DNA of 64,000 nt from an uncultured Gemmatimonadales bacterium (GTDB lineage: Bacteria; Gemmatimonadota; Gemmatimonadetes; Longimicrobiales; Longimicrobiaceae), in contig OY970303.1 in NCBI GenBank assembly GCA_963716255.1, positions 96,001-160,000 on the forward strand. Reading direction: 5' to 3'. Shown here piece by piece: positions 1 through 64,000 of this stretch. How positions within the stretch are numbered: the first letter of the stretch is position 1; every line of letters begins with the position of its first letter. The position numbers were made by a program, and so were the translations under genes. The notes under the pieces are model-generated. The model saw only the letters and a list, made by a program, of their open reading frames with translations. It had not been told where the DNA came from and did not search any database.

Positions 1-323
1 GCTGGCTGCACGAGGGGCGCGACATGACCCTCGGGCAGGCTGCGCTCAAGTACCTGCTGACCTCGCCGGCGGTGATGACCACGCTCCCCAACATCTACAA
101 CGTGGAGCAGCTGGAGGAGTTCGCCGCCGCCTCCGACAAGCCGGACCTTTCGGCGGAGGACATGGAGAGCATCCGCGAGCTGCAGCGCGTGAACTTCCAC
201 GTGCACGAGGAGCACATGCGGTACAAGGGGACCATGCTCCGGGACGGCGAGCCGGTCGCGCCGGTGTACCGTTACGAAGGGGACGGCTACCCGGTCGCGG
301 ACATGGCGGGGGCGGCGGACTGA
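1..323 (+). CDS. Aldo/keto reductase family protein, C-terminal part (starts upstream of window)
   Basis: Frame open from window start; TLGQAALKYLL...TTLPNIYNVEQLEEFAAA resembles an AKR C-terminus. Confidence 0.7.
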   Translation, partial: WLHEGRDMTLGQAALKYLLTSPAVMTTLPNIYNVEQLEEFAAASDKPDLSAEDMESIRELQRVNFHVHEEHMRYKGTMLRDGEPVAPVYRYEGDGYPVADMAGAAD

Positions 324-344
324 CCTGCGGATGAACGGCGCGGC

Positions 345-476
345 TCGGGCGTGCCCCCGGCTGGCGCCGGGGTCGGGCTTCGGCTCCGTTAAGCACGATA
401 CGACCGTGCTTAACGGAGTCGAGCCCCGGCAAACCGCCGCCGGGTCTCGCCCCTTCGGGCCGTAATCCCTCACGCG
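345..476 (+). repeat. Structured intergenic repeat family A, copy 1
   Basis: TCGGGCGTGCCCCCGGCTGGCGCCGGGGTCGGGCTTCGGCTCCGT...ACGGAGTCGAGCCC...GTCTCGCCCCTTCGGGCCGWAATCCCTCACGCG; nine copies in window. Confidence 0.95.
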
Positions 477-523
477 GTTGGGAGCGTGACCCCGGCCTGC
501 TGCCGTTGATTCCCACCGTTCGC

Positions 524-564
524 GAACGAGCCGCCCCGGCCGATGGCCGGGGCGGCTCTCGTTC
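524..564. terminator. GC-rich hairpin, possible terminator
   Basis: GAGCCGCCCCGGCC-GAT-GGCCGGGGCGGCTC inverted repeat; no clear U-tract. Confidence 0.4.
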
Positions 565-708
565 GTCGGGGACCCGGCTGCCGCATGCCGGCCCCCGATC
601 GTGGCGCTCTCCCCTCATCCTGTTGCGCGTCCACCACACTTTCGCGCGTCCCCGTGGGGGCTCCGCCCCACACCTCGCCGGCGCCGGCACCGTCGCCGTC
701 CCCCTCCC

Positions 709-751
709 CTGCAACGTTTCGTTGCATCCGCCGCTGCAAAGTTTCGTTGCA
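709..751. promoter_or_regulatory. Tandem palindromic operator/enhancer sites
   Basis: CTGCAACGTTTCGTTGCA (709-726) and CTGCAAAGTTTCGTTGCA (734-751), each TGCAA-N7-TTGCA. Confidence 0.55.
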
Positions 752-900
752 GATCCGGCGAAGATGGAAAACCGCGTTACAGCGACACACTCGGCTTTCC
801 GCGATTCGGAATCGCAGCGAATCGGTTTATTTCACCTCACGACGACACCTTCCAGCGCCTGCAAAACGCGAAATCCGGCTTTCCGACAATTCGGGATTCC

Positions 901-916
901 GGGTACACGCGTTGCC
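901..916 (+). promoter_or_regulatory. Putative sigma54 (-24/-12) promoter
   Basis: GGGTAC-ACGCG-TTGC vs consensus TGGCAC-N5-TTGC; GG-N10-GC spacing correct; 60 bp before ATG 976. Confidence 0.45.
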
Positions 917-975
917 ATGGTGTCCGGCATGGCGGACCGGTTCCCATCCCATCAAATCCCCCGAGGAGACGGACG

Positions 976-1593
976 ATGAAAGGCAAGTTCATTCGGATGT
1001 GCAGCATCCTGGCGGCTACGGCGGCCCTGTCGTACGGGTGCGGCGAGGCCGCAGCGCCGCTGGCCCCGGAGCAGCCGGCGAACGGGCTGGTAGGCGACGT
1101 CCTCGGCATCGTGACCGAGGTCCTGACGCCCGTGACGGTGCTCCAGCGCACCAATCCCCTGGCGCGGGACATCTCCGTCTCCGAGGAGATCGGCAAGGAC
1201 GGCGGGACCATCGAGATCCGCGAGGCGGGAATCAAGGTCATCTTCCCGAAGAACGCCCTCGCTCCCCCCAAGAGCAAGAAGACGATGACCATCACCGTCA
1301 CCGCCCTCAAGGGCGACGACGTGGCCTACACCTTCCAGCCGCACGGGATCGAGTTCCGCGAGCCGGTCAGGATCGAGCAGGAGTTCAAGGGCACGAACGC
1401 CGAAAGGAACAAGGCGCTCATCGCCAGCCTGGAAGGCGCCTACTTCCCCTCGGTCAACTACCTGGATCCGCTTCGCGGCATCGCCAACGTGCTGGAGTTC
1501 CGGCCCACCAGCATGGACGTGTCCGGGAGCAAGGTCAAGTTCACCGTCGACCACTTCTCCGGCTACCTCATCGCGAGCGGGCGCCACCGGTAG
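976..1593 (+). CDS. Lipoprotein with ZU5-like domain and C-terminal HFS motif
   Basis: AGGAG RBS; lipobox-like LSYGC; IGKDGGTIEI..AGIKVIFPKNAL..FQPHGIEFREPVRI resembles ZU5; ends DHFSGYLIASGRHR. Confidence 0.75.
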   Translation: MKGKFIRMCSILAATAALSYGCGEAAAPLAPEQPANGLVGDVLGIVTEVLTPVTVLQRTNPLARDISVSEEIGKDGGTIEIREAGIKVIFPKNALAPPKSKKTMTITVTALKGDDVAYTFQPHGIEFREPVRIEQEFKGTNAERNKALIASLEGAYFPSVNYLDPLRGIANVLEFRPTSMDVSGSKVKFTVDHFSGYLIASGRHR

Positions 1594-1633
1594 CCACCGG
1601 CCCCGCTCACCACGACAGGAAGCGAGAAGAACC

Positions 1634-1852
1634 ATGACCCTACGATTCATGCGGCGAGCGGGCCGTGCCACCCTCGCCGTGGCCGCCCTGGCCCTGGCGG
1701 GGTGCAGCGCGGACCCGCCGCTCTCGCCCGCCGCCCCGCCGAGCGCGCGGATGTCCACGCAGACCGGCGAAGCATGGCAGCCGGCGGGGAGCGAGTCCCG
1801 CGCCTCCATCTACGTGATCGGCAGCGGGCGGAGCGGGCACGAAGAAGAGTAG
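1634..1852 (+). CDS. Small lipoprotein, possible signalling-peptide precursor
   Basis: Basic N-terminus, hydrophobic stretch, lipobox LAGC; C-terminal SIYVIGSGR. Confidence 0.7.
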   Translation: MTLRFMRRAGRATLAVAALALAGCSADPPLSPAAPPSARMSTQTGEAWQPAGSESRASIYVIGSGRSGHEEE

Positions 1853-1964
1853 ACGCCTCGGGGGCACGGCATCCCGCCGCCGCCCCCGTCCCGGGCCGAC
1901 GCGCACCTCCGCGCGCGGCCCACGCACCACCAGGCCCCGGCCCCACGCCGGAAGGATCGCCCAG

Positions 1965-4900
1965 ATGAGCCTCGTCAGCGCGGAAGCAGGCGCGACCGAC
2001 ACGTTCAGCGTGGAGCCGGGGTTCGACCTCCGCGGCCTCGCGCGGGACCCGCTCACCGACGCACTCCCCCGCGCGGCGTTCGAGGAGCAGCTGGAGCTGC
2101 ACCTGGAGCAGGCCCGCCTGCGGGGCGCGGCGCTGTCGCTCCTGGTGGTGGACCTGGACCACTTCAAGAGCATCAACGACGCGTTCGGGCACAGCCGCGG
2201 CGACGCCGTGCTGCGCGAGTTCGCCGAGCGCGTGCAGGGGATCATCCGGGGCTCCGACCTGCTCTTCCGCTACGGCGGCGACGAGTTCCTCCTGCTCCTC
2301 CCGGAAACCTCGCGCGAGCAGGCCGCGGTGCTGGCGCAGCGGCTCCTCACGCGCATCGGCGCCACGCCGTTCCCCGGCAACCCCGCCGTCTCCGTGTCGC
2401 TGAGCATCGGGGTGGCCAGCTTCCCCGAGGAGGCGCCCGGCGGGTTCGAGCTGTTCGAGCGCGCCGACCGCAGGGTGTACGAGGCGAAGCGCCGCGGCCG
2501 CTCGCGGGTGGTGAGCGACGACCAGGTGCGCCAGGAGACGGGAACGCTGGACCCGCCGGCCCGCCTCGTGGACCGGGAGGAGCCCATGCAGGCGCTGCAC
2601 GGCTTCCTCGCCGGGCTGCGCGAGGGGGGACGGGGCGCTCTGGCGGTGCTGGGCCCGCGCGGCGCGGGACGCACCCGTTTCCTGGCCGAGGCGCGCACCG
2701 CCGCCCTCCTGCAGGGCTACGAGGCCGTGGCGCTGCGCGGCACCCCGGCGCTCCGGGCCCGCGCCTTCGGGGCGCTGCGCGAGTCGCGGCGCGAGTTCCG
2801 CGAGGCGCTCCCGCACTCCCCCCGCGAGCTTGCGGCGCTGCTGGGCGAGATCCAGCGGGTGCGCGCGCGCTCCGGCGTGGTCCTGCTGCTGGACGACGTG
2901 CACGACGTGGACGAGGAGACGCTGGAGCTGCTGCGCGGGATCTTCGAGGGGTGCGACCTGCCGGTGGTGGGGGTGGTGTTCGCCGCCGCCGAGGCGCAGG
3001 CCGACGACCCGCACGCCTGGGAGGGCGAGGTCCGCGCCACCATCGCACTGCGGGAGCTGGGGTGGGAGGGGGTGCGCACCTGGACGCGCACCGTGCTGCG
3101 CTGGGAGCCGCCCGAGGAGCTGCTCGGCTGGCTGCGCCGCGAGACCGGCGGCCTCCCCGGCCGCATGCAGGCGGCGCTGGAGCTGCTGGTGGAGGAGCGG
3201 GCGCTGCAGCGCGCCGCGGACGGGTGGTCGCTGCGCGAGGGATACCAGGGGGTGCAGGTGCCGGCGGACCGCGGCCGGGGGGTCCACGGCGCGCTCCCCG
3301 CGGTGTCCACCAGCATCCTGGGGCGCGACGTGGAGATCGGCGAGGTCAAGCAGCTCCTGCGCGACGGGCGGCTGGTGACCCTCACCGGGCCCGGCGGCAT
3401 CGGCAAGACGCGGCTGGCGATCCAGGTGGCCGCGGAGCTGGCCGAGTCGGCGCCCGGCGGCGTGCACTTCGTGGAGCTGGCGCCGCTCGCCGCCCCGGAG
3501 TTCCTGGTGCCGGCCATCGCCGAGGCGGCCGGGCTCCAGCTCAGCGGCGGGAGCGCCCCCCGGCAGCAGCTCCTGGACTTCCTCCGCGACCGGCAGCTCC
3601 TCCTGGTGCTCGACAACTTCGAGCACCTGGTCGCCGGGGAGGAGCTGGTGGGCGACCTGCTCCGCGCCGCGCCGCGCGTCCGGGTGCTCGCCACCTCGCG
3701 CGAACGGCTCAACCTGCGCGAGGAGGCGGTCTACCCGCTGCGGGGGATGCCCATCCCCCGCGAGGGCGCCGATGCCTCGCCCGCGCACTCCATCGCCCTG
3801 CGGCTGTTCGCCAACCGCGCGCGCCGCCACGACGCCGCCTTCGTGATGGAGCCGGAGGACGTGGGGCACGTGGTGGACGTCTGCCGCATGCTGGGCGGGC
3901 TGCCGCTGGGGATCGAGCTGGCGGCGTCGCTGGTGCGCGTCCTTTCCTGCCGCGAGATCGCCGAGGAGGTGGCCCACAGCTTCGACGCGCTGAGCACGCC
4001 GCTGCGCGACTCGCCGTCGCAGCACCGCAGCCTGCGCGCCGTATTCGACTCGTCGTGGAACCTGCTGGACGCCCGCGAGCGCGACGCGCTGCGCCGCCTG
4101 GCGATGTTCCGCGGCGGCTTCCGCAAGGAGGCGGCGCAGCGCGTGGCCGGCGCCGGGGTGGGGGTGCTCGCCGCGCTGGTGGACAAGTCGCTGCTCACCC
4201 GGACGCCGGCGGGACGCTACCAGCTCCACGAGGTCTTCCGCGCCTACGGCGAGGAAAAGCTGCGCGAGGACGACCCGGCCCGCCGCGAGGCGGGGAGCCG
4301 CTGCTGCGCCTTCTACGCCGCCTTCCTGGCCGGGCGCGCGGGCGAGCTGGTGGGCCCGCGCCAGGCCGAGGCCCGCGCGGAGATCGGCGAGGAGGTGGAG
4401 AACGTGCGGGCTGGGTGGCAGTGGGCGGTGGAGAGCGCGGACGCGGAGGCGCTGGAGGCGTACGTGGAGCCGCTCTTCCGCTTCTACGCGGTGCGCAGCT
4501 GGTACCACGAGGGGGAAGGGCTCTTCGCCTCGGCGGCGGCGCGCGTGGAGCGCGGGACGCCGCTGTTCGCGCGGCTGATCGCCCGGCAGGGGTTCTTCCA
4601 CTCGCGGCTGGGCCGCTACGAGGAGGCGCGCGCGCTCCACCGCGAGAGCCTGGCGATCCTGCGCGCCGGCGGGGGCGCGGACGCGGCGCTCTCGCACTGG
4701 AGCCTGGGGAGCATCGCCCTCAAGCAGGGGCTGCGCAGGAGCGCGGTGCAGTCCTTCCGCCGGGGGCTGCGCCTGTACCGCGAGGCCGGCGACCGCGACG
4801 GGGTGGCGACCTGCCTCAACGAGATGGGGGCGGCGGCGCTGGCGGAGGGGCGCTGGGACGACGCCGAGCGCCTTTTCGCCCGCAGCCGCGGGCTGCGCGA

Positions 4901-5552
4901 GCGCCTGGGCGACCGCTCGGGGCTTGCCCACTGCGTCAACAACCTGGCGCTGGTGGCGGACGCGCTGGGGAGGCGCGAGGAGGCGCTGGAGCTGTTCCGC
5001 GAGAGCCTGCGCATCGCCCGGGAGGTGGGCGACCGGCGCAGCGGTGCCAACGCGCTCCACAACCTGGGCGTGTTCATGCGCCGCGACGCGGACGCGGCCT
5101 CCCCCGCGGCGTTCCGCGAGGCGAAGGCGCTGATCTCGGAGGCGCTGGAGGCGTACCGCGCCATCGGGGCGCAGGAGCAGGTGGCGCTGGCGCTCTACAA
5201 CCTGGCGGACGCGGCCTGCGCGCTGGGCCAGTTCGAGGAGGCCATGGAGCGCCACCGCGAGGCGCTGCGCATCGCGGTGCGCATGGAGGCCACGCCGCTG
5301 GTGCTGGGGATCCTGGCGGGGGTCGCCACCCTCCTGGCGGGCAACGGCGAGCGCGACTTTCCGCTGGAATTGCTGGCGCTGGTGTCGCGCCACCCCGCCG
5401 CCGACCGCGGCGTGCGGGAGCGCGCGGAGCGCTCGCTGGAAGCGCTGCGCTCCACGGTGGCGCCCGAGCGCTTCGCGGAGCTCTGCCGGCGCGCGGAGGG
5501 CCGCGCCGTCCGCGAGGTGCTCCCCGAGCTGATCGGCGCGGCGGCTGCCTGA
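1965..5552 (+). CDS. Diguanylate cyclase fused to degenerate AAA, STAND/NB-ARC-like ATPase and TPR array
   Basis: DLDHFKSINDAFGH and RYGGDEF; GPRGAGRT; GPGGIGKT, LLVLDNFEH, GLPLGIELAA; TPRs (NNLALV, HNLGV, YNLAD). Confidence 0.9.
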   Translation: MSLVSAEAGATDTFSVEPGFDLRGLARDPLTDALPRAAFEEQLELHLEQARLRGAALSLLVVDLDHFKSINDAFGHSRGDAVLREFAERVQGIIRGSDLLFRYGGDEFLLLLPETSREQAAVLAQRLLTRIGATPFPGNPAVSVSLSIGVASFPEEAPGGFELFERADRRVYEAKRRGRSRVVSDDQVRQETGTLDPPARLVDREEPMQALHGFLAGLREGGRGALAVLGPRGAGRTRFLAEARTAALLQGYEAVALRGTPALRARAFGALRESRREFREALPHSPRELAALLGEIQRVRARSGVVLLLDDVHDVDEETLELLRGIFEGCDLPVVGVVFAAAEAQADDPHAWEGEVRATIALRELGWEGVRTWTRTVLRWEPPEELLGWLRRETGGLPGRMQAALELLVEERALQRAADGWSLREGYQGVQVPADRGRGVHGALPAVSTSILGRDVEIGEVKQLLRDGRLVTLTGPGGIGKTRLAIQVAAELAESAPGGVHFVELAPLAAPEFLVPAIAEAAGLQLSGGSAPRQQLLDFLRDRQLLLVLDNFEHLVAGEELVGDLLRAAPRVRVLATSRERLNLREEAVYPLRGMPIPREGADASPAHSIALRLFANRARRHDAAFVMEPEDVGHVVDVCRMLGGLPLGIELAASLVRVLSCREIAEEVAHSFDALSTPLRDSPSQHRSLRAVFDSSWNLLDARERDALRRLAMFRGGFRKEAAQRVAGAGVGVLAALVDKSLLTRTPAGRYQLHEVFRAYGEEKLREDDPARREAGSRCCAFYAAFLAGRAGELVGPRQAEARAEIGEEVENVRAGWQWAVESADAEALEAYVEPLFRFYAVRSWYHEGEGLFASAAARVERGTPLFARLIARQGFFHSRLGRYEEARALHRESLAILRAGGGADAALSHWSLGSIALKQGLRRSAVQSFRRGLRLYREAGDRDGVATCLNEMGAAALAEGRWDDAERLFARSRGLRERLGDRSGLAHCVNNLALVADALGRREEALELFRESLRIAREVGDRRSGANALHNLGVFMRRDADAASPAAFREAKALISEALEAYRAIGAQEQVALALYNLADAACALGQFEEAMERHREALRIAVRMEATPLVLGILAGVATLLAGNGERDFPLELLALVSRHPAADRGVRERAERSLEALRSTVAPERFAELCRRAEGRAVREVLPELIGAAAA

Positions 5553-5572
5553 CGGGCCCCCGCGCCGGACCC

Positions 5573-5706
5573 CGCGTGAGGGATTTCGGCCCGGAGGGGC
5601 GAGACCCCGCGGGCAGTTTCGCGGGGGCTCGACTCCGTTGCAAACGGTAGTCTCGTTTGCTACGGAGCCGAAGCCCGACCCCGGCGACAGCCGGGGGCAC
5701 GCCCGA
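5573..5706 (-). repeat. Repeat family A, copy 2
   Basis: Reverse complement of family A consensus. Confidence 0.95.
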
Positions 5707-5823
5707 CCCCGCAGTTCAATGCCGCACCGGGCGCACAACATGCGTTCTCACGTTCCCGACCCCCTCCCGTAGAACCCATCCTCGACGTCCTTCCCGGTGC
5801 ACGTCCCCCGAACCACGATCCCC

Positions 5824-6854
<1,031 letters not shown>

Positions 6855-6858
<4 letters not shown>

Positions 6859-8573
6859 TCGCGTTCGAGAGCGGCGGCGCGGACCTGCACCCGGAGGTTC
6901 TGGAGCGGATCGAGGCCGGGCGCACGGCGGAGATGGGGGGGCGCCGCGAGGAGGCGCGCGACCACTACGAGGCCGCGCTGCACGCGCTGCGCACCCCGGT
7001 GCAGGCCCGCCTGGCGGCCACCATCATCCGCTGGATCGGCCGCACGCACCGCGCGGACGGGACCTTCGACGCGGTGGAGGACTGCGCCGAGGCGGCGCTG
7101 GCGATCTCCACCGCCTGCGACGACGCGGCGGGGACGGCGCACGCGCTCAACCTGCTGGGCGGGGCCAGCCAGCAGCGCGGCGAGCTGGAGAAGGCGGCGG
7201 AGCTGTTCCGCAGCGCCTACCAGCACGCGCAGGGGGTGGGCGACTACGAGCTGATCGCCATGACGCAGCTCAACCTGGGGGTGGTGGCGAACATCCAGGG
7301 GAACCTGCACGCGGCGCGGGAGCGCTACTCGGCGGCGCTGGACGGCTTCCGCGCCATGGGCAACGAGTCCAACGTCCCCTTCGTCCTCAACAACCTGGGG
7401 ATGCTGTACACGGACCTGGGCCAGTGGGAGGCGGCCGAGAGCCACTACGCGGACGCCATGGAGGTGTGCGCGCGAACCGGCAACGTGAGCGCGCGAATCA
7501 GCATCGAGGTGAACCGGGCGGAGCTGTCGCTGGCCCGCGACGACTTCGAGGGGGCACGCGCGTCGTGCGACGCGGCCTTCGAGCTGATCCAGCGCACCGG
7601 CGAGACGCGCGCGCTCGGCGACCTGCACAAGCACTACGGCATCCTCCACCGCGACACCGGCGAGCTGTGGCGCGCCGAGAACCACCTGGGGCGCGCGGCG
7701 GCCATCGCGGACGAGCGGCAGGACCTGCTCCTGGCGGCGGAAACGGCGCGCGAGCAGGCGGAGCTGTTCTGGCGGCAGCAGCGCAACCAGGACACGCTGC
7801 GCGCGCTGAACCGCGCGTACCGCTGGTTCACGCAGCTGCGCGCGCGCCGCGAGCTGGCGGACATCGACGGGCGCATGGCGACGCTGGAGGCCATGTTCCT
7901 GGAGATCGTGCACCGCTGGGGCGAGTCCATCGAATCGGCGGACGCGTACACGCAGGGGCACTGCATGCGCGTGGCGGACTATGCCTGCGCGCTCGCCGAG
8001 GAGGTCATGCGCCGCCGCGCGGACCACCCGGACCACGCGGGCGCCGAGGGGCTCAACGAGCAGACGCTGCTCTGGTTCCGGATGGGGGCGCTGCTGCACG
8101 ACGTGGGGAAGCTGGACGTGCCGGTGGCGGTGCTCAACAAGGCGGGGGCGCTGACGCCCGCGGAGCGCATCATCATGGAGCGCCACCCGGACGCGGGGGT
8201 GGAGCTGCTGGCGGACATCGAGTTCCCGTGGGACATCCGCCCCATGGTTCGGCACCACCACGAGCGCTGGTCGGGCGGCGGGTATCCCACCGGCGTCGCG
8301 GGCGAGGCCATCCCGCTCTCCGCGCGCATCCTGTGCATCGCGGACGTGTTCGACGCGCTCACCACCGACCGCCCCTACCGCCGCGGCTACTCCCCGGCGC
8401 AGGCGCTGGAGATCATGGGCGGCAGCATGCGCGAGCACTTCGACCCGGAGCTGCTGGGGCCGTGGGCGGAGATCTGCGCGCGGCTGTTCCCGGCGCCCGA
8501 GCCGGCGCCCGCGGTGGCGCCGACACCGGTGGCGGTGCCGTTCCGCGTGGCAGTCAGCCCGGTGCCCGCCTGA
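6855..8573 (+). CDS. TPR-containing HD-GYP phosphodiesterase
   Basis: ATGA overlap with upstream gene; TPRs; YTQGHCMRV, LLHDVGK, HHHERWSGGGYP, ADVFDALTTDRPYR. Confidence 0.9.
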
Positions 8574-8639
8574 TCCGGCTGCGGCCGCACAGCAAGTCCC
8601 GAAGCCAACCATATTCCTCCGCCTCCGACATTTCCGTCC

Positions 8640-9278
8640 ATGCACGTGCAGCTGACGAAAGCCTGTCCCTTCTGCGCCGAACAGATTCAGCCCGCAGCCA
8701 TCGTCTGCCGCCACTGCGGGCATGATCTGGTCGCCGCCGCGCGCCGCACTCTGCCGCCCCCGCGGCGCAACCGGCAGGACGAGTCGACCTTTGCCAACGT
8801 CATGGTCGGAATCGCTGCGGTCGCCGTCTTCGCGGCCGCCGGGCTGTTCATGTGGAGGGACGCCGAGCAGGCACCCGTTGCGGCCGCGGAACCGCTCCCC
8901 GCCCCCCCACCCGTGCCGGTGCCGCCACTCGTCGTCCCCGTGCTCGATGTGAATGCCATGCAGGTCTCCGCGGGCGGTGCCTTCCGGGTCTCGTTCACCA
9001 TAGACGACCCGAGAAGGTGCATCCTGACCGGGCGAGTCCTGGGGCTGACCGGAGGGAAGCGCGACGTCGAGGTGTACGTGCTGGACCAGGACGGCTACAT
9101 CAACTGGAGCAACGGCACCGCGGGTGAGTCCATCTTCGACAGCGGGCGCAGGGCGGCGGCCACTCTGGACGTACTCCTACCCGGACCCGGCGAATACCAC
9201 CTGCTCGTGTCGAACCGCTTCTCCGTCGTGTCGGACAAGATCGTCCAGGTCGAGGACGCACTCGTGACCTGCGGCTGA
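8640..9278 (+). CDS. Zinc-ribbon single-pass membrane protein
   Basis: CPFCAE..CRHCG, one TM segment, beta-rich C-terminal domain. Confidence 0.75.
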   Translation: MHVQLTKACPFCAEQIQPAAIVCRHCGHDLVAAARRTLPPPRRNRQDESTFANVMVGIAAVAVFAAAGLFMWRDAEQAPVAAAEPLPAPPPVPVPPLVVPVLDVNAMQVSAGGAFRVSFTIDDPRRCILTGRVLGLTGGKRDVEVYVLDQDGYINWSNGTAGESIFDSGRRAAATLDVLLPGPGEYHLLVSNRFSVVSDKIVQVEDALVTCG

Positions 9279-9301
9279 CGAGCCGTTTTCGATCAGGGAG
9301 A

Positions 9302-9335
9302 AGAGCCGCCCCGACCATCCGGCCGGGGCGGCTCT
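9302..9335. terminator. Hairpin between convergent genes
   Basis: AGAGCCGCCCCG...CGGGGCGGCTCT. Confidence 0.5.
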
Positions 9336-9377
9336 CCGCGTTCGGGGTGCCGCAGCGGATCGCCGCCGGGCCGCAGC

Positions 9378-9710
9378 CTACGCGGCCACCGGCTCCCGGG
9401 TGGCCCGCGCCTCGGCTTCCAGCTCGCGGCGGAGCAGACGGGCGTCCAGCACGAAGGGCCCGAACGGGACCACGGACGCGGCGAGCGCCAGGGCGACCCG
9501 GCCGAGCGGCCAGCGGCGCTCCAGCGCCACCTGCAGGGCGGCGGCGACGAAGAGGAGAAAGAGGACGCCGTGCGCCATGCCGACCACGCGCACCATCTCC
9601 GGCATCCCGGCGAGGTACTTGAGCGGCATCGCGACGCCGAGGAGGACGATGAACGAGAGGCCTTCCAGCAGCCCGATCGCGCGGAGGCGGGCCAGGGGAG
9701 TTCTGAACAC
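9378..9710 (-). CDS. DUF3817-like membrane protein
   Basis: GTG start; EGLSFIVLLGVAMPLKY, GMAHGVLF, ASVVPFGPF. Confidence 0.8.
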   Translation of the reverse strand: MFRTPLARLRAIGLLEGLSFIVLLGVAMPLKYLAGMPEMVRVVGMAHGVLFLLFVAAALQVALERRWPLGRVALALAASVVPFGPFVLDARLLRRELEAEARATREPVAA

Positions 9711-10038
9711 TGCGTTCGATCCTGAGAGGGAGTTCGACGACGGGCGCCCCGTGCGCCGCGGGAACAAGACTACCCACGAGCGGCCGGATCGTGCAACCAC
9801 CCGCGGGTCCGCCGTCCGCCGGCGCTGGGGACCGCGCGCCCCAGCAGTGTCCACGCCGCGTCCCGATCCGCCGCCGGATGGCGGCAGCACCCCTCCGGCC
9901 ACGTCCCGCTAAGTAGAAACCGGACATTCCCCTGCGGGCGCCCTCACACCGTGCTGCGACACGGCGCGCGGGGTGCAATCGCCCGGCTCCGTCGGGAACG
10001 GCCGGCATCGACTGCAACCCCGGACGGAGGGTGCGCGC

Positions 10039-10926
10039 GTGCGAAAGTGGCTGAGGCGGATCGGCATCGGGCTGGGCGGGCTGGTGGCGCTGCTGGTGGT
10101 CGCGGCGGGCGTGATGTACGCGATGGGAAGGTCGAAGCTGGGCCGCACCTACGGCACGCCCACGGGCGTGCTGGCGGGCGTCGCCGTGGACCCCGCCGCG
10201 GTGGAGCGCGGCCGGCACCTGATGCAGGTGCACGCGTGCCAGGAGTGCCACGACAGCGACCTGTCCGGGAAGGTGTTCCTGGACATCCCGCCCGGGTTGA
10301 TCGTGGCGCCCAACCTGACGCGCGGCCGCGGCGGCGTGGGAGCGCGCTACACCGACGCGGACTGGGACCGCGCCGTGCGGCACGGGCTGCGGCGCGACGG
10401 ACGGACCCTCCTCCCCTTCATGCCCTTCCGGCTCTACAACCGTCTGGGCGACGCGGACGCCGCCGCGCTGATCGCCTACCTGAAGACGCTGCCGCCCGTG
10501 GACCACGAGGTCCCCGCGACGGAGGTCCGCCTCCCCGGCTACGCCATGGTGACGATGATGGGCGACGACGGGCTGCGCGGCGGCATCGACGGCTCGCCGC
10601 CGCGGAAGGCGCCTCCCCCGCCCGGCCCCACCGCGGAATACGGCGCGTACCTGGCCTCCACCACGTGCGTGGAGTGCCACGGCGAGCGGCTGGAGGGCGG
10701 CCAGCACCCCGCGCCCGAGGCGCCCCCCGGGCCCGAGCTTTCGCACGCGGGCGGCTGGCCGTTCGCCGACTTCGCGCGGACGGTGCGGACCGGCGTGGCC
10801 CCCGGCGGACGGCGGCTCAGCGAGTGGATGCCCTCGCGCTACTTCCGCGAGATGACGGACACCGAGCTCCAGGCCCTGCAGGCGTACCTGAAGACGCTTC
10901 CCGCCGCCCCTCCCCCGGCCCGCTGA
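10039..10926 (+). CDS. Membrane-anchored di-haem cytochrome c
   Basis: GGAGG RBS with GTG start; N-terminal TM; CQECH and CVECH; APNLT. Confidence 0.9.
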   Translation: MRKWLRRIGIGLGGLVALLVVAAGVMYAMGRSKLGRTYGTPTGVLAGVAVDPAAVERGRHLMQVHACQECHDSDLSGKVFLDIPPGLIVAPNLTRGRGGVGARYTDADWDRAVRHGLRRDGRTLLPFMPFRLYNRLGDADAAALIAYLKTLPPVDHEVPATEVRLPGYAMVTMMGDDGLRGGIDGSPPRKAPPPPGPTAEYGAYLASTTCVECHGERLEGGQHPAPEAPPGPELSHAGGWPFADFARTVRTGVAPGGRRLSEWMPSRYFREMTDTELQALQAYLKTLPAAPPPAR

Positions 10927-11025
10927 GCGCCCGCGCATCGCACGATCCTTGCACCGGTTCCGCGCCCCCGGCCCGCGCGCTGCGCGGGCCGGCGCAACCG
11001 ACTGAAACGCAAGGAGGTACGAGCG

Positions 11026-11790
11026 ATGTCGAGTCCCAACCTGACCGGTCTCCGCGTGGCGGTGCTGGCCGCCGACGGCGTGGAGCAGATCGAGCTGACG
11101 AGTCCCCGCGACAAGCTGCTGGAGCACGGCGCCGAAGTGGAGGTGGTTTCCCTGCGCCCCGGCTCCATCCAGGCCATGAACGCCATGGTCCCCGGCAAGA
11201 AGATCGACGTGGACCGCACCCTTTCCGGCGCAAAGCCCGACGACTTCGACGCCCTGCTCCTCCCGGGCGGCCACTTCAACCCCGACTTCCTGCGCCAGAG
11301 CGAGCGCGCGCTGGACTTCGTGCGCAGGATGGACCGCGACCGCAAGCCCATCGCCGTGATCTGCCACGGGCCGTGGGTGCTCATCTCCGCGGGGCTGGTG
11401 CGCGGGCGGCACCTCACCTCCTGGCCCGGCATCCGCGACGACGTCCGCAACGCCGGCGGCGGCTGGACCGACGAGGCGCTGGTGCGCGACCGCAACTGGG
11501 TGTCCAGCCGCAGCCCGCAGGACCTGCGCAAGTTCAACAAGGGGATGCTGGAGCTGTTCGCCGAGCACAGCCCGAACGCCGACGTGGACGACGCCCCCGG
11601 CATGGCCATGGGGCGGCTGGTGGCGAGCGGGCTCGCGCTGGCGGCCATCGGCTACGGCCTGCGCCAGTGGCAGGGCGGCGAGTCCGGCGGCGACGCGGCC
11701 GGCGCGCTGCCGGGCCGCGGCTACCGCGACGGATTCCGCGGCACCCCGCGCTCCGTCTCCCGCCACGTGGAAGCCGACGTAGCGCTCTGA
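11026..11790 (+). CDS. pfpI: PfpI/DJ-1 family type-1 glutamine-amidotransferase-like protein
   Basis: VAVLAADGVEQIEL, LLLPGG, ICHGPW, SSRSPQDL. Confidence 0.88.
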   Translation: MSSPNLTGLRVAVLAADGVEQIELTSPRDKLLEHGAEVEVVSLRPGSIQAMNAMVPGKKIDVDRTLSGAKPDDFDALLLPGGHFNPDFLRQSERALDFVRRMDRDRKPIAVICHGPWVLISAGLVRGRHLTSWPGIRDDVRNAGGGWTDEALVRDRNWVSSRSPQDLRKFNKGMLELFAEHSPNADVDDAPGMAMGRLVASGLALAAIGYGLRQWQGGESGGDAAGALPGRGYRDGFRGTPRSVSRHVEADVAL

Positions 11791-11992
11791 CCCGCGCCCG
11801 CCGGGACCCTGCCGTCCCCGCCCCACCGGGCGGGGGCGGCTCTGGTCGTTCCCGCCGCCCCCGCTTGTCCGCCGACCCGGCCCGCATTAATCTGCCCCCA
11901 CTTCAGAAGTCGCTTTCCATTCGCCGCTCCCCGCCCCCGCGCACGGGCGGGGCAGGCGCGCATGCTCCACCACCCGCCAGGGAGCCCGCAGC

Positions 11993-13153
11993 ATGGAAAC
12001 CGTCGCGCTCGACCGTCTCACCGGCCTGATCGACAAGCGGTACCGCACCTTCTTCCCGCCCGGACGGGAGATCCCCTTCGAGGTCCGCGGCAACGGCGCG
12101 CCCCCCAAGCGGTTCGGCAGCGGCGACCCGGAGTTCGCCATCGTCGTCAACGACCGCAGCGGGCTGGCGGCGCTCGCCTCCCTGGACAAGACGGCGCTCG
12201 CCGAGGCGTACATGCGCGGCAACATCGACGTGGAGGGCGACCTCACGCGCGTGCTCGCCATGCGCAGCATGTTCGACGACCGGCACCCGCTGCGCTTCGT
12301 GTGGCGCTTCGCGCAGCCGTTCATCTTCGGGCAGGTGGCGCGCGACAAGAAGTGGATCGCCGCGCACTACGACTATGAGCAGGACTTCTACCTGCTGTGG
12401 CTGGACGCGCGGCACCGCTGCTACTCGCAGGGGATCTTCGCGCACGACGACGAGCCCATCGAGGACGCGATGAGGCGCAAGCTGGACTTCGCCATCGACG
12501 CCGTGGGGGCGAAGCCGGGCGACCGCGTGCTGGACATCGGCGGCGGGTGGGGGGCGTTCACCCAGCACGCCGGGCGGCGGGGGATCCGCGTCACCTCGCT
12601 GACCATCTCCGCCGAGTCCGAGAAGTTCCTCCAGGACCTCATCGCCCGCGAGGACCTTCCCTGCACCGTGCTGCTGGAGCACCTTTTCGAGCACCGCCCC
12701 GCGGAAAAGTACGACGCCATCGTCAACCTGGGCGTGACCGAGCACCTCCCCGACTACCGCCGCACGCTGGCGGTATACCAGGGGCTGCTGAAGCCGGGCG
12801 GCAGGATCTACCTGGACGCCAGCGCCCACCGCGAGAAGCACTCCGAGTCCACCTTCCTGGAGCGCTACATCTATCCCGGCAACGGCTCGCTCCTGTGCCT
12901 GCACGAGTACCTGGCCGAGGTGGCGAAGTCGCCGTTCCAGGTGCGCGCCGTCTACGACGACCGCCGCAACTACGAGATCACCTCGCTGCACTGGGCGCGG
13001 GCGCTGGACCGCCACAGGGAGGAGGTCGAGCGGCGCTGGGGGGGCGAGCTGTACCGCAAGTTCAGGCTGTACCTGTGGGGGTGCGTGGACGGGTTCGGGC
13101 GCGACATGATCCAGGCGTACAGGTGGATCATGGAGCTTCCGGCGGGGGTCTGA
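11993..13153 (+). CDS. Cyclopropane-fatty-acyl-phospholipid synthase family SAM methyltransferase
   Basis: AEAYMRG, IAAHYD, YSQG, VLDIGGGWG, TLTIS, RYIYPG. Confidence 0.85.
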   Translation: METVALDRLTGLIDKRYRTFFPPGREIPFEVRGNGAPPKRFGSGDPEFAIVVNDRSGLAALASLDKTALAEAYMRGNIDVEGDLTRVLAMRSMFDDRHPLRFVWRFAQPFIFGQVARDKKWIAAHYDYEQDFYLLWLDARHRCYSQGIFAHDDEPIEDAMRRKLDFAIDAVGAKPGDRVLDIGGGWGAFTQHAGRRGIRVTSLTISAESEKFLQDLIAREDLPCTVLLEHLFEHRPAEKYDAIVNLGVTEHLPDYRRTLAVYQGLLKPGGRIYLDASAHREKHSESTFLERYIYPGNGSLLCLHEYLAEVAKSPFQVRAVYDDRRNYEITSLHWARALDRHREEVERRWGGELYRKFRLYLWGCVDGFGRDMIQAYRWIMELPAGV

Positions 13154-13189
13154 TCGGCTTTTACGGCTTCAACTGCTTTTACGGCTGGG

Positions 13190-13340
13190 TCGGGCGTGCC
13201 CCCGGCTGGCGCCGGGGTCGGGCTTCGGCTCCGTAAGCCCGCAAACAACGCGGGCTAACGGAGTCGAGCCCCGGCGGCAGCACCTCTGAACTGAGGTGCC
13301 CCGCCGGGTCTCGCCCCTTCGGGCCGAAATCCCTCACGCG
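13190..13340 (+). repeat. Repeat family A, copy 3 (extended hairpin)
   Basis: Consensus, with GCACCTC-TGAACT-GAGGTGC replacing the AAACWGCC loop. Confidence 0.95.
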
Positions 13341-13362
13341 GGCATCACGCTGGCGTCCGCGG

Positions 13363-13392
13363 GGGCCCCCACCCGGCTCGCTTTAGGCTCGC
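13363..13392 (+). repeat. Repeat family B, left part, split by IS5
   Basis: GGGCCCCCACCCGGCTCGCTTTAGGCTCGC; remainder (CCCCCAATTCTGGGGGAGGGCTTCC) follows the IS. Confidence 0.8.
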
Positions 13393-13408
13393 ACGGCTTG
13401 CCCCCTAT

Positions 13409-14794
13409 CAGGTTGCTGAAAAGCTTGTGCGCACGCGCGTGCGCGCGAGGGTGTGGCGTCGTAGATTGGGGAAAACCTGTCCTCACACTCTCGGGGAGCA
13501 GCCACGATGCGCGGACGAGTCAGCCAGCAGCACGCGATGTGGATGTTCTACGATCCGGAGAGCCTGCTCTCGCCTACGCATCCGCTGCGGGCGGTCAAGG
13601 CGCGAGCCGATGCGGTGCTGGCCGGGATGAGTCCGGAGTTCGACCGCGCCTACGCGGCTCTGGGACGGGCGAGTATCCCGCCGGAGATGCTGCTGAAGGC
13701 GCTGCTGCTTCAGGCGCTGCACTCGATCCGTTCGGAGCGGATGCTGGTGGAGCAGATCGGAGTGAACTTGGCTTACCGGTGGTTCCTGGACCTGGAGCCG
13801 CATGCGGGGGTGTGGGATGCGACCACGTTCACGCAGAACCGGGATCGGTTCGAGAAGCACGGGCTGGTGCGCACCTTCTTCGAGCGGATCATCGAGGGGG
13901 CGTACCTGGAGGAACTGGCGAGCCAGGAGCACTTCTCGATCGATGGCAGCCTGATCGAGAGCTATGCCTCGATGAAGAGCCTGCGCAAGATCGGCAGCCC
14001 GGACGAGAAGGTCAGCGACGGCTCGAAGGACGGCGACACGAGCAATCCCTCGGTGAACTTCCGCAAAGAGAAGCGGACCAACGCGACGCACCGCTCGCTC
14101 ACGGACCCCGAGGCGCGCCTGGCGACCAAGAGCAAGGGAGTGCCGGCGCGGCTGTGCCATCTGCTGAACGCGCTGATGGAGAACCGGCACGGGCTGCTCA
14201 TCGACGTCAGCGTGGTGGAGGCCGACGGGACGGGCGAGCGCGACCAGGCACTCCTGCTGCTGGAGCGCAGCCGGATTCGGCACGACTTGCCGGTGGAGCG
14301 CACGGTGGGGCTGGATGGGGGCTATCCCAGTGGCCCGTTCCTCCAGGCAGCCTATCAGGACGGTGTGAGCGCGCACGTGCCGATCCCGGAGGGGCCGATC
14401 GACCCGGACGCCAAGGGAGCCGAAGCGCGCAGCCGAGCCCGAGAGCGGATGGGTACGCCGGAGTACGCCCTCTCGCAACGCAAGCGTAAGCGGATCGAGG
14501 AGATCTTCGGCTGGGCAAAGGAGATCGGCGGGATGCGTCGGAGCCGCCACGTGGATCGCTGGAAGCTGACGCAGAAGGCGCTGATCGTGGGCGCCGCGTA
14601 CAACCTCCTGCGCCTGGCACGCCTCGCGCCGGGTTTGCAGGCCCTCGCCTGAGGCACAGTGCGTCCGTGCACGCCGAAAATGGCTGCACGGGCGGGAAAC
14701 CGGGCACCCCATACGCCGGAAAAGCCCCGTTTCGCTGATTCTGGAGTGGAAGTTTTCCACGTCACACTCCAGGCTGCCGTTTTTCAGCGACCTG
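13409..14794 (+). mobile_element. Complete IS5-family insertion sequence (1386 bp)
   Basis: 14-bp terminal IRs CAGGTTGCTGAAAA / TTTTCAGCGACCTG (1 mismatch); CTAT direct repeat at 13405-13408 and 14795-14798. Confidence 0.92.
13507..14652 (+). CDS. IS5-family DDE transposase
   Basis: HPLRAVK, GRASIPPEMLLKALLLQ, YRWFLDL, FSIDGSLIES, TDPEARL, DGGY, RKRIEEIFGWAK. Confidence 0.93.
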   Translation: MRGRVSQQHAMWMFYDPESLLSPTHPLRAVKARADAVLAGMSPEFDRAYAALGRASIPPEMLLKALLLQALHSIRSERMLVEQIGVNLAYRWFLDLEPHAGVWDATTFTQNRDRFEKHGLVRTFFERIIEGAYLEELASQEHFSIDGSLIESYASMKSLRKIGSPDEKVSDGSKDGDTSNPSVNFRKEKRTNATHRSLTDPEARLATKSKGVPARLCHLLNALMENRHGLLIDVSVVEADGTGERDQALLLLERSRIRHDLPVERTVGLDGGYPSGPFLQAAYQDGVSAHVPIPEGPIDPDAKGAEARSRARERMGTPEYALSQRKRKRIEEIFGWAKEIGGMRRSRHVDRWKLTQKALIVGAAYNLLRLARLAPGLQALA

Positions 14795-14799
14795 CTATA

Positions 14800-14889
14800 T
14801 CCCCCAATTCTGGGGGAGGGCTTCCTGACCCTCGCGTGCGTCGTGTCGTTCTCCCCTCCCCCTTGCGGGGAGGGGCCGGGGGAGGGGGT
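14800..14889. repeat. Repeat family B, right part, plus a related opposite-orientation arm
   Basis: TCCCCCAATTCTGGGGGAGGG, then CCCCTCCCC-CTTGC-GGGGAGGGGCCGGGGGAGGGG. Confidence 0.7.
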
Positions 14890-14940
14890 CCGCCGTTGCA
14901 GGCTGTTCCCTGTTCCTTATTCCCTGTTCCCTCTCGTTTC

Positions 14941-15921
14941 ATGCAATACACGCAGCTCGGCGGCACCGGACTCACCGTTTCGCGCATCTGCCTGGGGTGC
15001 ATGAGCTACGGCAGCTCGCGGTGGAGGCCGTGGGTGCTGGACGAGGAGGAGTCGCGGCCGTTCTTCCGGCGGGCGGTGGAGGCCGGGATCAACTTCTTCG
15101 ACACGGCGGACATGTACTCGCTGGGGGCGAGCGAAGAGATCACCGGGCGGGCGCTGCGCGAGTACGCGAGCATGGACGAGGTGGTGCTCGCCACCAAGGT
15201 GTACTGGCCCATGGGCGAGGGGCCCAACCTGCGCGGGCTCTCGCGCAAGCACGTGGTGCAGGCGTGCGAGGCCAGCCTGCGGCGGCTGGGCGTGGACACC
15301 ATCGACCTGTACCAGATCCACCGCTTCGACGCGGCCACGCCCATCGAGGAGACGCTTGCGGCGCTGGACCAGCTGGTGAGGCAGGGCAAGGTGCGCTACG
15401 TCGGCGCGAGCTCGGGGTACGCCTGGCAGCTCGCGCGCGCGCTCTCCGCCGCGGAGCGCAGCGGCTGGGCGCGCTTCGTGTCCATGCAGAACCACTACAA
15501 CCTGGTGTACCGCGAGGAGGAGCGGGAGATGATCCCCCTCTGCCTGGCCGAGGGGCTGGGCGTGATCCCCTGGTCGCCGCTGGCGCGCGGGCTCCTGGCC
15601 CGCGGCGCGTCCGCCATGGCCGACCGCGCCGCCACCCCCCGCGCCGGCAGCGACGCCTACGCCGACCAGCTCTACGACTCCCCCGGCGACCGCGACGTGG
15701 TGGAGGCCAACCAGCGCGTCGCCGAGGCGCGCGGCGTGTCCCCCGCCGAGACCGCGCTCGCATGGCTGCTGGGCCGCCCGGGCGTGGCCGCGCCCATCGT
15801 CGGCGCGACGAAGCCGCACCACCTGGACGCCGCCCTCCGCTCGCTGGAGCTGACGCTCACCGACGACGAGCGCGCCGCGCTGGAGGCGCCCTACCAGCCG
15901 CACACGGTGAAGGGGCACTGA
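14941..15921 (+). CDS. Aldo/keto reductase
   Basis: LGGTGLTVSRICLGCMSYG, FFDTADMYS, IDLYQIHRFD, PWSPLARG. Confidence 0.93.
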   Translation: MQYTQLGGTGLTVSRICLGCMSYGSSRWRPWVLDEEESRPFFRRAVEAGINFFDTADMYSLGASEEITGRALREYASMDEVVLATKVYWPMGEGPNLRGLSRKHVVQACEASLRRLGVDTIDLYQIHRFDAATPIEETLAALDQLVRQGKVRYVGASSGYAWQLARALSAAERSGWARFVSMQNHYNLVYREEEREMIPLCLAEGLGVIPWSPLARGLLARGASAMADRAATPRAGSDAYADQLYDSPGDRDVVEANQRVAEARGVSPAETALAWLLGRPGVAAPIVGATKPHHLDAALRSLELTLTDDERAALEAPYQPHTVKGH

Positions 15922-15953
15922 GGGCCCTCACCCGGCTCGCTCGAGGCTCGCCA
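15922..15953 (+). repeat. Repeat family B, partial copy
   Basis: GGGCCCTCACCCGGCTCGCTCGAGGCTCGCCA directly after stop codon. Confidence 0.75.
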
Positions 15954-16043
15954 AACGGGTCCTTCATCCGGTTCACGCGAAGCGTGAAGCGCCATTCTGG
16001 GAGAGGGGGCGACAGCGGGGATCCTGCGGCTACTTCGGCAGCT

Positions 16044-16178
16044 GCGTGAGGGATTTCGGCCCGAAGGGGCGAGACCCGGCGGGGCTGTTTCCGCCGGGTC
16101 TCGACTCCGTTGGGCTGCGTTGTTTGCAGCCCTACGGAGCCGAAGCCCGACCCCGGCGCCAGCCGGGGGCACGCCCGA
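16044..16178 (-). repeat. Repeat family A, copy 4
   Basis: Reverse complement of consensus. Confidence 0.95.
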
Positions 16179-16192
16179 ATCCGCCGTTCAAG

Positions 16193-19100
16193 TCAGGCGT
16201 TGAGCGCGCGCTGGCCGCAGGCGAGACAGGCGCCCACGTTCACCGGACCGACCGCCTGGTTCTGGTCGGCGACGGTGCTCCATCCCAGGGCCACGTGCCC
16301 CATGAGGTGCGCGACGTTGACGTCGCCCTGGCGTCCGCCGTGGTTCGCGACGAGCGGCGTGTTGCGTCGCATGGTCCAGCCCCGCGCTTCGTACTCGGCC
16401 ACGGCCAGGGGGTGCGGGTGGCCCAGGTTGCCCAGTGTCTCGGCGGGGTAGCAGTGGTCGTTCCCCGTCAGCACTCCGTACGAGTAGGCGATGCGGCCGG
16501 GGGAGGGGCCGCCCCCGACGGCGGCGGCGGCGGCGGCCGGGGCGGTGGTCTGCTGCTCCACCGCCCGCAGGGCGGCGTCGATCGCCTTGCCGGACACGCC
16601 GGCTTGCCGCTGCGCCTCGCCGATCATGGCGTTGATGGCGGCCTCCCGCGCCGCCGCCTGGATGGTCACCGGGGCGGGCCAGGCCGCGCCCAGGGCGGTC
16701 GCCATCACCGCGGCGACGTCGCCCCGCAGCGTGGCCACGTCGCCGAGCGGCGGCGCCAGGCCCAGCCCCACCAGCGCCGCGTCCATCTCCTGGTTCGCCA
16801 CGGGTGGGAGGGCGGGGTTGACCGCGACGGCTGCGGCCGCGGCGGCGGCGCACGCGAGCCGGGACACCACCAGGACGTACGCCGCGGGGAGCGGCGGGTT
16901 GTCGAAGGCGGGGACCGTGAAGCGGGCCGCCCGCACGGCGGCGATCTCCACGTTGGCGGGGGTGAGCGCGGCGGCGACCACGCCGGCGAAGGCGACCATG
17001 GGATGCGACACGCCCAGGGTGGCGAGGGAGGGATGGACGGCCTCGACGGCCGTCTCGATCTCACCGCAGCGCGCCGCGCTGAACGCCATGGCGGCGTACT
17101 GCGCCCGCTGGCGGACGGCCTCCATCGTGAGCACGCTTCCGCGCTTGACCGTCGCGAGGGCGCTCTCGGCGGTCGCCAGCGGCGCACCGCCGGCGAGGGC
17201 CACGCCGAGCACGCCGGCGTTCGCCCCCAGGTTGGCCGGACCGGCGGCGGGTCCGCCCCCCCCGTTGACGATCAGCGCGACCGCCGCCGGCTTCAGGTCG
17301 TCGCGCAGGGCGTCGAGGCCAAGCGCGGCCTGCCGCAGCGCGGCGATCACCGCGCGCACGGCCGCCAGGGCGGCGTCGGCGGCGGTCGGGGCGGGCACGG
17401 AGACCGCGAGGGCCGCGGCGACGGGCCTGGCGTACAGGGTCGTGAAAGCGGGGGCCAGGGGGTCCACCGCCGCGGCGACCTGGCCCACGGCCGCCACGGC
17501 CCGCCCCACCGCCACCGCGCCCGTCCTCACCACGGCGAGCGCGGCCCGGGCCGTGGACTCGGCCCGGTTGGCGGTGAGCGGGGTGACGAGCGGCGCGATG
17601 GCGACGCCGCCCAACGCGCCGGCGCCGTTGATGTCGGCGGCCACGTTCGGCGCGCCGGCCATGGCGGACATCACGGCCCGCACGGCGGCGCGCGCCACGT
17701 TGGCGGCGGTGGCGGGAACGGCCGCGGCGCCCCCCAGGCGCATCGCCAGGTCGGCGGCCACGGGGCGGGCGAACAGGAGAGTGTTGGCCGCGGCGCCGCC
17801 CGGGACCACCCCGGCCACCAGGCCCACCGCCGTGGCCGCGCCGAACTCCAGCGTCTTCACCACGGCCTCCACCATCAGCGCGTCCACGGCCTCGAAGGCG
17901 AGCGCCGCGCCGCGCAGCCGCACCCGGGCGGCGGCGGCGGCTTCGGCGTAGTCCTGCGCGGAGCCGGTGCCGATGCGGGTGCGGGTGCCCAGGATGGCGG
18001 CGACGGCCACCTCGGCGGCTTCCGCCGCGGGGGCGAGGGTGGACTGCACGGCCGCGGCGGTCCCGGCGGCCAGGTTGTTGTAGTCGTTGCCCACGAGGCG
18101 CGCCACCTCGGCGGCGTTGCCGGCCTGGACCTGCTCGTAGCTCGCCGCGAGCACGGCGGCGGCGGCGGAGGCCCCCGCGTGGGCCACGTGCGTGAGCAGG
18201 CCCACGACCGGGGCTCCCGCCAGGTGGTTCGCCACCGCCGTCACGGCGCTGGCCGTGCTCCCCGCGCCCACCGCGTCCGCGACCGCGGGAGCGCCGGCCG
18301 CCGCACTCCCCGGCGCCCACGGAATGCGGTTGACGGCCAGGAACTCGCCGTTGTTCTCCATGTAGGAGCCGTGGTGCATGGCCGTCATCCCCACCACGAC
18401 CGGGAGCACCGGCACGGCTCCGAGCGGCTGCAGGGAGGGGACGTAGTCGTAGTTGGCGTCCCCGTTCAGCAGGACGAACCGCTCGCCGGGGGCGAAGGGC
18501 GGACTGCCATGGACCAGCCCGAAGTTCGCCGGCTCCAGGGCGGCCTGCACCACGCCGGCGGCCGCGGCCCCGAGCTGGCCGGCGAACGCGGTCGCGGCGG
18601 CGGCGGCGCGCGCGGTGCGGCCGGCCAGGGTGGCGGCGTTCCCAGCGGCGACGGTGCCGAGCGCGGCGTTCGCGGTGGCGGTCGCCATCCAGGCCGGCAG
18701 GACGCCACCGGGGACGGGGGCGAGCCCCAGCAGCGCCCCCACCCCGTTGATATCCGCCACCACGGCGGGCGCGGCGACGGCACCCTGCTGCACGGCCACG
18801 ACGGCGCGCAGCGCGGCGTGCGCCGCGTCGTCGGCCGTCACCCAGCCGGCGGGCGCGCCCAGCGCCGCCGCCACCGACCTGGCGTACAGCGCGGCGTGCG
18901 CGGGAAGCACGTGGGCGCCCGCCACCACGTTCACCCGCGCCGCGGCGGCGGCGGCCCGCCTCGTTTCGGCGGACATCCCCACCGTGAGGGGGTGGAGAGC
19001 CCCCGGATCCACGGGGTGGGCCACCCGGTCCACTACTTCCGGGGAAAAGTAGGCGAACGCGCCGGCCGCGGCGGCGGCGCGCGCCGCGTTCCCGCCGGCG

Positions 19101-20995
19101 TTCGCGACGTGTCCCGCGGCGACGGAATCGGCCGCCGCGGTCGCGGCGGCGGTGGCGTCCGCCACGGCCAGGTGGTCGGCGACCAGGAGGACCGCGGCGG
19201 CCACTCCCAGGTCGCCCGCGCCGTTGATCGCGGCGGCGATCCCGGCGACCCCGCCGCCCACGGGGACCAGCGCGGCGATCGCCGCGCGGACCGCGGCCAG
19301 GGCGAGCACGGCGGGGGCGGCGACGACGACGCCGGAAAGCGCCACCGCCACCGGCCGCGCGTGGAGGAGCGTGTTGGCGGGCGCTCCGCCCGGTACCGCC
19401 GCGGGGAGCGCCGCCAGCGCCTGCTGCGCCAGGAGCACGGCGGGATCCTCACGCACGCACACGAAGGCCACCAGCCCGCTGCCGTTCCGGTCGGCGCCGG
19501 AGGCGCGCTCCACGTATCCCCATGGAAACGCCATGTAGTACCCGGCCGCGCGGTTCGCCGGCCAGGCCACGGTGCGTCCCCCCGCGGTGTGGATCCGCGC
19601 CAGCAGACCGCCGTAGTTGCCGCCGTGCGCCTGTCCGCGCCCCTCCGGCACGATCCAGGTGAGCCGGTGCGCGGCCGGCGTCCCGAAGCCCAGCATGTAG
19701 TGGTCCTCGTCCGAGTGGGACAGGATCACCGCCGGCCGGTCGCAGACACACGGAACGAAGCCCGCGGCCGGCCAGGAGCTGTTGTTGAAGCCGCTCGGCC
19801 GCCCCATGTCGAAGTAGGCGAGAATGTGCCCCGCCGCGTCGTAGAGCGCGTTGCAGTTGCCGTGGCCGATGTTGTACACGGCCACCTGCCCGCCCGGCAT
19901 GGGGTCGGGCTGCTGCGCGCCGGCCCCGTCCGACGGGCTCCCGCAGTAGCGGAGCGGCGCCGCGAGGTCCACGGGAGCGGGCGTCCGGGCCCTGCCGCGG
20001 CGCCCGGGGGGTGGACCCCATGCCGGGGGCGCGCCCCCCGGGAAGGCGCCGGCCGGCGCGAGCGTCCAGGCACCCGGCGCGCCCAGGAGCCAGCCCAGCG
20101 GCGCCAGCACCCCGGCCGCCGCCGGGCCCCAGGAGCCCAGCAGCGCGCCGAGCCGCCCCGCGGCCCGGTGCGCCGCCCGGAAGAAGGCCCAGGGGTTGTC
20201 CTCCTCCTCGACCACGTCCATCGCGCGGAGGCCCTCCTGCACCGCCCAGCCCTGGAGCTCGGGCGGGGCGGAGCCCCGGGGCGCCCCGCCGGCCCCCCGG
20301 CCGTCGCCGCCATCCATGGGGTCGTCCTCCGCTTCCGCCTCGTCGAACGGATCCGGCGCGCCCGTGTGGACGGAGTGCAGCACCTTGAGCGCGGCCTGCG
20401 GGATGCGGCCGTCCAGGCGCTGCTCCGCCACCGGCTCGAAGCGCGCCACCTGCCGCTCCACGCTTTCGCCGTACAGCTGGTCCGCCCCCACGAGCACCGT
20501 GTGCACGCCCACGACCCCGTTTCCGTACGCGTCCGGCGCCGTCAGGGCCAGGTCGTGCCACTGCTCCAGCTCCGCCGCGAACGGCCGGCTCGCCGGGAGG
20601 AGGAACTCCACCGTCGACAGCTCGGGCGGGGGCCTCCCCCGTGCCCAGAAGCGCTCCAGGTACCACTCCCAGCAGGCGTACGCGGCGGGGGTGTCGTCCA
20701 GCGCCTCGAACGTCCTCCCGCCGATCTCCCCCAGCAGCGCCCGCCCCTGTTCCGTTTGCACCAGCTCTTCCCACACCTCGTCCATCCAGCTCTGCCGGAG
20801 ACACTCGGCGTGCACGTGCCAGGGTCCGCCTTCCGGCCCCTCCATGCGCGTCACGAAGGCGTAGAAGCCCAGGTTCCTGGGGCGCGCCTGCAGGACGTTG
20901 GGAGTGCGCCGGCTCATCTTGGCCTTGGGGGCGAGCCCGACGAGCGCGTCCAGCTCGTCCTGATCGTCGCGCCCTTCGGGGAGTCTCTTGGACAT
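16193..20995 (-). CDS. Large Ala-rich protein with split ComEC/Rec2-type metallo-beta-lactamase-fold domain (putative effector)
   Basis: YNIGHGNC, FDMG, ILSHSDEDH, RNGSG, LLNGDA, HHGS, YSYG..N..GHP in order, separated by long Ala-rich tracts. Confidence 0.72.
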   Translation of the reverse strand: MSKRLPEGRDDQDELDALVGLAPKAKMSRRTPNVLQARPRNLGFYAFVTRMEGPEGGPWHVHAECLRQSWMDEVWEELVQTEQGRALLGEIGGRTFEALDDTPAAYACWEWYLERFWARGRPPPELSTVEFLLPASRPFAAELEQWHDLALTAPDAYGNGVVGVHTVLVGADQLYGESVERQVARFEPVAEQRLDGRIPQAALKVLHSVHTGAPDPFDEAEAEDDPMDGGDGRGAGGAPRGSAPPELQGWAVQEGLRAMDVVEEEDNPWAFFRAAHRAAGRLGALLGSWGPAAAGVLAPLGWLLGAPGAWTLAPAGAFPGGAPPAWGPPPGRRGRARTPAPVDLAAPLRYCGSPSDGAGAQQPDPMPGGQVAVYNIGHGNCNALYDAAGHILAYFDMGRPSGFNNSSWPAAGFVPCVCDRPAVILSHSDEDHYMLGFGTPAAHRLTWIVPEGRGQAHGGNYGGLLARIHTAGGRTVAWPANRAAGYYMAFPWGYVERASGADRNGSGLVAFVCVREDPAVLLAQQALAALPAAVPGGAPANTLLHARPVAVALSGVVVAAPAVLALAAVRAAIAALVPVGGGVAGIAAAINGAGDLGVAAAVLLVADHLAVADATAAATAAADSVAAGHVANAGGNAARAAAAAGAFAYFSPEVVDRVAHPVDPGALHPLTVGMSAETRRAAAAAARVNVVAGAHVLPAHAALYARSVAAALGAPAGWVTADDAAHAALRAVVAVQQGAVAAPAVVADINGVGALLGLAPVPGGVLPAWMATATANAALGTVAAGNAATLAGRTARAAAAATAFAGQLGAAAAGVVQAALEPANFGLVHGSPPFAPGERFVLLNGDANYDYVPSLQPLGAVPVLPVVVGMTAMHHGSYMENNGEFLAVNRIPWAPGSAAAGAPAVADAVGAGSTASAVTAVANHLAGAPVVGLLTHVAHAGASAAAAVLAASYEQVQAGNAAEVARLVGNDYNNLAAGTAAAVQSTLAPAAEAAEVAVAAILGTRTRIGTGSAQDYAEAAAAARVRLRGAALAFEAVDALMVEAVVKTLEFGAATAVGLVAGVVPGGAAANTLLFARPVAADLAMRLGGAAAVPATAANVARAAVRAVMSAMAGAPNVAADINGAGALGGVAIAPLVTPLTANRAESTARAALAVVRTGAVAVGRAVAAVGQVAAAVDPLAPAFTTLYARPVAAALAVSVPAPTAADAALAAVRAVIAALRQAALGLDALRDDLKPAAVALIVNGGGGPAAGPANLGANAGVLGVALAGGAPLATAESALATVKRGSVLTMEAVRQRAQYAAMAFSAARCGEIETAVEAVHPSLATLGVSHPMVAFAGVVAAALTPANVEIAAVRAARFTVPAFDNPPLPAAYVLVVSRLACAAAAAAAVAVNPALPPVANQEMDAALVGLGLAPPLGDVATLRGDVAAVMATALGAAWPAPVTIQAAAREAAINAMIGEAQRQAGVSGKAIDAALRAVEQQTTAPAAAAAAVGGGPSPGRIAYSYGVLTGNDHCYPAETLGNLGHPHPLAVAEYEARGWTMRRNTPLVANHGGRQGDVNVAHLMGHVALGWSTVADQNQAVGPVNVGACLACGQRALNA

Positions 20996-21028
20996 CTCGC
21001 GGGTCGGTCGGGGATGGGCGGCGGGCGG

Positions 21029-21658
21029 TCAGCTGCCGTGGGCCTCGAGCAGCGCCGAGCGCGCGGCGGCGTCCAGCGCGTCCCCCGGGGGGAGCCCGTG
21101 GTGCTGGCGGAAGAGGCGCACGGCGGCGTCCAGCGACGCCTCCTCCCCGGACGCCGCGCGGAGGAAGCCCAGGTTCTCCAGCCGCGCCCGTACTCCCGCC
21201 TCGGTGGCGACGGGGTCCAGCCCGCCCAGCTGCAGGTCGATCTCGTCCGCGTCCTCGCCGCTGCCGATCACCAGCTTCCCCGCGCGCGCCCCGGGCGGAA
21301 TCCACTCCTCGATGCGCCCCTCGGCGTCGGCGCGCCCTTCCCTGCGCACCCCGTCGATCTCCAGAACGTAGGCCACGCCGGCCCGGGGCAGGTCGCTGTC
21401 CATCACCTGCATCCTCAGCTTCTCCGGCACGCCCCGGCGGCGGAAGCGGTGGCGCCGCCCCGTGGCCGCCGGGACCCGCTTTTCGCGCAGGTCGGGGACG
21501 ACGACCTCGTCCCCGGCGAGGAGGACGTTGGGGTTCCCGCGCAGCGCGCGGAGGCCCGCGTTGGCGGAATCGCGCCACACGGTGTCGGGATGGAAGCCGC
21601 TGCCGAACGCGATGCTGGCGATGCAGTCGCCTTCCGCGACGACGTGGGTTGTGGGCAT
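21029..21658 (-). CDS. LysM-like + transthyretin-like + peptidoglycan-binding protein
   Basis: HVVAEGDCIASIA..NPNVLLAGDEVVVP; VRARLENLGF..AVRLFRQHHGLP. Confidence 0.82.
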   Translation of the reverse strand: MPTTHVVAEGDCIASIAFGSGFHPDTVWRDSANAGLRALRGNPNVLLAGDEVVVPDLREKRVPAATGRRHRFRRRGVPEKLRMQVMDSDLPRAGVAYVLEIDGVRREGRADAEGRIEEWIPPGARAGKLVIGSGEDADEIDLQLGGLDPVATEAGVRARLENLGFLRAASGEEASLDAAVRLFRQHHGLPPGDALDAAARSALLEAHGS

Positions 21659-21816
21659 GGGAAGATGCTCTGCGGGGAGGTGCCGCCGGGAAGACCAGGG
21701 GAGCCGGCGGGCGGCGTGAGAAGGCGCCCGTTCCCGGCGCCCCCCGCCGCGACGTAGATTAACCCCGGCGCTGCGCCCCCCGCCAGCCGCCCCGACTCCC
21801 GTCCGCTTCCCCGCGC

Positions 21817-22500
21817 ATGCGACGCACCTTCCTCCACGGAACCGAGGCCTGGGAGCTCGCCACCGGGATCGACCCGCTCCCCGGCCCCGCCGAGCGCTTC
21901 CGGGACGAGCACGAGGCCGAGCGCTTCGTGCGGCGCATCGCCGGGGGGGACGCCACCCCGCTGCGCGAGCTGCTGGGCGCCGACGCGCCGTGGCTGGACG
22001 TGCGCCGGATGGACGACGGGGAGGTGGTCGTCCGCATCGCGCGCGACCTCCACGCCGGCACCGTCCGCGCGGCCCTCAGGCCACCCCCGCCCCCGCCGCG
22101 CACCCCCGTGGGCGGCGGATCCGCGTCGGTCGCCTCGCGGGAGATGACGCCCCGGCAGTGGGAGCAGGCCGCGCGCGCCGCCCGTCCCCTCCCGCCCCCC
22201 CGCCCCGCCGCCGCCCCGGCCCCGGCGGCGCAGACGGCTGCGGAATCCGCCGCCCCGACGTCGGCGGACACACCCGCAGCGGACGAGCCGGCCACGCTCG
22301 ACTGGATCGAGATCGAGCTGCTCGGCGAGGACGACGCCCCCATCGCCGGGGAGCGCTACGTGGTGGCCCTCCCCGACGGCTCCACCCGCGAGGGTGTCAC
22401 CGACCGGGATGGCCTCGCCCGGCTGGAGGGGATCCGCTCCGGCACCTGCCGCGTCTCCTTTCCCGGCCTGGACCGCGACGCCTGGGTTCCCGCCGGATGA
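21817..22500 (+). CDS. Hypothetical protein with C-terminal transthyretin-like domain
   Basis: WIEIELLGEDDAPIAGERYVVALPDGSTREGVTDRDGLARLEGI..CRVSFP, resembling VgrG C-terminal extensions. Confidence 0.72.
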   Translation: MRRTFLHGTEAWELATGIDPLPGPAERFRDEHEAERFVRRIAGGDATPLRELLGADAPWLDVRRMDDGEVVVRIARDLHAGTVRAALRPPPPPPRTPVGGGSASVASREMTPRQWEQAARAARPLPPPRPAAAPAPAAQTAAESAAPTSADTPAADEPATLDWIEIELLGEDDAPIAGERYVVALPDGSTREGVTDRDGLARLEGIRSGTCRVSFPGLDRDAWVPAG

Positions 22501-24980
22501 AGCGCAAGGGATCGGACTCGATCGATCCATTCGTCGCGTCCTTCAAGGACGCGCGCGTCTCGTGCCCCAACTGCATGGCACTGCTGCGCGGGGCCGCCAC
22601 GGTCGGCTGCGCGACGTGCCCGGGCCGGTTCTGCGCCGCCTGCATCGCAGCGCACCGGCGCCCCGACGACGCCGCCGGACACGCCTGCTGCGCGGCAACG
22701 GGCACCGACTGCCCGGCGTGCGGCCGGACGGACTGCAACCTCCACTGCGGCGCCGTCCACCCGTCCGCGTTCGACGCCCTGGGGCACGCGTGCTGCCCTA
22801 CCACGGGGGTCCGGTGCCGGGGGTGCCTGCACCCCTTCTGCAACGCGCAGTGCGCGGCCGGGCACCCGCGGGCCGACGATCCGGCCGGACACCCGCTCTG
22901 CCCCGCCGTCCCCCACACGCAGTGCCCCGCCTGCCAGCAGGACTTCTGCAACGCACAGTGCATCGGTGGTCACCCGTCCGTGGCGGACGTGGGCGGCCAC
23001 CCCGTGTGCGCGGGGGTCCTCCACGCCCCGTGCGCGGTCTGCGCGGGCGCGGTGTGCGACGCCCAGTGCAGGGCCGTCCACACCGTCGCGACCGCCATGT
23101 GCGGACACGATGCCTGTCCGGCCACGGTCACCACCTGCGCCGGCTGCGCGCGGACGTACTGCCGGGGATGCAAGGCCGCGAACATCACGGTGGACGTGTG
23201 CGGCACGTGCCTGGCGGAGGCGCACCGCCGGGCGGTCTCCATCAACATCCGGCATGCCGTCATCCCCGGCACCGGCGCGACGCTGAGGCGGACGCTCGCC
23301 GCGGAGGGACCGATCCGGGCGAGGGACGTGGGCGAGCGCGGGACTCCGCCGCCTCCGCTCTCCACGGGAAAGACGGACGCGGCGGCCGAGATCGGGGACA
23401 TGAAGCAGTACGACCGCGGCCACCTGATCGCGTTGGAGCTGGACGGGCAGGACAGCAGCTACGCCATCGCGCCGATGATCCGCCAGTTCAACCGCGCCGG
23501 CACCTGGCGGAAGATGGAGGAGACGATCGTCGCCCTGCTGGGGGGTACGCCCGCGGTGGACGTGAACGACGCCGCGGTTTCCGCCGACACCGCCTCGGTC
23601 CGGACCGCCATCGACGTTTCGCTGCGCACCGTCAACACGGTGGACGTCAACTGGCACATGGAGGTGTACCTCTTCTACCACGACGCCCGGGGGGATACGC
23701 GCGTCCCCGTATGGTTCTACGTGCGGGTGTCCTACAGGCGGCGGCTCTGGACGCACTTCTCCCTCGCCAACCGCTGCAACGAGCCGGCGGCGCTCCCCAG
23801 CCGCACGGAAAGCATCGAGTTCCAGGCCGCCACCGACATCTACGCGACCCTCACGACGGCGAAGCGGAACCAGATCGTCTCCGCCACGACCCGGCCCATG
23901 TACCGGGACCCGGGTGTCGCGCCCGCTCCGCCCAACCAGATCCTCGAGTTCATGGACGAGGTGAACGCCTACTGCCGGGCGAACCTCCTCGCGGTGGTGT
24001 TCACCACCATGCAGGCCGTCGGCAAGGGGCCCAGCACCCCGTACGACGACTTCCAGCGCCCCATCCTGCGGAAGTACAACCGCTGGAAGCACACGGGACC
24101 GCTCACCTCCGACGTGCCGACGGACTGGCTGTACGAGGGCGAGCGCAAGGACGCGTACCCGGTGCTTTCCGAGTGCGGGAGCCGCAACGCGCCCGAGGTG
24201 GACCACGTCAACCCCAGCTACCAGGGCGGCGGCAACTTCTACATCAACGCCCGCCTGGTGAGCTTCTACCACAACCACCTGTACCGCGAAAAGAAGGTGC
24301 TCGGCAGCCGGAAGGTGAACGAGGAGCTGCTTGCCCTGTACCGCACGGACGCCGCTCCGCGGCCCCTGGCGTTCATGAGCAACGCGGCCGTGCGCTTCGA
24401 CTTCATGGGGATCACCGCGTTCAAGCTCCGTTACTGGACCGCGACGGGGGAAAGGACGGGGGCGGCATCCTTCGTCACCGCAACGCTCACCCTCAAGAGC
24501 GACGCCGTGGTGGACGGAACGACCACCGCCGCCCAGTTCCTCGACACCTACTTTTCGGACGACGCGCTGTTCGGCGACGGGCGCACGCTGAAGCTCGGGG
24601 TCGCCAATGCCTACCCACCGTACCGGGACCCGACCGTGTGGGGGATGGTCCAGGCAAGGCAGATCTTCCTCCAGGCGGGGGACGAGCGCGAGGTGAAGTA
24701 CGCCGCCGAGGTCGCGCTGCTCCCCAAGTACACGGCCTCCATCGACAAGCACCACGCCGGCCTGCAGGCGTTCATCGACGACGCGGCCCACCCGGAGCGC
24801 GCGCGGCTCCTGCGGCTGATCGCGGCCGCCAGGGACACGAGCGCCCAGCCGCTCCCGCTGTGCAAGCCCTCGGACGTGCTCAACGCGATGGGCGGGCTCG
24901 CGGGCGGCGGGGGGGCGCGGCCGCCTACGTGGACGTGCGCGGCGGCCCAGCCCGCGGCGACCAGCACTACACGGACCTGA
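22497..24980 (+). CDS. Cys/His-repeat protein with DNA/RNA non-specific endonuclease and second HNH-type motif (putative toxin)
   Basis: ATGA overlap; about five CxxC..C..C..H..GH..C repeats; YDRGHLIALEL..APM..FNR..W; EVDHVNP..GGGN..NARLVS..HN. Confidence 0.78.
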   Translation: MKRKGSDSIDPFVASFKDARVSCPNCMALLRGAATVGCATCPGRFCAACIAAHRRPDDAAGHACCAATGTDCPACGRTDCNLHCGAVHPSAFDALGHACCPTTGVRCRGCLHPFCNAQCAAGHPRADDPAGHPLCPAVPHTQCPACQQDFCNAQCIGGHPSVADVGGHPVCAGVLHAPCAVCAGAVCDAQCRAVHTVATAMCGHDACPATVTTCAGCARTYCRGCKAANITVDVCGTCLAEAHRRAVSINIRHAVIPGTGATLRRTLAAEGPIRARDVGERGTPPPPLSTGKTDAAAEIGDMKQYDRGHLIALELDGQDSSYAIAPMIRQFNRAGTWRKMEETIVALLGGTPAVDVNDAAVSADTASVRTAIDVSLRTVNTVDVNWHMEVYLFYHDARGDTRVPVWFYVRVSYRRRLWTHFSLANRCNEPAALPSRTESIEFQAATDIYATLTTAKRNQIVSATTRPMYRDPGVAPAPPNQILEFMDEVNAYCRANLLAVVFTTMQAVGKGPSTPYDDFQRPILRKYNRWKHTGPLTSDVPTDWLYEGERKDAYPVLSECGSRNAPEVDHVNPSYQGGGNFYINARLVSFYHNHLYREKKVLGSRKVNEELLALYRTDAAPRPLAFMSNAAVRFDFMGITAFKLRYWTATGERTGAASFVTATLTLKSDAVVDGTTTAAQFLDTYFSDDALFGDGRTLKLGVANAYPPYRDPTVWGMVQARQIFLQAGDEREVKYAAEVALLPKYTASIDKHHAGLQAFIDDAAHPERARLLRLIAAARDTSAQPLPLCKPSDVLNAMGGLAGGGGARPPTWTCAAAQPAATSTTRT

Positions 24981-25037
24981 TGGACCGCTGGCGGGCCGTC
25001 GCGGACACGCTCACCTGACCCCCACGGAGGAAGCCCC

Positions 25038-25667
25038 ATGCCCCGCAGCCACACCGCGGCGCACGGAGAGAGCGTCGAGAGCATCGCGTACGCCAACGGG
25101 CTGTTCTGGGAGACCGTGTGGGACGACCCCGGCAACGCCGCGCTCCGCGAGGAGCGCGTGGAGCCCAACGTCCTCGCCGCGGGCGACGTGCTGGTCGTTC
25201 CCGACCTGCGCCCCAAGGAGGTGGAGGCCGCCACCGGCCGGCGGCACGTCTTCCGGCGGCGGGGCGTTCCCTCCGTGCTGCGCGTGCGGCTGCTGGAGGG
25301 GAGCACCCCCCGCGCCGGCCTGGCCTTCACCGTGGACGCCGGCGGGAGGCTCACCCGGGGGAGCACCGACGCCGACGGGTGGGTGGAGGCGTGGCTGATG
25401 CCCGACGTACAGCGCGGCGAGCTGCGGATCGACGCCACCGGGGAATCGTATCCCTTCCAGGTGGGCACGGTGAGCCCCGTGCAGACGCCGCTGGGGGTCC
25501 AGACCCGCCTGCGCAACCTGGGGTACCTGGGCGGACGGCCCACGACCGCCGCGACCCCGCGGGCCGTGGAAGCGCTGCGGGCCTTCCAGCGGGCCAGGGA
25601 CCTCCCCGCCACCGGCGAGCCGGACGAGGCCACGCTCGCCGCGCTGGTGGACGCCCACGGGAGCTGA
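25038..25667 (+). CDS. LysM-like + peptidoglycan-binding protein, paralogue of 21029-21658
   Basis: Same length (209 aa); shared PNVL.AGD..VVPDLR, AATGRRH.FRRRGVP, NLG and terminal AHGS. Confidence 0.85.
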
Positions 25668-25773
25668 CCGCCGCGAGCGCGCGGCCGGCGCCGCCTCTTT
25701 CCCCTCCCCGCCCCGCCGCGTAGACTGTCCCCCGAGCGCCGCGCCACCCCACCCGCAGCCGGAGGGCCGCCCC

Positions 25774-28095
25774 TTGAAGGTCGCAGTCGTCGGCGGCGGA
25801 CCCGCCGGTCTCTACCTCGCCCTCCTCCTCAGGAAGGCCGATCCCTCCCGCCGCGTGACGGTGCTGGAGCGCAACCGCCCGGACGACACCTTCGGGTGGG
25901 GCGTGGTCTTTTCCGACCAGACGCTGGGCAACCTCCGCGAGGCGGACCCCGAGAGCTACGCCGCCATCACCGGCGAGTTCGCCCACTGGGACGACATCGA
26001 CGTGCACTTCCGGGGGACCACCGTCACCTCCGGCGGGCACGGCTTCAGCGGGATCGCGCGCGTGCGCCTCCTCCAGATCCTCCAGCGCCGCGCCGCCGAG
26101 CTGGGGGTGGAGCTGCGCTTCGGCGTGGACGTGGCGGACGACGAGGCGCTCCCCGGGCTGGGACTGGGCGACGTGGACCTGGTGGTGGCCGCCGACGGGG
26201 TGGGCTCGCGGCTGCGCGCCAAGTACGCCCCGCGCTTCCAGCCCGACCTGGACGTGCGCGGCGCCCGCTTCGTGTGGCTGGGAACCACGCGGCTCTTCGA
26301 CGCCTTCACCTTCATCTTCGTCGAGAACGCGTACGGCGTCTTCCAGGTGCACGCCTACCGCTACGACGAGGCGAACTCCGCCTTCATCGTGGAGTGCGAC
26401 GAGCGGTCGTGGCGCGCCGCCGGCTTCGACCGCATGGGCGAGGCCGAGACGGTCGCCGCCTGCGAGGCCATGTTCGCCCCCTGGCTGGACGGCCACCCGC
26501 TGCGCAGCAACGCCCCCCACCTGCGCTCCCCCTGGCTCCGCTTCACCCGCGTCTCCAACCGGCAGTGGCACCACCTGCGCGCCGACGTGGCGCCGGTGGT
26601 CCTCGTGGGGGACGCCGCCCACACGGCGCACTTCTCCATCGGCTCCGGGACCAAGCTGGCGCTGGAGGACGCCATCGCCCTGGCGCGCATCCTGGACGAG
26701 GAGCCGGCGCTGGAAAGCGCGCTGGAGCGCTACCAGGAGGAGCGGCGCACCGACGCGCTGCGGCTCCAGAACGCGGCGCGCAACTCCATGGAGTGGTTCG
26801 AGAACGTCCGCCGCTACGTGCACCTGGACCCGCCGCAGTTCGCCTACTCGCTGCTCACCCGCAGCCAGCGCGTGTCCCACGAGAACCTGCGGCTGCGCGA
26901 CGGCGCCTACCTGTCCGGGGTGGAACGCTGGTTCGCCGCGCGCGCGAGCGGCGCCGAGCCGGAGCGGGCGCCGCCCCCCATGTTCACGCCCTTCCGGCTG
27001 CGCGGCCTGACGCTCCCCAACCGGGTCGTCGTGTCGCCCATGGACATGTACTCGGCCGTGGACGGCACGCCCAACGACTTCCACCTGGTGCACCTGGGCG
27101 CGCGGGCGATGGGCGGCGCGGGGCTGGTGATGACGGAGATGACCTGCGTCTCCCCCGAGGGGCGGATCACGCTGGGGTGCTGCGGCATGTACGCGCCCGA
27201 GCACCTGGCCGCCTGGCGGCGCGTCGTCGACTTCGTGCACGCCGCCTCGCCCGCCAGGATCTGCCTCCAGCTGGGGCACTCCGGGCGCAAGGGCGCCACC
27301 CGCCTGATGTGGGAGGGGATGGACGAGCCGCTCCCCGAGGGCGGCTGGGAGGTGCTCGCGCCCTCCGACCTCCCCTGGAAGCCCGGGAACCCCGTCCCCC
27401 GCCCCATGACCCGCGCCGACATGGACGCGGTGCTCTGCGAGTTCGTGCGCGCCACCGAGATGGCCGCCCGGGCCGGGTTCGACATGGTGGAACTGCACTG
27501 CGCCCACGGCTACCTGCTTTCCAGCTTCCTGACCCCGCTCAGCAACCGGCGCACCGACGCGTACGGCGGCTCGCTGGAGAATCGGCTGCGCTACCCGCTG
27601 GAGGTGTTCGCGGCCATGCGCGGCGCCTGGCCCGAGGAGCGGCCCATGTCGGTGCGCATCTCCGCCACCGACTGGGTGGACGAGGGCGGGCTGGACTGCG
27701 ACGAGGCCGTGGAGATCGCGCGCGCGTTCAAGGAAGCGGGCGCGGACCTGGTCCACGTGTCCGCCGGGCAGACCACGCCGGACGCCAGGCCGGTGTACGG
27801 GCGCATGTTCCAGACACCGTTCAGCGACCGCATCCGCAACGAGGCCGGGATCGCGACCGTGGCCGTGGGCAACATCACCGAGGCGGACCAGGTGAACGGG
27901 ATCATCGCCGCGGGCCGGGCGGACCTGTGCGCGCTCGCCCGGCCGCACCTGAGCGACCCGCAGTGGACTTTGCACGCTGCCGCTGAGCTTGGCTATTCGG
28001 AGCAGTGGTGGCCGGTGCAGTACCTGTCGGGCAAGTCGCAGCTGGAGCGTCAGCTTCAGCGGCAGCAGGAGCTGCTGGGGAACGCCACGATCTGA
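25774..28095 (+). CDS. abmA: Bifunctional anthraniloyl/salicylyl-CoA monooxygenase-reductase
   Basis: [38 protein letters not shown], old-yellow-enzyme domain HCAHGYLL. Confidence 0.9.
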
Positions 28096-28121
28096 GGTCC
28101 GGCCGTCGATGCGGGTGCGTC

Positions 28122-28254
28122 GGGGCCGCTCCGGAGCCGGACGATACTGCCGTCCGTCTCCTGCGCGGGTCGCGGAGCCCCGCCAAACAGCCGGCGGGTC
28201 TCCGCTCCGGCGGAGTGAGCCTCACGCAAACAGCCGCGCGAGTCTCCCTCCGCA
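28122..28254 (+). repeat. Repeat family C (triple hairpin), copy 1
   Basis: Three stems with ATACTGCC/AAACAGCC loops; homologous to reverse complement of 50637-50768. Confidence 0.85.
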
Positions 28255-28311
28255 CTTGGGGTGGGAAGAAACTCCGGGGACTGCGAACGGCAACTGCAAC
28301 GGCGGAGCACG

Positions 28312-29109
28312 ATGGCGGCTGAGGGGGCGTACCTGGGCGGGCGGCACGCGGTGGTGACCGGCGGCGGGCGGGGGATCGGGGCCGCCGTCGCGGAGGAGCT
28401 GGCGCGCCTGGGGGCGGCGCTCACCCTCATGGGGCGCGACGGGGCGCGCCTGGAGGCGCGCGCGCGCGAGGTCGCCGCGCGCCACGGCGCGCGCGTGGAG
28501 GCGGTCGCGTGCGACGTGGCGGACGACGTGTCCGTGGCGGCGGCGTTCGCCGCCGCGCGGGAGCGCTCCGGCGAGGTGCACGTGCTGGTCAACAACGCGG
28601 GGCAGTCGGAGGGCGTCGCCTTCGGCGAGACCACGCGCGAGACCTGGGACCGGATGCTCGCGGTGAACCTCACGGGGGTCTTTCTGTGCACGCAGCAGGT
28701 GCTCCCGGGCATGCTGGAGGCGCGCTCCGGCCGCATCGTCAACGTCGCGTCCACCGCGGGGCTGCGCGGGTACTCGCGCACGGCGGCCTACACCGCGGCG
28801 AAGCACGGCGTCGTCGGCCTCACCCGCGCCCTCGCGCTGGAGACCGCCAAGCGCGGCATCACCGTGAACGCCGTCTGCCCCGGCTACACCGAGACGGACA
28901 TGGCGCAGTCCGCCGTGGACACCCTGGTGCGGGCGCGCGGCATCACCGCGGACGAGGCCCGTGCGATGATCGCGCGCCCCATCCCCCGCGGCACGCTGAT
29001 CCTCCCCGAGGAGGTGGCCAACGCGGTGGGGTGGCTGTGCTCGCCGGGGGCGTCGGCCGTGACCGGGCAGGCGATCGTGGTGGCGGGGGGAGAGGTGATG
29101 GCGGGGTGA
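28312..29109 (+). CDS. Short-chain dehydrogenase/reductase
   Basis: TGGGRGIG, NNAG, YTAAK, NAVCPG. Confidence 0.93.
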   Translation: MAAEGAYLGGRHAVVTGGGRGIGAAVAEELARLGAALTLMGRDGARLEARAREVAARHGARVEAVACDVADDVSVAAAFAAARERSGEVHVLVNNAGQSEGVAFGETTRETWDRMLAVNLTGVFLCTQQVLPGMLEARSGRIVNVASTAGLRGYSRTAAYTAAKHGVVGLTRALALETAKRGITVNAVCPGYTETDMAQSAVDTLVRARGITADEARAMIARPIPRGTLILPEEVANAVGWLCSPGASAVTGQAIVVAGGEVMAG

Positions 29110-29110
29110 G

Positions 29111-29637
29111 GGGCCCCCACCCGGCTCGCTTGAGGCTCGCCACCCTCCCCCAATTCTGGGGGAGGGCTTCCCGCGACTCGGTTTTCCATGAGCGCCGACA
29201 AGCACAAGCCTGTCCGAGGAACCAGCCGGGAAGTGCGGGAAGCCGCCCGGGGATTTCGCAGGACCATGACGGAAGCAGAGCAGGTGCTGTGGGCGGCTCT
29301 CCGTTACCAGAAGGCGCGCGGGCTCAGGTTCAGGCGTCAGCACCCCGTCGGCAGGTTCGTGCTCGACTTCTTCTGCCCCTCGGCGAAGCTGGCAGTAGAG
29401 CTGGATGGTTCCGTCCACGACCAGCAGGTCGAGCGAGACGAGGAGCGGACCCGCGTCCTGGAAACCGCCGGCTACCGTGTCCTCCGTTTCCGGAACGAGG
29501 AAGTGTTCGACGACTTGCCCGCCGTCCTGCGACGCATCACCGCGGCAGCCCGGGAAACGCGATGATCTCGCCTCCCGGCGAGCCCTCCCCCAGAATTGGG
29601 GGAGGGTGGCGGCTCTAAGGCCGCCGGGTGGGGGCCC
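29111..29637. mobile_element. DUF559 cassette bounded by ~57-bp palindromic inverted repeats (family B)
   Basis: 29111-29168 and 29581-29637 are reverse complements apart from a small internal segment. Confidence 0.7.
29188..29565 (+). CDS. DUF559 / Vsr-like endonuclease
   Basis: [50 protein letters not shown]. Confidence 0.92.
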
Positions 29638-29671
29638 GCGCACGGCACCCGAAGACAAACCACGATCCGAC

Positions 29672-30505
<834 letters not shown>

Positions 30506-30517
30506 GAAGGGACGGAT

Positions 30518-30649
30518 TCGGGCGTGACCCCGGCTGGCGCCGGGGTCGGGCTTCGGCTCCGTAAGCGAGCAAACAACGCTCGCTAACGGAGTCGAGCCCC
30601 GGCAAACTGCCGCCGGGTCTCGCCCCTTCGGGCCGTAATCCCTCACGCG
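30518..30649 (+). repeat. Repeat family A, copy 5
   Basis: Matches consensus. Confidence 0.95.
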
Positions 30650-30691
30650 GGAGCTGCCGCGTAGTCCTTGTTTCACGCTTCGAGAGACCGC

Positions 30692-31891
30692 ATGCCTGAC
30701 CGTACGTTTCTGCGCTGGCCGTTCTTCGAGGACGTGCACCGGCAGGTGGCCGACGACCTGGAGGCGTGGATCGCCTCCGAGCCCGCGGTGAGCGAGCCCG
30801 ACCACGGCGACGTGGACGCCGCCTGCCGCGACCTGGTGCGGCGGCTGGGGGCCGCCGGGTGGCTGCGGTGCGCGCTGCCCGCGCCCTTCGGAGTCATCGG
30901 GCCGCGGCTGGACGTGCGGACCCTCTGCCTGGTGCGGGAAACGCTGGCCCGCGCCTCCGGGCTGGCGGACTTCGCCTTCGCCATGCAGGGGCTGGGGTGC
31001 GGGCCCATCTCGCTCTTCGGCAGCGACGCCCAGCGGGGGCGCTACCTCCCCGGGGTGGCGGCGGGGGCGGCGATCGCGGCGTTCGCGCTGTCCGAGCCCG
31101 AGGCCGGGTCCGACGTCGCCGCCATGCGCACCACCGCCCGCCGCGACGGCGACGGGTTCGTCATCGACGGGCGCAAGACGTGGATCTCCAACGCCGGCAT
31201 CGCCGACCACTACGTGGTGTTCGCGCGCTTCCCCGAGGCCGGGGAGCGCGGCTTCGCCGCGCTCGTGGTGGACGCCGAAAACCCCGGTCTGCGCGTGAGC
31301 GAGCGCATCCGGACCCTCGCGCCGCACCCGCTGGGCACCGTGGAGTTCGACGGCTGCCGCGTGGACGCCGACGCGCTCGTGGGCGAGGCCGGCGGCGGGC
31401 TGCGCGTCGCGCTGGGGACGCTGGACGTGTTCCGCTCCACCGTGGGCGCCGCCGCGCTGGGGTTCGCCCGGCGGGCGCTGGACGAAGCGCTGGCGTGGAC
31501 CCGCGAGCGCCACGCCTTCGGCAAGCCGCTCGCCGACTTCCAGCTCACCCAGGCGCGCCTCGCCGACATGGCGCTGGACATCGACGCGAGCGCGCTGCTG
31601 GTGTACCGCGCCGCGTGGACCCGCGACGCCGGGGCGGAGCGCGTCACCCGCGAGGCCGCCATGGCCAAGCTGTACGCCACCGAAGCCGCGCAGCGCGTGG
31701 TCGACTCCGCCGTGCAGCTCCTCGGCGGGCGAGGCGTGGTCGCCGACGCCCCCGTGGAGCAGCTGTACCGCGAAGTCCGCGCGCTGCGCATCTACGAAGG
31801 CACCTCCGAGATCCAGAAGCTGGTCATCGCCGGGCAGCTCCCCGGCGCGGCCGCCAGACCCCAGGCGAAAGGAGCGGCGGGCAATGGCTGA
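30692..31891 (+). CDS. Acyl-CoA dehydrogenase
   Basis: [37 protein letters not shown]. Confidence 0.93.
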
Positions 31892-33536
31892 CGCGATCCA
31901 CCCGGCGGCCCCCGTCGCCAGCGCGCACCTGGACACCTTCGCGCGCGACCACCTGCCGCCGCCGGAGCTGTGCCCCACACTGGACTACACCGGGCTCCCC
32001 GAGCTGGACTACCCCCCGCGCCTCAACTGCGCCGCCGAGCTGCTGGACCGCCAGTTGCGGGCCGGGCACGGCGACCGCGCCGCCATCCTCGCGGCGGGGA
32101 CCCGCTGGACGTACCAGGAGCTGCTGGAAATCACCAGCCGCATCGCCGGCGTCCTCCGGGACGAGCTCGGGCTGGTCCCCGGCAACCGCGTCCTCCTCCG
32201 CGGCCCCAACAACCCCATGATGGCCGCGTGCTGGCTCGCCGTGCTCCGGGCCGGCGGCATCTGCGTCGCCACCATGCCGCTGCTGCGCCAGCGGGAGCTC
32301 GCGTACGCCGCGCAGAAGGCCCGCGCGCGCTTCGCGCTCACCGACGCGCGCCTCGCCGACGACCTGGAGGCCGCCGCCGCCTCCGCGCCAACGCTGGAGC
32401 GCATCGTCCGCTTCGGCGCCCCCGAGGAAGCCGGCTCGCTGGAAGCCCTGATGCGCGGCCGGCCGGCGGAGTTCCCCGCCGTGGACACCGCCGCCGACGA
32501 CGTCGCGATGATCGCCTTCACCTCGGGGACCACCGGCCAGCCCAAGGGCGCCGTGCACACCCACCGCGACGTGCTCGCCGCCTCCGACTGCTTCCCCGGG
32601 CACGTGCTGCGCCCCACCGCCGACGACGTCTTCTGCGGCTCGCCGCCGCTGGCCTTCACCTTCGGGCTCGGCGGGCTGCTCCTGTTCCCGCTGCGCGCCG
32701 GCGCGGCCACGCTGCTGCTGGAGCAGCCCACCCCGCCCAACCTCCTCCAGGCCATCCAGGAGCACCGCGCCACCCTCTGCTTCACCGCGCCCATCGCCTA
32801 CCGGGCCATGGCCGAGCAGGCCGCCGGCTACGACCTGCGGTCGCTGCGCAGCTGCGTGTCCGCGGGGGAGACCCTTCCCCTCCCCACCTGGGAAGCGTTC
32901 CGCGAGGCCACCGGCATCTCCATCATCGACGGCATCGGCTCCACCGAGATGCTCCACATCTTCATCGCCTCGCCCGTGGAGGAGATCCGCCCCGGCTCCA
33001 CCGGCCGCGTCGTGCCCGGCTACCGGGCGCGCGTCATCGACCCCGAGGGAAACCCCGTTCCCCCGGGGACGCTGGGCCGCCTGGCCGTACAGGGCCCCAC
33101 CGGGTGCCGCTACCTGGACGACCCCGAGCGCCAGCGCGTGTACGTGCACGACGGTTGGAACCTGACGGGCGACACCTACGTGATGGACGAGGACGGGTAC
33201 TTCTGGTACCAGGCGCGCAACGACGACATGATCATCTCCGCCGGCTACAACATCGCCGGCCCCGAGGTGGAGAGCGCGCTCCTGGACCACCCGGCGGTGG
33301 CCGAGTGCGGCGTGGTGGGCGCCCCGGACCCGGAGCGCGGGCAGGTGGTCAAGGCGTTCGTGGTGCTCCGCGAGGGGCACGTGCCCGGCCCGGAGATGGT
33401 CAAGGAGCTCCAGGACTTCGTCAAGCGCGAGATCGCCCCCTACAAGTACCCGCGGCAGGTGGAATTCGTGGACGCCCTTCCCCGCACGCAGACCGGCAAG
33501 CTCCAGCGGTTCCGGTTGCGCGAACAGGAAGCGTGA
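31884..33536 (+). CDS. Aryl-CoA ligase (2-aminobenzoate-CoA ligase-like)
   Basis: [43 protein letters not shown]. Confidence 0.9.
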
Positions 33537-33560
33537 TGAGGACGGATGGGTACGCCCGGT

Positions 33561-33692
33561 TCGGGCGTGCCCCCGGCTGGCGCCGGGGTCGGGCTTCGGC
33601 TCCGTAACGCACGATAAAACTGTGCGTAACGGAGTCGAGCCCCGGCAAACTGCCGCCGGGTCTCGCCCCTTCGGGCCGTAATCCCTCACGCG
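33561..33692 (+). repeat. Repeat family A, copy 6
   Basis: Matches consensus. Confidence 0.95.
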
Positions 33693-33741
33693 AGGCATCG
33701 CACTGGCGTCCGCAGCGATGCCCGACTTACAAGGATTCCGC

Positions 33742-34149
33742 ATGACGCAGGGAATGCAGCTCCTCCAGCCCGACGGCTGGGCCGCGCCGAAGGGCTACGC
33801 CAACGGCGTCGCCGCCAGCGGGCGCATCGTCGTCACCGCTGGCCAGATCGGCTGGGACCCGGCCACCGGCGAGTTCGCCAGCGACGACTTCGCCGCGCAG
33901 ACCGGGCAGGCGCTCCGCAACGTCGCCGCCGTCCTCGCCGAGGCCGGCGCCGCACCGGAGCACCTGGTGCGCCTCACCTGGTACGTCACCGACCGCGACG
34001 CCTACCTGGCCGCCACCCGCGAGATCGGCCGCGCCTACCGCGACATCTTCGGCCGCCACTTCCCGGCGATGGCCGTGGTGGTGGTCGCCGGCCTGCTGGA
34101 GGCCCGGGCCCGGGTGGAGATCGAGGCCACGGCGGTGATCCCCGGCTGA
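33742..34149 (+). CDS. RidA/YjgF family protein
   Basis: PKGYANG, AGQIGWD, HFPAM, VEIEATAV. Confidence 0.9.
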   Translation: MTQGMQLLQPDGWAAPKGYANGVAASGRIVVTAGQIGWDPATGEFASDDFAAQTGQALRNVAAVLAEAGAAPEHLVRLTWYVTDRDAYLAATREIGRAYRDIFGRHFPAMAVVVVAGLLEARARVEIEATAVIPG

Positions 34150-34230
34150 GCCCTGGCGCCCCGCCGCGCCCCGCACGATCTTGCCGCCGCGCCGCACGCG
34201 ATCCGTCCACGCACCCTCACCGGGACCACG

Positions 34231-34635
34231 ATGATCTTCCTTTACCACGCGCACTCCGGGCTCCGCTACCTCGTCCTCCTCGTCGGCTTCCTGGCCGTCC
34301 TCTACCTGGCGTTCGGGCTGCTGACCCGCCGCCCCTTCGACGGTCCCGCGCGCGGCCTCGCCGCCGCCTTCACGGGAATGCTCGACCTGCAGATGGTCTT
34401 CGGCATCCTGCTGCTCTTCTTCCGGCCGTTCTACCCGGCGCTCATCGGGCACGTCGTGACCATGCTGCTCGCCATCGCCGCGGCGCACGGCTTCGCGGTC
34501 GCCGCGAAGAAGGCCGCCGACCCGCGGCGCAGGTACGGGCTGGCGCTCACCGGCGTCGCGCTCGCGCTGCTGCTCATCGCGGGCGGTATCATGTCCATCG
34601 GCCGCGGCCTGTTCCAGACGACCGTGGGGTCTTGA
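34231..34635 (+). CDS. Hypothetical four-TM membrane protein
   Basis: AHSGLRYLVL and four hydrophobic segments. Confidence 0.75.
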   Translation: MIFLYHAHSGLRYLVLLVGFLAVLYLAFGLLTRRPFDGPARGLAAAFTGMLDLQMVFGILLLFFRPFYPALIGHVVTMLLAIAAAHGFAVAAKKAADPRRRYGLALTGVALALLLIAGGIMSIGRGLFQTTVGS

Positions 34636-34898
34636 CGGGACCGGACGCTCCGGGAAGCGGCGCCGCCACGGCGGGGGACTCCGCGCCGGCGCGGCCCGTC
34701 CTGCGCACCGCCGACCTCTCGGGCCGCGAGCGCTACCAGCTCCTCACCTCCCTGGGGGTGCGGCTCTCGGAGGCGGTGCGGCGGGTGGAGGGGACGCAAT
34801 TCGCCGACACCGAGTCGCTGCGGCCGGTCGCGCGGCTCTGGGGCGACCTGTACTCGCTCGTCGGCGAGATGCCGGCTTTGTCGCGTCCGAAAGTGTAG
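34632..34898 (+). pseudogene. Internally deleted flavin-reductase-family gene
   Basis: N-terminal RERYQLLTSL joined directly to C-terminal LRPVARLWGDLY; usual VVPRPI core absent. Confidence 0.6.
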
Positions 34899-34916
34899 CG
34901 GACTGCGACCGCGGGT

Positions 34917-35050
34917 TCGGGCGTGCCCCCGGCGGGCGCCGGGGTCGGGCTTCGGCTCCGTAAGCGAGCAAACAACGCTCGCTAACGGAGTCGAGCCCCC
35001 GCGAAACTGCCCGCGCGGTCTCGCCCCTTCGGGCCGAAATCCCTCACGCG
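34917..35050 (+). repeat. Repeat family A, copy 7
   Basis: Matches consensus. Confidence 0.95.
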
Positions 35051-35177
35051 GGTCTCGCGCTGGCGTCCGCGGCCAGGGGGGCTCGTACCCCTGTCTCCGC
35101 CGCAGCGACATTCCCGCGTAACCTCCGCTCCAACCTCTGCCCGGAGACCTTCCGCTTTGCAAGCGGACGTGCTTCGG

Positions 35178-36137
35178 TCAAAACCCCGCCACCTCCCGCA
35201 GGTAGCGCGCGTACCCCGTCGAACCCTCCCCCTCCGCCTCCTGCCACCCGCGGAAGCGGACGCGCTCGTCCCAGAAACACTCCCGCGTCCCCGCCTTCGC
35301 CGCGGCGCTCCCCCACCCCGCCTCGTCCGCCCCGATGCAGTCCGCACCCCGGCCGTGCGGAAACGGACGCGCGCGGCTCCCGGCGTTCTGCCGGAGCGAC
35401 GCCACCGGGAAGCGGCGCGCCGCGTGGTTTCCGCCGCAGCCGTCGTAGCTCCAGTGGCCGCCGGCGCACGCCCCCGCGGTGGGGTAGCCGCCGTGCTTGC
35501 CGTGCGCCACCCACACCACCGGCGCGCCCCGCGTCTGTCCGCCCGCCCAGGCGAACCGCTCCAGCTCGGCCCCCTCGAACCACCGGCACCGCCCGTCCGA
35601 GCGGCCGTGGCAGTGCGCCGACAGGAACACGCGCTCCGCCGCCCAGCGCCCCGCCCCCGGGTCGAACGCCGCGTCCACCACCACCAGCTCGGAGTCGCCC
35701 GGGTGGCCGCGGCACAGCCACCCCGTCACGCGGCAGACGGGGAGCCGCCACCCGCAGTCGCGGTAGTACGCCGGCATGTACGCGATCCTCATCCCCGCGC
35801 CCGCCGGCACGCGCTGTACCGCGTACAGGTACTCGCCGCCCAGCCGTCCCTCCCCCACGCTCGCGTCCCACCCGCACTCCCGCGCGTCCACCCGCAGCTC
35901 GGGCGCGAAAGCCTCCGCCAGCGCGTGCTCGCAGCCGTCCGCCACCCCGTCCAGGTCGCGGTCGGCGGCGCGTGGGCCCTCCGCCGTGCAATCCGCCTCC
36001 GGCCAACCCACGGCCAGCCCGGCCGCCGCCTCCGCGCCCGCGGGCGACCCGCGGTCGGAGTCCGGCGAAACCGCCGTCCCACCACCCGCGCACGCGGCCA
36101 CGACGCTCGCGAGGAGCACCCTCGCCAGGAAACGCAC
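35178..36137 (-). CDS. Hypothetical lipoprotein
   Basis: GAGG RBS with GTG start; lipobox VAAC; DRDLDGVADGCE; HPGDSE; VAHGKHGGY. Confidence 0.72.
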   Translation of the reverse strand: MRFLARVLLASVVAACAGGGTAVSPDSDRGSPAGAEAAAGLAVGWPEADCTAEGPRAADRDLDGVADGCEHALAEAFAPELRVDARECGWDASVGEGRLGGEYLYAVQRVPAGAGMRIAYMPAYYRDCGWRLPVCRVTGWLCRGHPGDSELVVVDAAFDPGAGRWAAERVFLSAHCHGRSDGRCRWFEGAELERFAWAGGQTRGAPVVWVAHGKHGGYPTAGACAGGHWSYDGCGGNHAARRFPVASLRQNAGSRARPFPHGRGADCIGADEAGWGSAAAKAGTRECFWDERVRFRGWQEAEGEGSTGYARYLREVAGF

Positions 36138-36610
36138 CGCCTCTTTCCAAGCCCCAGCTCCAGGATCCATACGGATTCACATCGTTCCCTGGTGTGACTC
36201 GCCCGCGCCGCCCGCCACATGCACCATTGGGGCGACATTGACACGACCCTCAATGGAACTGTACCACCGCCGCCCCGATCCGGTGGCGATCCGGTGTCCC
36301 ACCCGTGGCGCCGGGCGAGGATTCCACCGCCCGGGAGCGAAGCCGTAACCTCCGCTCCAGGAGGCATCTTGCCGTGTAAACAGATACTGGAGCGACAATC
36401 CGGGCCCGGCGCTTGCCGCGCCGTCCACCCGCGTGTGCCGCCCGGCACGCGCATCTCGCCGCCGCACCCGGCACGTGCAGAAGCCGCCCGCGACATGACC
36501 GGAGCGGGCATGCCTGCTCCCATGAGGCATGGCCCGTTCCACACCCTTTGCGGGGCCCCTGCACCGGGCGCGGCAACCCTCTCCTTCCCACCCGGGACCC
36601 GAGGTGCTCC

Positions 36611-39073
36611 ATGAGCAAGAACGACGACGAAGCCGCCGCCAAGCCGCCCACCGGCTTCAAGGCCGCAGCCGCGCAGCCGGACGACGGCTTCGCGGAGTTC
36701 CTGAAGGCGTTCGCGCCCGCGCTGCGGAGCGGCCTGGACGATCCGGCGTCCGCCGACCCGGCGGGCGGCCTGCCGCCCACCGACGACGTCGCGCTGGCCA
36801 CGCATCTCTCCGAGCGGCTGTTCACCGAGGAGCTGGCGCGCCGCTTCTTTCCCCGCGAGGCCGCGGAGATCCTGGGCCCCGGCGGCGAGTGGCGCTGGTG
36901 CCTTCCCCTGGTGCGCTGCTGCTGGATGTTCGGGTGGCTGGTGTGCCGCGGCTGCCGCGACTACCAGGCGCTCAACTACTACCTGTACCGCTACTGGCTG
37001 TGCGTGCGCGCGGCCCTGGGGCGCGACCCGCGCACCCAGGTGTCCGGCCGGGAAAGGGAAGAGTTCCGCGCGCTGGCCGCGCTGCTGGGCAAAACCTACT
37101 CCGCGTGGCTCAAGGAAGAGGAGATGAAGGTGGCGCTGGACGCCGGCGCGGTGGACGACGTGCTCGCCGGCCGCACCGACTGCTGCCGCGACAACGCCTT
37201 CACCGCGGCGCTCTTCGACCGCCTGGCCACCCAGGAGGCCGCCGAGGCGCTGCTGGGGCGCGAGGCGTTCGCCCAGCACGCAAAGCACCCGTGGTTCTGG
37301 CTCTGCCGCTGCTGGTGCCGCGCCGCCATCCGCTTCGGGTGCTGCCTGGCCTGCGCGCGCTCGCACGAGGACATGCGGCGCTGCCTGGCCGAGTACCAGC
37401 GCAGCCTGGCGGACTGCGTGGGGCCGCTGCGCTGCGAGCTGACCCGCCCCACCGGGTGCTTCGAGGAGCAGCCCATCCTGGAGATCGAGGACCTGGGCGT
37501 GCCCGTCACCGGCACCGCCATGGGCGCGTTCTTCGGCGGCTACACGCTGGAATGGCGCTTCGTGGAGGGCGAGGAGTGCGGCGGGCCGAGCGGGTGGAGC
37601 TCGGTGGGGGTGGTGTACCCCGGCGGCGGGGCCGCGGGCTCCGCGCCGGTGCTCAACGGCACGCTGGGGTGGATCAAGACCCGGCTCCTCCCCGCCCGCT
37701 CGTACGAGGTGCGCGTCTGCCTGAGGACGTCCCGGCCCGGCACCGCGCCGCCGTGCTGCTGCATCATCTTCAACCTGTTCAAGCGCTTCGTGTGGATCAA
37801 CCGGGTGGGCGCCGGCTGGGTGGGCGACAGCGGCGTCTTCGACCCCGACGCGCCGCTGGTGCACCCGCCCGTCCCCGATCCCGCGTCGCACCTGGTGCCG
37901 GTGGGGTGCTGCGTCAACGTGCACGGCGCCGCCTGGGTGGGCGAGTGCAACGACCGCCGCATCCGCTGCTTCTCGCTGCGCTACGCGCCCAACTTCCTCC
38001 CCGGCTCCACTCAGCCGGGGTTCAACCCCGCGGTCTACGTCCCGCTCCCCGGCCAGCCCCCGGTGTGCTACACGCCCCCCGACGAGGCCGAGAAGCGCGC
38101 CCAGCCCAACGAGCTGACCGCCAACGACAGCATCCTGACCACGCAGTGGCAGCAGGTGACCGTCGACCTGTCCTCGTGGTTCGGGCTTCCGCCGCACACC
38201 ATCGAGCACAAGGAGTGGCACCTGCAGCCGCACTGCTTCGAATCCGGGAGCCTGCCGGCGTGCCTGGACGACGAGCACACCTGCGGCAGCGGGCGGTACA
38301 CCCTGCTGCTGGACGTGGAGGACACGCTGGGGAACCACTACTACGACACCCAGCACGTGTGGTTCGACAACAAGCGGCTGCACCTCCTGCTGGGCGGGCT
38401 GGAGGGGCTGCAGTCGTGCCAGACGCTGTCGATGAGGAGGTTCACGGGGAGCCGGCCCTGCGCGTCGCCGTGGCCGCTGCCGGTGATGGGCACCGCGTAC
38501 GACGAGTACATCATCCCCAAGGACCACAGCTACCCCAGCGACAACTTCGACTTCTACACCCTCACCATCACCCGCAACTGCGGCGGGCCCACCTACCAGG
38601 TGCCCATCACGCGCGACCTGGTGAACTTCGACAAGGACATCCTCACGGGCGCGGTGGACCCGCTCAAGGGGACGGCACACGTGGGCGTCCCCGCGCCGGT
38701 GTGCGCGTGCGACCCCAGCCTGGGGCCGGCGATGCACGGCGTGCTCACGCTGCTCGACATGCGCATCTTCGACGCCACCTGCGCGCCCCTGCTGCCGGCC
38801 CCGTTCCGTCCGCCGCCGGGGTTCGCGCTGCAGCGCGGCGAGTGCTGCGCGTACGCCATCCAGCTCTGCGGCCAGGACAAGACGGTGAACGACCTGGGCC
38901 CCGGGCAATGCCATTATGGGTGCACGCCCTGCTGCGCCATCACCGTCTGCAACGACCTGCAGCGCGAGGAGGCCGTGATCGCCGCCGGGGCGTACGACGT
39001 GGGCGACATGCTCGTGCGGGGCTCCCAGACCGCCGAGCCGGGCTCCGGCGCCGCGGCCGAGCCGGCCGGCTGA
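36611..39073 (+). CDS. Large cysteine-rich hypothetical protein
   Basis: GAGG RBS; GC3-biased ORF; many CC/CCC/CxC clusters. Confidence 0.8.
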   Translation: MSKNDDEAAAKPPTGFKAAAAQPDDGFAEFLKAFAPALRSGLDDPASADPAGGLPPTDDVALATHLSERLFTEELARRFFPREAAEILGPGGEWRWCLPLVRCCWMFGWLVCRGCRDYQALNYYLYRYWLCVRAALGRDPRTQVSGREREEFRALAALLGKTYSAWLKEEEMKVALDAGAVDDVLAGRTDCCRDNAFTAALFDRLATQEAAEALLGREAFAQHAKHPWFWLCRCWCRAAIRFGCCLACARSHEDMRRCLAEYQRSLADCVGPLRCELTRPTGCFEEQPILEIEDLGVPVTGTAMGAFFGGYTLEWRFVEGEECGGPSGWSSVGVVYPGGGAAGSAPVLNGTLGWIKTRLLPARSYEVRVCLRTSRPGTAPPCCCIIFNLFKRFVWINRVGAGWVGDSGVFDPDAPLVHPPVPDPASHLVPVGCCVNVHGAAWVGECNDRRIRCFSLRYAPNFLPGSTQPGFNPAVYVPLPGQPPVCYTPPDEAEKRAQPNELTANDSILTTQWQQVTVDLSSWFGLPPHTIEHKEWHLQPHCFESGSLPACLDDEHTCGSGRYTLLLDVEDTLGNHYYDTQHVWFDNKRLHLLLGGLEGLQSCQTLSMRRFTGSRPCASPWPLPVMGTAYDEYIIPKDHSYPSDNFDFYTLTITRNCGGPTYQVPITRDLVNFDKDILTGAVDPLKGTAHVGVPAPVCACDPSLGPAMHGVLTLLDMRIFDATCAPLLPAPFRPPPGFALQRGECCAYAIQLCGQDKTVNDLGPGQCHYGCTPCCAITVCNDLQREEAVIAAGAYDVGDMLVRGSQTAEPGSGAAAEPAG

Positions 39074-39074
39074 G

Positions 39075-39383
39075 GTGGACGCCTGGCTGCGGCTGGTGCT
39101 GGCCGTGCTCGCGTGCTGGCGGGTGACGCACCTGCTGGCGCGCGAGGACGGCCCGTGGGACGTGGTGGCCCGCCTCCGCGCCGCCCTGGGCGGCGGGATG
39201 CTGGGCCGGATGATGGACTGCTTCTACTGCCTGAGCGTATGGGTGGCGCTTCCGCTGGCCCTGTTCGTCACCCCCGCTGCGGCGGAGCGGGTGGTGGCGT
39301 GGCTCGCGGTCTCGGGCGGCGCCTGCCTGCTGGAGCGGATCGGACGCGAGCCGGTGGCGTTCACGCGGCTCGACGAACCCTGA
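39075..39383 (+). CDS. DUF1360-like membrane protein
   Basis: WRVTHLLAREDGP and MDCFYCLSVW. Confidence 0.75.
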   Translation: MDAWLRLVLAVLACWRVTHLLAREDGPWDVVARLRAALGGGMLGRMMDCFYCLSVWVALPLALFVTPAAAERVVAWLAVSGGACLLERIGREPVAFTRLDEP

Positions 39384-39400
39384 GCGACGGAGGTGGACCG

Positions 39401-39688
39401 ATGGGATGCTGTGGACAGAGCCGCGCCGCGTACGGCGGCCATGACGAGGCGCGCTACCCGCAGGCGCAGCCCGCCCCCGCCCCCATGCCGTGGACGGCGG
39501 AGCCCGCGGCGGCGGCTCCCCCGGCGGGGGGGGTGCGCCTGCACTTCACCCGGCAGGCGCGGGTGCGGGTGCGGGGGCCGGTGTCGGGCACGGACTACGT
39601 GTTCTCCGGAAGCGACCCGGTGCAGAGCGTGGCCGCCGTGGACGCGGACGGGCTGCTTCGCACGGGCTACTTTCGCCGCGCGTACTGA
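39401..39688 (+). CDS. Small protein starting MGCCG
   Basis: GGAGG RBS; GPVSGTDYVF..VAAVDADGLLRTGYFRR. Confidence 0.75.
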   Translation: MGCCGQSRAAYGGHDEARYPQAQPAPAPMPWTAEPAAAAPPAGGVRLHFTRQARVRVRGPVSGTDYVFSGSDPVQSVAAVDADGLLRTGYFRRAY

Positions 39689-39712
39689 TTTGAACGGCTT
39701 TTGACGACGGAT

Positions 39713-39848
39713 TCGGGCGTGCCCCCGGCTGGCGCCGGGGTCGGGCTTCGGCTCCGTAAGGCAGCAAACAACGCTGCCTAACGGAGTCGAGCCCCGGCGC
39801 AAACAGCCCCGCCGGGTCTCGCCCCTTCGGGCCGAAATCCCTCACGCG
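39713..39848 (+). repeat. Repeat family A, copy 8
   Basis: Matches consensus. Confidence 0.95.
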
Positions 39849-39927
39849 GGGATCACGCTGACGCCCGCAGATCCGGCGGGCGAACGGCGCCGGCCCCGCC
39901 ATCACGGATGCACCTGGCGTCTGGCAA

Positions 39928-40246
39928 CTACCCCGCCGCCCCCACCAGCGCGTCCAGCCGCTTCGCCGAGAACCCGGCCGTCGCGCGGTCCCCTGCGACC
40001 ACCACGGGCCGCGTGATGAAGGTGTACTCCTCCTCCATCAGCCGCAGCATCTCGTCCTCGGACACCTCGTGCTCGTGCAGCCCCATGGCGCGGTACTTCA
40101 TGGCGCGCCGCGAGAACAGCTTGTCGGGCCCGCCGACGAAGTCCGCCAGCCGCCGCACTTCGTCGGCCGGGAGGCGGTCGGTCTTGAGCGGTCGACGGCC
40201 ACGCCCCTGCCCTCCAGGTACGCGACGGCCTTCTGGCAGGGGGTGC
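39928..40246 (-). pseudogene. 5'-truncated, frameshifted duplicate of ArsC/Spx-family gene
   Basis: Near-identical to ~50229-50538 but lacks the first ~10 codons and has a 10-bp deletion (GTCGTGGAAG). Confidence 0.88.
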
Positions 40247-40636
40247 GCTCTGCATTTCCGCGTAACCACGGCATGATCTACATCCATCTCGCCACCTGAA
40301 CCGACCCCGGCCCACCAAGATTACGTCTGGTGGGCTTACGCATATGCCGACAATCCGTCGTGTGGACTGCCGATGCGTCGACGCGAACCATCCCACCAGC
40401 GCGCTCACCACTTCGCCGAAGAAAGCCAGTGGGAATCCGGGAGACCGTGGCCGACAGAACTAACGTGCCATGAGAACCCGCCGTCCATCACGGTGCGCGA
40501 GGGTTCGCCTGAACACACCTCATACACAATGCCGAAAGCGGGGAGCGCGCTTGGCCGGCCGTGACCGCGCGGAACACAGGCGGATTGCCCCGGCTATCGC
40601 GCAGAGAACCGCTACGCCATGCATCGGGATGACACG

Positions 40637-41389
40637 ATGACAAACCAGATCAAGGTCCTCTTGCTGGCTGCCAACCCGGACAATACTACCAAACTGCACC
40701 TAGACGAGGAGGCAAGAGCCATCGCTGAAGCCATTCAATACGGGCGCGATCGCGATTCGCTCGATTTCGAGACGGCGTGGGCGGTGCGAGCCAGCGACCT
40801 GCAGCGGGTAATCCTGCACCACGAGCCCCAGATCCTGCACTTCAGCGGGCACGGCAGCAAGTCGCCGGGACTCATGATGGGAGGCGAGAACGGCGACACG
40901 CTCCCCGTCAGCGGAGAGGCGATCGCCGCCATTGTGAAGGCGGCGGCGCCCCGCATCCGGATGGTGGTCCTGAATGCCTGCCTGTCGCTCCACGTCACCC
41001 GCCGCTTCCGGAACGCCGTCGACTACACGATCGGCATGAACCAGCCGATCAGCGACCCCTCAGCGATCTGGTTCTCAGCGGCTTTCTACGGTGCGCTCGC
41101 GGCCGGTACCACGGTGGAGAAGGCATTCGAGTGGGGCATCGCCCGCCTGCTCACCCAGGGATCGAGCGAGGCCGGGGTACCCAGGCTGCTCAAGCGCAGG
41201 GGCCTTCGGACCCCGGCGGCGCTGCTTCCCGCGCCCGTACCCGAGCCAATACCCGAACCCGGACCCGCGCCCGAGCGCCTTTCGGCGCCCGCGCCGCACT
41301 ACGGCCCGAGGATCACCGCGAACGAAGTCGGAGACGTCATAACCCTCAACGGCGACAACGCCACCGTCAACACATCCCGCAAGCGATAA
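40637..41389 (+). CDS. CHAT-domain (caspase-like) protease
   Basis: VLLLAANP, LHLDEEARAI, LHFSGHG (His), VVLNAC (Cys), FYGALAAG; alternative start 40619. Confidence 0.88.
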   Translation: MTNQIKVLLLAANPDNTTKLHLDEEARAIAEAIQYGRDRDSLDFETAWAVRASDLQRVILHHEPQILHFSGHGSKSPGLMMGGENGDTLPVSGEAIAAIVKAAAPRIRMVVLNACLSLHVTRRFRNAVDYTIGMNQPISDPSAIWFSAAFYGALAAGTTVEKAFEWGIARLLTQGSSEAGVPRLLKRRGLRTPAALLPAPVPEPIPEPGPAPERLSAPAPHYGPRITANEVGDVITLNGDNATVNTSRKR

Positions 41390-41421
41390 CCCGGAGCCCG
41401 ACCACTCAGGGAGCGGAGATC

Positions 41422-44037
41422 ATGGAGTGTCCCCGTTGCAGCATGCCAATCCCAGAAGGCGAGAATTGTCCGGTGTGCTCACTGGAGGTGCAGCCCCCCG
41501 GCGTAGAGCCACAGGCCGAGCAATGGCAGGACTCCGTTGATGAGGTCGAAGCAGCGGCAAATGCCGCCACAGCGGCCGAAGCAGCTGCGACAGCGGCCAC
41601 CGGGACGACCGCGACGACCGACGGCACGGCGTACTCGCCTTCCGACGTGGCACCGGAAGAGAGCAAGTCTGGCCCCGGCGATGTGAACGAGAATGATCCA
41701 CCGCCCGTTCCGGGATCCACCGAGATCGATGCGAACGAAGTCGGCGACGTCATCACGGTCAATGGCAACCGCGCGGCGTTCGTCGGCGCGGTGAACAATT
41801 ACAATTACTACGGCGCCACATCCGAAGTGGAAGAGGAGACGGTCGCGGCGCTGCTGGAGAAGACCACGGAGTTCGAGCTGGACAGCCTCCCCTGGGCGGC
41901 GCTGGACGCGGAGGAGGTCGCCCGCCATGCACGCGTGCTCGCGGAGGAAGGGCTCCTGCTCGTCAGCTGCGTGGACCGCTCGCTGGCCCGCGCCGCCGTT
42001 CAGGCCGTGGTCGCCGCGCTGGAGCTGGAGCCCGCGCGTGTGCGGCTCCTCGGCTTCGGCCGGTTGGGGACCGACCAGGCGTCGCTCACAATTCACGACC
42101 TGCTGAAGTGGAAAGTCGACACGGACACCCGGACGATCGTGGTGGCCGACGCCGACAGCGTGCACGCGCAGCCGTTCCTCGACTCCCTCCTGGGCAGGGA
42201 TGGCGCCTTCCTGGCCACCTACGTCCGCCGTTCGCTGGCCCAGCGCAAGCTCCGGCTGGTCTGCCTGGCCGAGCCCTCGCGGTACGCCGCGCTGACCCGC
42301 GCGGGCGAAGAGTCCGGGTTCACCCACTGGACGGTCCCGTTCCTGGAGCCGTTTCTACGGCGCGAGTTCGCCGGCGACCACGAGGCGCTGCACTCCGCGA
42401 TCCTGCGGCAACGGGACGAGGGGCGGTGGAGCCGCGACGACGCGGAGCTGTGGCACCAGGTCCGGACTTTCTGGGGCCAGGGGCGCCTGCGCGAGGTGGT
42501 GGTTGACGGCGGCATCCGCGTGCAGCCGATGGTGGTGGACGAGCAGCGACCCATGCACCAGATCGTGCTGTTCACGGCCGCGTTCTTCACGGCACTCAGC
42601 TCCACGGACTTCGATCGGGTGGTCACCGCCCTGCTGGGAGACGCCACCATCCCTATGGCCGTCCCGACGGCGCCGGGCGCGAGCGAGACCGCCGCCCCCG
42701 CCGCGCACCGCGACAAGCCGCTCGCTCAGCTGTGGCGCGAGTGTGCCGACCGCATCAGGGACGAGTGCGGGCTGGTGGTGATGCGCGACCCCGCCGCCCG
42801 CCAGGTCGTGGAGTTTCGGGAGCCCGGGGCCCGCGACGCGCTTCGGCGGCGACTGGAAGAGGAATACCCGTTCCACCTGCACACCACCTTCGACCGGCTG
42901 CACGGCACCGGCCTCCTGTTCGCCGGCTCCGACGCCGTGGCGGCCAACGTGGTCCGCGTCACCGCGCACATGGCGGAGGGCCACCCCGAGACCTACGGCC
43001 GGGACTGGGTGGTGGGGATGCTGGTGGTGAGCCGCGTCCGCACGGCGGACACCCTCCCGCTGCACCACGTGATGCGGCGGTTCGGGGAGCTGCTCCGCGA
43101 GCTCTCCGCGCGCCCGGCGGTGCGCCCCCTGGTGGAACAGGTGCTGAACTGGCTGCTGGGGGTGCCCGACTTCCATGCCACCGTGTTTGCGCTGGCCGGG
43201 CAGCTCCGGTTCGCGCCCGAGTTCGACGTGCTCCGCTGGCTGCGCCAGCTCATCGACCGTGGTGATGCGAACGCTCGCGCGGCGGCCTTCACCTTCCTGT
43301 ATCGGGAGCTCCTCGCCGTCGGCGGGCAGGTGTACCCCACCCTGCACACCCTGGCGGACTGGCTCCCGCCCGAGGACGCCAGGACCGGCCGATACTCGCT
43401 CTCCCAGCGGTACGCCTTGCGCCTGCTGGTGGAGTACGCCGCGACCACCGCCGCCCGCTTCGACCCGGAGTGCTACGGCGAGCGGCCCGTCCGATACCCC
43501 CTGCTGGCCGTGGGCGCAGAGACCGGTCGGCGCGACCTGGGACTGCTCGTCCGCTGGCTCCTGCACCCCGGGATCTCCGAGGCCGTCCGTGACGGCATCG
43601 CCCGGCGGGGAATCCCGCGCCTGGTGGCGGCGCTGGTGGCGGAGTGGACGTTCATTCTGTTCGGCCCCCACGAGATCCCCACCCCGCCCCGCCCCGACAC
43701 CGCCCGGCCGGGCGCACCGGTCGCCCTCTCCGAAGCCGCGGAACCGGGGGATGCGCAGCCTAGGGCCGACGGGGACGACGGGGCGGCGTCTCCCGAATAC
43801 GTCTTCGAGGTCCTGCTGGAAGAGCTCACGGCGCGAACCCGGACTCGCGAGGGCCGCGAGGCCGGCCGGGAGATGCTGTCCTACTGGCAGGAGATGACCC
43901 GGCTGCACCTCCCGTCTCCGAAGACGAGCCGCGCGGCGCGCAAAGAGCTGGAGTGGAAGCGGGGCCTGTTCCGCGCCCTTCTCCTCCGGTACCGCGCCCT
44001 GCAGACCGCTCCGGCCCCATCGGCCCCCACCCCGTGA
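41422..44037 (+). CDS. Zn-ribbon + motif + inactive STAND-like NTPase with helical C-terminal region
   Basis: GGAG RBS; CPRC/CPVC; degenerate P-loop region LAEEGLLLVSCVDRSLAR and IVVAD; helical repeat-like remainder; fold is inferred. Confidence 0.65.
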   Translation: MECPRCSMPIPEGENCPVCSLEVQPPGVEPQAEQWQDSVDEVEAAANAATAAEAAATAATGTTATTDGTAYSPSDVAPEESKSGPGDVNENDPPPVPGSTEIDANEVGDVITVNGNRAAFVGAVNNYNYYGATSEVEEETVAALLEKTTEFELDSLPWAALDAEEVARHARVLAEEGLLLVSCVDRSLARAAVQAVVAALELEPARVRLLGFGRLGTDQASLTIHDLLKWKVDTDTRTIVVADADSVHAQPFLDSLLGRDGAFLATYVRRSLAQRKLRLVCLAEPSRYAALTRAGEESGFTHWTVPFLEPFLRREFAGDHEALHSAILRQRDEGRWSRDDAELWHQVRTFWGQGRLREVVVDGGIRVQPMVVDEQRPMHQIVLFTAAFFTALSSTDFDRVVTALLGDATIPMAVPTAPGASETAAPAAHRDKPLAQLWRECADRIRDECGLVVMRDPAARQVVEFREPGARDALRRRLEEEYPFHLHTTFDRLHGTGLLFAGSDAVAANVVRVTAHMAEGHPETYGRDWVVGMLVVSRVRTADTLPLHHVMRRFGELLRELSARPAVRPLVEQVLNWLLGVPDFHATVFALAGQLRFAPEFDVLRWLRQLIDRGDANARAAAFTFLYRELLAVGGQVYPTLHTLADWLPPEDARTGRYSLSQRYALRLLVEYAATTAARFDPECYGERPVRYPLLAVGAETGRRDLGLLVRWLLHPGISEAVRDGIARRGIPRLVAALVAEWTFILFGPHEIPTPPRPDTARPGAPVALSEAAEPGDAQPRADGDDGAASPEYVFEVLLEELTARTRTREGREAGREMLSYWQEMTRLHLPSPKTSRAARKELEWKRGLFRALLLRYRALQTAPAPSAPTP

Positions 44038-44052
44038 ACACACGAGGCTGAC

Positions 44053-47000
44053 ATGGCACAGACGTACCCTCTGGATCGGGTGATCCGCAAGGTCCCGCCG
44101 GGCGGCGCCACGGCGGACGCGCAGCGGATCGTGACCGTGCTCGTCGGAGAGCGGACGGTGGTGCCTCGCAGGCCGTTCCCGTGGAGTGACGTGCAGTACT
44201 TCCTCGTCTCCCACCACGGCGACCCCACCCACCAGTGCCGGGTGGAGATCCCGGCCGTCGCCCTGGCGGACCTGGACGAGCAGGTGGAAGTGTCCGTGAA
44301 CCTGCTGGTCAACTGCCCGCCGGGTGACGAGGCGCGGGTGACCCTGGCGCTGTTCGACCCGGTGGACGCCCCGCACGCGATGCTGGAGCGGCACGTGGTC
44401 CGCTGCCTCCGCGACCTGGGCCAGGCCGACGTGGGCGCGTTCACGCGGCGATTCTTCGCCGATCCGGCTGCCGTCCAGCAGGACCTCGCCGAGGCGCTAG
44501 CGCGCGGTACGGGGCTGCGCGTCCACGCCCGGCTCTCGCTGGACCAGGGTCCCGACCGCGACGTGGTGCGCGTGGAGGTGGCCCACCTCGCCGTCCTGGC
44601 CGCCGACTGGGACGAGGAGCAGGACCTGGCGATCCGGGTCGACCTCGAGGTGGACGACGCTGGCTTGGCCGACGCCGTCCTGAGCCGGGCGCGGATGCCG
44701 GAGCTGAACGTCATCGTGCCCCGGGAGATCCGCGCCTTCGTGCGGCGGCGGATCTCGCTCGCGGAGCTCCCGAGGATCGGCGCCGGGGCGGCCAGGCAGG
44801 CGCTGGTGAGCCACCTCGACGACGTGCTGCGCCCGCTCGGACGGCGCGTGGGCGCCCTGGTGCTGCAGCCCGCGAACGTGCAGGGAGCTCCCCCGGACCA
44901 GCTTGCCGTCCTGGAAGTGGTGGACGTGCCCTGCACCGTGCGGGAGTATCCCAGGCCCGTCACGATCGCGAACCGGGTGCTCCTGCGGGTGGTGGACCTG
45001 GTGAGGTATCGCGGCGAGGCGTCGCCCGAGCTGCGCACGTGGCTGCGCGATACGCTGAACCGGCTGGTCCCGGAGACCCTGTTCGAGGCGCGCTACACGG
45101 ACCTGCTGCTGCGATTCGATCGCTGGGAGGAGCGGATCAAGCAGGCCGTACGCGCGGCGGCGGAGGGAATCGGGTGCGAGATCAGCCAGTTCATCACCGA
45201 TCCCGACCTCCCCGAGAAGATTCTCGTCAAGCCGTTCGTCATCCGCACCGAGGGGGCCTTCGAGACCCGGCTGCACGGCGTGGACGCGAAGCTGGAGGTG
45301 GTGGTCACGGCGCGCATCCCCCGCCTGGAAGACATCGCCTCGCTCCTCGCCCGGGAGCCCGACATCCCCCGCGCCATGGAAGAAGCCGTCCGCACCGCCC
45401 TGGAGGCGCGGATGCACGCGCTGCACCCCGAGCGCTTCTACATGCGGTTCGGCTTCGCCGACCCGGTGCGCCACGCCGAGGAGACGCAGTCGGTGGAAGC
45501 GGAGCTGATGGAGCACGTGGAACGCCGGCTCACGGAGGGCGAGTTCCACGCCGAGGTCGTCGGAACCGTCATCAAGATCGTGGAAACGGACCTCATCCGC
45601 CGCTTCCGCGAGCTGCAGGAGGCTACCCCCGACTTCGTCCTGCGCGTGGAGTCGCTCGACGCGGAGGTGGTGGATTTCGCCGCCAACCTCCGGGTGGGAG
45701 CCGTGCACTACGACGGCTGGCAGCGGTTCCGCGTCCTGACCGGCGGAATCGAGCAGATCACCGCTAGGGTGCGGGACCAGGTGGACACCGTGCTCCACAC
45801 CCTCCCCGCCGCGGAGCTGCTCTATCAGGGCGAGGCGGAGCGGAGCGCGCTGGAGGCCCGGGTGTCCGCGGCCGTACTGCAGTACGCCGCCGAGCAGTTC
45901 GGCCTCGTGGTGCACCTGGCCAATTTCCGCCGCACCCGCACGGAGAGCGAAACCGCGTACCACGCCACCCTGCGCGGCGAGTGGCAGCGCGAGGCAGAGG
46001 CCCGCGCGCGGCTCCAGGAAACCGCCGTCGGCGCCAGGCTCAACGAGTACGCTGGCATGGCCGCGGCCATTGAGCGGCTGACGGAGCGGTGCACTGAGCT
46101 GTACGGGGTGGAGGGTGAAGAGAAGGAGCTGGCGCGGGTGGAGCGCGAGATCGCCGCGCTCTCGTCGCGCCTGCGCGAACACTCCCGGCTCCCGCTGGAC
46201 GCGGGTCCAGACCGCGACGTGGTGCGGGTGGAGATGGCCCACCTTGCCGTCTTCGCCTCCGACTGGGACGAGGAGCAGGGCCTGGCGATCCGGATCGACC
46301 TCGAGTTGGGCGACACCGGACGGGCCGACGTCGTCCTGAGCCGCGCGCGGCTGCCGGACCTGCACGCCATCGTGCCCCGGGAGATCCGCGCCTTCGTGCG
46401 GCGGCAAATCTCGCTCGCGGAGTTCCCCAAGATCGGAGCGGGGGAGGCCAGGCAGGCGCTGGTGAGCCACCTGGACGAAGTGCTGCGCCCCCTCGGACGG
46501 CGCGTGGGCGCCCTTGTGCTGCAGCCCGGGAACGTGCTGGCGGCGCCTCAAGACCAGCCGTCCGTCCTGGAAGTGGTGGACGTGCCCTGCACCGTGCGGG
46601 AGTATCCCAGGCCCGTCACGATCGCGAACCGGGTGCTCCTGCGGGTGGTGGACCTCGTGAAGTATCGCGGCGAGGCGTCGCCCGAGCTGCGCACGTGGCT
46701 GCGCGATACGCTGAACCGGCTGGTCCCGGAGACCCTGTTCGATGCGTGCTACACGGACCTGCTGCTGCGATTCGATCGCTGGGAGGAGCGGATCAAGCAG
46801 GCCGTTCACGCCGCGGCGGAGAGAATCGGGTGCGAGATCAGCCAGTTCATCACCGATCCCGACCTCCCCGAGAAGATTCTCGTCAAGCCGTTCGTCATCC
46901 GCACCGAGGGGGCCTTCGAGACCCGGCTGCACGGCGTGGAGGCGAAGCTGGAGGTGGTGGTCACGGCGCGCATCCCCCGCCTGGAAGACATCGCCTCGCT

Positions 47001-47982
47001 CCTCGCCCGGGAGCCCGACATCCCTCGCGCCATGGAAGTGGCCGTCCGCACCGCGATCGAGGTGGGGATGCACACGCTGCACCCCGAGCGCTTCTACATT
47101 CGGTTCGGCTTTGCCGACCCGCTGCGCCACGCCGAGGAGACGCAGTCGGTGGAAGCGGAGCTGATGGAGCTCGTGGAACGCCGGCTCACGGAGGGCGAGT
47201 TCCACGCCGAGGTCGTCGGCACCGTCATCAAGATCGTGGAACCGGACCTCATCCGCGGCTTCCGCGAGCTGCAGGAGGCTACCCCCGACTTCGTCCTGCG
47301 CGTGGAGTCGCTCGACGCGGAGGTGGTGGATTTCGCCGCCAGCCTCCGGGTGGTGGCCGTGCACAACGACGGCTGGCAGCGGTTCCGCGTCCTGACCGGC
47401 GGTATCGAGCAGATCACCGCCAATGTGCGGGACCAGGTGGACACCGTGCTCCACACCCTCCCCGCGGCGGAACTGCTCTACCAGGGCGAGGCGGAGCGGA
47501 GCGCGCTGGAGGCCCGGGTGTCCACGGCCGTGCTGCAGTACGCCACCGAGCAGTTCGGCCTCGTGGTGCGGCTGTCCAATTTCCGCCGCACTCGCACGGA
47601 GAGCGAAACCGCGTACCACGCCACCCTGCGCGGCGAGTGGCAGCGCGAGGTGAAGACCCACGCACGACTCCAGGAAGCCGCCGCTGGCGCCCGGCTCAAC
47701 GAGTACGTCGGCATGGCCGCGGCCATCGAGCGGCTGACGGAGCGGCGCACCGAACTGTACGGAGTGGAGGGCGAGGAGGAGGAACTGGAGCGGGTGGAGC
47801 GCGACATCGCCGCGCTCGAGTCGCGCATGGGAACGGTGCCCGCTGCCTCCGCCGCGCAACTGCGCAGGCGGGCCAGCGGGACGGCCGCGGTGGACCGGGC
47901 GTTCCCCGCCGGGGCGGCCGTGGACGCGGTGGATCTAGTGTACGAAGGCGAGCCGGAGGCCGCGCCGACGGTCGAGTCATGA
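44053..47982 (+). CDS. Multi-SPFH/band-7-like protein with 552-aa internal duplication
   Basis: 1656-bp period DNA duplication; repeated beta-beta-alpha-alpha-G-beta units followed by coiled coil; SPFH assignment inferred. Confidence 0.7.
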   Translation: MAQTYPLDRVIRKVPPGGATADAQRIVTVLVGERTVVPRRPFPWSDVQYFLVSHHGDPTHQCRVEIPAVALADLDEQVEVSVNLLVNCPPGDEARVTLALFDPVDAPHAMLERHVVRCLRDLGQADVGAFTRRFFADPAAVQQDLAEALARGTGLRVHARLSLDQGPDRDVVRVEVAHLAVLAADWDEEQDLAIRVDLEVDDAGLADAVLSRARMPELNVIVPREIRAFVRRRISLAELPRIGAGAARQALVSHLDDVLRPLGRRVGALVLQPANVQGAPPDQLAVLEVVDVPCTVREYPRPVTIANRVLLRVVDLVRYRGEASPELRTWLRDTLNRLVPETLFEARYTDLLLRFDRWEERIKQAVRAAAEGIGCEISQFITDPDLPEKILVKPFVIRTEGAFETRLHGVDAKLEVVVTARIPRLEDIASLLAREPDIPRAMEEAVRTALEARMHALHPERFYMRFGFADPVRHAEETQSVEAELMEHVERRLTEGEFHAEVVGTVIKIVETDLIRRFRELQEATPDFVLRVESLDAEVVDFAANLRVGAVHYDGWQRFRVLTGGIEQITARVRDQVDTVLHTLPAAELLYQGEAERSALEARVSAAVLQYAAEQFGLVVHLANFRRTRTESETAYHATLRGEWQREAEARARLQETAVGARLNEYAGMAAAIERLTERCTELYGVEGEEKELARVEREIAALSSRLREHSRLPLDAGPDRDVVRVEMAHLAVFASDWDEEQGLAIRIDLELGDTGRADVVLSRARLPDLHAIVPREIRAFVRRQISLAEFPKIGAGEARQALVSHLDEVLRPLGRRVGALVLQPGNVLAAPQDQPSVLEVVDVPCTVREYPRPVTIANRVLLRVVDLVKYRGEASPELRTWLRDTLNRLVPETLFDACYTDLLLRFDRWEERIKQAVHAAAERIGCEISQFITDPDLPEKILVKPFVIRTEGAFETRLHGVEAKLEVVVTARIPRLEDIASLLAREPDIPRAMEVAVRTAIEVGMHTLHPERFYIRFGFADPLRHAEETQSVEAELMELVERRLTEGEFHAEVVGTVIKIVEPDLIRGFRELQEATPDFVLRVESLDAEVVDFAASLRVVAVHNDGWQRFRVLTGGIEQITANVRDQVDTVLHTLPAAELLYQGEAERSALEARVSTAVLQYATEQFGLVVRLSNFRRTRTESETAYHATLRGEWQREVKTHARLQEAAAGARLNEYVGMAAAIERLTERRTELYGVEGEEEELERVERDIAALESRMGTVPAASAAQLRRRASGTAAVDRAFPAGAAVDAVDLVYEGEPEAAPTVES
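44539..47830 (+). repeat. Intragenic tandem duplication, unit 1656 bp
   Basis: 44539 and 46195 both begin CTGGAC...GGTCC.GACCGCGACGTGGTGCG; long identical runs between units. Confidence 0.95.
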
Positions 47983-49481
47983 GCACGCGCGCGCTCGCCG
48001 ACCCGGGCGTTCGCCGCCGGGTCGCCGGCACCGACCCCGCGCGGTGGGCGCTGCAGCCGGAGTTCTGGCGAGGCCAGCCGGCGCTCCTCGTCACCCTGGG
48101 AGGAAGCCTGCTCGGGATCATCCTCCTGGCCCCGTTCACCTACAGCGGCGCCACCTCCATTCTGTCGCTGCTCGTGCAGGCGCTCGCGGTGTGGGGAGTC
48201 GTGATCGCGGCGCGCGGGCTAGCCGCGGCAGACGTGGACCTGGCCCTGATCCACGAGCTGGACGAGCGCAGCTCCGGCTACCTAGCCGGGCTGGCGGCCC
48301 AGGGCGAGAGCCGAATGGACTTGGACAGGCTGGAGCGTACCCTGGTTCCCAACAACCCGGCGGCCCCCGTGCCCGGCCCCATCCGCATCTTCCAGCAGGT
48401 CTGCAAGGAAGCGCGGGACCGCCGGTTCGAGTCGGCGAGCACACTGGTGCAGCCGTATCGGGACGAGGCCACGGAAGACCTCTTCCGCCTGCAGAACCTG
48501 CAGAAGATCGCGCTCTGGATGGGCATCCTGGGCACCTTCGTGGGACTGCTGATCGCCCTGCGGGAAAGCGGCGGGACCGTGGTGAGCGACGGCGCGCTCA
48601 CCGCGCTGGTGGAGGAGATGTACGGCGGCCTCTTCGTATCGTTCACGGCCAGCGTCGCCGGCCTGGAGGTGGCGATCATCCTGAGCTTCGTCCTGCTGCT
48701 GCTGCGCAAGCGCCAGGAGCTGTGCTTCGCCCGGATGGAGAGCGTGGCCGTGACGTTGCTGTCGGCCGCGCGGCACGCCATCAACCACGACGACTTCATC
48801 CACGAGTTCGCGCAGGTGAACACCACCGTCCGCGACCTCGCCAACCGGGTCCACGAGCAGACCCGGGGCATCGTCGACCGGCTGAACGGGGTGGAGTCGC
48901 GACTGTGGGATCAGAACGAGCGGATCGACGCCGGGCTAGAGCGGCTGGCCGGAGCGCGGAGCGAGTTCGAGCGCTTCCTGCAGAACGTGAGCGACGCCGA
49001 ACACCAGTTCCTCGGCGAGCTGGCCAGGCTCTTCGAGGCCGCGTCGTTCCGGGACCTGGCCCAGACCCTCCATGATGGCACACGCGAGGTGGGGGATCGA
49101 CTGACCGGGCGGCTGGACGACATGACGTCACGCAACGCCGCGCAGCTGGAGGCGTTCGACGCGTCCGTGCAAGCACTCACGGCCGCCGTGCAGGCCCAAT
49201 CGGCCGGGTTCGCGGCCAGTGTGGACCGCCTGGAGAGGGAGGTCACCGCGACCTCCGCGCGCAACGCCGAGGCGGTCCTGGCCGCATGTGCACGGTTAGC
49301 GTCGGTGGCAGAGCGGCTCCAGGGCGGCCCGAGATCGAGCGCGGCCGTGCTGGAACTGCTCGCGTCTCGTCTGGCGGAGCTGGACCGCACGCTCCGCCGG
49401 CAGACGTCGCCCAGGCTGCGCAACCTCCTGGTCTCCATCGTCCCCAGCGGGTGGAGGAACGGCGCCGGCAGCCACCGGTGA
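47979..49481 (+). CDS. MotA/TolQ/ExbB-family membrane protein with long helical tail (ZorA-like)
   Basis: ATGA overlap; LWMGILGTFVGLLIAL and GLFVSFTASVAGLEVAIILSF; ~250-aa coiled-coil-like tail. Confidence 0.78.
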   Translation: MSTRALADPGVRRRVAGTDPARWALQPEFWRGQPALLVTLGGSLLGIILLAPFTYSGATSILSLLVQALAVWGVVIAARGLAAADVDLALIHELDERSSGYLAGLAAQGESRMDLDRLERTLVPNNPAAPVPGPIRIFQQVCKEARDRRFESASTLVQPYRDEATEDLFRLQNLQKIALWMGILGTFVGLLIALRESGGTVVSDGALTALVEEMYGGLFVSFTASVAGLEVAIILSFVLLLLRKRQELCFARMESVAVTLLSAARHAINHDDFIHEFAQVNTTVRDLANRVHEQTRGIVDRLNGVESRLWDQNERIDAGLERLAGARSEFERFLQNVSDAEHQFLGELARLFEAASFRDLAQTLHDGTREVGDRLTGRLDDMTSRNAAQLEAFDASVQALTAAVQAQSAGFAASVDRLEREVTATSARNAEAVLAACARLASVAERLQGGPRSSAAVLELLASRLAELDRTLRRQTSPRLRNLLVSIVPSGWRNGAGSHR

Positions 49482-49511
49482 GGCGCCGACCCACCAAAGT
49501 GGAAGGGTACC

Positions 49512-50183
49512 ATGCGATCCTCGCTCCACCTGAACGACGACACCAACCAGTTCGGTCCCGGCTCCGACCTGATGATCTCACTGGCCGCCGTGCTGCTGAT
49601 GCTGACGGTGATCGTCTCGCACCTGTATGGACGAGAGCGGCTGCGGGCGGAGGAAGACAGGGCGAAGTACGAGACCTTGCGAACGGACTACGTGCGGGAC
49701 AGCACGCGCTTCGAGGAGCAGAGGGCGAGGTTTGCGCGGGATGTCGCCGCGGGGGGCTCGTTCCGCGTGGCAACGGCGTCCGTCCCCGCCGCCGATTTCC
49801 ATCCCTACCCCGTCACCCGGCTGGTCAGGCCCGAGCAGACGGAGCTGCGCGTGCAGCAGATCGTGGCGGAGTACCGGCGGCAGGACTACCCGTACATCTT
49901 CGTGATCGGCCACTCCAGCGCCACCGACGATCCCGCGGCCGCGGATCGCAGCCACCGCGCGCGGCTCCAGCGGAACTGGGAGTACGCGGGGCGCCGTGCC
50001 GCGCTCGTCGCCGCGCTTGTCGAGCCGCACCTAACGGAGGCGGAGCGCGGCGGGCTCGTGGTGATGACCATGGGCGAGCTCGACATGCGCGATCCCGCCA
50101 ACCCGCTGTCACAGGAGAATGCATGGGTCGAGGTCGTCTTCGGAAAGGAGTGGAAGCCCCCGTCGCGGGCTGCCGGGAGGTGA
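49512..50183 (+). CDS. MotB/OmpA-like membrane protein (ZorB-like)
   Basis: SDLMISLAAVLLML TM with conserved Asp; FVIGHSS..NWEYAGRRA OmpA-like motifs. Confidence 0.75.
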   Translation: MRSSLHLNDDTNQFGPGSDLMISLAAVLLMLTVIVSHLYGRERLRAEEDRAKYETLRTDYVRDSTRFEEQRARFARDVAAGGSFRVATASVPAADFHPYPVTRLVRPEQTELRVQQIVAEYRRQDYPYIFVIGHSSATDDPAAADRSHRARLQRNWEYAGRRAALVAALVEPHLTEAERGGLVVMTMGELDMRDPANPLSQENAWVEVVFGKEWKPPSRAAGR

Positions 50184-50212
50184 CCCGGTCACGGGGCCGG
50201 GGAAGCTCCGGC

Positions 50213-50569
50213 TCACCTCCCGGCCAGGAGCGCGTCCAGCCGCTTCGTGGAGAACCCGGCCGTCGCGCGGTCCCCTGCGACCACCACGGGCCGCGTGATG
50301 AAGGTGTACTCCTCCTCCATCAGCCGCAGCATCTCGTCCTCGGACACTTCGCGCTCGTGCAGCCCCATGGCGCGGTACTTCATGGCGCGCCGCGAGAACA
50401 GCTTGTCGGGCCCGCCGACGAGGTCCGCCAGCCGCCGCACCTCGTCGGCCGGGAGGCGGTCGGTCTTGAGGTCGTGGAAGCGGTCGACGGCCACGCCCCT
50501 GCCCTCCAGGTATGCGACGGCCTTCTGGCAGGTGGTGCAGTACGGCAGCCCGTAGACGGTTACGCCCAT
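50213..50569 (-). CDS. ArsC/Spx/YffB family protein
   Basis: VTVYGLPYCTTCQKA and FITRPVVV..GFS. Confidence 0.88.
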   Translation of the reverse strand: MGVTVYGLPYCTTCQKAVAYLEGRGVAVDRFHDLKTDRLPADEVRRLADLVGGPDKLFSRRAMKYRAMGLHEREVSEDEMLRLMEEEYTFITRPVVVAGDRATAGFSTKRLDALLAGR

Positions 50570-50636
50570 TGTGTCATCCAGAGGTGAGTGTGTGTGTAGT
50601 TGACGTTCGCCGTTCCGCAGTACCCCCATGGTCCGT

Positions 50637-50768
50637 TGCGGAGGGAGACTCGCCGGCTGTTTGGCGAGGCTCCCTCCGGCGCAGGGAGACCCGGAGGCAG
50701 TTTTCCGGGGCTCCCGGAGCCCGCGTAGGAAACAGGCCGGCAGTTTGGCCTGGTTCCGGAGCGGCCCC
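50637..50768 (-). repeat. Repeat family C (triple hairpin), copy 2
   Basis: Reverse complement aligns with 28122-28254; three AAACWGCC loops. Confidence 0.85.
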
Positions 50769-50845
50769 GGCGCGCCCAAAGCAGAAGGCCGCCCCAAACA
50801 ATAGAGCGGCCCCCGATCTTCCAGGTACGAGCTCGCGACAAAAAA

Positions 50846-52099
50846 CTACGCCGCCGAGTGCGCCGTCGCCTGGAACTCCGCGCACAGCGCGTGCACCTCG
50901 TCGTCCGAAAACGTGTGGTCGCAGCGCTTTGCCGCCTCGAACACGTGGCTGCTGAGCCGGTCGTCCGACACGTCGTACCCGTGCTGCACCAGCCAGTAGC
51001 GCACGTTGCTGATGCCGCTCATGTGCGACACCTCGATGCGCTGCCGCAGCCCGAACAGCCCCGCCGGCACCCCCGAGTACACCCGGTCCGCCAGCCAGGC
51101 GTCGCCCTTGGACTCGGCCTTGATGATGGCGGCGGCGTGCACCCCCGTGGCCGTGCGGAAGGCGTCCGACCCGAAGACGGGCCAGTTGTACGGCAGCGGC
51201 ACCTGGCAGGCCTCCGCCACCAGCTCCACGTACTCGCCCAGGCGCGACAGGTCGGGGGCGTGCAGCCCCATCAGCTTGAGGTTCACCAGCAGCAGGTCCA
51301 TCTCGGTGTTGCCGCAGCGCTCGCCCACGCCCAGGCCGGTCGCGTGAACGCGGTGCGCGCCCTCGTCGATGGCGGCCAGCGTGTTGGGGATGGCGAGGCC
51401 GCGGTCCCGGTGCCCGTGCCAGTCGATCTTCACGTCCTCGCCGCTGGGCTCCACGATCTCCTCGCGGACGAAGCGCACCAGCCGGCGCACCCCCTGGGGC
51501 GTGGCGTGGCCCACCGTGTCCGCCAGGCACAGGCGGCGCGCGCCGCAGCGGATGGCCGTGCCGTACAGCGCCCGGAGCGTCTCGGGGTCGGCGCGGGTCG
51601 TGTCCTCGGTGACGTACATCACCGGCAGCCCCTCGCGCACCGCGAAGCTCACCGCCTCCTCGGTCGCGCGGAGCATGCGGTCCAGCGTCCAGTCCTCGGC
51701 GTACTGGCGGATGGGCGAGGAGCCGATGAAGGTGGCCACCTCGATGGGGATCCCCACCCGCTGCGACACCTCCACGATGGGGCGCACGTCGGCGATCACC
51801 GTGCGCGCGGCGCAGTTGGCGGAGATGGGGAGGCGGGCTTCGGCGATCTCGCGCGCCAGCACCTCCACGTCCTGCACGGCGCGCGGGCCGGCGCCCGGGA
51901 GCCCGATGTCCGCCGCCTGGATCCCCAGCCCAGCCATGAGGTGGAGGAGCTGTACCTTGTCCTCGATGCGGGGATCGGTGACGGACGGGGACTGGAGCCC
52001 GTCGCGCAGCGTCTCGTCGTCCAGCTCGACCGTGCGGATACTCGTGGAGTCCTGGCCCGGTGCGGTGTTCCAATCGAAGATCAGGTCGCGCTCGAGCAT
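50846..52099 (-). CDS. 2-isopropylmalate/homocitrate synthase family (DRE-TIM), no regulatory domain
   Basis: DETLRDGLQSP, EDTTRAD, LADTVG, HGHRDRGLA, GVGERCGN. Confidence 0.88.
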   Translation of the reverse strand: MLERDLIFDWNTAPGQDSTSIRTVELDDETLRDGLQSPSVTDPRIEDKVQLLHLMAGLGIQAADIGLPGAGPRAVQDVEVLAREIAEARLPISANCAARTVIADVRPIVEVSQRVGIPIEVATFIGSSPIRQYAEDWTLDRMLRATEEAVSFAVREGLPVMYVTEDTTRADPETLRALYGTAIRCGARRLCLADTVGHATPQGVRRLVRFVREEIVEPSGEDVKIDWHGHRDRGLAIPNTLAAIDEGAHRVHATGLGVGERCGNTEMDLLLVNLKLMGLHAPDLSRLGEYVELVAEACQVPLPYNWPVFGSDAFRTATGVHAAAIIKAESKGDAWLADRVYSGVPAGLFGLRQRIEVSHMSGISNVRYWLVQHGYDVSDDRLSSHVFEAAKRCDHTFSDDEVHALCAEFQATAHSAA

Positions 52100-52380
52100 T
52101 CGATCCTCATAGGCTCGTGGAGGCAGGCACGGGCGCGCACCGGAGGCGACACGCAGTGCCGGGAGTGGCCGTGGAGCGGAGGCGGGGATGGGCCCCACGG
52201 GATCGCGCGCCCGTAACATACCATTCCCCCAGCGTTTGTGAAACCCGATACTTGACGACGCGGAACGCACGTTTCCCGCTCCGGGACTTGCCGGGGCGCG
52301 TCTTCCGCGGCCACCTGATTGACAGGCGGCGGGGCCGCGAGCATGATTCCGCACCCCGGAACGTTCCCGAAGCGGAGCCC

Positions 52381-53592
52381 ATGCAGCTGAACGTCCTGCT
52401 CGCCCACCGCGCCGTCGGCCACGCGCGCGCACGCATCCACGAGACCGACGCCGAGACGCTGCGCGAGCAGGTGGAGCTGGTGCGCGTTCCCGCGCCCTCG
52501 TTCGCGGAGGAGGAGCGCGGCGCCCGGGTCCGCGCCCGCTTCGCGGAGCTTGGGCTGGAAGAGGTGCGCACGGACGAGGTGGGCAACGTGCTCGCCGTGC
52601 TCCCGGGCGCCGCCGACCCCGCCGCGCCGCCGGTGGTCCTGTCGGCGCACCTGGACACCGTGTTCCCCGCGGGGACGGATCTCACGCCGCGGCAAGAGGG
52701 CGACCGGGTGTACGCGCCGGGGATCACCGACAACACCCGTGGGCTGGCCGCGATGCTGGCGGTGGCGCGGGTGCTGGCGGAGGCGCGCATCCGCACCGTG
52801 CGCCCGCTGCTTTTCGCCGCCACCGTGGGCGAGGAGGGGATCGGCGACCTGCGGGGGGTGAAGCACCTGTTCCGCGACGGCTCGCCGCTGCGCGCGGCGG
52901 CGGCCTTCCTGTCGCTGGACGGCTCGGGGACCGGCCGCATCGTGCACCGCGCCATCGGCTCGCGGCGGCTGCGGGCCACGGTGCGCGGCCCCGGCGGCCA
53001 TTCCTGGGCCGACCGCGGCGCGCCCAACCCGGTGCAGGCGCTCTCGGCGGCGGTGGTGGCCATCGGCGCGGTGCAGCCGCCCCCGGCGGCGCGCTCGGCG
53101 GTGACGGTGGCGCGCATCGGCGGGGGGACCAGCATCAACTCCATCCCCGCGGAGGCCTGGGCCGAGATCGACCTGCGCAGCGACACGCCGCAGCCGCTGG
53201 CGCGCCTGGAGCTGGAGGTCCGCGCGGCGGTGCAGTCCGCGGTGGACGCCGAGAACCGCGCCCGCGGCCGCGCCCGCCGCGCCCCCCCGCTCGCGGCCGC
53301 CATCGAGACCATCGGCGACCGCCCCTCCGGCCAGACCGACCCCGACTCCGCCCTGGTGCGCGCGGCCGTCGACGTGACCCGCGCCCTGGGCGACCCCCCG
53401 GAGCTCGCCGCTTCCTCCACCGACGCCAACGTCGCCATCTCCCTGGGGATCCCCGCCGTCACCATCGGCGCCGGCGGCGAATCGGGCGGCGTGCACACGC
53501 TGGGCGAGTGGTACTCCAACCGCGGCGGCGCGCGAGGCATCGAGCGCGCCCTCCTGATCGCCCTCGCCGTGGCCGGCGTGGCGGACGACTAG
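52381..53592 (+). CDS. M20/M25/M40 family metallopeptidase
   Basis: SAHLDTVF, GITDN, VGEEG, GPGGHSW, SSTDAN, HTLGEW. Confidence 0.9.
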   Translation: MQLNVLLAHRAVGHARARIHETDAETLREQVELVRVPAPSFAEEERGARVRARFAELGLEEVRTDEVGNVLAVLPGAADPAAPPVVLSAHLDTVFPAGTDLTPRQEGDRVYAPGITDNTRGLAAMLAVARVLAEARIRTVRPLLFAATVGEEGIGDLRGVKHLFRDGSPLRAAAAFLSLDGSGTGRIVHRAIGSRRLRATVRGPGGHSWADRGAPNPVQALSAAVVAIGAVQPPPAARSAVTVARIGGGTSINSIPAEAWAEIDLRSDTPQPLARLELEVRAAVQSAVDAENRARGRARRAPPLAAAIETIGDRPSGQTDPDSALVRAAVDVTRALGDPPELAASSTDANVAISLGIPAVTIGAGGESGGVHTLGEWYSNRGGARGIERALLIALAVAGVADD

Positions 53593-53601
53593 GCCGACGG
53601 C

Positions 53602-53630
53602 GGGCCCTCCCCCGGCTCGCTCGAGGCTCG
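53602..53630 (+). repeat. Repeat family B, partial copy
   Basis: GGGCCCTCCCCCGGCTCGCTCGAGGCTCG shortly after stop codon. Confidence 0.7.
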
Positions 53631-53787
53631 AACCATGAGCCGACCCCTTTCAGCGGCAAGGCGAGATCTCCCCGGGCAACAACTGGAATCGTCCCCGCGA
53701 CTCAGCACCTCGCCGTTCGCCCGGGTCGCCACGGCCGACTTCCCCGAGGACTTTCACCTCCAGGCTCCGCCCATGCCGGGCACACAA

Positions 53788-53824
53788 GCCGAGCCCCGGC
53801 AGCGATTTCCGCTGCCGGGGCTTC
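53788..53824. terminator. Hairpin between convergent genes
   Basis: GAGCCCCGGCAGCG-ATTTC-CGCTGCCGGGGCTT. Confidence 0.5.
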
Positions 53825-53936
53825 GTCGTCCTACGCCGGTTGGGAGTACCTCGTGGTAGGTTCACGCCGCGAGGCGATCCAGCGAATCGAGCAGGACGAG
53901 GATGGCCGGGCTGCGGCCCTGCCGGGGGACTACCGG

Positions 53937-55337
53937 TCACTCCCGGCGTGCCAGCGGCGGCGGGCGGTGCAGCCATACCTCGTAGATCTTGTCGCTGGCG
54001 AAGGTGGGGTCGAACTCGCTGGACTGGTCGGCCGTGGCGAAGATCCCGCCGTACATCCACCCCACCCGTACGCTGTCACCCGGCGGCAGCTGGCTGTAGT
54101 CGATCACTTCGTGCGTGCCCGCCACCATGGTCCGGGCCTCGTCGGGCACGAAGGCCGCGTTCGCGCCGCGCCGCCCGGGGAGCCCCTGGCCGGCCGGCTG
54201 CACGACCTCCCGGGTTGAGCCGTCGGCGGCGCGCGCCAGCGTGGTGATCGTCCCCGTCCAGGGCAGGGAATTGTTGATCCCGCCGGGGACCAGGGTCCCG
54301 TTCGCATCGTAGTACCAGCCGCTGATTCCGCCCAGCAGAGTGGTGTACATCGTCTCCGTGCCGGGGTCGTACATCACCACGTGCGCACACTCGTACTGGC
54401 TCATCCGCATGCTGAACGCGGTGTCCAACGCGAACACCGGTGTCCCGCCGCCCGGCGGCACCGTCATGTACATGGGGTTCACCCACGCACCCGAGGTGGG
54501 AGTGAACACGCCGCCGTAGATCGCCAGCCCATGGACGCCGCCGGGCTGCACCGTCGTAACCACGTTCAGGTCGCGCCGGTGCCACTGCGAGTTGGGACCG
54601 CTGCCCGACGGGTCGCCATACGCCTGGTAGTCACGGATCTCGGGCGTGTACGGGGCCGGGAGCGTGAACGTGCGCACCTGCTCGGTATAGATGCCCGTGA
54701 CCCCACCCTTGTAGATCGAGTTGTAGTTGTGCCCCATCACAAGGTAGAAGGTGTCGCCAATCTTCTCGAGCGCGCCGCCCGTCACGCGCATCCGTTCGTC
54801 CGCCCGGGTGGAGATGACGCCGCCAATGCCGCCGAACTCCTGCCGCTTCACGAAGTAGACAAGGGAGGGAAGGGTGATGATGGTGAGGTTCGGATACGTC
54901 TGATAGCACGAAGGCTCGTCGTTGTCACAGGTGCTGCCGTAGCCGCCCACGACGTAGAGAAAGCTGCCGTCCTGGACGTACTGGGTGTTGCTCACCCGCA
55001 GGATCGAGCGGAACTGCGCCGGGAGCGGTGCGCTGTAGGTGCGGCCGGCCGCCATGTCCACTACGTAGATGCTGTCGTTCGCGGTGGAGGTGGGGAAGGT
55101 GCTTTCCCGTGTGCTGGTGCGGTGGAAGCCGTTGCGGCGCCCGCCGATCAGCACCCAGTCGTTGCCGCTCCGCCCCAGGGCGAACGACTGCAGCTTGGGG
55201 GTGCCCGGGGGCGCCGTGATCTCGCGCACGGTGAAGGTGAAGGGGAGCGCGGGGTCCGTCTGCGCGGCCGCGGGGAGCGCCGCCGCCGCGGCCAGCACGG
55301 CGGCCGCCAGCGTGCCGCGGAAGAGGTGGGCGCTCAT
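53937..55337 (-). CDS. Secreted kelch-like beta-propeller protein
   Basis: Signal peptide ending AAA-Q; repeated LIGGR, VVGGYG, VMGHNY, IYGGVF, LLGGIS, MYGGI. Confidence 0.75.
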   Translation of the reverse strand: MSAHLFRGTLAAAVLAAAAALPAAAQTDPALPFTFTVREITAPPGTPKLQSFALGRSGNDWVLIGGRRNGFHRTSTRESTFPTSTANDSIYVVDMAAGRTYSAPLPAQFRSILRVSNTQYVQDGSFLYVVGGYGSTCDNDEPSCYQTYPNLTIITLPSLVYFVKRQEFGGIGGVISTRADERMRVTGGALEKIGDTFYLVMGHNYNSIYKGGVTGIYTEQVRTFTLPAPYTPEIRDYQAYGDPSGSGPNSQWHRRDLNVVTTVQPGGVHGLAIYGGVFTPTSGAWVNPMYMTVPPGGGTPVFALDTAFSMRMSQYECAHVVMYDPGTETMYTTLLGGISGWYYDANGTLVPGGINNSLPWTGTITTLARAADGSTREVVQPAGQGLPGRRGANAAFVPDEARTMVAGTHEVIDYSQLPPGDSVRVGWMYGGIFATADQSSEFDPTFASDKIYEVWLHRPPPLARRE

Positions 55338-57649
55338 CGGAGATCCTCCGGAGAAGACGGGCCTGCCGGCTGCGGCGGCGCGAGGGTGAGCGAGGTGGTG
55401 TCCAGGCCGATCTGGCCGCCGGGGAAGAACTTGCGCGCCCAGGCGTGCAGCAGCTCGCGGCGCGAGGCCGACAGGTCGCGGGTGCGCGGCATGTACTCGG
55501 CCCGGGGCCACCAGCTGAGCTGCGTGCGCTCGTACAGCCGGCGGGCCATTTCCGGATCGTTCCAGTACTCCGGATCATTCAGCGGGATGCGCTGGTTCAT
55601 GGCCGGGTAGAGGAGGTAGTAGTTGCGCAGCACCTCGTTGTACATGGCCTCGAAGGTCAGGTCCGCGTTCCCCACCGGCGGATCGCTGCCGGGCACGTAG
55701 TAGCGGCTATAGTCCACGTTGTTGGGGAGGATGCGCAGGTTGATCATGGGCGCGAACCCCAGCGGCAGGCCACCGTACGCGAGGGGGGGATACAGCCCGT
55801 CGCCGTCGGTCCCCGCGGCCGTGAGGCGGATGCCGCCGAAGCCCGGAGGCGCCGCCTGCCCCTCCACGGTGAAGGTGTAGAGCCGGTTCCCGTTGGCCCC
55901 CGCGTTCACCACCAGGTCCTGCCCGGGACCGAACCCGGAGGCGATCAGGGCGAGCGGGCCGGGGTCCTGGTTGGGGGTGGTGTCGTACTCCCACACCTTC
56001 ACCGGCGGGCAGTCTTCCGCGGCCAGCTCCGCGCCCTTGCGGAACACGCGGATCCGCGAAGGCACCGGGGTCCCGTCGTCGTCGGTGAAGCGGTCGAGCG
56101 TTCCGCCGCCGGGGAGTTGCTCGCCGAAGATGCAGGCCTGGTCGGAGACGACCAGGTACTCCTGCTCCACCAGCAGCTCCGCGTCGCGCGTGACGCCATC
56201 GGCACCCGTCAGCCGGCCCCACAGCGCGAAGGTGCCGGTGTCCAGCAGCGCCTGGGCATCCGCGGAAAGGCCGGAGATGGGAAAGTCGAAGATCCACCCG
56301 GCCAGGTTTCCTGCCCCCGTATCGGTGTAGTTCACCACCCCCACGTCGTGGCGCGTGGCGCCGTCGCCGATGGTGAGGGCGACGGGGCCGAAGGGCCACT
56401 TGACGCAGGTGGTGGTGACCAGCGGGTCGAAGGCGGTGTCGGTCAACTGGTCGGGGAAGGTGCCCGAGAAATCGGCGGAGACCACCCCGGCCACGCGGTT
56501 CACGGTCACCACCGCGGGGCCCAGCTTGTACTGCGGGTCGGCGGGGTTGGCGTTGCCGGTGGCGCCCGGCGCCGGGATGCTTTCCACGGGCACCAGCATC
56601 CGCCCCGCGGGGCACGAGTCCACCTCGTCGCCGTAGGCCGGGGCGATCGTCCCCACCACCTGGATGTAGTCGGGGTTGCGCCCGTTCACCCGCATCAGCT
56701 CCGCCACCTCCGGCAGCGGCATCCCCGGGGTGGGCTGCCCGCCGGGCGCGCTGGGACCGTTCTCGTACAGCTCCTCCATCTTCCCGAACCACGGGCTGTC
56801 CGGGCTCTCCCGGTCGTCGGAGTACTTGAAGGTGTTGATCACCTGCAGCGGCCGGTACAGGTAGTAGTGGAAGACCACGCCGGTGAGCGGCACGCCGCCG
56901 CGCTCGGAGGGAAAGCGCGCGAGCAGCGGGGTGCCGGGCGGCAGCGCCGAGAGAGGGACGATGCTCTGGAACAGGCACCCCGCGCCGTTGGGCCCGCCCA
57001 GGGTGTAGCTGCGCTGGAAGTTGATGAACCGCGTGACCGCCTTGGTGGGAAGGCCGCTCAGCAGCGCCTGGCCGTCCTTCGCCACGGTCAGGAACTGGGT
57101 CATCACCATGCTGGCGGGCACGTCCTCGGCGTTGATGTCCACCAGGACGCCGGTGCTGCGGCCGGTGTCGTCGGGCCGGTTGTTATACGAGACCAGCGCG
57201 CCGATCACCGGGTCCTGCGCCGGGTCGGTGATGGTCTCCCCTGCCCTGGGCACCACGCTCGCCACAGTCACGTCAAGCATGGTCAGTCCCATGTCGCCGT
57301 AGTAGTTCCATTCGCCGGGGATGTACCACACCGCGGCCCCGTCGGTGCGCCGGGCGTCGCCTCCCTCGGCCTTGTTCACCCCGGGAATCCCGGCCTTGAG
57401 CGCCCGCGCGCGGGTCTCGGCTCGGAACTCGCCGCGGCGCCGCGCCCACGCCACCCACTGGTCGTCCGTCATCCCGTAGGTCATCGGCTGCACGTTGGGC
57501 GAGTCGGCCTGGCGCAGCGGGTACATCTCGTAGCCGGGATAGTCCGGCCCCATCACCGCCGAGAAGCTGTAGTCGTCGTTGTTCCCGGTGCCCACGTCCA
57601 CCAGCAGCAGGCCCTGGAAGTGGAACCGGGGGAAGTCGAAGACGCTCAT
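55334..57649 (-). CDS. VioB/RebD-like protein (N-terminal region only)
   Basis: MSVFDFPRFHFQG..TGNND, GEWNYYG, YYLLYPAM, YMPRTRDLS resemble VioB motifs from memory. Confidence 0.6.
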   Translation of the reverse strand: MSVFDFPRFHFQGLLLVDVGTGNNDDYSFSAVMGPDYPGYEMYPLRQADSPNVQPMTYGMTDDQWVAWARRRGEFRAETRARALKAGIPGVNKAEGGDARRTDGAAVWYIPGEWNYYGDMGLTMLDVTVASVVPRAGETITDPAQDPVIGALVSYNNRPDDTGRSTGVLVDINAEDVPASMVMTQFLTVAKDGQALLSGLPTKAVTRFINFQRSYTLGGPNGAGCLFQSIVPLSALPPGTPLLARFPSERGGVPLTGVVFHYYLYRPLQVINTFKYSDDRESPDSPWFGKMEELYENGPSAPGGQPTPGMPLPEVAELMRVNGRNPDYIQVVGTIAPAYGDEVDSCPAGRMLVPVESIPAPGATGNANPADPQYKLGPAVVTVNRVAGVVSADFSGTFPDQLTDTAFDPLVTTTCVKWPFGPVALTIGDGATRHDVGVVNYTDTGAGNLAGWIFDFPISGLSADAQALLDTGTFALWGRLTGADGVTRDAELLVEQEYLVVSDQACIFGEQLPGGGTLDRFTDDDGTPVPSRIRVFRKGAELAAEDCPPVKVWEYDTTPNQDPGPLALIASGFGPGQDLVVNAGANGNRLYTFTVEGQAAPPGFGGIRLTAAGTDGDGLYPPLAYGGLPLGFAPMINLRILPNNVDYSRYYVPGSDPPVGNADLTFEAMYNEVLRNYYLLYPAMNQRIPLNDPEYWNDPEMARRLYERTQLSWWPRAEYMPRTRDLSASRRELLHAWARKFFPGGQIGLDTTSLTLAPPQPAGPSSPEDLR

Positions 57650-57943
57650 GGTGCACCGAGCCGGGTCCGGAGGAGAGGGAGGGATGCCGGAGGCCGCGAC
57701 CGGCAGCGGGTGCCGTTGCGGCTTCGGGGGGGCACCGCACTTCTTTTCCGAAGCATCTGCTACATGATCGGTACGCCGATCCTTTCCGGCAAGAAAACTT
57801 TTGTCTCGAAATCATCTTCCGGCAGACACTTAGGGGAACTGGCGTTTGAAACACCGCTCTTGATCGGACACTCCTCGGTGCCTATCATCGTCCAGCAGCA
57901 GCTCCATCGTCCATCCCCGTCCCCGTCCCCGCGAGGTTCCCCC

Positions 57944-60061
57944 GTGCGCCTCATCCCCGCTCCCCCCGCCCTGGCCGTGCTCGCCGCCCTGGCCGCCGCC
58001 CCGCTCGCCGGGCAGGCCGCGGGCGACACGGCCCGGGCCGACACCGTCCGGACCCATGCGCTGGAGGCGGTGGTGGTGACGGCCGCGCGGGTGCCGGCGC
58101 CGCTTGCCACCTCCACGGCGGCGGTCGCCGTGCTGCCGGGTCCTGCGCTGCGGCGGCTCCCCGCGCGCGGCCTGGGAGACGCCCTGCGCTTCGCGCCGGG
58201 CGTCTCGGTCATCGACGTGGACGGGGCGGGGGGCGACACGCGGATGACCGTGCGCGGCTTCTACGGCGGGGGAGAGGCCGACTACGTGACCCTGCTGGTG
58301 GACGGCAAGCCCGCCGCGGCGCCGCACACCGGCGTGGCCGACTGGGAGCTACTGCCGCTGGCGGCGGTGCGGCAGGTGGAGGTGCTGCGCGGCGGGGCGT
58401 CGTCGCTCTACGGCAACGCCGCGGTGGCGGGCGTGGTGAACGTGATCACCGAGACGAGTCCGGGATCGCGCAGCCTGCGCGCCACGGCGGGCGGTGACGG
58501 CGCGCTGCAGCTTTCCACGGCGGCGGCGGTGCGGGCGGCCGGGAAACCCGTGCGGGGATGGACCAACTTCCTCCGCGCCGACGGATTCCGCGACCACGCG
58601 CGGCGGGAATCGCTGGGCGCGGGGCTCACGGCGGGGGTACTGGAGCGCCCGGAAGCGTCGCTCTCGCTTTCGGCCGTGCACCGGCGCCGGGAGCTGCGCG
58701 ACCCCGGTCCGCTTACCGAGCCCGCGCTGGCCCTCTCACGCACCGGCGCGTCGCCGCTCTACCGCTTCGACCGCACGTCCGAGGCGCTCTCCCGCGTGTC
58801 GCTCGACGCCCGGCGCGAGGCGGGCCGGGCGCGCCTCTCGGGGTACGTGGCGGGTGAGACGCGCGGTGCCGGCGTGACCCGCACCGTGGTGCTCGCGCCA
58901 GACTTCGCCGACACCAAGCGCCGCAACCTGCACGCGCGACGCCTGCTGGCCTCGGTCCAGGCCGACGTGCCCGGGCCGCGTGCCCTGGGGGAGAGCAGGG
59001 TGACGGCGGGGCTCGATGGCGGGGCCGAGTGGATGTCCTCGGACTACTGGGCCCTGCTGGCCGGCAACGCGGATACGTACCGCGCCGCCGCCGCGCCCGG
59101 CGCGGGAACGCGCGACGAGGGAGGCCGCGCCGTGCGGACCGGGGCGGCGGGGTTCGTTCGGTGGGAGCTGCAGCCGGTGGAGCGGGTGCGGGTGTCGCTG
59201 GGAGGACGGCTCGACGGGCTTCGTGACGCGTGGACTCCGCGCGCGCCCTCCACGGCGGAGGCGTCGGAGGCGCGGCACACGGCGTTCAGCCCACGCGGGG
59301 GGGTCAACGCGCAGTATGCACGCACACCGGGGCGCGAGGGGTGGGTGTTCGCCGGCGTGGGGCGCTCGTTCAAGGCGGCCACTCCCGACCAGCTCTTCGA
59401 CCGGCGCACGCTGCCGGTGCCCTTCCCGCCCTTCCGGGTCACCCTCAGCAACCCGGAGCTCCGGCCGCAGCACGGGACGGGGTGGGAGGGCGGCGTGTAC
59501 CAGCGCGCCGCGCTGCCGCGGGCGCTGGAGGCGTGGCTGTCGGTGGCGGCGTACCAGATGGACATGCGCGACGAGCTGGACTTCGACCTGGCCACCCTCC
59601 GCTACGTGAACCTGGGCCGCAGCCGCCACCGCGGCGTGGAGGCGGCGGTGAACCTGGCCGGAGCGGGGGGATGGAGCGCCTTCGCCAACTACACGCTGCA
59701 GCACGCAGTCTCGCGGCTGGGCGAGAGCCGCGGACTGCAGCTCAAGGCGGTCCCGCGGCACACGCTGGTCGCCGGCGTGGACGCGCCGGTGGCGCTGGGC
59801 GCGGCGGGCGCGCTGACGGCGACCCGCGTGCGCGGCGCGTGGCTCGACGACGCCAACACCCGGCGCCTGCCCCCCTGGACGCGGGTGGACGCTCGGCTCA
59901 CCGTTCCCGTGGCCGGGATGCGGCTGTGGGTGGAGGGCTTCAACCTGCTGGACCGCGAGTACAGCACCACGGGCTTCCCTGACTCCGCGGTACCGTCCGT
60001 CTTCTACTACTACCCGGCCGCGGGCCGGTCGCTGCAGCTCGGCCTGGAGGTGGGGCGGTGA
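57944..60061 (+). CDS. TonB-dependent receptor
   Basis: Signal peptide, EAVVVTA TonB box, VRGF, VEVLRGGASSLYG..AGVVNVIT, NLLDREY, GRSLQLGLEV. Confidence 0.92.
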   Translation: MRLIPAPPALAVLAALAAAPLAGQAAGDTARADTVRTHALEAVVVTAARVPAPLATSTAAVAVLPGPALRRLPARGLGDALRFAPGVSVIDVDGAGGDTRMTVRGFYGGGEADYVTLLVDGKPAAAPHTGVADWELLPLAAVRQVEVLRGGASSLYGNAAVAGVVNVITETSPGSRSLRATAGGDGALQLSTAAAVRAAGKPVRGWTNFLRADGFRDHARRESLGAGLTAGVLERPEASLSLSAVHRRRELRDPGPLTEPALALSRTGASPLYRFDRTSEALSRVSLDARREAGRARLSGYVAGETRGAGVTRTVVLAPDFADTKRRNLHARRLLASVQADVPGPRALGESRVTAGLDGGAEWMSSDYWALLAGNADTYRAAAAPGAGTRDEGGRAVRTGAAGFVRWELQPVERVRVSLGGRLDGLRDAWTPRAPSTAEASEARHTAFSPRGGVNAQYARTPGREGWVFAGVGRSFKAATPDQLFDRRTLPVPFPPFRVTLSNPELRPQHGTGWEGGVYQRAALPRALEAWLSVAAYQMDMRDELDFDLATLRYVNLGRSRHRGVEAAVNLAGAGGWSAFANYTLQHAVSRLGESRGLQLKAVPRHTLVAGVDAPVALGAAGALTATRVRGAWLDDANTRRLPPWTRVDARLTVPVAGMRLWVEGFNLLDREYSTTGFPDSAVPSVFYYYPAAGRSLQLGLEVGR

Positions 60062-60131
60062 CCGGCGGGGAGGGGGGCGGGCCTTCGATCCGCCCCGGCC
60101 CCTCGCGTCCATCCCGCCGCGGAGCGCGCAA

Positions 60132-60860
60132 ATGAGGCGCTGCCTCGTGGTCTTCCTGCTGGTCTGCGCCGCCCCGCTGGTGATGTTCGCGGCGGCATCG
60201 GCACTGGGCGTCTCCGTGCTGGACGACCCATCGGCGCTGCCGGGCGGCGGCGGAGCGGGTACCGCGCTGGTCACCACGGGGCTGCTCGTGGCGGACGTGC
60301 TCATCCCCGTTCCCTCCAGCCTGCTGATGATCGCCAACGGGGCGTTCTTCGGCGTCACGGGCGGGACGGCGCTATCGCTGGCCGGAGGGGTGGGCGCGGC
60401 GGCGCTGGGCTGGGCGCTGGGGCGCCGGGGCACGCGCTCGGCGGAGCGCTTCGTCCACGCCGGGGAGAGGGCGCGGGCCGTCGCGCTGGTGGAGCGCTGG
60501 GGCGCGCTGGCGGTGATCGCTTCGCGCCCGGTGCCGATCCTGGCGGAGGCGGTGGCGATCGCCGCCGGGCTGGCCGGGATGCGCTTCGGGCGCCTGGTGG
60601 GCTCCTCGCTCGCGGGAAGCGTTCCCGCGGCCCTCCTGTACGCGCTGACGGGCGCCCACGCCGCGCGGCTGGACAGCGTCCCGCTCGTCTTCGGCCTGGT
60701 GCTGGCGACGGCCGGAGGGGCGTGGTGGATCGGCAGCCGCGCTGGCTCCGGCGAGCGTGCAGGCACGATGTCGACACCGACGTCGCAGCCCAGCGCGGCA
60801 CCGGCCGCACCCGTTCCGGCTCTCCCTCCGCCGGCGCCGGGGCCTTTGCGCAGGCGGTGA
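60132..60860 (+). CDS. VTT/TVP38/DedA-family membrane protein
   Basis: LLVADVLIPVPSS and SRPVPILAE. Confidence 0.85.
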   Translation: MRRCLVVFLLVCAAPLVMFAAASALGVSVLDDPSALPGGGGAGTALVTTGLLVADVLIPVPSSLLMIANGAFFGVTGGTALSLAGGVGAAALGWALGRRGTRSAERFVHAGERARAVALVERWGALAVIASRPVPILAEAVAIAAGLAGMRFGRLVGSSLAGSVPAALLYALTGAHAARLDSVPLVFGLVLATAGGAWWIGSRAGSGERAGTMSTPTSQPSAAPAAPVPALPPPAPGPLRRR

Positions 60861-60913
60861 GGATCCGTGCGAGTGAGGCTGCGGGGAGGGGACCGGGGGA
60901 GGGGGCCCGCCGT

Positions 60914-61045
60914 CGCGTGAGGGATTCCGGCCCGGAGGGGCGAGACCGCGCGGCTGTTTGCGCGGGCTCGACTCCGTTACGCACGGTCGTTTCGTGCGTT
61001 ACGGAGCCGAAGCCCGACCCCGGCGCCAGCCGGGGGCACGCCCGA
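60914..61045 (-). repeat. Repeat family A, copy 9
   Basis: Reverse complement of consensus. Confidence 0.95.
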
Positions 61046-61053
61046 CCCTGCCG

Positions 61054-62055
61054 TCAATCAGACCCGGAAATCTCGACGACGGAATGGTCGCCGACGTCCA
61101 CCTTCCCCTTCACACCCCTGAGGACGACGTTGCTGCCGACCAGCGAGTGGGACAGCTCGCTCCCCTCGATGGTGCTCTTCTCGCCCACGATGGTGTGGCT
61201 GAGGCGCGAGCGGCGCACCACGCTCCCGGCCGACAGGGTCACGTTGGGCCCGATCTCGGCGTCCTCCAGCTCCACCCCGTCGGCCACGTGCACCGGCTCG
61301 TGCACCGTGACGTTCCTGCCGCCCACGGGAAGCTTGCCGCGCGTGGTGGACAGCACGTGCTGGTTGGTCTCCAGCAGCGTTTCCGGCTTGCCGGCGTCGT
61401 ACCACCCCTCGATGGCGATGGTCTTGATCTTCGCCCCGTGGTCCACCATGTACTGGAAGGCGTCCGTCAGGTAGTACTCGCCGGTCCCGCCCGGGGGCGA
61501 GTCCATGACGTGGCGGATCCCCTCGAACAGGAGCTTCCAGTCGCGCATGTAGTACAGGCCGATGTTGGCGAGCCTGGAGATGGGCTCGGTGGGCTTCTCG
61601 ATGATGCGCTGCATGAAGCCCTGCTCGTCGGTGACGATGACGCCGAAGCGCTGGTAGTCCTCCACCTCCTTGGCCCAGATCACCCCGGCCACGTCCGCGG
61701 GGAGCGTCTTCACCACGGACAGGTCGGCGTCGAAGAGCGTGTCCACGAAGATGATGAGCAGCTCGTCGTCGGCGTACGGCTCGGCCAGCCGCACGGCGTC
61801 GGCGGTCCCCAGCTGCTCGGTCTGCTCCACGTACACGGCCTTGAAGTCCGGGTACTCCCGCTCCATGTACTCCTGGACCCTGTCCTTGAGGTGGCCGGTG
61901 ATCACCACCGCCTCGTCGACCCCCAGCTCGCGCAGGTCGTCCAGGATGTAGCTCATCACCGGCTTGTCCCCCACCCTGAGCAGGGGCTTGGGGGTGACGT
62001 GCGTGTGCGGGCGCAGGCGGGTGCCCTTGCCGGCGAGCGGGATGACGACTTTCAC
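61054..62055 (-). CDS. Sugar-phosphate nucleotidyltransferase
   Basis: IPLAGKGTRLRPHT..PKPL, EKP, GEYYLTDA, WYDAG, beta-helix tail. Confidence 0.92.
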   Translation of the reverse strand: MKVVIPLAGKGTRLRPHTHVTPKPLLRVGDKPVMSYILDDLRELGVDEAVVITGHLKDRVQEYMEREYPDFKAVYVEQTEQLGTADAVRLAEPYADDELLIIFVDTLFDADLSVVKTLPADVAGVIWAKEVEDYQRFGVIVTDEQGFMQRIIEKPTEPISRLANIGLYYMRDWKLLFEGIRHVMDSPPGGTGEYYLTDAFQYMVDHGAKIKTIAIEGWYDAGKPETLLETNQHVLSTTRGKLPVGGRNVTVHEPVHVADGVELEDAEIGPNVTLSAGSVVRRSRLSHTIVGEKSTIEGSELSHSLVGSNVVLRGVKGKVDVGDHSVVEISGSD

Positions 62056-62274
62056 GCTGGCTCCTCCGTCGGGTGTGCGGTCGGGTGTCGGCGCCGGGTC
62101 GCGGCGTGCCGTGCCGGGCGAGCAGGTTCCGTACCCGGCCCGGCGCGGGCGGCGTAGGATACCACGCCCCGCGCGGGGCCGTCAAATCCGCCGCGCCGCG
62201 CTGTCGCGCGCCCTCCCGCGGCGGTACATTGGGCCCATCCACGTTCCCGTCGTTCCGCCCGTGCCGAGCCGCCC

Positions 62275-62646
62275 ATGCGCCTGCTCCGCGCCCTGACCAC
62301 GAACCGTGCCTGGACCGACCCGGAGTCCGACGACCCGCGGCTCCGGGGGCGGACGTACGGCGTCCCCTTCGCGGCGGTGTGGAGCGCGGCGCTGGCGGAG
62401 GCGGCGGCGAGCGGCTGGACGGTGCTGGAATCGCAGCCGGTGGCCGGCGAGATCCACGCCGAGGCGCGCACCCGCATGTGGAAGTTCGTGGACGACGTGT
62501 GGATCCGGCTGTCGCTGGACGGCAACGGCCAGACCCGGGTGGACCTGGTGTCGGCATCGCGGGTGGGGCGGGGCGACCTGGGGACCAACGCGAGAAGGAT
62601 TGCCCGGTTCTTGCGGGGGGTCGACCGCCGCCTGAACGGCAAGTGA
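62275..62646 (+). CDS. DUF1499-like protein
   Basis: FVDDVWIR and SASRVGRGDLGTNARRI. Confidence 0.82.
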   Translation: MRLLRALTTNRAWTDPESDDPRLRGRTYGVPFAAVWSAALAEAAASGWTVLESQPVAGEIHAEARTRMWKFVDDVWIRLSLDGNGQTRVDLVSASRVGRGDLGTNARRIARFLRGVDRRLNGK

Positions 62647-62677
62647 TGGACTGACAACCGCATAGACCGGACCGACG

Positions 62678-64000
62678 ATGCCAGCCAAGACAGGTACCCA
62701 GGCCCAGGAGCGGGTGCTTCTCCTCCCGGTGCGCAGCACGGTGGTGTTTCCGCAGGGGGCGACGGCGCTCCAGATCGGCTTCGAGCCCAACGTGGCGGGG
62801 CTGAACGCGCACCCGGCGGCGGACCTGATCGTGGGCATCGTCTCCATCGCGGACGAGACCTCGGCCGCGGACGCGCCGCTGGAGCCCGAGTCCATGCAGA
62901 AGGTCGCCGTGCTGGGGCGCCTCCTGGACCGGCTCAACCTCCCCGGCGGCACCATCCAGACCACGCTTCAGGGGCTGCGGCGGGTGCGCCTGGAGGACGT
63001 GCGGATGGAGGAGGGCGGCTTCTACACGGCGGCGTACCGGCGCGTGGAGGAGGTCCCGGCGGAGGAGGCGGAGGCGGAGCGCCTGATCGAGAAGATCCTG
63101 AGCACCGTGGTGGGGGTGGCGGCCAAGGTGGAGCGCATCCCCAACGAGGTGCCGCGCATCCTGCGCATGAACCTGAGCGACCCCTCGCGCTTCGCGGACC
63201 TGGCGGCCTCGCTCTGCCACTTCAACGTCCCCGACCGCGACGCGGTGCTCCAGCGGCTGGACGTCGCGGACCGCCTGCGCTTCGTGCTGGAGCGGCTGGA
63301 GGACACCTGGGAGCGGGTGCAGACCATCGAGGAGGAGGACCGCCTGGTGGGGAACCAGGCGGCGGAGAACACCTCGCCCAAGAGCCCCGCCGACCGCCGC
63401 TCGCAGATCCGCAAGCGCATCCAGGCGCTCCAGACCGAGCTGGGGGAGATCGACCCGGCGGAGCGCGAGGCGGACGAGATCCTGCGCCGCGTGGAGCGCG
63501 CCGGGGTCCCGGCGCGGGTGGCCGCCGTGGCCCGCCGCGAGACGGAGCGCCTGCGCGCCCCCGGCACCAGCGTCGCCGACGCCACCGAGATCCGCAACTA
63601 CCTGGAGCTGCTCCTCGCCGTCCCCTGGACCGCGACCTCCGGGAACCGCGAGATCGACCTGGACGCGGTGGAGCAGGCCATGACGGACGAGCACCTGGGG
63701 CTGGAGGAGGCCAAGCGGCGGGTGCTGGAGGTGCTGGCGGTGGCGCGGCTGCGCGGCGAGCTGAACGGGCTGATCCCCTGCATCGTGGGCCCGCCGGGGG
63801 TGGGCAAGGCCACGCTCGCGTCGGCGATCGCCCGCGGGCTGGGGCGGCCGCTGGCGCGCCTGGAGCTGGGCGGCCGCGGCGAGGCGCAGCTCATGGGCTC
63901 GCGGCGCACCCGCGCCGGCGCGCAGCCCGGCAAGCTGCTCACCACCATCCGCGACGCGGGGGTGCGCGACCCGGTGTTCCTGCTGGAGGAGGTGGACGAG
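62678..64000 (+). CDS. lon: Lon protease-like protein (runs off window; ATPase motifs degenerate)
   Basis: Not in ORF track; my translation gives LLPVRSTVVFP, IRNYLELLLAVPW, EHLGLEEAKRRVLE, GPPGVGKAT, PVFLLEEVD. Confidence 0.85.
   Translation, partial: MPAKTGTQAQERVLLLPVRSTVVFPQGATALQIGFEPNVAGLNAHPAADLIVGIVSIADETSAADAPLEPESMQKVAVLGRLLDRLNLPGGTIQTTLQGLRRVRLEDVRMEEGGFYTAAYRRVEEVPAEEAEAERLIEKILSTVVGVAAKVERIPNEVPRILRMNLSDPSRFADLAASLCHFNVPDRDAVLQRLDVADRLRFVLERLEDTWERVQTIEEEDRLVGNQAAENTSPKSPADRRSQIRKRIQALQTELGEIDPAEREADEILRRVERAGVPARVAAVARRETERLRAPGTSVADATEIRNYLELLLAVPWTATSGNREIDLDAVEQAMTDEHLGLEEAKRRVLEVLAVARLRGELNGLIPCIVGPPGVGKATLASAIARGLGRPLARLELGGRGEAQLMGSRRTRAGAQPGKLLTTIRDAGVRDPVFLLEEVDE

Follow-up and report, generated by a model that had tools for sequence, protein, structure and literature searches.

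A branched chromosomal repeat of Longimicrobiaceae with homologues on conjugative plasmids and in the Flavo-1 family, a candidate single-stranded DNA signal

The window analyzed here, a DNA stretch of 64,000 nt, contains nine copies of a repeat of approximately 132 nt, six on the + strand and three on the - strand (Table 1). All nine copies described in the original prediction were found, and their variable 7-bp stems read as listed there, including the single G-T pair in the copy at 33561. The loop closed by this stem measured 7 nt in 9/9 window copies. Eight of the nine begin 8–36 nt past a same-sense stop codon (21, 36, 14, 12, 24, 18, 24, and 8 nt), and the ninth (5573–5706, -) lies antisense, 20 nt behind a + stop. 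The AC(G/T/A)GC motif of the first spacer is enriched approximately 6-fold upstream of copies, and the outer stem of the M helix is common to the plasmid copies described below.

Table 1. Positions of the repeat copies in the window and of the parts of copy 1.
Feature	Position	Strand	Remarks
Spacer from stop codon to copy 1	324..346	+	Contains AC(G/T/A)GC motif
Copy 1, core	347..475	+	Orientation as first read; predicted folding strand is the opposite one
Copy 1, V helix	383..419	+	Constant outer stem, A.A mismatch position, variable 7-bp stem, 7-nt loop
Copy 1, variable stem and loop of V	391-397 with 405-411; loop 398-404	+	
Copy 1, M helix	420..449	+	Constant outer stem with C.T mismatch, variable tip
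Copy 1, small hairpin	451..459	+	3-nt loop 454-456; opposite strand reads c(GAA)g
Copy 2	5574..5704	-	Antisense; spacer flanked by two + genes
Copy 3	13192..13339	+	M tip longer
Copy 4	16044..16176	-	
Copy 5	30520..30648	+	Orthologous site filled in G001, G008, and G005; V allele differs in the pairs shown for G001 and G005
Copy 6	33563..33691	+	Orthologous site filled in G001; V allele differs
Copy 7	34919..35049	+	Orthologous site filled in G001; V and M alleles both differ
Copy 8	39715..39847	+	
Copy 9	60915..61043	-	

The window's copies are among approximately 800 full-length copies that make up 1.3% of this genome. The repeat is abundant in 8/8 genomes of the genus, and the relatives carrying the same repeat are Longimicrobiaceae. 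Copies are intergenic and lie mainly in convergent and tandem spacers, and three insertion-sequence types were found inserted at fixed positions within the repeat. Such a high-copy, intergenic element that is a target of insertion sequences has REP-like placement, in support of the REP-like element proposed originally. The rule that copies follow a stop codon in gene sense held in the window but was weaker genome-wide, where 538 of 800 intergenic copies do so, most of these beginning within 10–45 nt. With genes called by our own codon-model caller, spacers between co-oriented genes had 252 sense vs. 219 antisense copies; a second count in such tandem spacers gave 238 vs. 214. Lagging-strand bias on the chromosome, whose replication origin was set by GC skew only, was weak in tandem spacers (252 vs. 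200) and absent in convergent ones (134 vs. 135); all copies together gave 405 vs. 357 (P = 0.09).

The element has a six-helix fold with a four-way junction and the V and M helices. One window copy folded far better than its shuffled versions (z = -5.8; 0/200). A 46-pair structure was 96.8% paired on the same 33 copies from which it was derived, with two-sided changes at 18 pairs (0/500 shuffles). The cUNCGg tetraloop suspected in the 3′ loop was not supported: both C/G positions flanking the loop are changed in 34 of 727 parsed copies, in the register of a 3-nt loop. Read on the opposite strand, the loops are c(GNA)g and c(GNNA)g, and their classes, GNA and GNYA, are neither UNCG nor GNRA. 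The G...A closure on that strand was present in 716/727 small hairpins and 619/727 first hairpins of this genome. In 26 plasmid copies, 61 of 89 triloops were GNA on the opposite strand and 1 on the other; the excess was weak in Bacteroidota-type copies (10 of 35 triloops vs. 2). The long-range helix supported by covariation appeared in the minimum-energy fold of 139/150 copies when folded as DNA on the opposite strand, compared with 16/150 as RNA on the strand first read, and RNA folding, too, favored the opposite strand. Mispairs in V comprised 22 G-T and 28 A-C, and wobble counts revealed no G-U excess on either strand.

The transcription strand bias, G-U tolerance, and RNA-type loops of a structured non-coding RNA were lacking. 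Folding, wobble counts, and the absence of sense bias in tandem spacers favor single-stranded DNA over RNA; loops, folding, and orientation counts point to the strand opposite to that first read and do not support the initial view that a structured RNA is read in the sense of the gene. The fold very probably forms in DNA. A structured RNA of 3′ untranslated regions, serving as a stabilizer, processing site, or ribozyme, would agree with the 538 copies behind a sense stop, with the strong RNA folding, and with the filing of relatives in Rfam as sRNA. This explanation is nevertheless improbable, considering the wobble counts and loop classes given above, the 238 sense vs. 214 antisense copies of tandem spacers, and the Flavo-1 hits of Flavobacterium psychrophilum, which the available part of one source places on either transcript strand, many of them untranscribed (PMC9723704). 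A search of sequencing runs listed no RNA run containing the repeat and no run with half of its words.

Variation among copies was organized by helix. Thirteen alleles account for 702 of 722 V stems in this genome, and the same alleles recur in relatives. The claim that pairing is kept beyond simple copy drift stood, but the stem variants were not independent compensatory changes; they are 13 shared alleles moved between copies. Paired columns 10–121 nt apart had normalized MI values of 0.74–0.98, and columns only 3–16 nt apart in different helices had values of at most 0.11, with one exception of 0.24. Linkage was nested by helix, V and M assorted independently, and each was nearly independent of the scaffold. 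Rare variants 83 and 121 nt apart were linked across shuffled helices in this single-contig genome, indicating that phase is intact across the whole element.

Comparison with relatives demonstrated stable sites with changing alleles. In G001, 37 of 41 syntenic sites were filled in both genomes, with flank identity of approximately 94%, and V was identical at only 12 of 35 sites (chance expectation 4.5). The same pattern was observed in G005 (30 contigs): four of eight sites syntenic with this genome were filled in both, and 16/16 parsed copies had the G005-type scaffold, including those at three sites common with this genome. Since linkage tracks base pairing and not distance, and orthologous copies mostly stay put while their alleles change, helices appear to be exchanged between copies, and copies likely trade whole hairpins. 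The frequent filled/empty polymorphism of a MITE, as first considered, was not found, most syntenic G001 sites being filled in both genomes. The terminal inverted repeats and target duplication of a MITE were likewise missing, with ends pairing over 5 bp only; the five sites inspected included one clean empty site, at which no duplication was seen.

The assemblies of G001 and G008 are fragmented, and in G001 21 of 62 copies connect flanks located separately in this genome, so some allele switches could be due to misassembly. The possibility that the repeat is real and its helix shuffling an assembly artefact as a whole also draws on the contigs ending at copies (47/118 in G001). It is very improbable given the long-range linkage of rare variants within a single contig and the recurrence of the pattern in G005.

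Scaffold positions change about as quickly as V (kappa 0.2–0.36 vs. 0.25). MutS is present, yet this turnover argues against mismatch repair that spares only hairpin heterologies, and it would call for selection, or for repair guided by structure, at hundreds of sites. Local conversion was also rejected, as allele sharing between neighboring copies was not above chance. We slightly favor a process in which copies, once spread and fixed, are overwritten by ectopic recombination. Both arms of a hairpin would move together in heteroduplex, and mismatched long-range helices would be corrected or purged, by which pairing would survive.

The linked RAYT or transposase that had been suggested was not found: no Y1 or RAYT match was obtained in this single-contig, 96.7% complete genome or in four of five relatives, the fifth giving one 158-aa match. 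N-termini of 110 close pairs revealed no recurring gene between close copies, and in other phyla the genes between paired copies share no protein. Two candidate partners were rejected, GIY-YIG being present only in open frames of at least 390 aa and DUF559 being flanked by a different repeat. The genome has one reverse transcriptase, for which a link was sought within its neighborhood. An HUH (RAYT-like) nuclease, lost or unrecognized here, might still maintain a REP/REPIN-type element, with cleavage at its A-rich loop and at the flank motif and with helices swapped between copies. Consistent with this are the high-copy intergenic placement in convergent and tandem spacers, the imperfect hairpins with fixed mismatches, the insertion-sequence targeting, the approximately 300 of 722 V stems that begin with GTAG (compare the REP foot GTAG or CGTC), and the recurrence of AC(G/T/A)(G/A)C in the upstream flank as well as the two variable loops. 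However, with neither enzyme nor recurring gene detected, a 130-nt branched fold in place of a short palindrome, and a plasmid polarity that it leaves unexplained, such an origin is unlikely.

A folded single-stranded recombination site with attC-like logic, but branched, was also considered, in which a recombinase would exchange strands within a helix, swap its distal part, and sometimes rearrange the chromosome or plasmid cassettes. The nested linkage would be expected from such a site. As raw counts, synteny breaks at copies in 9/60, 7/26, and 4/14 element junctions of three relatives may also point this way, but where the assemblies are fragmented such breaks could be misjoins, and their replichore polarity was random. 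Partial duplicates flank gene blocks at two Bacteroidota loci, and recombination between IncN CUP repeats has been described in the part of the source available (PMC5371602). The RYYYAAC ... GTTRRRY ends and arrays of attC sites were not observed, the AAC/GTT order being reversed, and integron integrase was absent from this genome and over the cut-off in 2/9 within the genus; we regard this explanation as rather improbable.

Rfam gave no match for the window, nor for one copy at E values up to 10, and RF01705 had none on the genome, window-type copies staying below its gathering threshold (42 bits). To that extent the repeat was undescribed, as predicted, but its relatives match Flavo-1, and its plasmid versions lie within IncN leading-region repeats. 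Bacteroidota and spirochaetes have the same core, and there a portion of it is the Flavo-1 RNA motif, filed in Rfam as an sRNA (RF01705; Weinberg 2010, PMC2864571). Among 20 loci of relatives sharing both ends and the middle motif, four reached the RF01705 gathering score, on the strand opposite to that first read, and the conserved ends and junction motif of RF01705-passing sequences also occur in this repeat. A profile of 61 relatives ranked the nine window copies first (E values, 0.01–0.45; next, 6.2). The middle motif, absent from the search pattern, was found in 60 of 61 non-Gemmatimonadota copies, compared with 57 of 12,200 shuffles. Paired copies in two genomes of other phyla were parts of larger duplications. 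The literature covered, with subscription papers mostly outside it, neither linked Flavo-1 to plasmids or single-stranded DNA nor gave an account of this repeat in Longimicrobium.

The presence of this core on conjugative plasmids (IncN, PromA, and Ti-type), as in Bacteroidota and spirochaetes, is new. A covariance model of 33 copies from this lineage produced full-length matches among 30 plasmid loci preselected by similarity (best, 58 bits; E value, 3e-8); one IncN plasmid had five matches in its leading region, all on the same strand. With one plasmid copy as query, 1,420 of 72,556 plasmid records matched (1,251 typed conjugative; 192 over >80% of length), compared with six weak matches in 50,697 phage records. 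Viral contigs gave one match to the repeat. A Bacteroidota-type copy as query had no plasmid match, and Rfam gave three weak unrelated hits on six plasmid-type loci. Copies are also carried by pIPO2T and pTer331 (PromA), and two IncN leading regions contain long direct repeats whose upstream ends carry five and four copies.

Plasmid copies have a fixed polarity relative to relaxosome genes. Among 23 plasmid stretches fetched, the side was fixed in eight by a relaxase, coupling-protein, or mobC gene, and in 8/8 the copy lies beyond oriT, as inferred by gene order, and points towards it; these eight, hand-picked from top hits, represent about three related groups (Ti-type, mobC-type, and IncN). 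The polarity persists where both neighboring genes lie on the other strand. Copies occupy the leading region, with ssb, ardC-type, and parB-type genes downstream of them. Leading-region genes are templated by the transferred strand, according to the accessible part of PMC11541004, and the transferred strand would therefore be the GNA strand. An IncFII plasmid has an inner V-M-hairpin look-alike, compared by eye, just upstream of a Frpo-like stretch. Frpo and ssi are promoters and priming signals of single-stranded DNA; similarity to known Frpo/ssi sequences or -35/-10 boxes in the stem were not seen by eye.

Our best reading, to which the sequence evidence gives an even chance, is that a single-stranded DNA signal of the transferred strand has been amplified in a REP-like manner on chromosomes. 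The repeat, an 800-copy chromosomal member of a cross-phylum family shared with conjugative plasmids, likely acts in the form of folded single-stranded DNA, the folding strand being opposite to that first read. On plasmids, copies may equally well be, or not be, a platform on the transferred strand at which a host enzyme primes second-strand synthesis or begins early transcription. We find it marginally probable that a plasmid copy of this kind gave rise to the chromosomal copies, by a presumed direction, and that these spread as REP sequences do. A wider proposal is tentative and rather doubtful, namely that a branched signal on the transferred strand of MOBF, MOBP, and MOBQ plasmids escaped repeatedly to chromosomes without an enzyme of its own. 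Under this proposal, up to approximately 1,400 copies on Bacteroidota, spirochaete, and Longimicrobiaceae chromosomes would exchange helices between folded copies, and “Flavo-1 RNA” would be one arm of a DNA element. If true, the orphan “Flavo-1 RNA” and a transfer signal of plasmids would belong to one overlooked DNA element.

These results offer an 85–90-nt candidate signal for the entering strand in broad-host-range plasmids that have no Frpo look-alike. They would move an Rfam sRNA family to DNA and tie it to plasmids, and suggest where a class of interspersed repeats in bacteria without RAYT may have originated. The 800 copies also serve as a natural experiment on linkage that tracks base pairing instead of distance, and they caution that covariation among repeat copies need not imply RNA or independent compensatory change.

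REP/BIME and REPIN-RAYT systems are high-copy intergenic DNA hairpins that prefer convergent spacers, are homogenized within a genome, and are targeted by insertion sequences. The repeat shares all of these features but differs in its 130-nt branched fold, single copies, lack of RAYT, and plasmid homologues with transfer polarity. attC sites, as the available part of the source describes them, are folded single-stranded DNA with a constant base and a variable tip, often behind a stop codon (PMC5737381); the repeat resembles them in each respect, whereas its core triplet order is reversed, and it is branched, without arrays or integrase. RF01705 models a single 76-nt arm, whereas this repeat has a four-way junction, V and M helices, and DNA-like behavior. 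The CUP repeats of IncN leading regions have been described as ArdK-controlled promoters in the part of that source available (PMC5371602); the part of the IncN (presumably CUP) and PromA leading-region repeats that matches is an 85–90-nt folded segment, and the chromosomal form differs from it in longer V and M tips and its 800 copies. The plasmid homologues resemble Frpo/ssi in lying on the transferred strand of the leading region, as portrayed in the accessible part of PMC11541004.

All nine copies of the repeat reported in the window were confirmed, together with their listed stems and 7-nt loops. A profile of these copies gave 854 matches, 802 of them full-length, in the 8.42-Mb single-contig genome, corresponding to 1.3% of the sequence. 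With gene positions from a codon-model caller (5,355 genes; short genes missed), 286 copies were located in convergent, 471 in tandem, and 43 in divergent spacers, and two in called genes. In the window, eight copies start 8–36 nt downstream of a same-sense stop codon, as originally noted, and the ninth is antisense. The proposed sense-orientation rule was weaker across the genome, where tandem spacers hold 252 sense versus 219 antisense copies (238 versus 214 without spacers >600 nt). The tight spacing to stop codons results from the polarity of the element, whose 5′ end, as first read, carries a short AC(G/T/A)GC-rich flank and, for 249 of 269 convergent cases, lies directly beside the nearer gene end. 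The repeat was abundant in all eight other genomes of the genus, gave a few matches in 3 of 16 genomes from the rest of the family, and gave one marginal match across 16 genomes at the order level. Named records carrying the same repeat were Longimicrobiaceae or Gemmatimonadota, and this genome was placed accordingly.

The fold was parsed in 727 of the 854 matches, the remaining 127 being divergent, truncated, or interrupted (those <95 bits were read). In the orientation first read, a terminal helix of 5 bp encloses a three-way junction formed with the first hairpin and a long-range helix; the latter in turn closes a four-way junction with the hairpin bearing the variable 7-bp stem (V), a second variable hairpin (M), and a small hairpin. 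The long-range helices are backed by rare paired variants: eight copies show joint changes in the two arms of the terminal helix, and a T-to-G change is matched in most carriers by A-to-C at a partner 83 nt away. A 46-pair structure derived from the same family was scored on 33 copies drawn from several genomes: pairing held in 96.8% of cells, and 18 of the 46 pairs varied on both sides (shuffles, 0/500). The 3′ loop originally read as cUNCGg is actually a triloop; both flanking pairs change in triloop register in 34 copies.

The repeat is a real, branched element that probably acts at the DNA level. On the strand opposite to that first read, 716 of the 727 copies carry a C-G-closed GAA, GGA, or GCA triloop in the small hairpin, and 619 have c(GNA)g or c(GNNA)g in the first hairpin. 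Such loops are unusually stable in DNA, and GNYA differs from the RNA GNRA loop. The long-range helix was present in the minimum-energy DNA fold of 139 of 150 copies on this opposite strand and 100 of 150 on the other, and in the RNA folds of 34 and 16 of 150, respectively. V mispairs showed no preference for wobble (22 G-T versus 28 A-C). Loops, folding, mispairs, and the near-even tandem orientation argue against the structured-RNA reading.

Pairing in the V stem is retained as first noted, but its variation consists of thirteen recurring alleles, which comprise 702 of 722 stems and were found again in relatives. V assorts independently of M and nearly independently of the constant scaffold, while scaffold variants remain linked over long distances. 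When computed on 655 copies (622 after dropping one 33-copy subfamily), linkage as normalised MI was 0.74–0.98 between paired columns at any distance and ≤0.11 between columns 3–16 nt apart in different helices, except for one pair at 0.24. This pattern is opposite to that from ordinary tract conversion alone. The long-range linkage kept in this genome argues that the helix shuffling here is not an assembly effect.

Chromosomal sites were mostly stable. In the related genome G001 (654 kb from 55 of 840 contigs, whole or part), both flanks were mapped for 62 of 118 copies; 41 of these were syntenic, and 37 of the 41 sites were also filled in this genome. Of 35 parsed pairs, 12 had the same V (chance 4.5) and 8 the same M (chance 4.7); the count for a second relative, G008, was 1 of 21 (chance 0.9). 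In 420 kb of a third, G005, all 16 parsed copies, including three at orthologous sites, share a scaffold type rare in this genome, a pattern of concerted evolution in place. Counting against this, the other 21 of the 62 copies in assembled G001 contigs connect flanks lying apart in this genome and may represent real crossovers or misassembly.

Three unrelated insertion-sequence types, of the IS481, IS4, and IS5 families, insert in the element, only at fixed positions: a single M-stem base is hit by an integrase-core type (8/8 copies of its ends), the M loop by a Tn5-like type (4/4), and the V loop by a DDE_4 type (1/1). Their ends were taken from element-inserted copies, so that diverged copies elsewhere would be missed. 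One type also has a 300-nt non-autonomous derivative in the element. These and other features are located in the table.

Coordinates of features in the genome, the window, and fetched loci (L-numbers)
Feature	Coordinates	Remarks
Divergent subfamily	genome 619733, 1510838, 1512199, 4299557, 5455106, 6138799, 7798363	plasmid-type junction, local V and M loops
Stretches of 225–333 kb without full copy	genome 4876961-5209629, 2196040-2444217, 6499294-6724327	
Insertion-bearing loci L320-L325	genome 3217500, 4403600, 1756300, 4228300, 7602650, 443300	
Upstream flank (example)	window 324-346	irregular short AC(G/T/A)GC runs, motif identical to that of M loop, and T-tracts; varies between orthologous sites
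DUF559 endonuclease-domain gene, 125 aa	window 29188-29565 (+)	between inverted copies of second repeat family; close homologues in 8/9 genomes of genus
Second repeat family, flanks	window 29106-29176, 29573-29643	
Second repeat family, further copies	window 13358, 15917, 53597	
Duplication, 247 nt	window 39942-40188, 50224-50470	97% identity
Internal repeat	window 44510-47530	1,656-nt period
Reverse transcriptase, 520 aa	L177 952-2514	only one in genome; with adjoining ORF, looks like a defence module
Membrane-protein-like ORF	L177 2400-3182	
Gene block in two Bacteroidota loci	L183 2255-6274; L185 2336-7436	between full copy and partial 3′ duplicate; resembles an integration site
Inner V-M-hairpin look-alike, IncFII plasmid (by eye)	L290 7950-8045	directly upstream of stretch like Frpo (plasmid single-strand promoter), before ssb; recurs near 4560-4660 and 15800-15900; also ends two low-certainty Frpo candidates of PMC11541004

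A two-end pattern search found at least 124 loci among the matches listed, in Bacteroidota, spirochaetes, Gemmatimonadota, one actinobacterium, one myxobacterium, and one Firmicutes-labelled bin. The middle motif, absent from the search pattern, was carried by 60 of the 61 copies outside Gemmatimonadota (null 57/12,200). The 3′ 11-mer of the element occurred 1 to 1,395 times in 38 pattern-matched genomes (control 0–4); the highest count, in a 4.5-Mb Saprospiraceae genome (G074, locus L140), represents a second, independent mass expansion. As for the Rfam check foreseen originally, the window copies fell below the gathering score of Flavo-1 (RF01705), though 4 of 20 related loci reached it, on the strand opposite to that first read. 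Flavo-1 is given as a Bacteroidetes motif by Weinberg 2010 (PMC2864571); Guerin 2021 (PMC9723704) reports hits to either transcript strand, with many lying beyond transcripts; and it appears as a list entry in PMC13700133 and PMC9029176.

The actinobacterial copies precede a ParB-like gene within a 44-kb repeated unit, which prompted a search of plasmids. A shorter plasmid form (85–100 nt, minimal V and M tips) was widespread, and a model from this lineage alone matched plasmid copies over the full length of the model. One plasmid-form query returned 1,420 records, many of them partial matches, of which 1,251 were typed conjugative (raw count, uncorrected for the background share of conjugative records); phage records gave six weak matches only. 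The side of the transfer origin (oriT) could be inferred in 8 of 23 fetched plasmid stretches, and in all eight the copy is located on the leading side, oriented toward oriT. In many of the other stretches, the copy precedes ardC-type, parB-type, or ssb genes. According to Samuel 2024 (PMC11541004), the transferred strand can serve for transcription of leading-region genes, which identifies the strand with GNA loops as the transferred one. Of 89 triloops in 26 plasmid copies, 61 have the GNA form on the transferred strand and one on the other. IncN copies head long direct repeats, at places described for the CUP leading-region repeats in PMC5371602 and PMC6289460. As noted in PMC5737381, ssDNA structures also turn up in motif searches of this kind.

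These results identify the repeat as a hitherto unreported chromosomal form within a family to which Flavo-1 relatives and an as yet unnamed plasmid element of the transferred strand also belong. Its most likely origin is an ssDNA signal carried by conjugative plasmids. Searches of this genome for RAYT, Y1 transposase, and integron integrase genes found none. The DUF559 gene between inverted copies of the second repeat forms a REP/RAYT-like arrangement, but with a different nuclease. Tests of membership placed the element outside REP/RAYT, MITE, and attC; in the genome it behaves like a REP.

Follow-up and report, generated by a model that had tools for sequence, protein, structure and literature searches.

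Two neighbouring lipoprotein genes of a soil bacterium of the phylum Gemmatimonadota end in the same kind of short peptide, one of them carrying it at the end of a ZU5-like domain, the other having kept it without any domain. The similarity between the two tails exceeds chance. We may see the smaller gene, the tail-only minigene, as a natural deletion experiment, where the domain is gone while the export signal and the tail were kept, with nine tail residues invariant, and this argues, as far as sequences allow, that the tail does something alone. The reading that we tentatively prefer, while holding it somewhat doubtful, is that the larger protein, ZU5a, is a stand-alone beta-sandwich of the ZU5/GAIN type with a predicted self-cleavage at F194/S195, the functional unit being the tail that follows this cut. 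Coordinates are positions in the window, that is, the whole stretch of 64,000 nt of contig OY970303.1 (assembly GCA_963716255.1) that was analysed, and the relevant features are the following.

703..751, + strand: tandem 24-nt direct repeat with a CTGCAA[C/A]GTTTCGTTGCA core (repeat family D1, 88% identity, spacing 25).
902..915, + strand: GGTAC-N5-TTGC, ~61 nt ahead of the start codon (ATG), taken as promoter-like, of the -24/-12 (sigma-54) type.
976..1593, + strand: ZU5-like lipoprotein gene ZU5a, 205 aa and a stop codon (translation, Pfam ZU5, relatives, AF2 model).
976..1041, + strand: predicted signal peptide and lipobox of ZU5a, Cys22 codon at 1039-1041 (C22 in 35/35 aligned sequences).
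1123..1590, + strand: predicted ZU5/GAIN-like beta-sandwich, residues ~50-205 (AF2 strands, Foldseek, VIA-align).
1552..1560, + strand: H193-F194-S195, predicted autoproteolysis site, cut F194/S195 (alignment A1, turn of the model, GAIN alignments).
1558..1590, + strand: tail SGYLIASGRHR, last beta-strand and 2-3 further residues, predicted C-terminal cleavage product (translation, AF2 model).
1634..1852, + strand: 72-aa lipoprotein gene, the tail-only minigene (translation, 21-member family, alignment A6).
1703-1705, + strand: codon of the minigene lipobox Cys24 (LAGC in 21/21).
1799..1831, + strand: tail-like core R56-A-SIYVIGSGR66 of the minigene (alignment A6, codon comparison).
1965..5552, + strand: 1195-aa GGDEF - STAND NTPase (AAA_16/NB-ARC) - TPR protein (Pfam, orthologues, hydropathy scan).
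5797..6858, + strand: 353-aa sigma-54-activator-type AAA+ protein with a Fis-type HTH (Pfam Sigma54_activat 2.6e-50, HTH_8).

Translated from 976-1593 (+), ZU5a ends with ...VDHFSGYLIASGRHR*, its last residues being HF-SGYLIASGRHR; translated from 1634-1852 (+), the minigene product ends with ...SRASIYVIGSGRSGHEEE*, which includes SIYVIGSGR, identical to the SGYLIASGR of ZU5a at 6/9 residues. The preliminary description had placed both lipoproteins, their tail motifs and this identity exactly where translation of the two genes puts them, and a genome-wide motif search leaves S.Y.I.SGR confined to this pair: translated in six frames, the 8.4-Mb genome (16,847,418 residues) contains two matches, for 0.18 expected from residue frequencies, and these are the tails of ZU5a and of the minigene, on one strand, with 247 nt between them and a stop codon at most six residues away. 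When the DNA that follows each ZU5 gene was scanned with 7-mers under BLOSUM scoring, the window reached 16 and unrelated loci 15-16, a scale where mimics are not separable from noise, and the case for the tail match is built instead on how often the pattern occurs genome-wide, on synteny and on conservation.

As read from its codons, the minigene is a real gene under selection. Its family comprises 21 cluster representatives of 67-73 aa, with overall identity to the query going down to 63% and a reading frame intact in all 21, and their alignment (A6) displays LAGC, R56 and S58-R66 (SIYVIGSGR) as invariant throughout (21/21). Within the 11-codon core, compared at five loci, four codons vary and every change is synonymous (0 non-synonymous). 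The signal peptide, compared with that of L002, has pS 0.55 and pN 0.10 (pN/pS ~0.2), as expected under purifying selection, and the flanking linker, with pS 0.31, pN 0.28 and an in-frame indel, is close to neutral, the conserved parts of the 72-aa product being its signal peptide and the tail-like nonapeptide only. That the tail is mirrored in the neighbouring small gene, as initially proposed, can therefore be upheld, with the addition that the mirror itself is under purifying selection, its nine residues being the same in 21/21 and its codons changing synonymously only. NCBIfam returned only weak matches of the signal-peptide type for this product, and the ESM Atlas no usable match. The minigene is also rare (about 10/122 loci, in 3 lineages), so that it cannot be essential to the working of the family, and its full-length form is present in only 3/71 family genomes, every one within the genus of the window, a restriction that fits a recent reduction. 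A shorter version, devoid of signal peptide, lies at the end of a contig in L003.

The probable origin of this gene is suggested by locus L004, where a 204-aa ZU5-like lipoprotein, P0209, is encoded directly after the ZU5a orthologue and directly before a long ORF (1895-5062, 3' open). P0209 matches Pfam ZU5 with E 0.0025, has 25% identity to ZU5a over the whole length and shows THF-SIYAVGSSARSEEWY as its C-terminus, with HF-SIYAVGSS as its tail. P0213, the orthologue of the GGDEF-STAND-TPR protein (50% identity to the 1195-aa protein of the window), comes from a contig of 20,235 nt, the length of the contig of L004 as well, and we infer that P0213 is the long ORF of that locus. Since a full-length copy with an HF-SIYAVGSS tail thus occupies the position that the minigene has in the window, we may understand the latter as probably a reduced tandem ZU5 paralogue (ZU5b) in which leader and tail were retained. 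Its orthology with ZU5b is read from position together with two short similarities, E 0.13 and 0.25, neither of them significant alone. It is this same full-length copy which tells against the view of the next small gene as an independent mimic, put forward in the preliminary description, and points to the remnant of a paralogue in its place. The segment ATGYVYVIAEGK, near the N-terminus of the second gene of L004, was considered as a permuted tail and dropped: BLASTP aligns it with the first ZU5 strand.

By sequence alone, membership of ZU5a in the ZU5 family is marginal. Its Pfam ZU5 (PF00791) match, with E 2e-4 and 22.0 bits for a cut-off of 21, covers profile positions 2-39 of 97 only, and a precomputed match to PF00791 exists for 9 of the 63 relatives found in one library (another library holds 906 cluster representatives). 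NCBIfam assigns no family to ZU5a, and a phmmer search of PDB sequences with the single protein gave no match; the family profile, run against PDB sequences, gave nine at E up to 10, eight of which are ZU5 proteins. Both ZU5a and the minigene product look like lipoproteins, as predicted from the conservation of the lipobox cysteine, which in ZU5a (C22) is invariant in the 35 ZU5-type relatives aligned; the lipobox of ZU5a itself, LSYGC, is atypical. The same genome encodes a second HFSGY lipoprotein, with the gene of a TPR-HD_5 protein 97 nt after it, and a third ZU5-like lipoprotein (Pfam ZU5 E 2.9e-4) that reads TTFATSD, without His. The C-terminal tails of relatives span 7-28 residues and share an SGY-hydrophobic pattern. 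A script using HFS[GAS][YFW] collected 132 such tails at loci L001-L123, all from Gemmatimonadota, and 23 of these 132 relatives have a further tail-like copy fused to the first in cis (SGY....RR.GGY[IL].S[ST]G), so that, with the minigene, there are two genetic ways in which an additional tail recurs.

The structural side of the argument comes from an AF2 model, hence from a predicted and not a solved structure, with pLDDT above 90 over most of residues 50-200 and mostly low confidence for residues 1-46. It comprises 15 strands and one 4-residue helix. That the protein is ZU5-like, as the preliminary description had it, agrees with the Pfam match and with the Foldseek comparison that it suggested: the best nine rows are ZU5 chains, ankyrin, UNC5b and ZO-1 being the top matches (E 2e-4 for the ankyrin-B ZU5 domain), and VIA-align superposes ankyrin-B ZU5 (4d8o) over 122 residues with an rmsd of 2.6 A and Z 11.9, solved ZU5 domains going from there to Z 8.5, the value for UNC5b. 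GAIN domains reach Z 6.4-8.4, the highest being BAI3 GAIN (8.4), and five GAIN chains (4dlq_A, 6v55_A, 7qu8_A, 8vti_A and 5kvm_A) lose the alignment at model residue 194. In the model HFS is the turn that joins strands 186-193 and 196-203, ahead of the last strand, the place where ZU5 and GAIN domains cut themselves, and the tail forms an integral part of the fold, as a strand modelled with high confidence. H193, F194, S195, G196 and Y197 are each found in at least 90% of alignment A1 (n=35), where relatives are 31-91% identical to ZU5a, and HFSGY is present in 43/43 genome loci. Among the 132 tails the residue after HFS is G in 131 and the next Y in 131, a count uninformative on H, F and S, as the selection pattern fixes these three. 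ZU5a thus combines, in its model, a predicted ZU5 fold with the H-hydrophobic-S/T motif of self-cleaving domains. The findings that the preliminary description had named as fatal, a missing ZU5 fold or a motif lost in relatives, did not turn up, for the predicted fold is ZU5-like, with HFS at the turn before its last strand and kept in homologues.

How far do known systems account for such a protein? The motif HFS or SFS is described as acting in PIDD, Nup98 and CARD8, and as lying where the ZU5 domain ends on its C-terminal side, ahead of a long strand, UNC5b having Leu where the Phe of HFS would stand (PMC3210808). PIDD1, UNC5CL and the FIIND of NLRP1 and CARD8 share with the predicted fold of ZU5a the beta-sandwich and the place of HFS/SFS, but they are cytosolic, multidomain and eukaryotic, and their cut frees a folded UPA-death-fold module, whereas ZU5a is an exported lipoprotein with 11 residues beyond the predicted cut. 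It has no UPA domain after ZU5, the tails of its relatives measuring 7-28 residues. No self-cleaving ZU5 structure is among the matches listed, which are the ZU5 domains of ankyrin, UNC5b and ZO-1, the best structural matches, presumably not self-cleaving. The GAIN domain of adhesion GPCRs has in common with ZU5a a GAIN_B-like sandwich, the H-x-S/T turn and the idea of a last strand as caged peptide; as the model is almost all beta, the helical GAIN_A subdomain is absent from ZU5a, as is a 7TM receptor in cis. With its tail tethered to nothing, no force-driven release is obvious for it.

A further comparison is with the MAIN domains, microbial and GAIN-like, for instance in YfkN of B. subtilis (Brogan & Rudner, bioRxiv 2026, doi 10.64898/2026.05.12.724683). 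According to this preprint, exported bacterial HFS domains of this type are cut between F and S, a cut abolished by an S-to-A change, the fragments of GAIN and MAIN domains remaining associated thereafter; MAIN proteins average 158 kDa and run from a signal peptide through adhesion or enzyme domains and MAIN to a C-terminal wall anchor (doi 10.64898/2026.05.12.724683). By its predicted fold and its motif ZU5a would go with the MAIN domains, and it is the described architecture that sets it apart: about 20 kDa, a lipid anchor at the N-terminus, no ectodomain, no C-terminal anchor, and an end that comes 11 residues after HFS. The words 'lipoprotein', 'Gemmatimonad', 'ZU5' and 'TPR' are absent from the main text of the preprint (doi 10.64898/2026.05.12.724683). 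Secreted ZU5 autopeptidase domains, with a proposed role in self-processing, are also described in bacterial polymorphic toxins (Zhang et al. 2012, PMC3482391), where they occupy the N-terminal part of giant RHS/SpvB toxins, release of the toxin filament being their presumed role; a bacterial, secreted member of the ZU5 superfamily is what both share, but neither a toxin nor RHS repeats nor an immunity gene belongs to the ZU5a locus. Finally, the ZU5 domain of ZO-1 is reported as incomplete, a 22-aa hairpin of the GRINL1A peptide completing it (PMC6928914). Its last strand or strands in 2kxs come from a separate peptide, as they would in a cleaved ZU5a, although ZO-1 is cytosolic, eukaryotic and uncleaved and takes the peptide from another protein. 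VIA-align matches the ZU5a model to ZO-1 ZU5 alone up to residue 194 and to the ZU5-peptide complex 2kxs up to residue 203.

Downstream, the 1195-aa protein has Pfam matches to GGDEF (1e-40), TPR_12 (1e-25) and NB-ARC (3e-7), and in L001, L002 and L044 an orthologue comes after the ZU5 gene and the small gene. More generally a TPR protein is the next gene in 58/85 loci, usually with an HD-GYP or GGDEF domain, a figure made of 55 scanned ORFs with TPR matches (31 of these 55 with HD_5 as well, HD-GYP-like, and 4 of the 31 with GGDEF too) and of three GGDEF-STAND proteins scanned without their TPR region. In the TPR proteins tested, a hydropathy scan detected no signal peptide and no strong hydrophobic segment, the one exception, a borderline case, being residues 1107-1125 of the protein of the window; judged by their absent signal peptides, the TPR proteins with GGDEF or HD-GYP chemistry are cytoplasmic. 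That the lipoproteins are so regularly paired with TPR sensors, themselves fused to c-di-GMP enzymes, suggests that second-messenger control might be reached from the envelope. The class of the tail follows the class of the neighbour, as for SGYLVSWH with TPR-HD_5-GGDEF, which, the loci being related, is not counted as co-evolution. A gene for a sigma-54 activator is the chosen downstream ORF in 3/85 loci, and stands two genes downstream in the window; the 353-aa protein that it encodes there has no receiver domain, a motif search finding ELFGEEGHRSG in it and no GAFTGA, and it is uncertain that it belongs to the ZU5a system.

The upstream region is conserved as well. The tandem repeat at 703..751 is kept in L044 and L001, and partly in L002 and L003 (alignment A4), and it is a possible, putative binding site for a regulator upstream of the operon. 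The element at 902..915, only promoter-like to judge from its letters, sits in a block invariant across the 5/5 aligned loci. A consensus search for sigma-54 sites upstream of ZU5a, allowing at most two mismatches, found no match, and missed this element because it has three to TGGCAC-N5-TTGCW. GG[CT]A[CT]-N5-6-T[TC]GC occurs within 220 nt upstream of 19/100 other ZU5 lipoprotein genes, for a background of 0.036 per 220 nt. A consensus scan of 300-2100 detected no sigma-70-type promoter and no terminator on the + strand.

The preferred reading of this locus would proceed as follows. ZU5a would cut itself through an N-O acyl shift, the way of PIDD, Nup98, GAIN and MAIN domains, and SGYLIASGRHR would then stay in place as the last strand, held non-covalently as a 'caged' peptide. 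The minigene would derive from the second tandem ZU5 lipoprotein (ZU5b), having lost the ZU5 body while keeping leader, linker and tail, and its product would expose a tail of this kind, free of any cage, on a flexible tether anchored by lipid. Since selection maintained the tail when its domain was gone, the tail would act on something outside that domain. A related signalling peptide might in this way be reached by two routes, ZU5a and the minigene, and it is our guess that the tails serve as peptide ligands, their final destination being the TPR sensor in the diguanylate cyclase encoded next door, the GGDEF-STAND-TPR protein. The model for this guess is the RRNPP family (Rap/Phr, PlcR/PapR, NprR/NprX), whose TPR receptors, transcription factors or phosphatases described in Firmicutes, respond to C-terminal peptides that small precursors yield after export and that are taken back into the cell. 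The locus resembles it by a small exported putative precursor, a conserved short C-terminal peptide and an adjoining gene for a cytoplasmic TPR sensor; it differs by belonging to Gemmatimonadota, presumably diderm, by TPR proteins that carry GGDEF, HD-GYP or STAND and by one precursor that would mature by predicted self-cleavage. The conserved proximity of TPR signalling enzymes favours the two routes in an indirect way only, and the difference in compartment between the partners tells against them: with exported lipoproteins and cytoplasmic TPR proteins, a TPR-ligand reading needs a route for processing and importing the peptide. The tail, moreover, is an integral strand, and nothing is attached to it that could pull it out. 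The complete caged-peptide module, where ZU5a would cut itself, and its stored strand of 7-28 residues would be displaced by a tail-only lipoprotein, or in other lineages by a tail copy in cis, competing for the strand groove, and be read by TPR-c-di-GMP enzymes, seems to us distinctly unlikely.

Several other explanations have to be weighed against this. One would make HFS purely structural, the domain remaining uncleaved and its tail being a plain last strand. The closest solved structures, those of ankyrin, UNC5b and ZO-1 ZU5, are not known to cleave, and the third ZU5-like lipoprotein of the genome, with its TTFATSD, keeps the fold signature without His. Such a view is difficult to reconcile with H, F and S each conserved at 90% or more among relatives as remote as 31% identity (31-91%), with the Leu that UNC5b is described as having in place of Phe (PMC3210808), or with the cleavage reported for bacterial MAIN domains of the HFS type (doi 10.64898/2026.05.12.724683), and we think it unlikely. 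The probable descent from a ZU5 paralogue might also invite us to see in the minigene a decaying, functionless remnant, its similarity coming from ancestry alone, in line with its limitation to 3/71 family genomes and with the L003 version, shortened at a contig end and deprived of its signal peptide. A frame intact in 21/21 at identities down to 63%, an invariant nonapeptide and lipobox, core changes that are synonymous only and a signal peptide with pN/pS ~0.2 make this very improbable.

In strand complementation, the minigene tail would dock into ZU5a on the same membrane, either adding to the edge of a sheet or replacing the cleaved tail, so that the two lipoproteins would form a complex or the ZU5a tail would be displaced. 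As both carry lipoprotein signals, the two products would be tethered side by side; the minigene motif resembles the native strand at 6/9 positions, and the ZU5 fold provides a precedent in ZO-1, described as completed by the GRINL1A peptide (PMC6928914), the alignment of the model extending from 194 to 203 when ZO-1 has its peptide (2kxs). We nevertheless consider it rather unlikely: the native tail, made in cis, folds with its domain, so that exchange should be slow; in the AF2 model of a relative with a duplicated tail (L010; mean pLDDT 75) the second copy, modelled with low confidence (pLDDT 47-60), is not packed on the sheet; and the conserved TPR neighbour is left unexplained. The last alternative turns the circuit around, the lipoproteins being an output and not an input, envelope proteins placed under the genes for c-di-GMP enzymes and an enhancer-binding protein, with structural or envelope-binding tails and no peptide signalling. 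Surface proteins are commonly controlled by c-di-GMP, and TPR adjacency fits lipoproteins as the output of such a circuit just as well as it fits a TPR ligand; the conserved sigma-54-type element and tandem repeat upstream of ZU5a, the similar elements ahead of 19/100 relatives and the sigma-54-activator ORF (3/85 loci, two genes downstream in the window) go the same way. An output of this kind gives no reason for an invariant tail without its domain, nor for the invariance of the HFS chemistry, and the activator-like protein of the window is without the GAFTGA motif needed for contact with sigma-54; its probability seems low to us.

Returning to the self-cleaving reading, its interest comes from how little protein is involved. 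Self-cleaving ZU5, GAIN and MAIN domains are joints in large proteins, where two sizeable parts hold together until force or degradation separates them. The ZU5a family, with at least 906 sequence clusters, is pared down to a bare domain and a peptide of 7-28 residues, and it follows that the purpose of the cut, if made, must be the peptide or the new chain ends. Were the caged-peptide module true, it would be a bacterial counterpart of the tethered agonist of GAIN, made diffusible, and a peptide-signalling route new for a bacterium of the Gemmatimonadota, a phylum where signalling is, to our knowledge, little studied. Were the peptide idea wrong, the family would still provide a minimal, easily expressed model of HFS-type autoproteolysis. 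Small ORFs with tail-like ends occur in other lineages too. That of L028 (SGFPVMVD*) has no clear signal peptide; that of L026, tail-like and exported, extends beyond the motif, so that a shared C-terminal register is not general; and further exported examples end with ...ARFSGYAIATGM in L005 and L045 and with ...LAGYTVVAD in L033.

Two adjacent genes carried on the same strand code for lipoproteins that carry related peptides near their C-termini: ZU5a, and a much smaller protein which begins 40 nt after the ZU5a stop. The genes located upstream, judged by their first 50 residues, resemble housekeeping functions (purine biosynthesis and an aldo-keto reductase), and two regulatory proteins are encoded downstream.

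Genes of the window discussed here (coordinates, strand, product)
976-1593, +: ZU5a gene (P0001), 205 aa, with a signal peptide, Cys at 22 and the C-terminus KFTVDHFSGYLIASGRHR
1634-1852, +: small gene, a tail-only minigene (P0002), 72 aa, beginning MTLRFMRRAGRATLAVAALALAGC and ending ESRASIYVIGSGRSGHEEE
1965-5552, +: GGDEF - STAND NTPase - TPR protein (the cyclase), 1195 aa, next gene after the small gene
5797-6858, +: sigma-54-activator-type AAA+/HTH protein, without receiver domain and without GAFTGA

The preliminary description had noticed that six of nine residues are identical between a nonapeptide of the small protein and the ZU5a tail, that is, the residues after the predicted cut, and this count is exact. 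Translated in all six frames, the 8.42-Mb genome (16.85 million residues) contains the pattern S.Y.I.SGR just twice, where 0.18 occurrences would be expected: precisely in the ZU5a tail and in the small-gene nonapeptide, on the same strand and 247 nt apart. The likeness of the two tails is real, and chance is excluded.

The ZU5-like nature proposed for the first protein is supported by structural comparison. The Pfam ZU5 profile matches ZU5a with 22 bits against a threshold of 21 (E 2e-4), through its N-terminal part only; nothing was found in NCBIfam, nor in a single-sequence search of PDB sequences. A profile built from 35 relatives retrieved nine PDB sequences with E no higher than 10; ZU5 proteins account for eight of these, among them ZO-1 (E 0.046), ankyrins and UNC5B. 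The AlphaFold2 model derived from the 35-sequence alignment is confident and all-beta (mean pLDDT 83, exceeding 90 over most of the stretch 50-200), with H193-F194-S195 forming the turn that joins the last strands, 186-193 and 196-203. Foldseek ranks ZU5 domains first for this model (ankyrin-B, E 2e-4; ankyrin-R; UNC5b; ZO-1) and GAIN domains next (CD97, CELSR1, BAI3), and VIA-align gives Z 11.9 with ankyrin-B ZU5 (rmsd 2.6 A over 122 residues), 8.5 with UNC5b and 8.4 with the BAI3 GAIN domain. The GAIN chains 4dlq_A, 6v55_A, 7qu8_A, 8vti_A and 5kvm_A, which we take to be N-terminal fragments of cleaved domains, align with model residues 62-194 and end at the predicted F|S cut; alignments reaching residues 201-205 come from the GAIN chains 4dlo_A, 8ikj, 9mqr_A and 8oek (titled 'uncleaved'), and also from ZU5 chains. 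The model thus supports the assignment of ZU5a to the ZU5/GAIN type.

Relatives of ZU5a are numerous. One library contains 63 at E up to 1e-3, and a second one contributes 906 cluster representatives (622 at E up to 1e-10), nearly all of about 190-225 aa. All 43 genome loci that carry them belong to Gemmatimonadota (Longimicrobiaceae, Gemmatimonadaceae, Gemmatimonadales and Roseisolibacter records). HFS is well conserved: each of the residues H, F, S, G and Y reaches at least 90% in the 35-sequence alignment, and HFS[GA]Y is present in 43/43 loci. Among 132 tails chosen by the pattern HFS[GAS][YFW], G stands at position 2 and Y at position 3 in 131 each, positions 4-5 are hydrophobic, and lengths run from 7 to 28 residues (7-8 in 38 tails). 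PIDD and Nup98 have HFS as their autoproteolysis motif and CARD8/NLRP1 have SF|S, at the C-terminal end of a ZU5-like domain and directly before a long strand (PMC3210808). In bacterial HFS domains of the MAIN type (microbial GAIN-like), Edman degradation placed the cut at F|S, an S-to-A change abolished it, and the fragments remained together (Brogan & Rudner, doi 10.64898/2026.05.12.724683). Conservation of HFS, taken with these precedents, leads us to predict cleavage of ZU5a between F194 and S195.

In eukaryotes, UPA domains come after the ZU5 domains. Among bacterial polymorphic toxins, ZU5 domains are described at the N-terminus of RHS giants (PMC3482391), and MAIN proteins, in the account of Brogan & Rudner, average 158 kDa and run from signal peptide through ectodomains and MAIN domain to a C-terminal anchor. 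Unlike all of these, ZU5a is a 20-kDa protein with an N-terminal lipid anchor that ends 11 residues past HFS. The words lipoprotein, Gemmatimonad, ZU5 and TPR are absent from the main text of the MAIN preprint, and no relevant prior description was found among the matches listed for literature on ZU5, lipoprotein and Gemmatimonadetes. The window's own contribution lies in the tail-only minigene and in the origin proposed for it.

The small gene is a real gene under purifying selection. Its 20 relatives measure 67-73 aa. Neither the lipobox LAGC nor S58-R66 (SIYVIGSGR) varies across the 21 aligned rows, for an overall identity to the query that goes down to 63%, and the mean majority fraction is 0.99 in the core (56-66), 0.66 in the linker (35-55) and 0.56 in the last six residues. 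Four of the 11 core codons differ among the window and loci L044, L001, L002 and L003, every change being synonymous. In the comparison with L002, pS is 0.55 and pN 0.10 over the signal peptide, against 0.31 and 0.28 over the linker, which also contains an in-frame 3-codon indel. The invariant core and lipobox, the synonymous-only core changes and the low signal-peptide pN would not be expected of a decaying remnant. A shortened version (MKLTLTRRMGRASIYVIGSGRGHRP), devoid of signal peptide and linker, is seen at L003 4662-4736; it resembles the product of a deletion that runs in frame from one GRA site to another, and may be an assembly artefact as it lies at a MAG contig end.

The small gene had been described as mimicking the ZU5a tail; the tail is indeed mirrored, but by what is probably a paralogue in reduced form. 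At locus L004, where the ZU5a orthologue is 59% identical, the same slot holds P0209, a full lipoprotein of 204 aa, which starts 50 nt past the orthologue's stop and ends 165 nt before a long ORF (L004 1895-5062, 3' open). We infer that this ORF is P0213, a GGDEF-STAND-TPR orthologue (50% identical) whose contig, like that of L004, is 20,235 nt long. P0209 matches Pfam ZU5 (E 0.0025), aligns end to end with ZU5a (25% identity, E 0.007), and terminates in AQLTHF-SIYAVGSSARSEEWY where the small protein has RA-SIYVIGSGRSGHEEE. Set against P0209 by BLASTP, the small protein aligns at its two ends only, collinearly, in the signal peptide (10/25, E 0.13) and the tail (5/7, E 0.25); with such E values derivation from a tandem paralogue, ZU5b, rests mainly on position, and we consider it likely. 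Full-length matches to the small family come from three of 71 family genomes, all of the window's genus, the remaining matches covering the signal-peptide part only. The most economical scenario would have an ancestral order ZU5a-ZU5b-cyclase, from which one young lineage then lost the body of ZU5b.

Supplementary tails are found elsewhere. Tandem ZU5 lipoprotein genes occupy at least nine loci (L024, L036, L041, L042, L043, L057, L084, L089, L098), and in two further lineages the ZU5 gene is followed by a small exported ORF whose C-terminus resembles a tail: L005/L045 (tail SGYLVATGRR, small ORF ending ARFSGYAIATGM) and L033/L026 (tail SGYIVAMD, small ORF with LAGYTV[VL]AD). A second motif copy lies inside the tail itself in 23/132 relatives (HFSGYAVTS-RR-GGYITSTG, pattern HFSGY..[ST]..[RK][RK].GGY[ILM]..S[GN]...P), at loci L010-L015, L017, L019, L020, L023, L027, L051, L058, L063, L074, L081, L105, L106, L111, L114, L115 and L123. 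In the 19-sequence alignment of these proteins the G of the second copy is invariant and its Y present in at least 90%; the AlphaFold model of one relative (L010) gives this copy low confidence (pLDDT 47-60). At the loci with a second copy, wherever a right-frame ORF was scanned, the neighbour is a TPR-HD_5 protein or an incomplete TPR ORF. At L010, L012, L015 and L019, short frames ..G[AST]YI[AP]..G.. (e.g. RRPGAYIAPAGTSLL) recur in the interval from the ZU5 stop to the TPR start, directly upstream of the TPR gene; they have no signal peptide and are probably a conserved DNA element rather than a peptide.

The TPR neighbour is recurrent. From the 86 loci where 700 nt or more is available downstream, one ORF each was picked by high GC3 and length and cut to 650 aa, except at one locus, which had no qualifying ORF. 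TPR matches were found in 55 of the 85 ORFs scanned (TPR only in 24; HD_5/HD, HD-GYP-like, in 31, with GGDEF added in four and AAA_16 in two), and three more are GGDEF-STAND orthologues truncated ahead of the TPR region; the rest comprise three sigma-54 activators, five members of other families and 19 without match. The resulting 58/85 is a lower bound, since the 19 include wrong-frame picks (L015) and the L009 pick bypasses a nearer TPR-like ORF. Another HFSGY lipoprotein, the second of the genome (180 aa, ending HFSGYLVGGHRQ, tail SGYLVGGHRQ; L156 5221-5763(-), C1:5685720-5686262), is followed after 97 nt, with no small ORF between, by a 548-aa TPR-HD_5 protein (L156 3478-5124(-), C1:5683977-5685623).

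We may then ask what the tail does. Two points are established, a predicted ZU5/GAIN-type fold with a conserved HFS turn and purifying selection on a tail-only gene; the reading given next goes beyond them. The ZU5a domain would cleave itself, with the tail retained as the last strand, and, as the tail-only gene suggests, the tail would have a function independent of its own domain. The minigene is in this respect a natural experiment indicating the tail as the active part, in a system small enough for direct testing. Peptide signalling by tails is a hypothesis. That the adjacent TPR sensor is the target is the reading we favour, tentatively, its main difficulty being that tails lie outside the cytoplasmic membrane and sensors inside. 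The four TPR proteins examined all lack an N-terminal signal peptide, and one, the window's cyclase, has a borderline hydrophobic segment in its C-terminal TPR region (residues 1107-1125, MEATPLVLGILAGVATLLA, Kyte-Doolittle 1.77 over 19 residues), probably a buried helix, possibly a membrane segment. Alternatively, and in our view rather improbably, the tail would fit into the strand groove in a ZU5 core. This reading has a structural precedent: ZO-1 ZU5 is described without its last strands, a 22-aa ligand hairpin completing the domain (PMC6928914), and in VIA-align the ZU5a model aligns to residue 194 with ZO-1 ZU5 alone and to 203 with the ZU5-peptide complex.

Finally, the lipoproteins could be outputs of the c-di-GMP circuit, an unlikely reading that draws on two elements upstream of ZU5a and on similar elements upstream of relatives.

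Elements upstream of ZU5a (coordinates, strand, description)
703-751, +: tandem 24-nt repeat, core TGCAA[C/A]GTTTCGTTGCA, about 150-200 nt upstream of the next element
902-915, +: conserved GGTAC-N5-TTGC, sigma-54 -24/-12-like, three mismatches to consensus, 61 nt before the ZU5 start

Similar -24/-12-like elements, GG[CT]A[CT]-N5-6-T[TC]GC, fall within 220 nt upstream of 19/100 other ZU5 lipoprotein genes, for a background of 0.036 per 220 nt. The protein at 5797-6858 shows ELFGEEGHRSG where the GAFTGA loop is expected, and may work independently of sigma-54 or be a regulator that responds to c-di-GMP.

A third ZU5-like lipoprotein of the same genome (L140 1444-2064, C1 about 4390468-4391088, 206 aa, Pfam ZU5 E 2.9e-4) has TTFATSD where HFS is expected and ends in GGSITVSGG; directly upstream of its gene lies one for an NtrC-type sigma-54 activator, and relatives of this type keep HFS (L141 HFSTY, L143 HFSEY). 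A REP/MITE-like repeat of about 140 nt, containing a 24-nt inverted repeat, is also dispersed among the intergenic regions of the window. With about one copy per 9.5 kb, its presence on both sides of the three-gene module is not notable; the genome has 883 blastn hits, 798 of them of 120 nt or longer.

Copies of the dispersed repeat in the window (minus strand where marked)
330-470
5579-5718(-)
13187-13334
16049-16190(-)
30518-30643
33554-33686
34914-35044
39713-39842
60920-61048(-)

Follow-up and report, generated by a model that had tools for sequence, protein, structure and literature searches.

The window, the whole 64,000-nucleotide stretch of DNA analysed here, carries at 40637-50183 a cassette of five co-directional open reading frames on the + strand, A-B-C-D-E, that may well be an undescribed Zorya-like anti-phage (abortive-infection) system. 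All five genes are real, and the components are those named by the first-pass annotation of this DNA; we infer a defence role with protease-mediated cell death. The cassette is conserved and horizontally moving, and no described system of this make-up was found in the literature searched.

40637..41389, + strand: gene A, stand-alone CHAT (caspase-like) protease, 250 aa
41422..44037, + strand: gene B, STAND-fold protein without a P-loop, 871 aa
44053..47982, + strand: gene C, multi-SPFH protein, predicted to be cytoplasmic, 1309 aa
47979..49481, + strand: gene D, ZorA-like MotA/ExbB-type protein, 500 aa
49512..50183, + strand: gene E, ZorB/MotB-like protein, 223 aa

The genes had been described as closely spaced with one ATGA overlap, and the coordinates bear this out, with intergenic distances of 32 (A/B), 15 (B/C), -4 (C/D, the overlap) and 30 nt (D/E). 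Third-position GC is 0.82-0.92, at a GC content of 72% for the window; no promoter or terminator was recognised for the cassette. As the first-pass annotation had supposed, the partner set differs from those of the described Zorya types: neither a ZorC-G partner nor another PADLOC system was matched by A, B or C, and no paper describing such a locus was found.

The genes also occur together elsewhere. Searching with D located 15 loci, all in Acidobacteriota MAGs, and 11 of them have the full A-B-C-D-E order; three more run into contig ends, and the last (L010) is a remnant. Wherever the DNA upstream of D is present and intact (11/11 loci), A, B and C stand in the same order, and L010, the exception, still keeps a fragment of C. 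A distant cassette, L043, retains all five genes with a D that is only 31% identical. An A-B effector/receptor pair lying beside a separate C-D-E membrane module would fit the occurrence of B without C-D-E, as well as a B family (508 cluster representatives at E <= 1e-3) that looks larger than the D family (at least 42 matches). However, the constant order in intact loci, the C fragment in L010, the completeness of L043 and the tight packing (gaps of at most 32 nt, one overlap) render such a pair of neighbouring systems quite improbable.

The cassette is accessory and lies in a variable chromosomal hotspot, in agreement with its earlier placement within an island:

39689..50239, no strand assigned: variable hotspot segment holding the cassette; five same-genus genomes lack it or have other DNA in its place

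One same-genus genome (G001) joins window position 35071 directly to 50229, and four others have different DNA or none in place of 39689-50239. In G005, other DNA with GNAT and TMEM164-like ORFs lies between 39688 and ArsC; in G008, also of the same genus, CHAT and NACHT ORFs occupy the hotspot. Among 40 relatives there was no strong match to D and the cassette was not found. Of 401 genomes from the phylum to which the window belongs, 1 carries B; for the phylum of G423, the figure is 4 of 401. The plasmids searched yielded no copy of the cassette, and the viral contigs searched gave only one weak match. The flanks of its relatives hold TPR-CHAT (many of them), Pepco, nSTAND1-WD40, PIN, Uma2 and transposase genes, that is, neighbours of conflict type rather than classical defence islands such as RM or CRISPR.

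Protein A matches Pfam CHAT (E 3.1e-9; 37.1 bits, cut-off 24) and PADLOC SAVED_CHAT (3.9e-7), and no TM segment is predicted in it. The His/Cys dyad reported earlier is confirmed, His72 and Cys115 being invariant in 10/10 aligned sequences.

40838..40981, + strand: catalytic dyad region of A, HFSGHG (His72) to LNAC (Cys115)

Protein B matches no Pfam family, including NACHT, NB-ARC and GAP1. The top Foldseek matches of its AF2 model (pLDDT 76, pTM 0.71) are STAND/NLR proteins, namely SAMD9, Avs3, Avs5, Apaf-1 and CED-4 (E 1e-5 to 1e-3). At the Walker A position, all 27 aligned members carry LLLVSC(V/I)D..A..AA and none carries GxxxxGK[ST], while an hhhhDA Walker-B-like strand is retained in this alignment. 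Because of the STAND matches and the missing P-loop, the initial description of B as inactive-STAND-like with a degenerate P-loop holds. The cysteine pattern of its N-terminal element suggests a zinc ribbon, and the C-terminal helical repeat region of the model is a candidate sensor or docking surface.

41428..41478, + strand: N-terminal CxxC...CxxC element of B, putatively zinc-ribbon-like; consensus MxCPxC...CxxC retained in the B-family alignment
41908..42336, + strand: alpha/beta nucleotide-binding-like domain of B (aa 163-305; AF2 model, Foldseek, alignment)
41953-41976, + strand: degenerate Walker A of B (alignment)
42133-42156, + strand: Walker-B-like strand of B (alignment)
42829..44007, + strand: C-terminal helical repeat region of B (aa 470-862; model secondary structure)

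A new observation is a BASS-like motif that links the C-terminus of A to the N-terminal region of B:

41312..41374, + strand: C-terminal motif of A, ITANEVGDVITLNGDNATVNT (aa 226-246), common to B
41725..41787, + strand: copy of the motif in B (aa 102-122), within a disordered linker (aa 28-140)

The motif is rich in N, T, V, G and I, lacks K and P and has a single L; 13 of the 17 residues of its core in A are identical to B aa 102-118, and its position in B is internal rather than at the extreme N-terminus. Over nine loci, cognate A/B pairs score 46.2 on average and non-cognate pairs 31.6 (permutation p 5.5e-4), the set including kin such as L005/L006 and L009/L011 that are not independent. 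The match is weak in three of the nine (L003, L006 and L013, scores 28-29), and the motif is absent from L015, where A is divergently oriented. In L043, the pair is unrelated-looking, VQQQFVASRQNF / IQQQFIASVQRF, with a score of 43 that was reached in at least 1 of 300 shuffles (shuffle maximum 47); unrelated-looking pairs also occur in L044 and L004. Judging from these sequences, the motif of about 20 residues changes together in A and B from locus to locus, as in BASS effector/NLR pairs, and it is predicted to be of the amyloid type. Protease A would then be switched on through it. In the accessible parts of the BASS reports, such motifs sit C-terminally on effectors, CHAT included, and N-terminally on adjacent NLRs, and one effector/NLR pair has an anti-phage role (10.1101/2020.01.06.895854, 10.1101/2024.11.07.622273).

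Also new is the link between the B family and DO-GTPase2 systems: in L041, L042 and L044, relatives of B adjoin DO-GTPase2 proteins, with no C-D-E, and in one case a TIR domain is fused to the B relative. C itself shows no relationship to the DO-GTPase2 protein (hhalign probability 0.2). It is possible, if unlikely, that the cassette is a regulated cell-death or kin-conflict system, of a type known from social or multicellular bacteria, that is not phage-specific, with the motor replacing a DO-GTPase-type GTPase switch. The many TPR-CHAT genes in the flanks would fit such a role, as would the systems in the accessible text of Kaur et al. 2020 (PMC7159879), where 'third components' stay constant while the effectors vary and some variants are membrane-proximal. 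However, B is matched by neither Pfam GAP1 nor any other model, MoxR, vWA, GAP1, GASH and GTPase genes are all missing from the window cassette (A-E), and the proposal overlaps with an anti-phage function because those systems, too, have been proposed to counter invaders.

The first-pass annotation had described C as a 1309-aa repeat, poly-SPFH protein, and both features stand. C matches Pfam Band_7/SPFH (E 2e-8), and its model (pLDDT 88) gives structural matches, in Foldseek among others, to SPFH-family proteins including HflK/C, prohibitin, stomatin and QmcA. A single unit contains three or more SPFH-like modules in tandem. Residues 284-390 resemble prohibitin (Z 13.9, rmsd 2.1), aa 514-692 flotillin (Z 10.2) and aa 515-630 FliL (Z 9.0). 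We could trace the length of 1309 residues, a new result, to a local, lineage-specific in-frame duplication; relatives of C are single-copy (724-829 aa), and the two copies are 87.5% identical in amino acids and 92.2% in nucleotides, with a dN/dS of 0.49.

44491..46146, + strand: duplication unit of C, copy 1 (aa 147-698)
46147..47802, + strand: duplication unit of C, copy 2 (aa 699-1250), in-frame repeat of copy 1

HflK/C gates FtsH, and stomatin gates its partner protease. By analogy, C could be an SPFH cage that gates protease A in an envelope-stress or membrane quality-control module, not in immunity, with D and E supplying energy or sensing the state of the cell wall and B serving as a scaffold. 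The structural matches of C agree with this, and both the pairing of SPFH proteins with proteases and the encircling of stator units by FliL rings are already familiar from the titles of matched structure entries and from the accessible text of PMC6426602 and PMC8794807. Nevertheless, we consider such a role distinctly unlikely: no TM segment or membrane anchor is predicted in C, the combination of a STAND fold, CHAT and a common motif is a signature of conflict systems, and a cassette that is accessory, hotspot-borne, sporadic across phyla and not found in 40 relatives does not look like a housekeeping quality-control module.

The MotA-like, ZorA-like character claimed for D, including a long tail, is upheld, with weak matches to ZorA. 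Four hydrophobic segments are followed by a tail of 258 residues. D falls just below the Pfam MotA_ExbB cut-off (20.5 bits against 22.9); among NCBIfam models, only ZorA matches at E <= 0.01 (21.4 against a cut-off of 100), and the ExbB, TolQ and MotA models do not. PADLOC ZorA matches D of the window at 4.9e-7 and five of five orthologues tested at 1e-11 to 6e-8. PDB profile matches are 8vvn_C (a 696-aa MotA/TolQ/ExbB chain, 3e-5) and ZorA 8qyd_A (0.02). The segments GILGTFxGL (Thr186) and FSASxAGLE (Ser225) are invariant in 28 sequences.

48081-48704, + strand: membrane core of D (aa 35-242)
48705-49478, + strand: tail of D (aa 243-500)
49569-49625, + strand: single TM segment of E (aa 20-38), preceded by Asp19
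49761-50159, + strand: OmpA-like C-domain of E (weak OmpA matches, hhalign)

E had been called MotB-like with a TM Asp; indeed, the residue at the start of the TM segment, Asp19 here, is conserved as Asp in 14 of 15 orthologues and replaced by Glu in the remaining one, and N155, R162 and A163 are invariant. E of the window itself has no significant family match (OmpA E 0.13; none in PADLOC, none by sequence in the PDB), weak OmpA matches being found in 13 of the 15 orthologues. The E-position protein of L043 passes Pfam OmpA (41.6 bits, cut-off 27.2) and matches ZorB1 at 1.9e-10, and its hhalign comparison with the E family gives 94.5% over the OmpA core motif. That D and E are an ordinary ExbB/ExbD, TolQ/TolR or MotA/MotB pair, working in uptake, envelope integrity or motility beside unrelated neighbours, is scarcely credible. 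A TonB-dependent receptor at 57860-60061 of the window and the weak MotA_ExbB match could be cited for it, but the restriction of NCBIfam matches to ZorA, the long C-terminal tail of D, the OmpA-like domain of E, unlike ExbD or TolR, and the constant linkage of the accessory D-E pair to A-B-C (15 D loci, including the L010 remnant and three contig-end cuts) all speak against it.

The anti-phage reading translates into a simple model. D and E would assemble 5:2 into a proton-driven complex in which the OmpA-like domain of E would hold on to peptidoglycan and Asp19 would carry the ion; the accessible text on ZorAB describes a 5:2 motor with Asp26, a peptidoglycan-binding domain and signalling through the tail (PMC11946911). 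Envelope damage at phage entry would cause ion flow and movement of the cytoplasmic tail of D, which C, assembled into an SPFH-type ring or cage on the inside of the membrane, may couple to B. As B would be unable to use NTP, its oligomerisation would be driven by mechanical or scaffold input, not by nucleotide exchange. Once clustered, the motifs of B would act as an amyloid-like template for their counterpart on A, in the manner of BASS/NLR pairs, gathering the CHAT domains and activating proteolysis, so that the infected cell would stop growing or die.

Compared with Zorya I-III (ZorA/ZorB with ZorC/D, ZorE or ZorF/G), as far as the accessible accounts describe them (PMC11946911, PMC11890865), the cassette likewise combines a MotA/ExbB-type protein with a long cytoplasmic tail and an adjoining MotB-like protein that carries a TM Asp and a peptidoglycan-binding domain of the OmpA-like type; here, too, the pair is accessory, lies in variable loci and has soluble partners encoded alongside. 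It differs in its reversed order, with the partners upstream and D-E last, in the absence of all of ZorC-G, and in partners that are protease, STAND-fold and SPFH proteins, where those of Zorya are nucleases or helicases. The hydrophobic segments of D number four, where three TM helices are reported for ZorA; its tail (258 aa) is about half as long as that of E. coli ZorA, and its scores lie far below the curated ZorA cut-offs.

A and B resemble BASS pairs, including the anti-phage Bab/Agp pair, in the G/N/V/I-rich C-terminal motif of about 20 residues in the effector, in the collinear receptor gene that follows with the same motif near its N-terminus, in CHAT as one of the reported effector domains, and in a motif that varies between lineages and matches within a pair. 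However, B has a STAND fold without a P-loop and no Pfam NACHT or NB-ARC match, its motif follows the zinc-ribbon-like element and a linker, and A-B is set within an operon with SPFH and motor genes. With the iSTAND/DO-GTPase 'ternary' systems (Kaur, Burroughs, Iyer, Aravind 2020), the cassette has in common a constant non-catalytic 'third component'; the accessible text also gives those systems variable effectors (caspase-like, TIR), some being membrane- and cell-wall-proximal, and relatives of B neighbour DO-GTPase2 proteins. In place of an NTPase switch, and of MoxR, vWA, GAP1, GASH and GTPase components, the window cassette has an ion-driven motor pair and an SPFH protein. Finally, C, like the cage formers HflK/C, prohibitin, stomatin and flotillin, has an SPFH fold followed by a long helix, and FliL at flagellar stator units is a precedent for an SPFH-like partner of a MotAB-type unit. 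Unlike these ring and cage proteins, C has several tandem SPFH-like modules and no membrane anchor; in contrast to the periplasmic FliL, it is predicted to be cytoplasmic, and its whole module block is duplicated in this genome.

The five genes that the first-pass annotation had described as closely spaced and co-directional, with one ATGA overlap, are borne out by their coordinates and codon composition, all five reading frames running in the same direction with a third-position GC of 0.82-0.92, as expected of real genes (the GC content of the window is 72%):

40637-41389: gene A, CHAT protease, 250 aa
41422-44037: gene B, STAND-fold protein without a P-loop, 871 aa
44053-47982: gene C, multi-SPFH protein, 1309 aa
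47979-49481: gene D, ZorA-like protein, 500 aa
49512-50183: gene E, ZorB-like protein, 223 aa

The intergenic gaps are 32, 15, -4 and 30 nt, the negative value reflecting the ATGA at which C and D overlap. A scan of 39400-50900 recognised neither a sigma-70-like promoter nor an intrinsic terminator, a result that says little for such genomes.

The linkage of these genes extends well beyond the window. A word-limited search of 5.8 billion proteins returned 42 relatives of D at E <= 1e-3, through which 15 genome loci were fetched, all from Acidobacteriota MAGs. The complete set, in the order A-B-C-D-E, is present in 11 of the 15 (L003-L007, L009, L011, L013-L016); three cassettes (L002, L008, L012) are truncated by the contig end, and the one in L010 is a remnant consisting of a C-terminal fragment of C followed by D and E. 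The ordered set is recovered by tblastn alone in nine loci, and reading of the ORFs supplies A in L004 and L015, in the latter divergently oriented; L002 and L014 contain frameshifted pieces. A far more distant complete cassette (L043), with a D protein 31% identical to that of the window, was detected in a genome found through B. Thus, the genes do co-occur in other genomes, in a fixed order.

Several loci show additional features around the cassette. In L010, the fragment at 9430-9663, which is all that remains of C upstream of the intact D and E, is explained by decay of the cassette or by an artefact of co-assembly. In one subclade, an ORF of 305-325 aa that is absent from the window lies directly 3' of E (L009:8780-9757, L010:12092-13009, L011:12027-13004, L012:1943-2920); it matches Pfam Nal1_C in two of the four loci (3.1e-7 and 2.7e-6) and may be a sixth cassette gene. 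Just downstream of E in two further loci (L005:10899-13106, L006:12107-14323) is a pentapeptide-repeat protein with a second CHAT domain, fused or following, that shows 35-36% identity to A of the window.

Multiple lines of evidence support the proposal that D and E form a ZorA/ZorB-like pair. D contains four hydrophobic segments (35-53, 60-78, 176-194 and 224-242) followed by a 258-residue tail, and the segments GILGTFxGL and FSASxAGLE are invariant. Its Pfam MotA_ExbB score of 20.5 bits is just below the cut-off of 22.9, which the 31% identical orthologue from L043 passes with 29.6 bits. Among NCBIfam models, D matches those of ZorA only (E <= 0.01), with 21.4 bits against NF033915 (cut-off 100) and 14.5 against NF041792 (cut-off 700). 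The best match to the PADLOC ZorA1/2/3 models is at 4.9e-7, the ZorA3 alignment covering aa 181-473, and these models match all five D orthologues tested (1e-11 to 6e-8). When compared to solved structures, the D profile (28 members) matches a 696-aa MotA/TolQ/ExbB chain (8vvn_C) at 3e-5 and E. coli ZorA (8qyd_A) at 0.02, and the tail region matches coiled-coil designs and helical-bundle chains. The membrane core alone returns hydrophobic noise from the PDB, with MotA and ZorA appearing only at E about 0.8-0.9, so that we only infer the equivalence of Thr186 and Ser225 of D to Thr147 and Ser184 of ZorA.

E has a single TM segment (20-38) with Asp19 at the start of the helix, conserved in 14 of 15 orthologues and replaced by Glu in the remaining one; N155, R162 and A163 are invariant across the 15. 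The window protein itself has no significant family match in Pfam or PADLOC, and its profile retrieves nothing meaningful among PDB sequences. A weak Pfam OmpA match is found in 13 of the 15 orthologues (best 4.2e-4), the protein at the E position of L043 passes the OmpA cut-off (41.6 bits vs 27.2) and matches ZorB1 at 1.9e-10, and hhalign aligns the E family with this protein over the OmpA core motif at 94.5% probability. For ZorB, Asp26 and the PG-binding residues Tyr151, Asn152, Leu155 and Arg159 are named in the literature (PMC11946911). E has the same distance of seven from Asn to Arg, and from this spacing, rather than from an alignment to ZorB, N155 and R162 may correspond to Asn152 and Arg159.

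An ordinary ExbB/ExbD or TolQ/TolR pair is one alternative for two such proteins. At E <= 0.01, the threshold at which D matches ZorA models, neither D nor E matches an NCBIfam model of ExbB or TolQ, and D matches none of MotA; E, unlike ExbD or TolR, carries an OmpA-like domain. We favor the ZorA/ZorB-like identity. The partners of this pair lie outside the described Zorya types, as had been suspected: none of the Zor partner models (ZorC/D, ZorE, ZorF/G) matches A, B or C in the PADLOC scan at E <= 0.1.

The CHAT domain and its His/Cys dyad recognised in the first-pass annotation hold up in A, which is a minimal CHAT domain (Pfam 3.1e-9, 37.1 bits vs a cut-off of 24; PADLOC SAVED_CHAT 3.9e-7) with His72 (SGHG) and Cys115 (LNAC) kept in every one of the 10 aligned sequences. 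None of A, B and C has a hydrophobic segment above the threshold.

B has no Pfam match, either in the window protein or in 27 members of its family, and its profile finds no match among PDB sequences. The AlphaFold2 model (pLDDT 76, pTM 0.71) is laid out as follows:

N-terminus: small Cys-rich element
aa 28-140: disordered stretch
aa 163-305: alpha/beta domain
aa 308-465: helical and beta-hairpin region
aa 470-862: helical repeats

The top Foldseek matches of this model in the PDB are STAND/NLR proteins, namely SAMD9 (1e-5), Avs3 (2.3e-4), Avs5 (2.4e-4) and Apaf-1 (9.9e-4), with CED-4, NLRP9, Avs4 and MalT among the lower ones and eleven matches at E <= 1e-3 altogether; the low global TM scores (0.14-0.23) are what a multi-domain chain would be expected to give. 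A protein-atlas look-up, which we treat as a lead only, returned nSTAND3-like. None of the 27 aligned family members has GxxxxGK[ST] at the Walker A position, where all of them read LLLVSC(V/I)D..A..AA; an hhhhDA strand occupies the Walker B position. The combination of STAND/NLR structural matches with the missing GxxxxGK[ST] supports the earlier reading of B as an inactive STAND-like protein.

The B family is large (508 cluster representatives at E <= 1e-3, 177 at E <= 1e-30), and in three contexts found through B (L041, L042 and L044), B is followed by a DO-GTPase2 protein (PF19993), without C, D and E. In L044, the order is TPR-CHAT, CHAT, B, DO-GTPase2 (1.1e-12) and then two unknown proteins. 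In L041 (9787-12489, minus strand), B carries an N-terminal TIR domain (TIR_2, 1.3e-20) in the same chain, a single-protein counterpart of the separate A and B genes, and DO-GTPase2 (1.4e-8) follows. The match in L042 is weaker (1.7e-4), with a caspase encoded further on. Comparison of C with the DO-GTPase2 protein shows that the two are unrelated. With either DO-GTPase2 or C-D-E beside B, one receptor family is thus combined with either a GTPase module or an SPFH-plus-motor module.

A and B share a sequence motif. In the window, the last ~20 residues of A (ITANEVGDVITLNGDNA) and aa 102-122 of B (IDANEVGDVITVNGNRA), within the disordered linker, are identical at 13 of 17 positions. The motif varies between loci yet is common to A and B within each of the following pairs:

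L016: A VGQVNRVNGDGAMIIGNL, B VGQITAVQGNDAIIANNL
L007: A VGDGNLNV, B VGDGNTLI
L009 and L011: A HDVNN and GTFNNNT, B RDFNN and HDFNHTT

In a matrix of nine loci, from which L002 and L014 (frameshifted pieces) were excluded, the mean Smith-Waterman score is 46.2 for cognate A/B pairs vs 31.6 (sd 9.3) for non-cognate ones, with a permutation p of 5.5e-4 for a set that includes close kin. The cognate pair is the top of its row in three of the nine loci and the top of its column in five; the pairs of L003, L006 and L013 are weak, with scores of 28-29. Four further pairs were scored separately against 300 shuffles:

L004: score 48; shuffles 30.5 ± 4.7, maximum 47
L043 (VQQQFVASRQNF / IQQQFIASVQRF): score 43; shuffles 29.3 ± 4.6, maximum 47
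L044: score 43; shuffles 27.6 ± 4.1, maximum 42
L015: score 27; shuffles 25.9 ± 4.7, maximum 49

Given these values, L004, L043 and L044 add further motif pairs, and there is no motif match in L015. Bacterial amyloid signalling sequences (BASS) are described as stretches of ~20-25 residues, rich in Q, N, G, V and I and poor in K, P and L, located at the effector C-terminus and at the N-terminus of an adjacent collinear NLR, with CHAT among the reported effector domains (10.1101/2020.01.06.895854). The window motif is rich in N, G, V, I and T and lacks K and P, a composition that fits the published bias and makes it, judging by sequence, a putative amyloid motif.

For C, Pfam yields a single Band_7/SPFH match (2e-8, 34.9 bits vs a cut-off of 23.6). 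The model of aa 1-700 (pLDDT 88.1, pTM 0.46) strings together three-strand/two-helix modules and closes with a long helix (631-683). The leading Foldseek matches are without exception SPFH proteins (prohibitin, stomatin, HflK/C, flotillin, erlin, QmcA), with FliL lower, and a protein-atlas look-up gives SPFH or vault shoulder as a lead only. The structural aligner places separate modules on separate folds:

aa 284-390: prohibitin, Z 13.9, rmsd 2.1, 103 residues; stomatin, Z 12.4
aa 392-510: vault shoulder, Z 9.2
aa 514-692: flotillin, Z 10.2
aa 515-630: FliL, Z 9.0

No sequence similarity was detected between the modules (hhalign probability < 5%), so it is the modelled structure that supports the 'poly-SPFH' description proposed for this repeat protein. 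The length of 1309 residues is a local feature: aa 147-698 are repeated in frame at 699-1250 (92.2% nucleotide and 87.5% amino acid identity, dS 0.13, dN/dS 0.49), and the relatives of C are single-copy proteins of 724-829 aa. Joint modelling of aa 1-700 of C and the tail of D (aa 243-500) scored 0.00, which speaks neither for nor against an interaction.

The cassette is an accessory element. No strong match to the D profile was found in 40 relatives (8 of the same genus and 16 of the same family), four of which have partial matches (7.5e-6 to 4.8e-4). The B profile is matched in one of 401 genomes sampled from the window's own phylum, namely the genome that the window comes from, and in four of 401 from another phylum, that of G423. 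The earlier placement of the genes inside an island agrees with DNA comparison to five same-genus genomes, all of which lack 39689-50239. G001 joins window position 35071 to 50229, G006 and G008 share only about 35177-36103 with the window, and G005 additionally has 36599-39688, with an 841-aa gene and DUF1360. The DNA replacing 39689-50239 encodes ORFs with CHAT and NACHT in G008 and GNAT and TMEM164-like ORFs in G005. The G008 stretch (C175:37100-41100, minus strand) contains overlapping long ORFs (CHAT 3.5e-9, NACHT 1.2e-7) that may be one CHAT-NACHT conflict gene read in two frames. In the relatives, the cassette flanks include TPR-CHAT (L005, L009, L011, L012), other CHAT proteins (L004, L005, L006), Pepco (L004), nSTAND1-WD40 with transposases (L013), Uma2 (L005) and PIN (L010), as well as ordinary metabolic genes. 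A plasmid search for the cassette gave no match, and viral contigs gave one weak match of 56 residues; the window has no tRNA genes and hence no tRNA-linked integration site.

Other features of the region are noted here in their own right. A GC-rich dispersed repeat of ~160-180 bp occurs at 33552-33713, 34908-35070 and 39691-39868, one copy bordering the inserted cassette segment on its left, with >200 matches in the five same-genus genomes, mostly to these elements; an element at 50599-50784 aligns poorly to the other three and is possibly different. The 841-aa protein and the 102-aa DUF1360 protein directly after it (36548-39383), the former without a Pfam or NCBIfam match, are a variable pair, present in G005 and not in G001, G006 or G008. 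On the minus strand at 53937-57649, two adjacent unknown proteins of 466 and 771 aa, the latter with a weak VioB-like NCBIfam match (5.8e-6), lie beside a TonB-dependent receptor (57860-60061).

We propose, with moderate confidence, that the cassette functions in defence; its input side most likely operates as that of Zorya does. The detailed mechanism, built by analogy, is held with low confidence. The D5E2 motor would sense envelope damage, the D tail would act on the C scaffold and on B, B, without an NTPase of its own, would oligomerise, its motif would template A, and CHAT proteolysis would halt the cell. This order of events would follow that of BASS/NLR pairs and of ZorAB, to which envelope sensing, ion flow and tail signalling are ascribed (PMC11946911). 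FliL, described as encircling flagellar stator units in a stomatin-like ring (PMC6426602, PMC8794807), sets a precedent for pairing a MotAB-type unit with an SPFH-like protein. That the cassette is a fourth Zorya-type immunity, in which a proton-driven ZorAB-like envelope sensor acts through a cytoplasmic multi-SPFH scaffold to force a nucleotide-blind STAND receptor, by mechanical means, into seeding the prion-like templating of a caspase-like protease, seems to us possible and rather unlikely; if true, it would tie a rotary ion motor to NLR/amyloid death signalling for the first time, and one receptor family would prove drivable by either a GTPase switch or a motor.

Described Zorya systems end in nucleases. 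If a ZorAB-like pair is indeed coupled to a protease, an SPFH scaffold and a STAND protein that has no P-loop, the motor would prove to be an input device of general use, with exchangeable effector arms. The coupling would also offer a second, independent read-out, proteolysis, for ZorA-type tail signalling. The swap of C-D-E for DO-GTPase2 is a natural experiment on the activation of STAND-like receptors without their own NTPase. Full-text searches of the main literature revealed neither a ZorAB-like pair described alongside partners of this kind nor an already described system matching the locus; the supplementary tables of the BASS study and of Kaur et al. might list similar pairs.

SPFH/Band 7 proteins typically have an N-terminal membrane anchor; C has the fold and lacks the anchor, its hydrophobic segments being below threshold. 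Among ternary conflict systems, Kaur et al. 2020 describe iSTAND systems, which include MoxR-vWA, and DO-GTPase systems, which include GAP1 (PMC7159879). The cassette differs from the former by the absence of the MoxR AAA+ and vWA partners, with no Pfam match to either in A-E or the flanking genes, and from the latter in that it has no DO-GTPase or other GTPase and B members have no GAP1, DO-GTPase2 being confined to the neighbours of B relatives in L041, L042 (a weak match) and L044. The A/B pair has the BASS layout, with the motif at the C-terminus of A and near the N-terminus of B, and one BASS effector/NLR pair is reported to act in anti-phage defence (10.1101/2024.11.07.622273). However, the BASS receptor is an NB-ARC/NACHT NTPase, whereas B is STAND-like without Walker A, and no Pfam NACHT or NB-ARC match was found in 27 B family members. 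The two Zorya structure papers describe three subtypes (PMC11946911, PMC11890865). With these, the cassette appears to share a MotA/ExbB-type channel core with a long cytoplasmic tail in D, and, in the E family, a TM helix with a conserved Asp and a C-terminal OmpA-like (peptidoglycan-binding-type) domain; it differs in that D is below the curated ZorA cut-offs (NF033915, NF041792) and matches PADLOC ZorA weakly, and in that the type-defining partners ZorC/D, ZorE and ZorF/G are absent. The cassette is best filed as a variant of Zorya-like systems, rather than as a member by curated models or partner set, with what is most likely a Zorya-like input joined to a BASS/NLR-like protease arm. It brings together three subjects that have until now been studied separately, namely Zorya motors, NLR/amyloid (BASS) signalling and SPFH cages.
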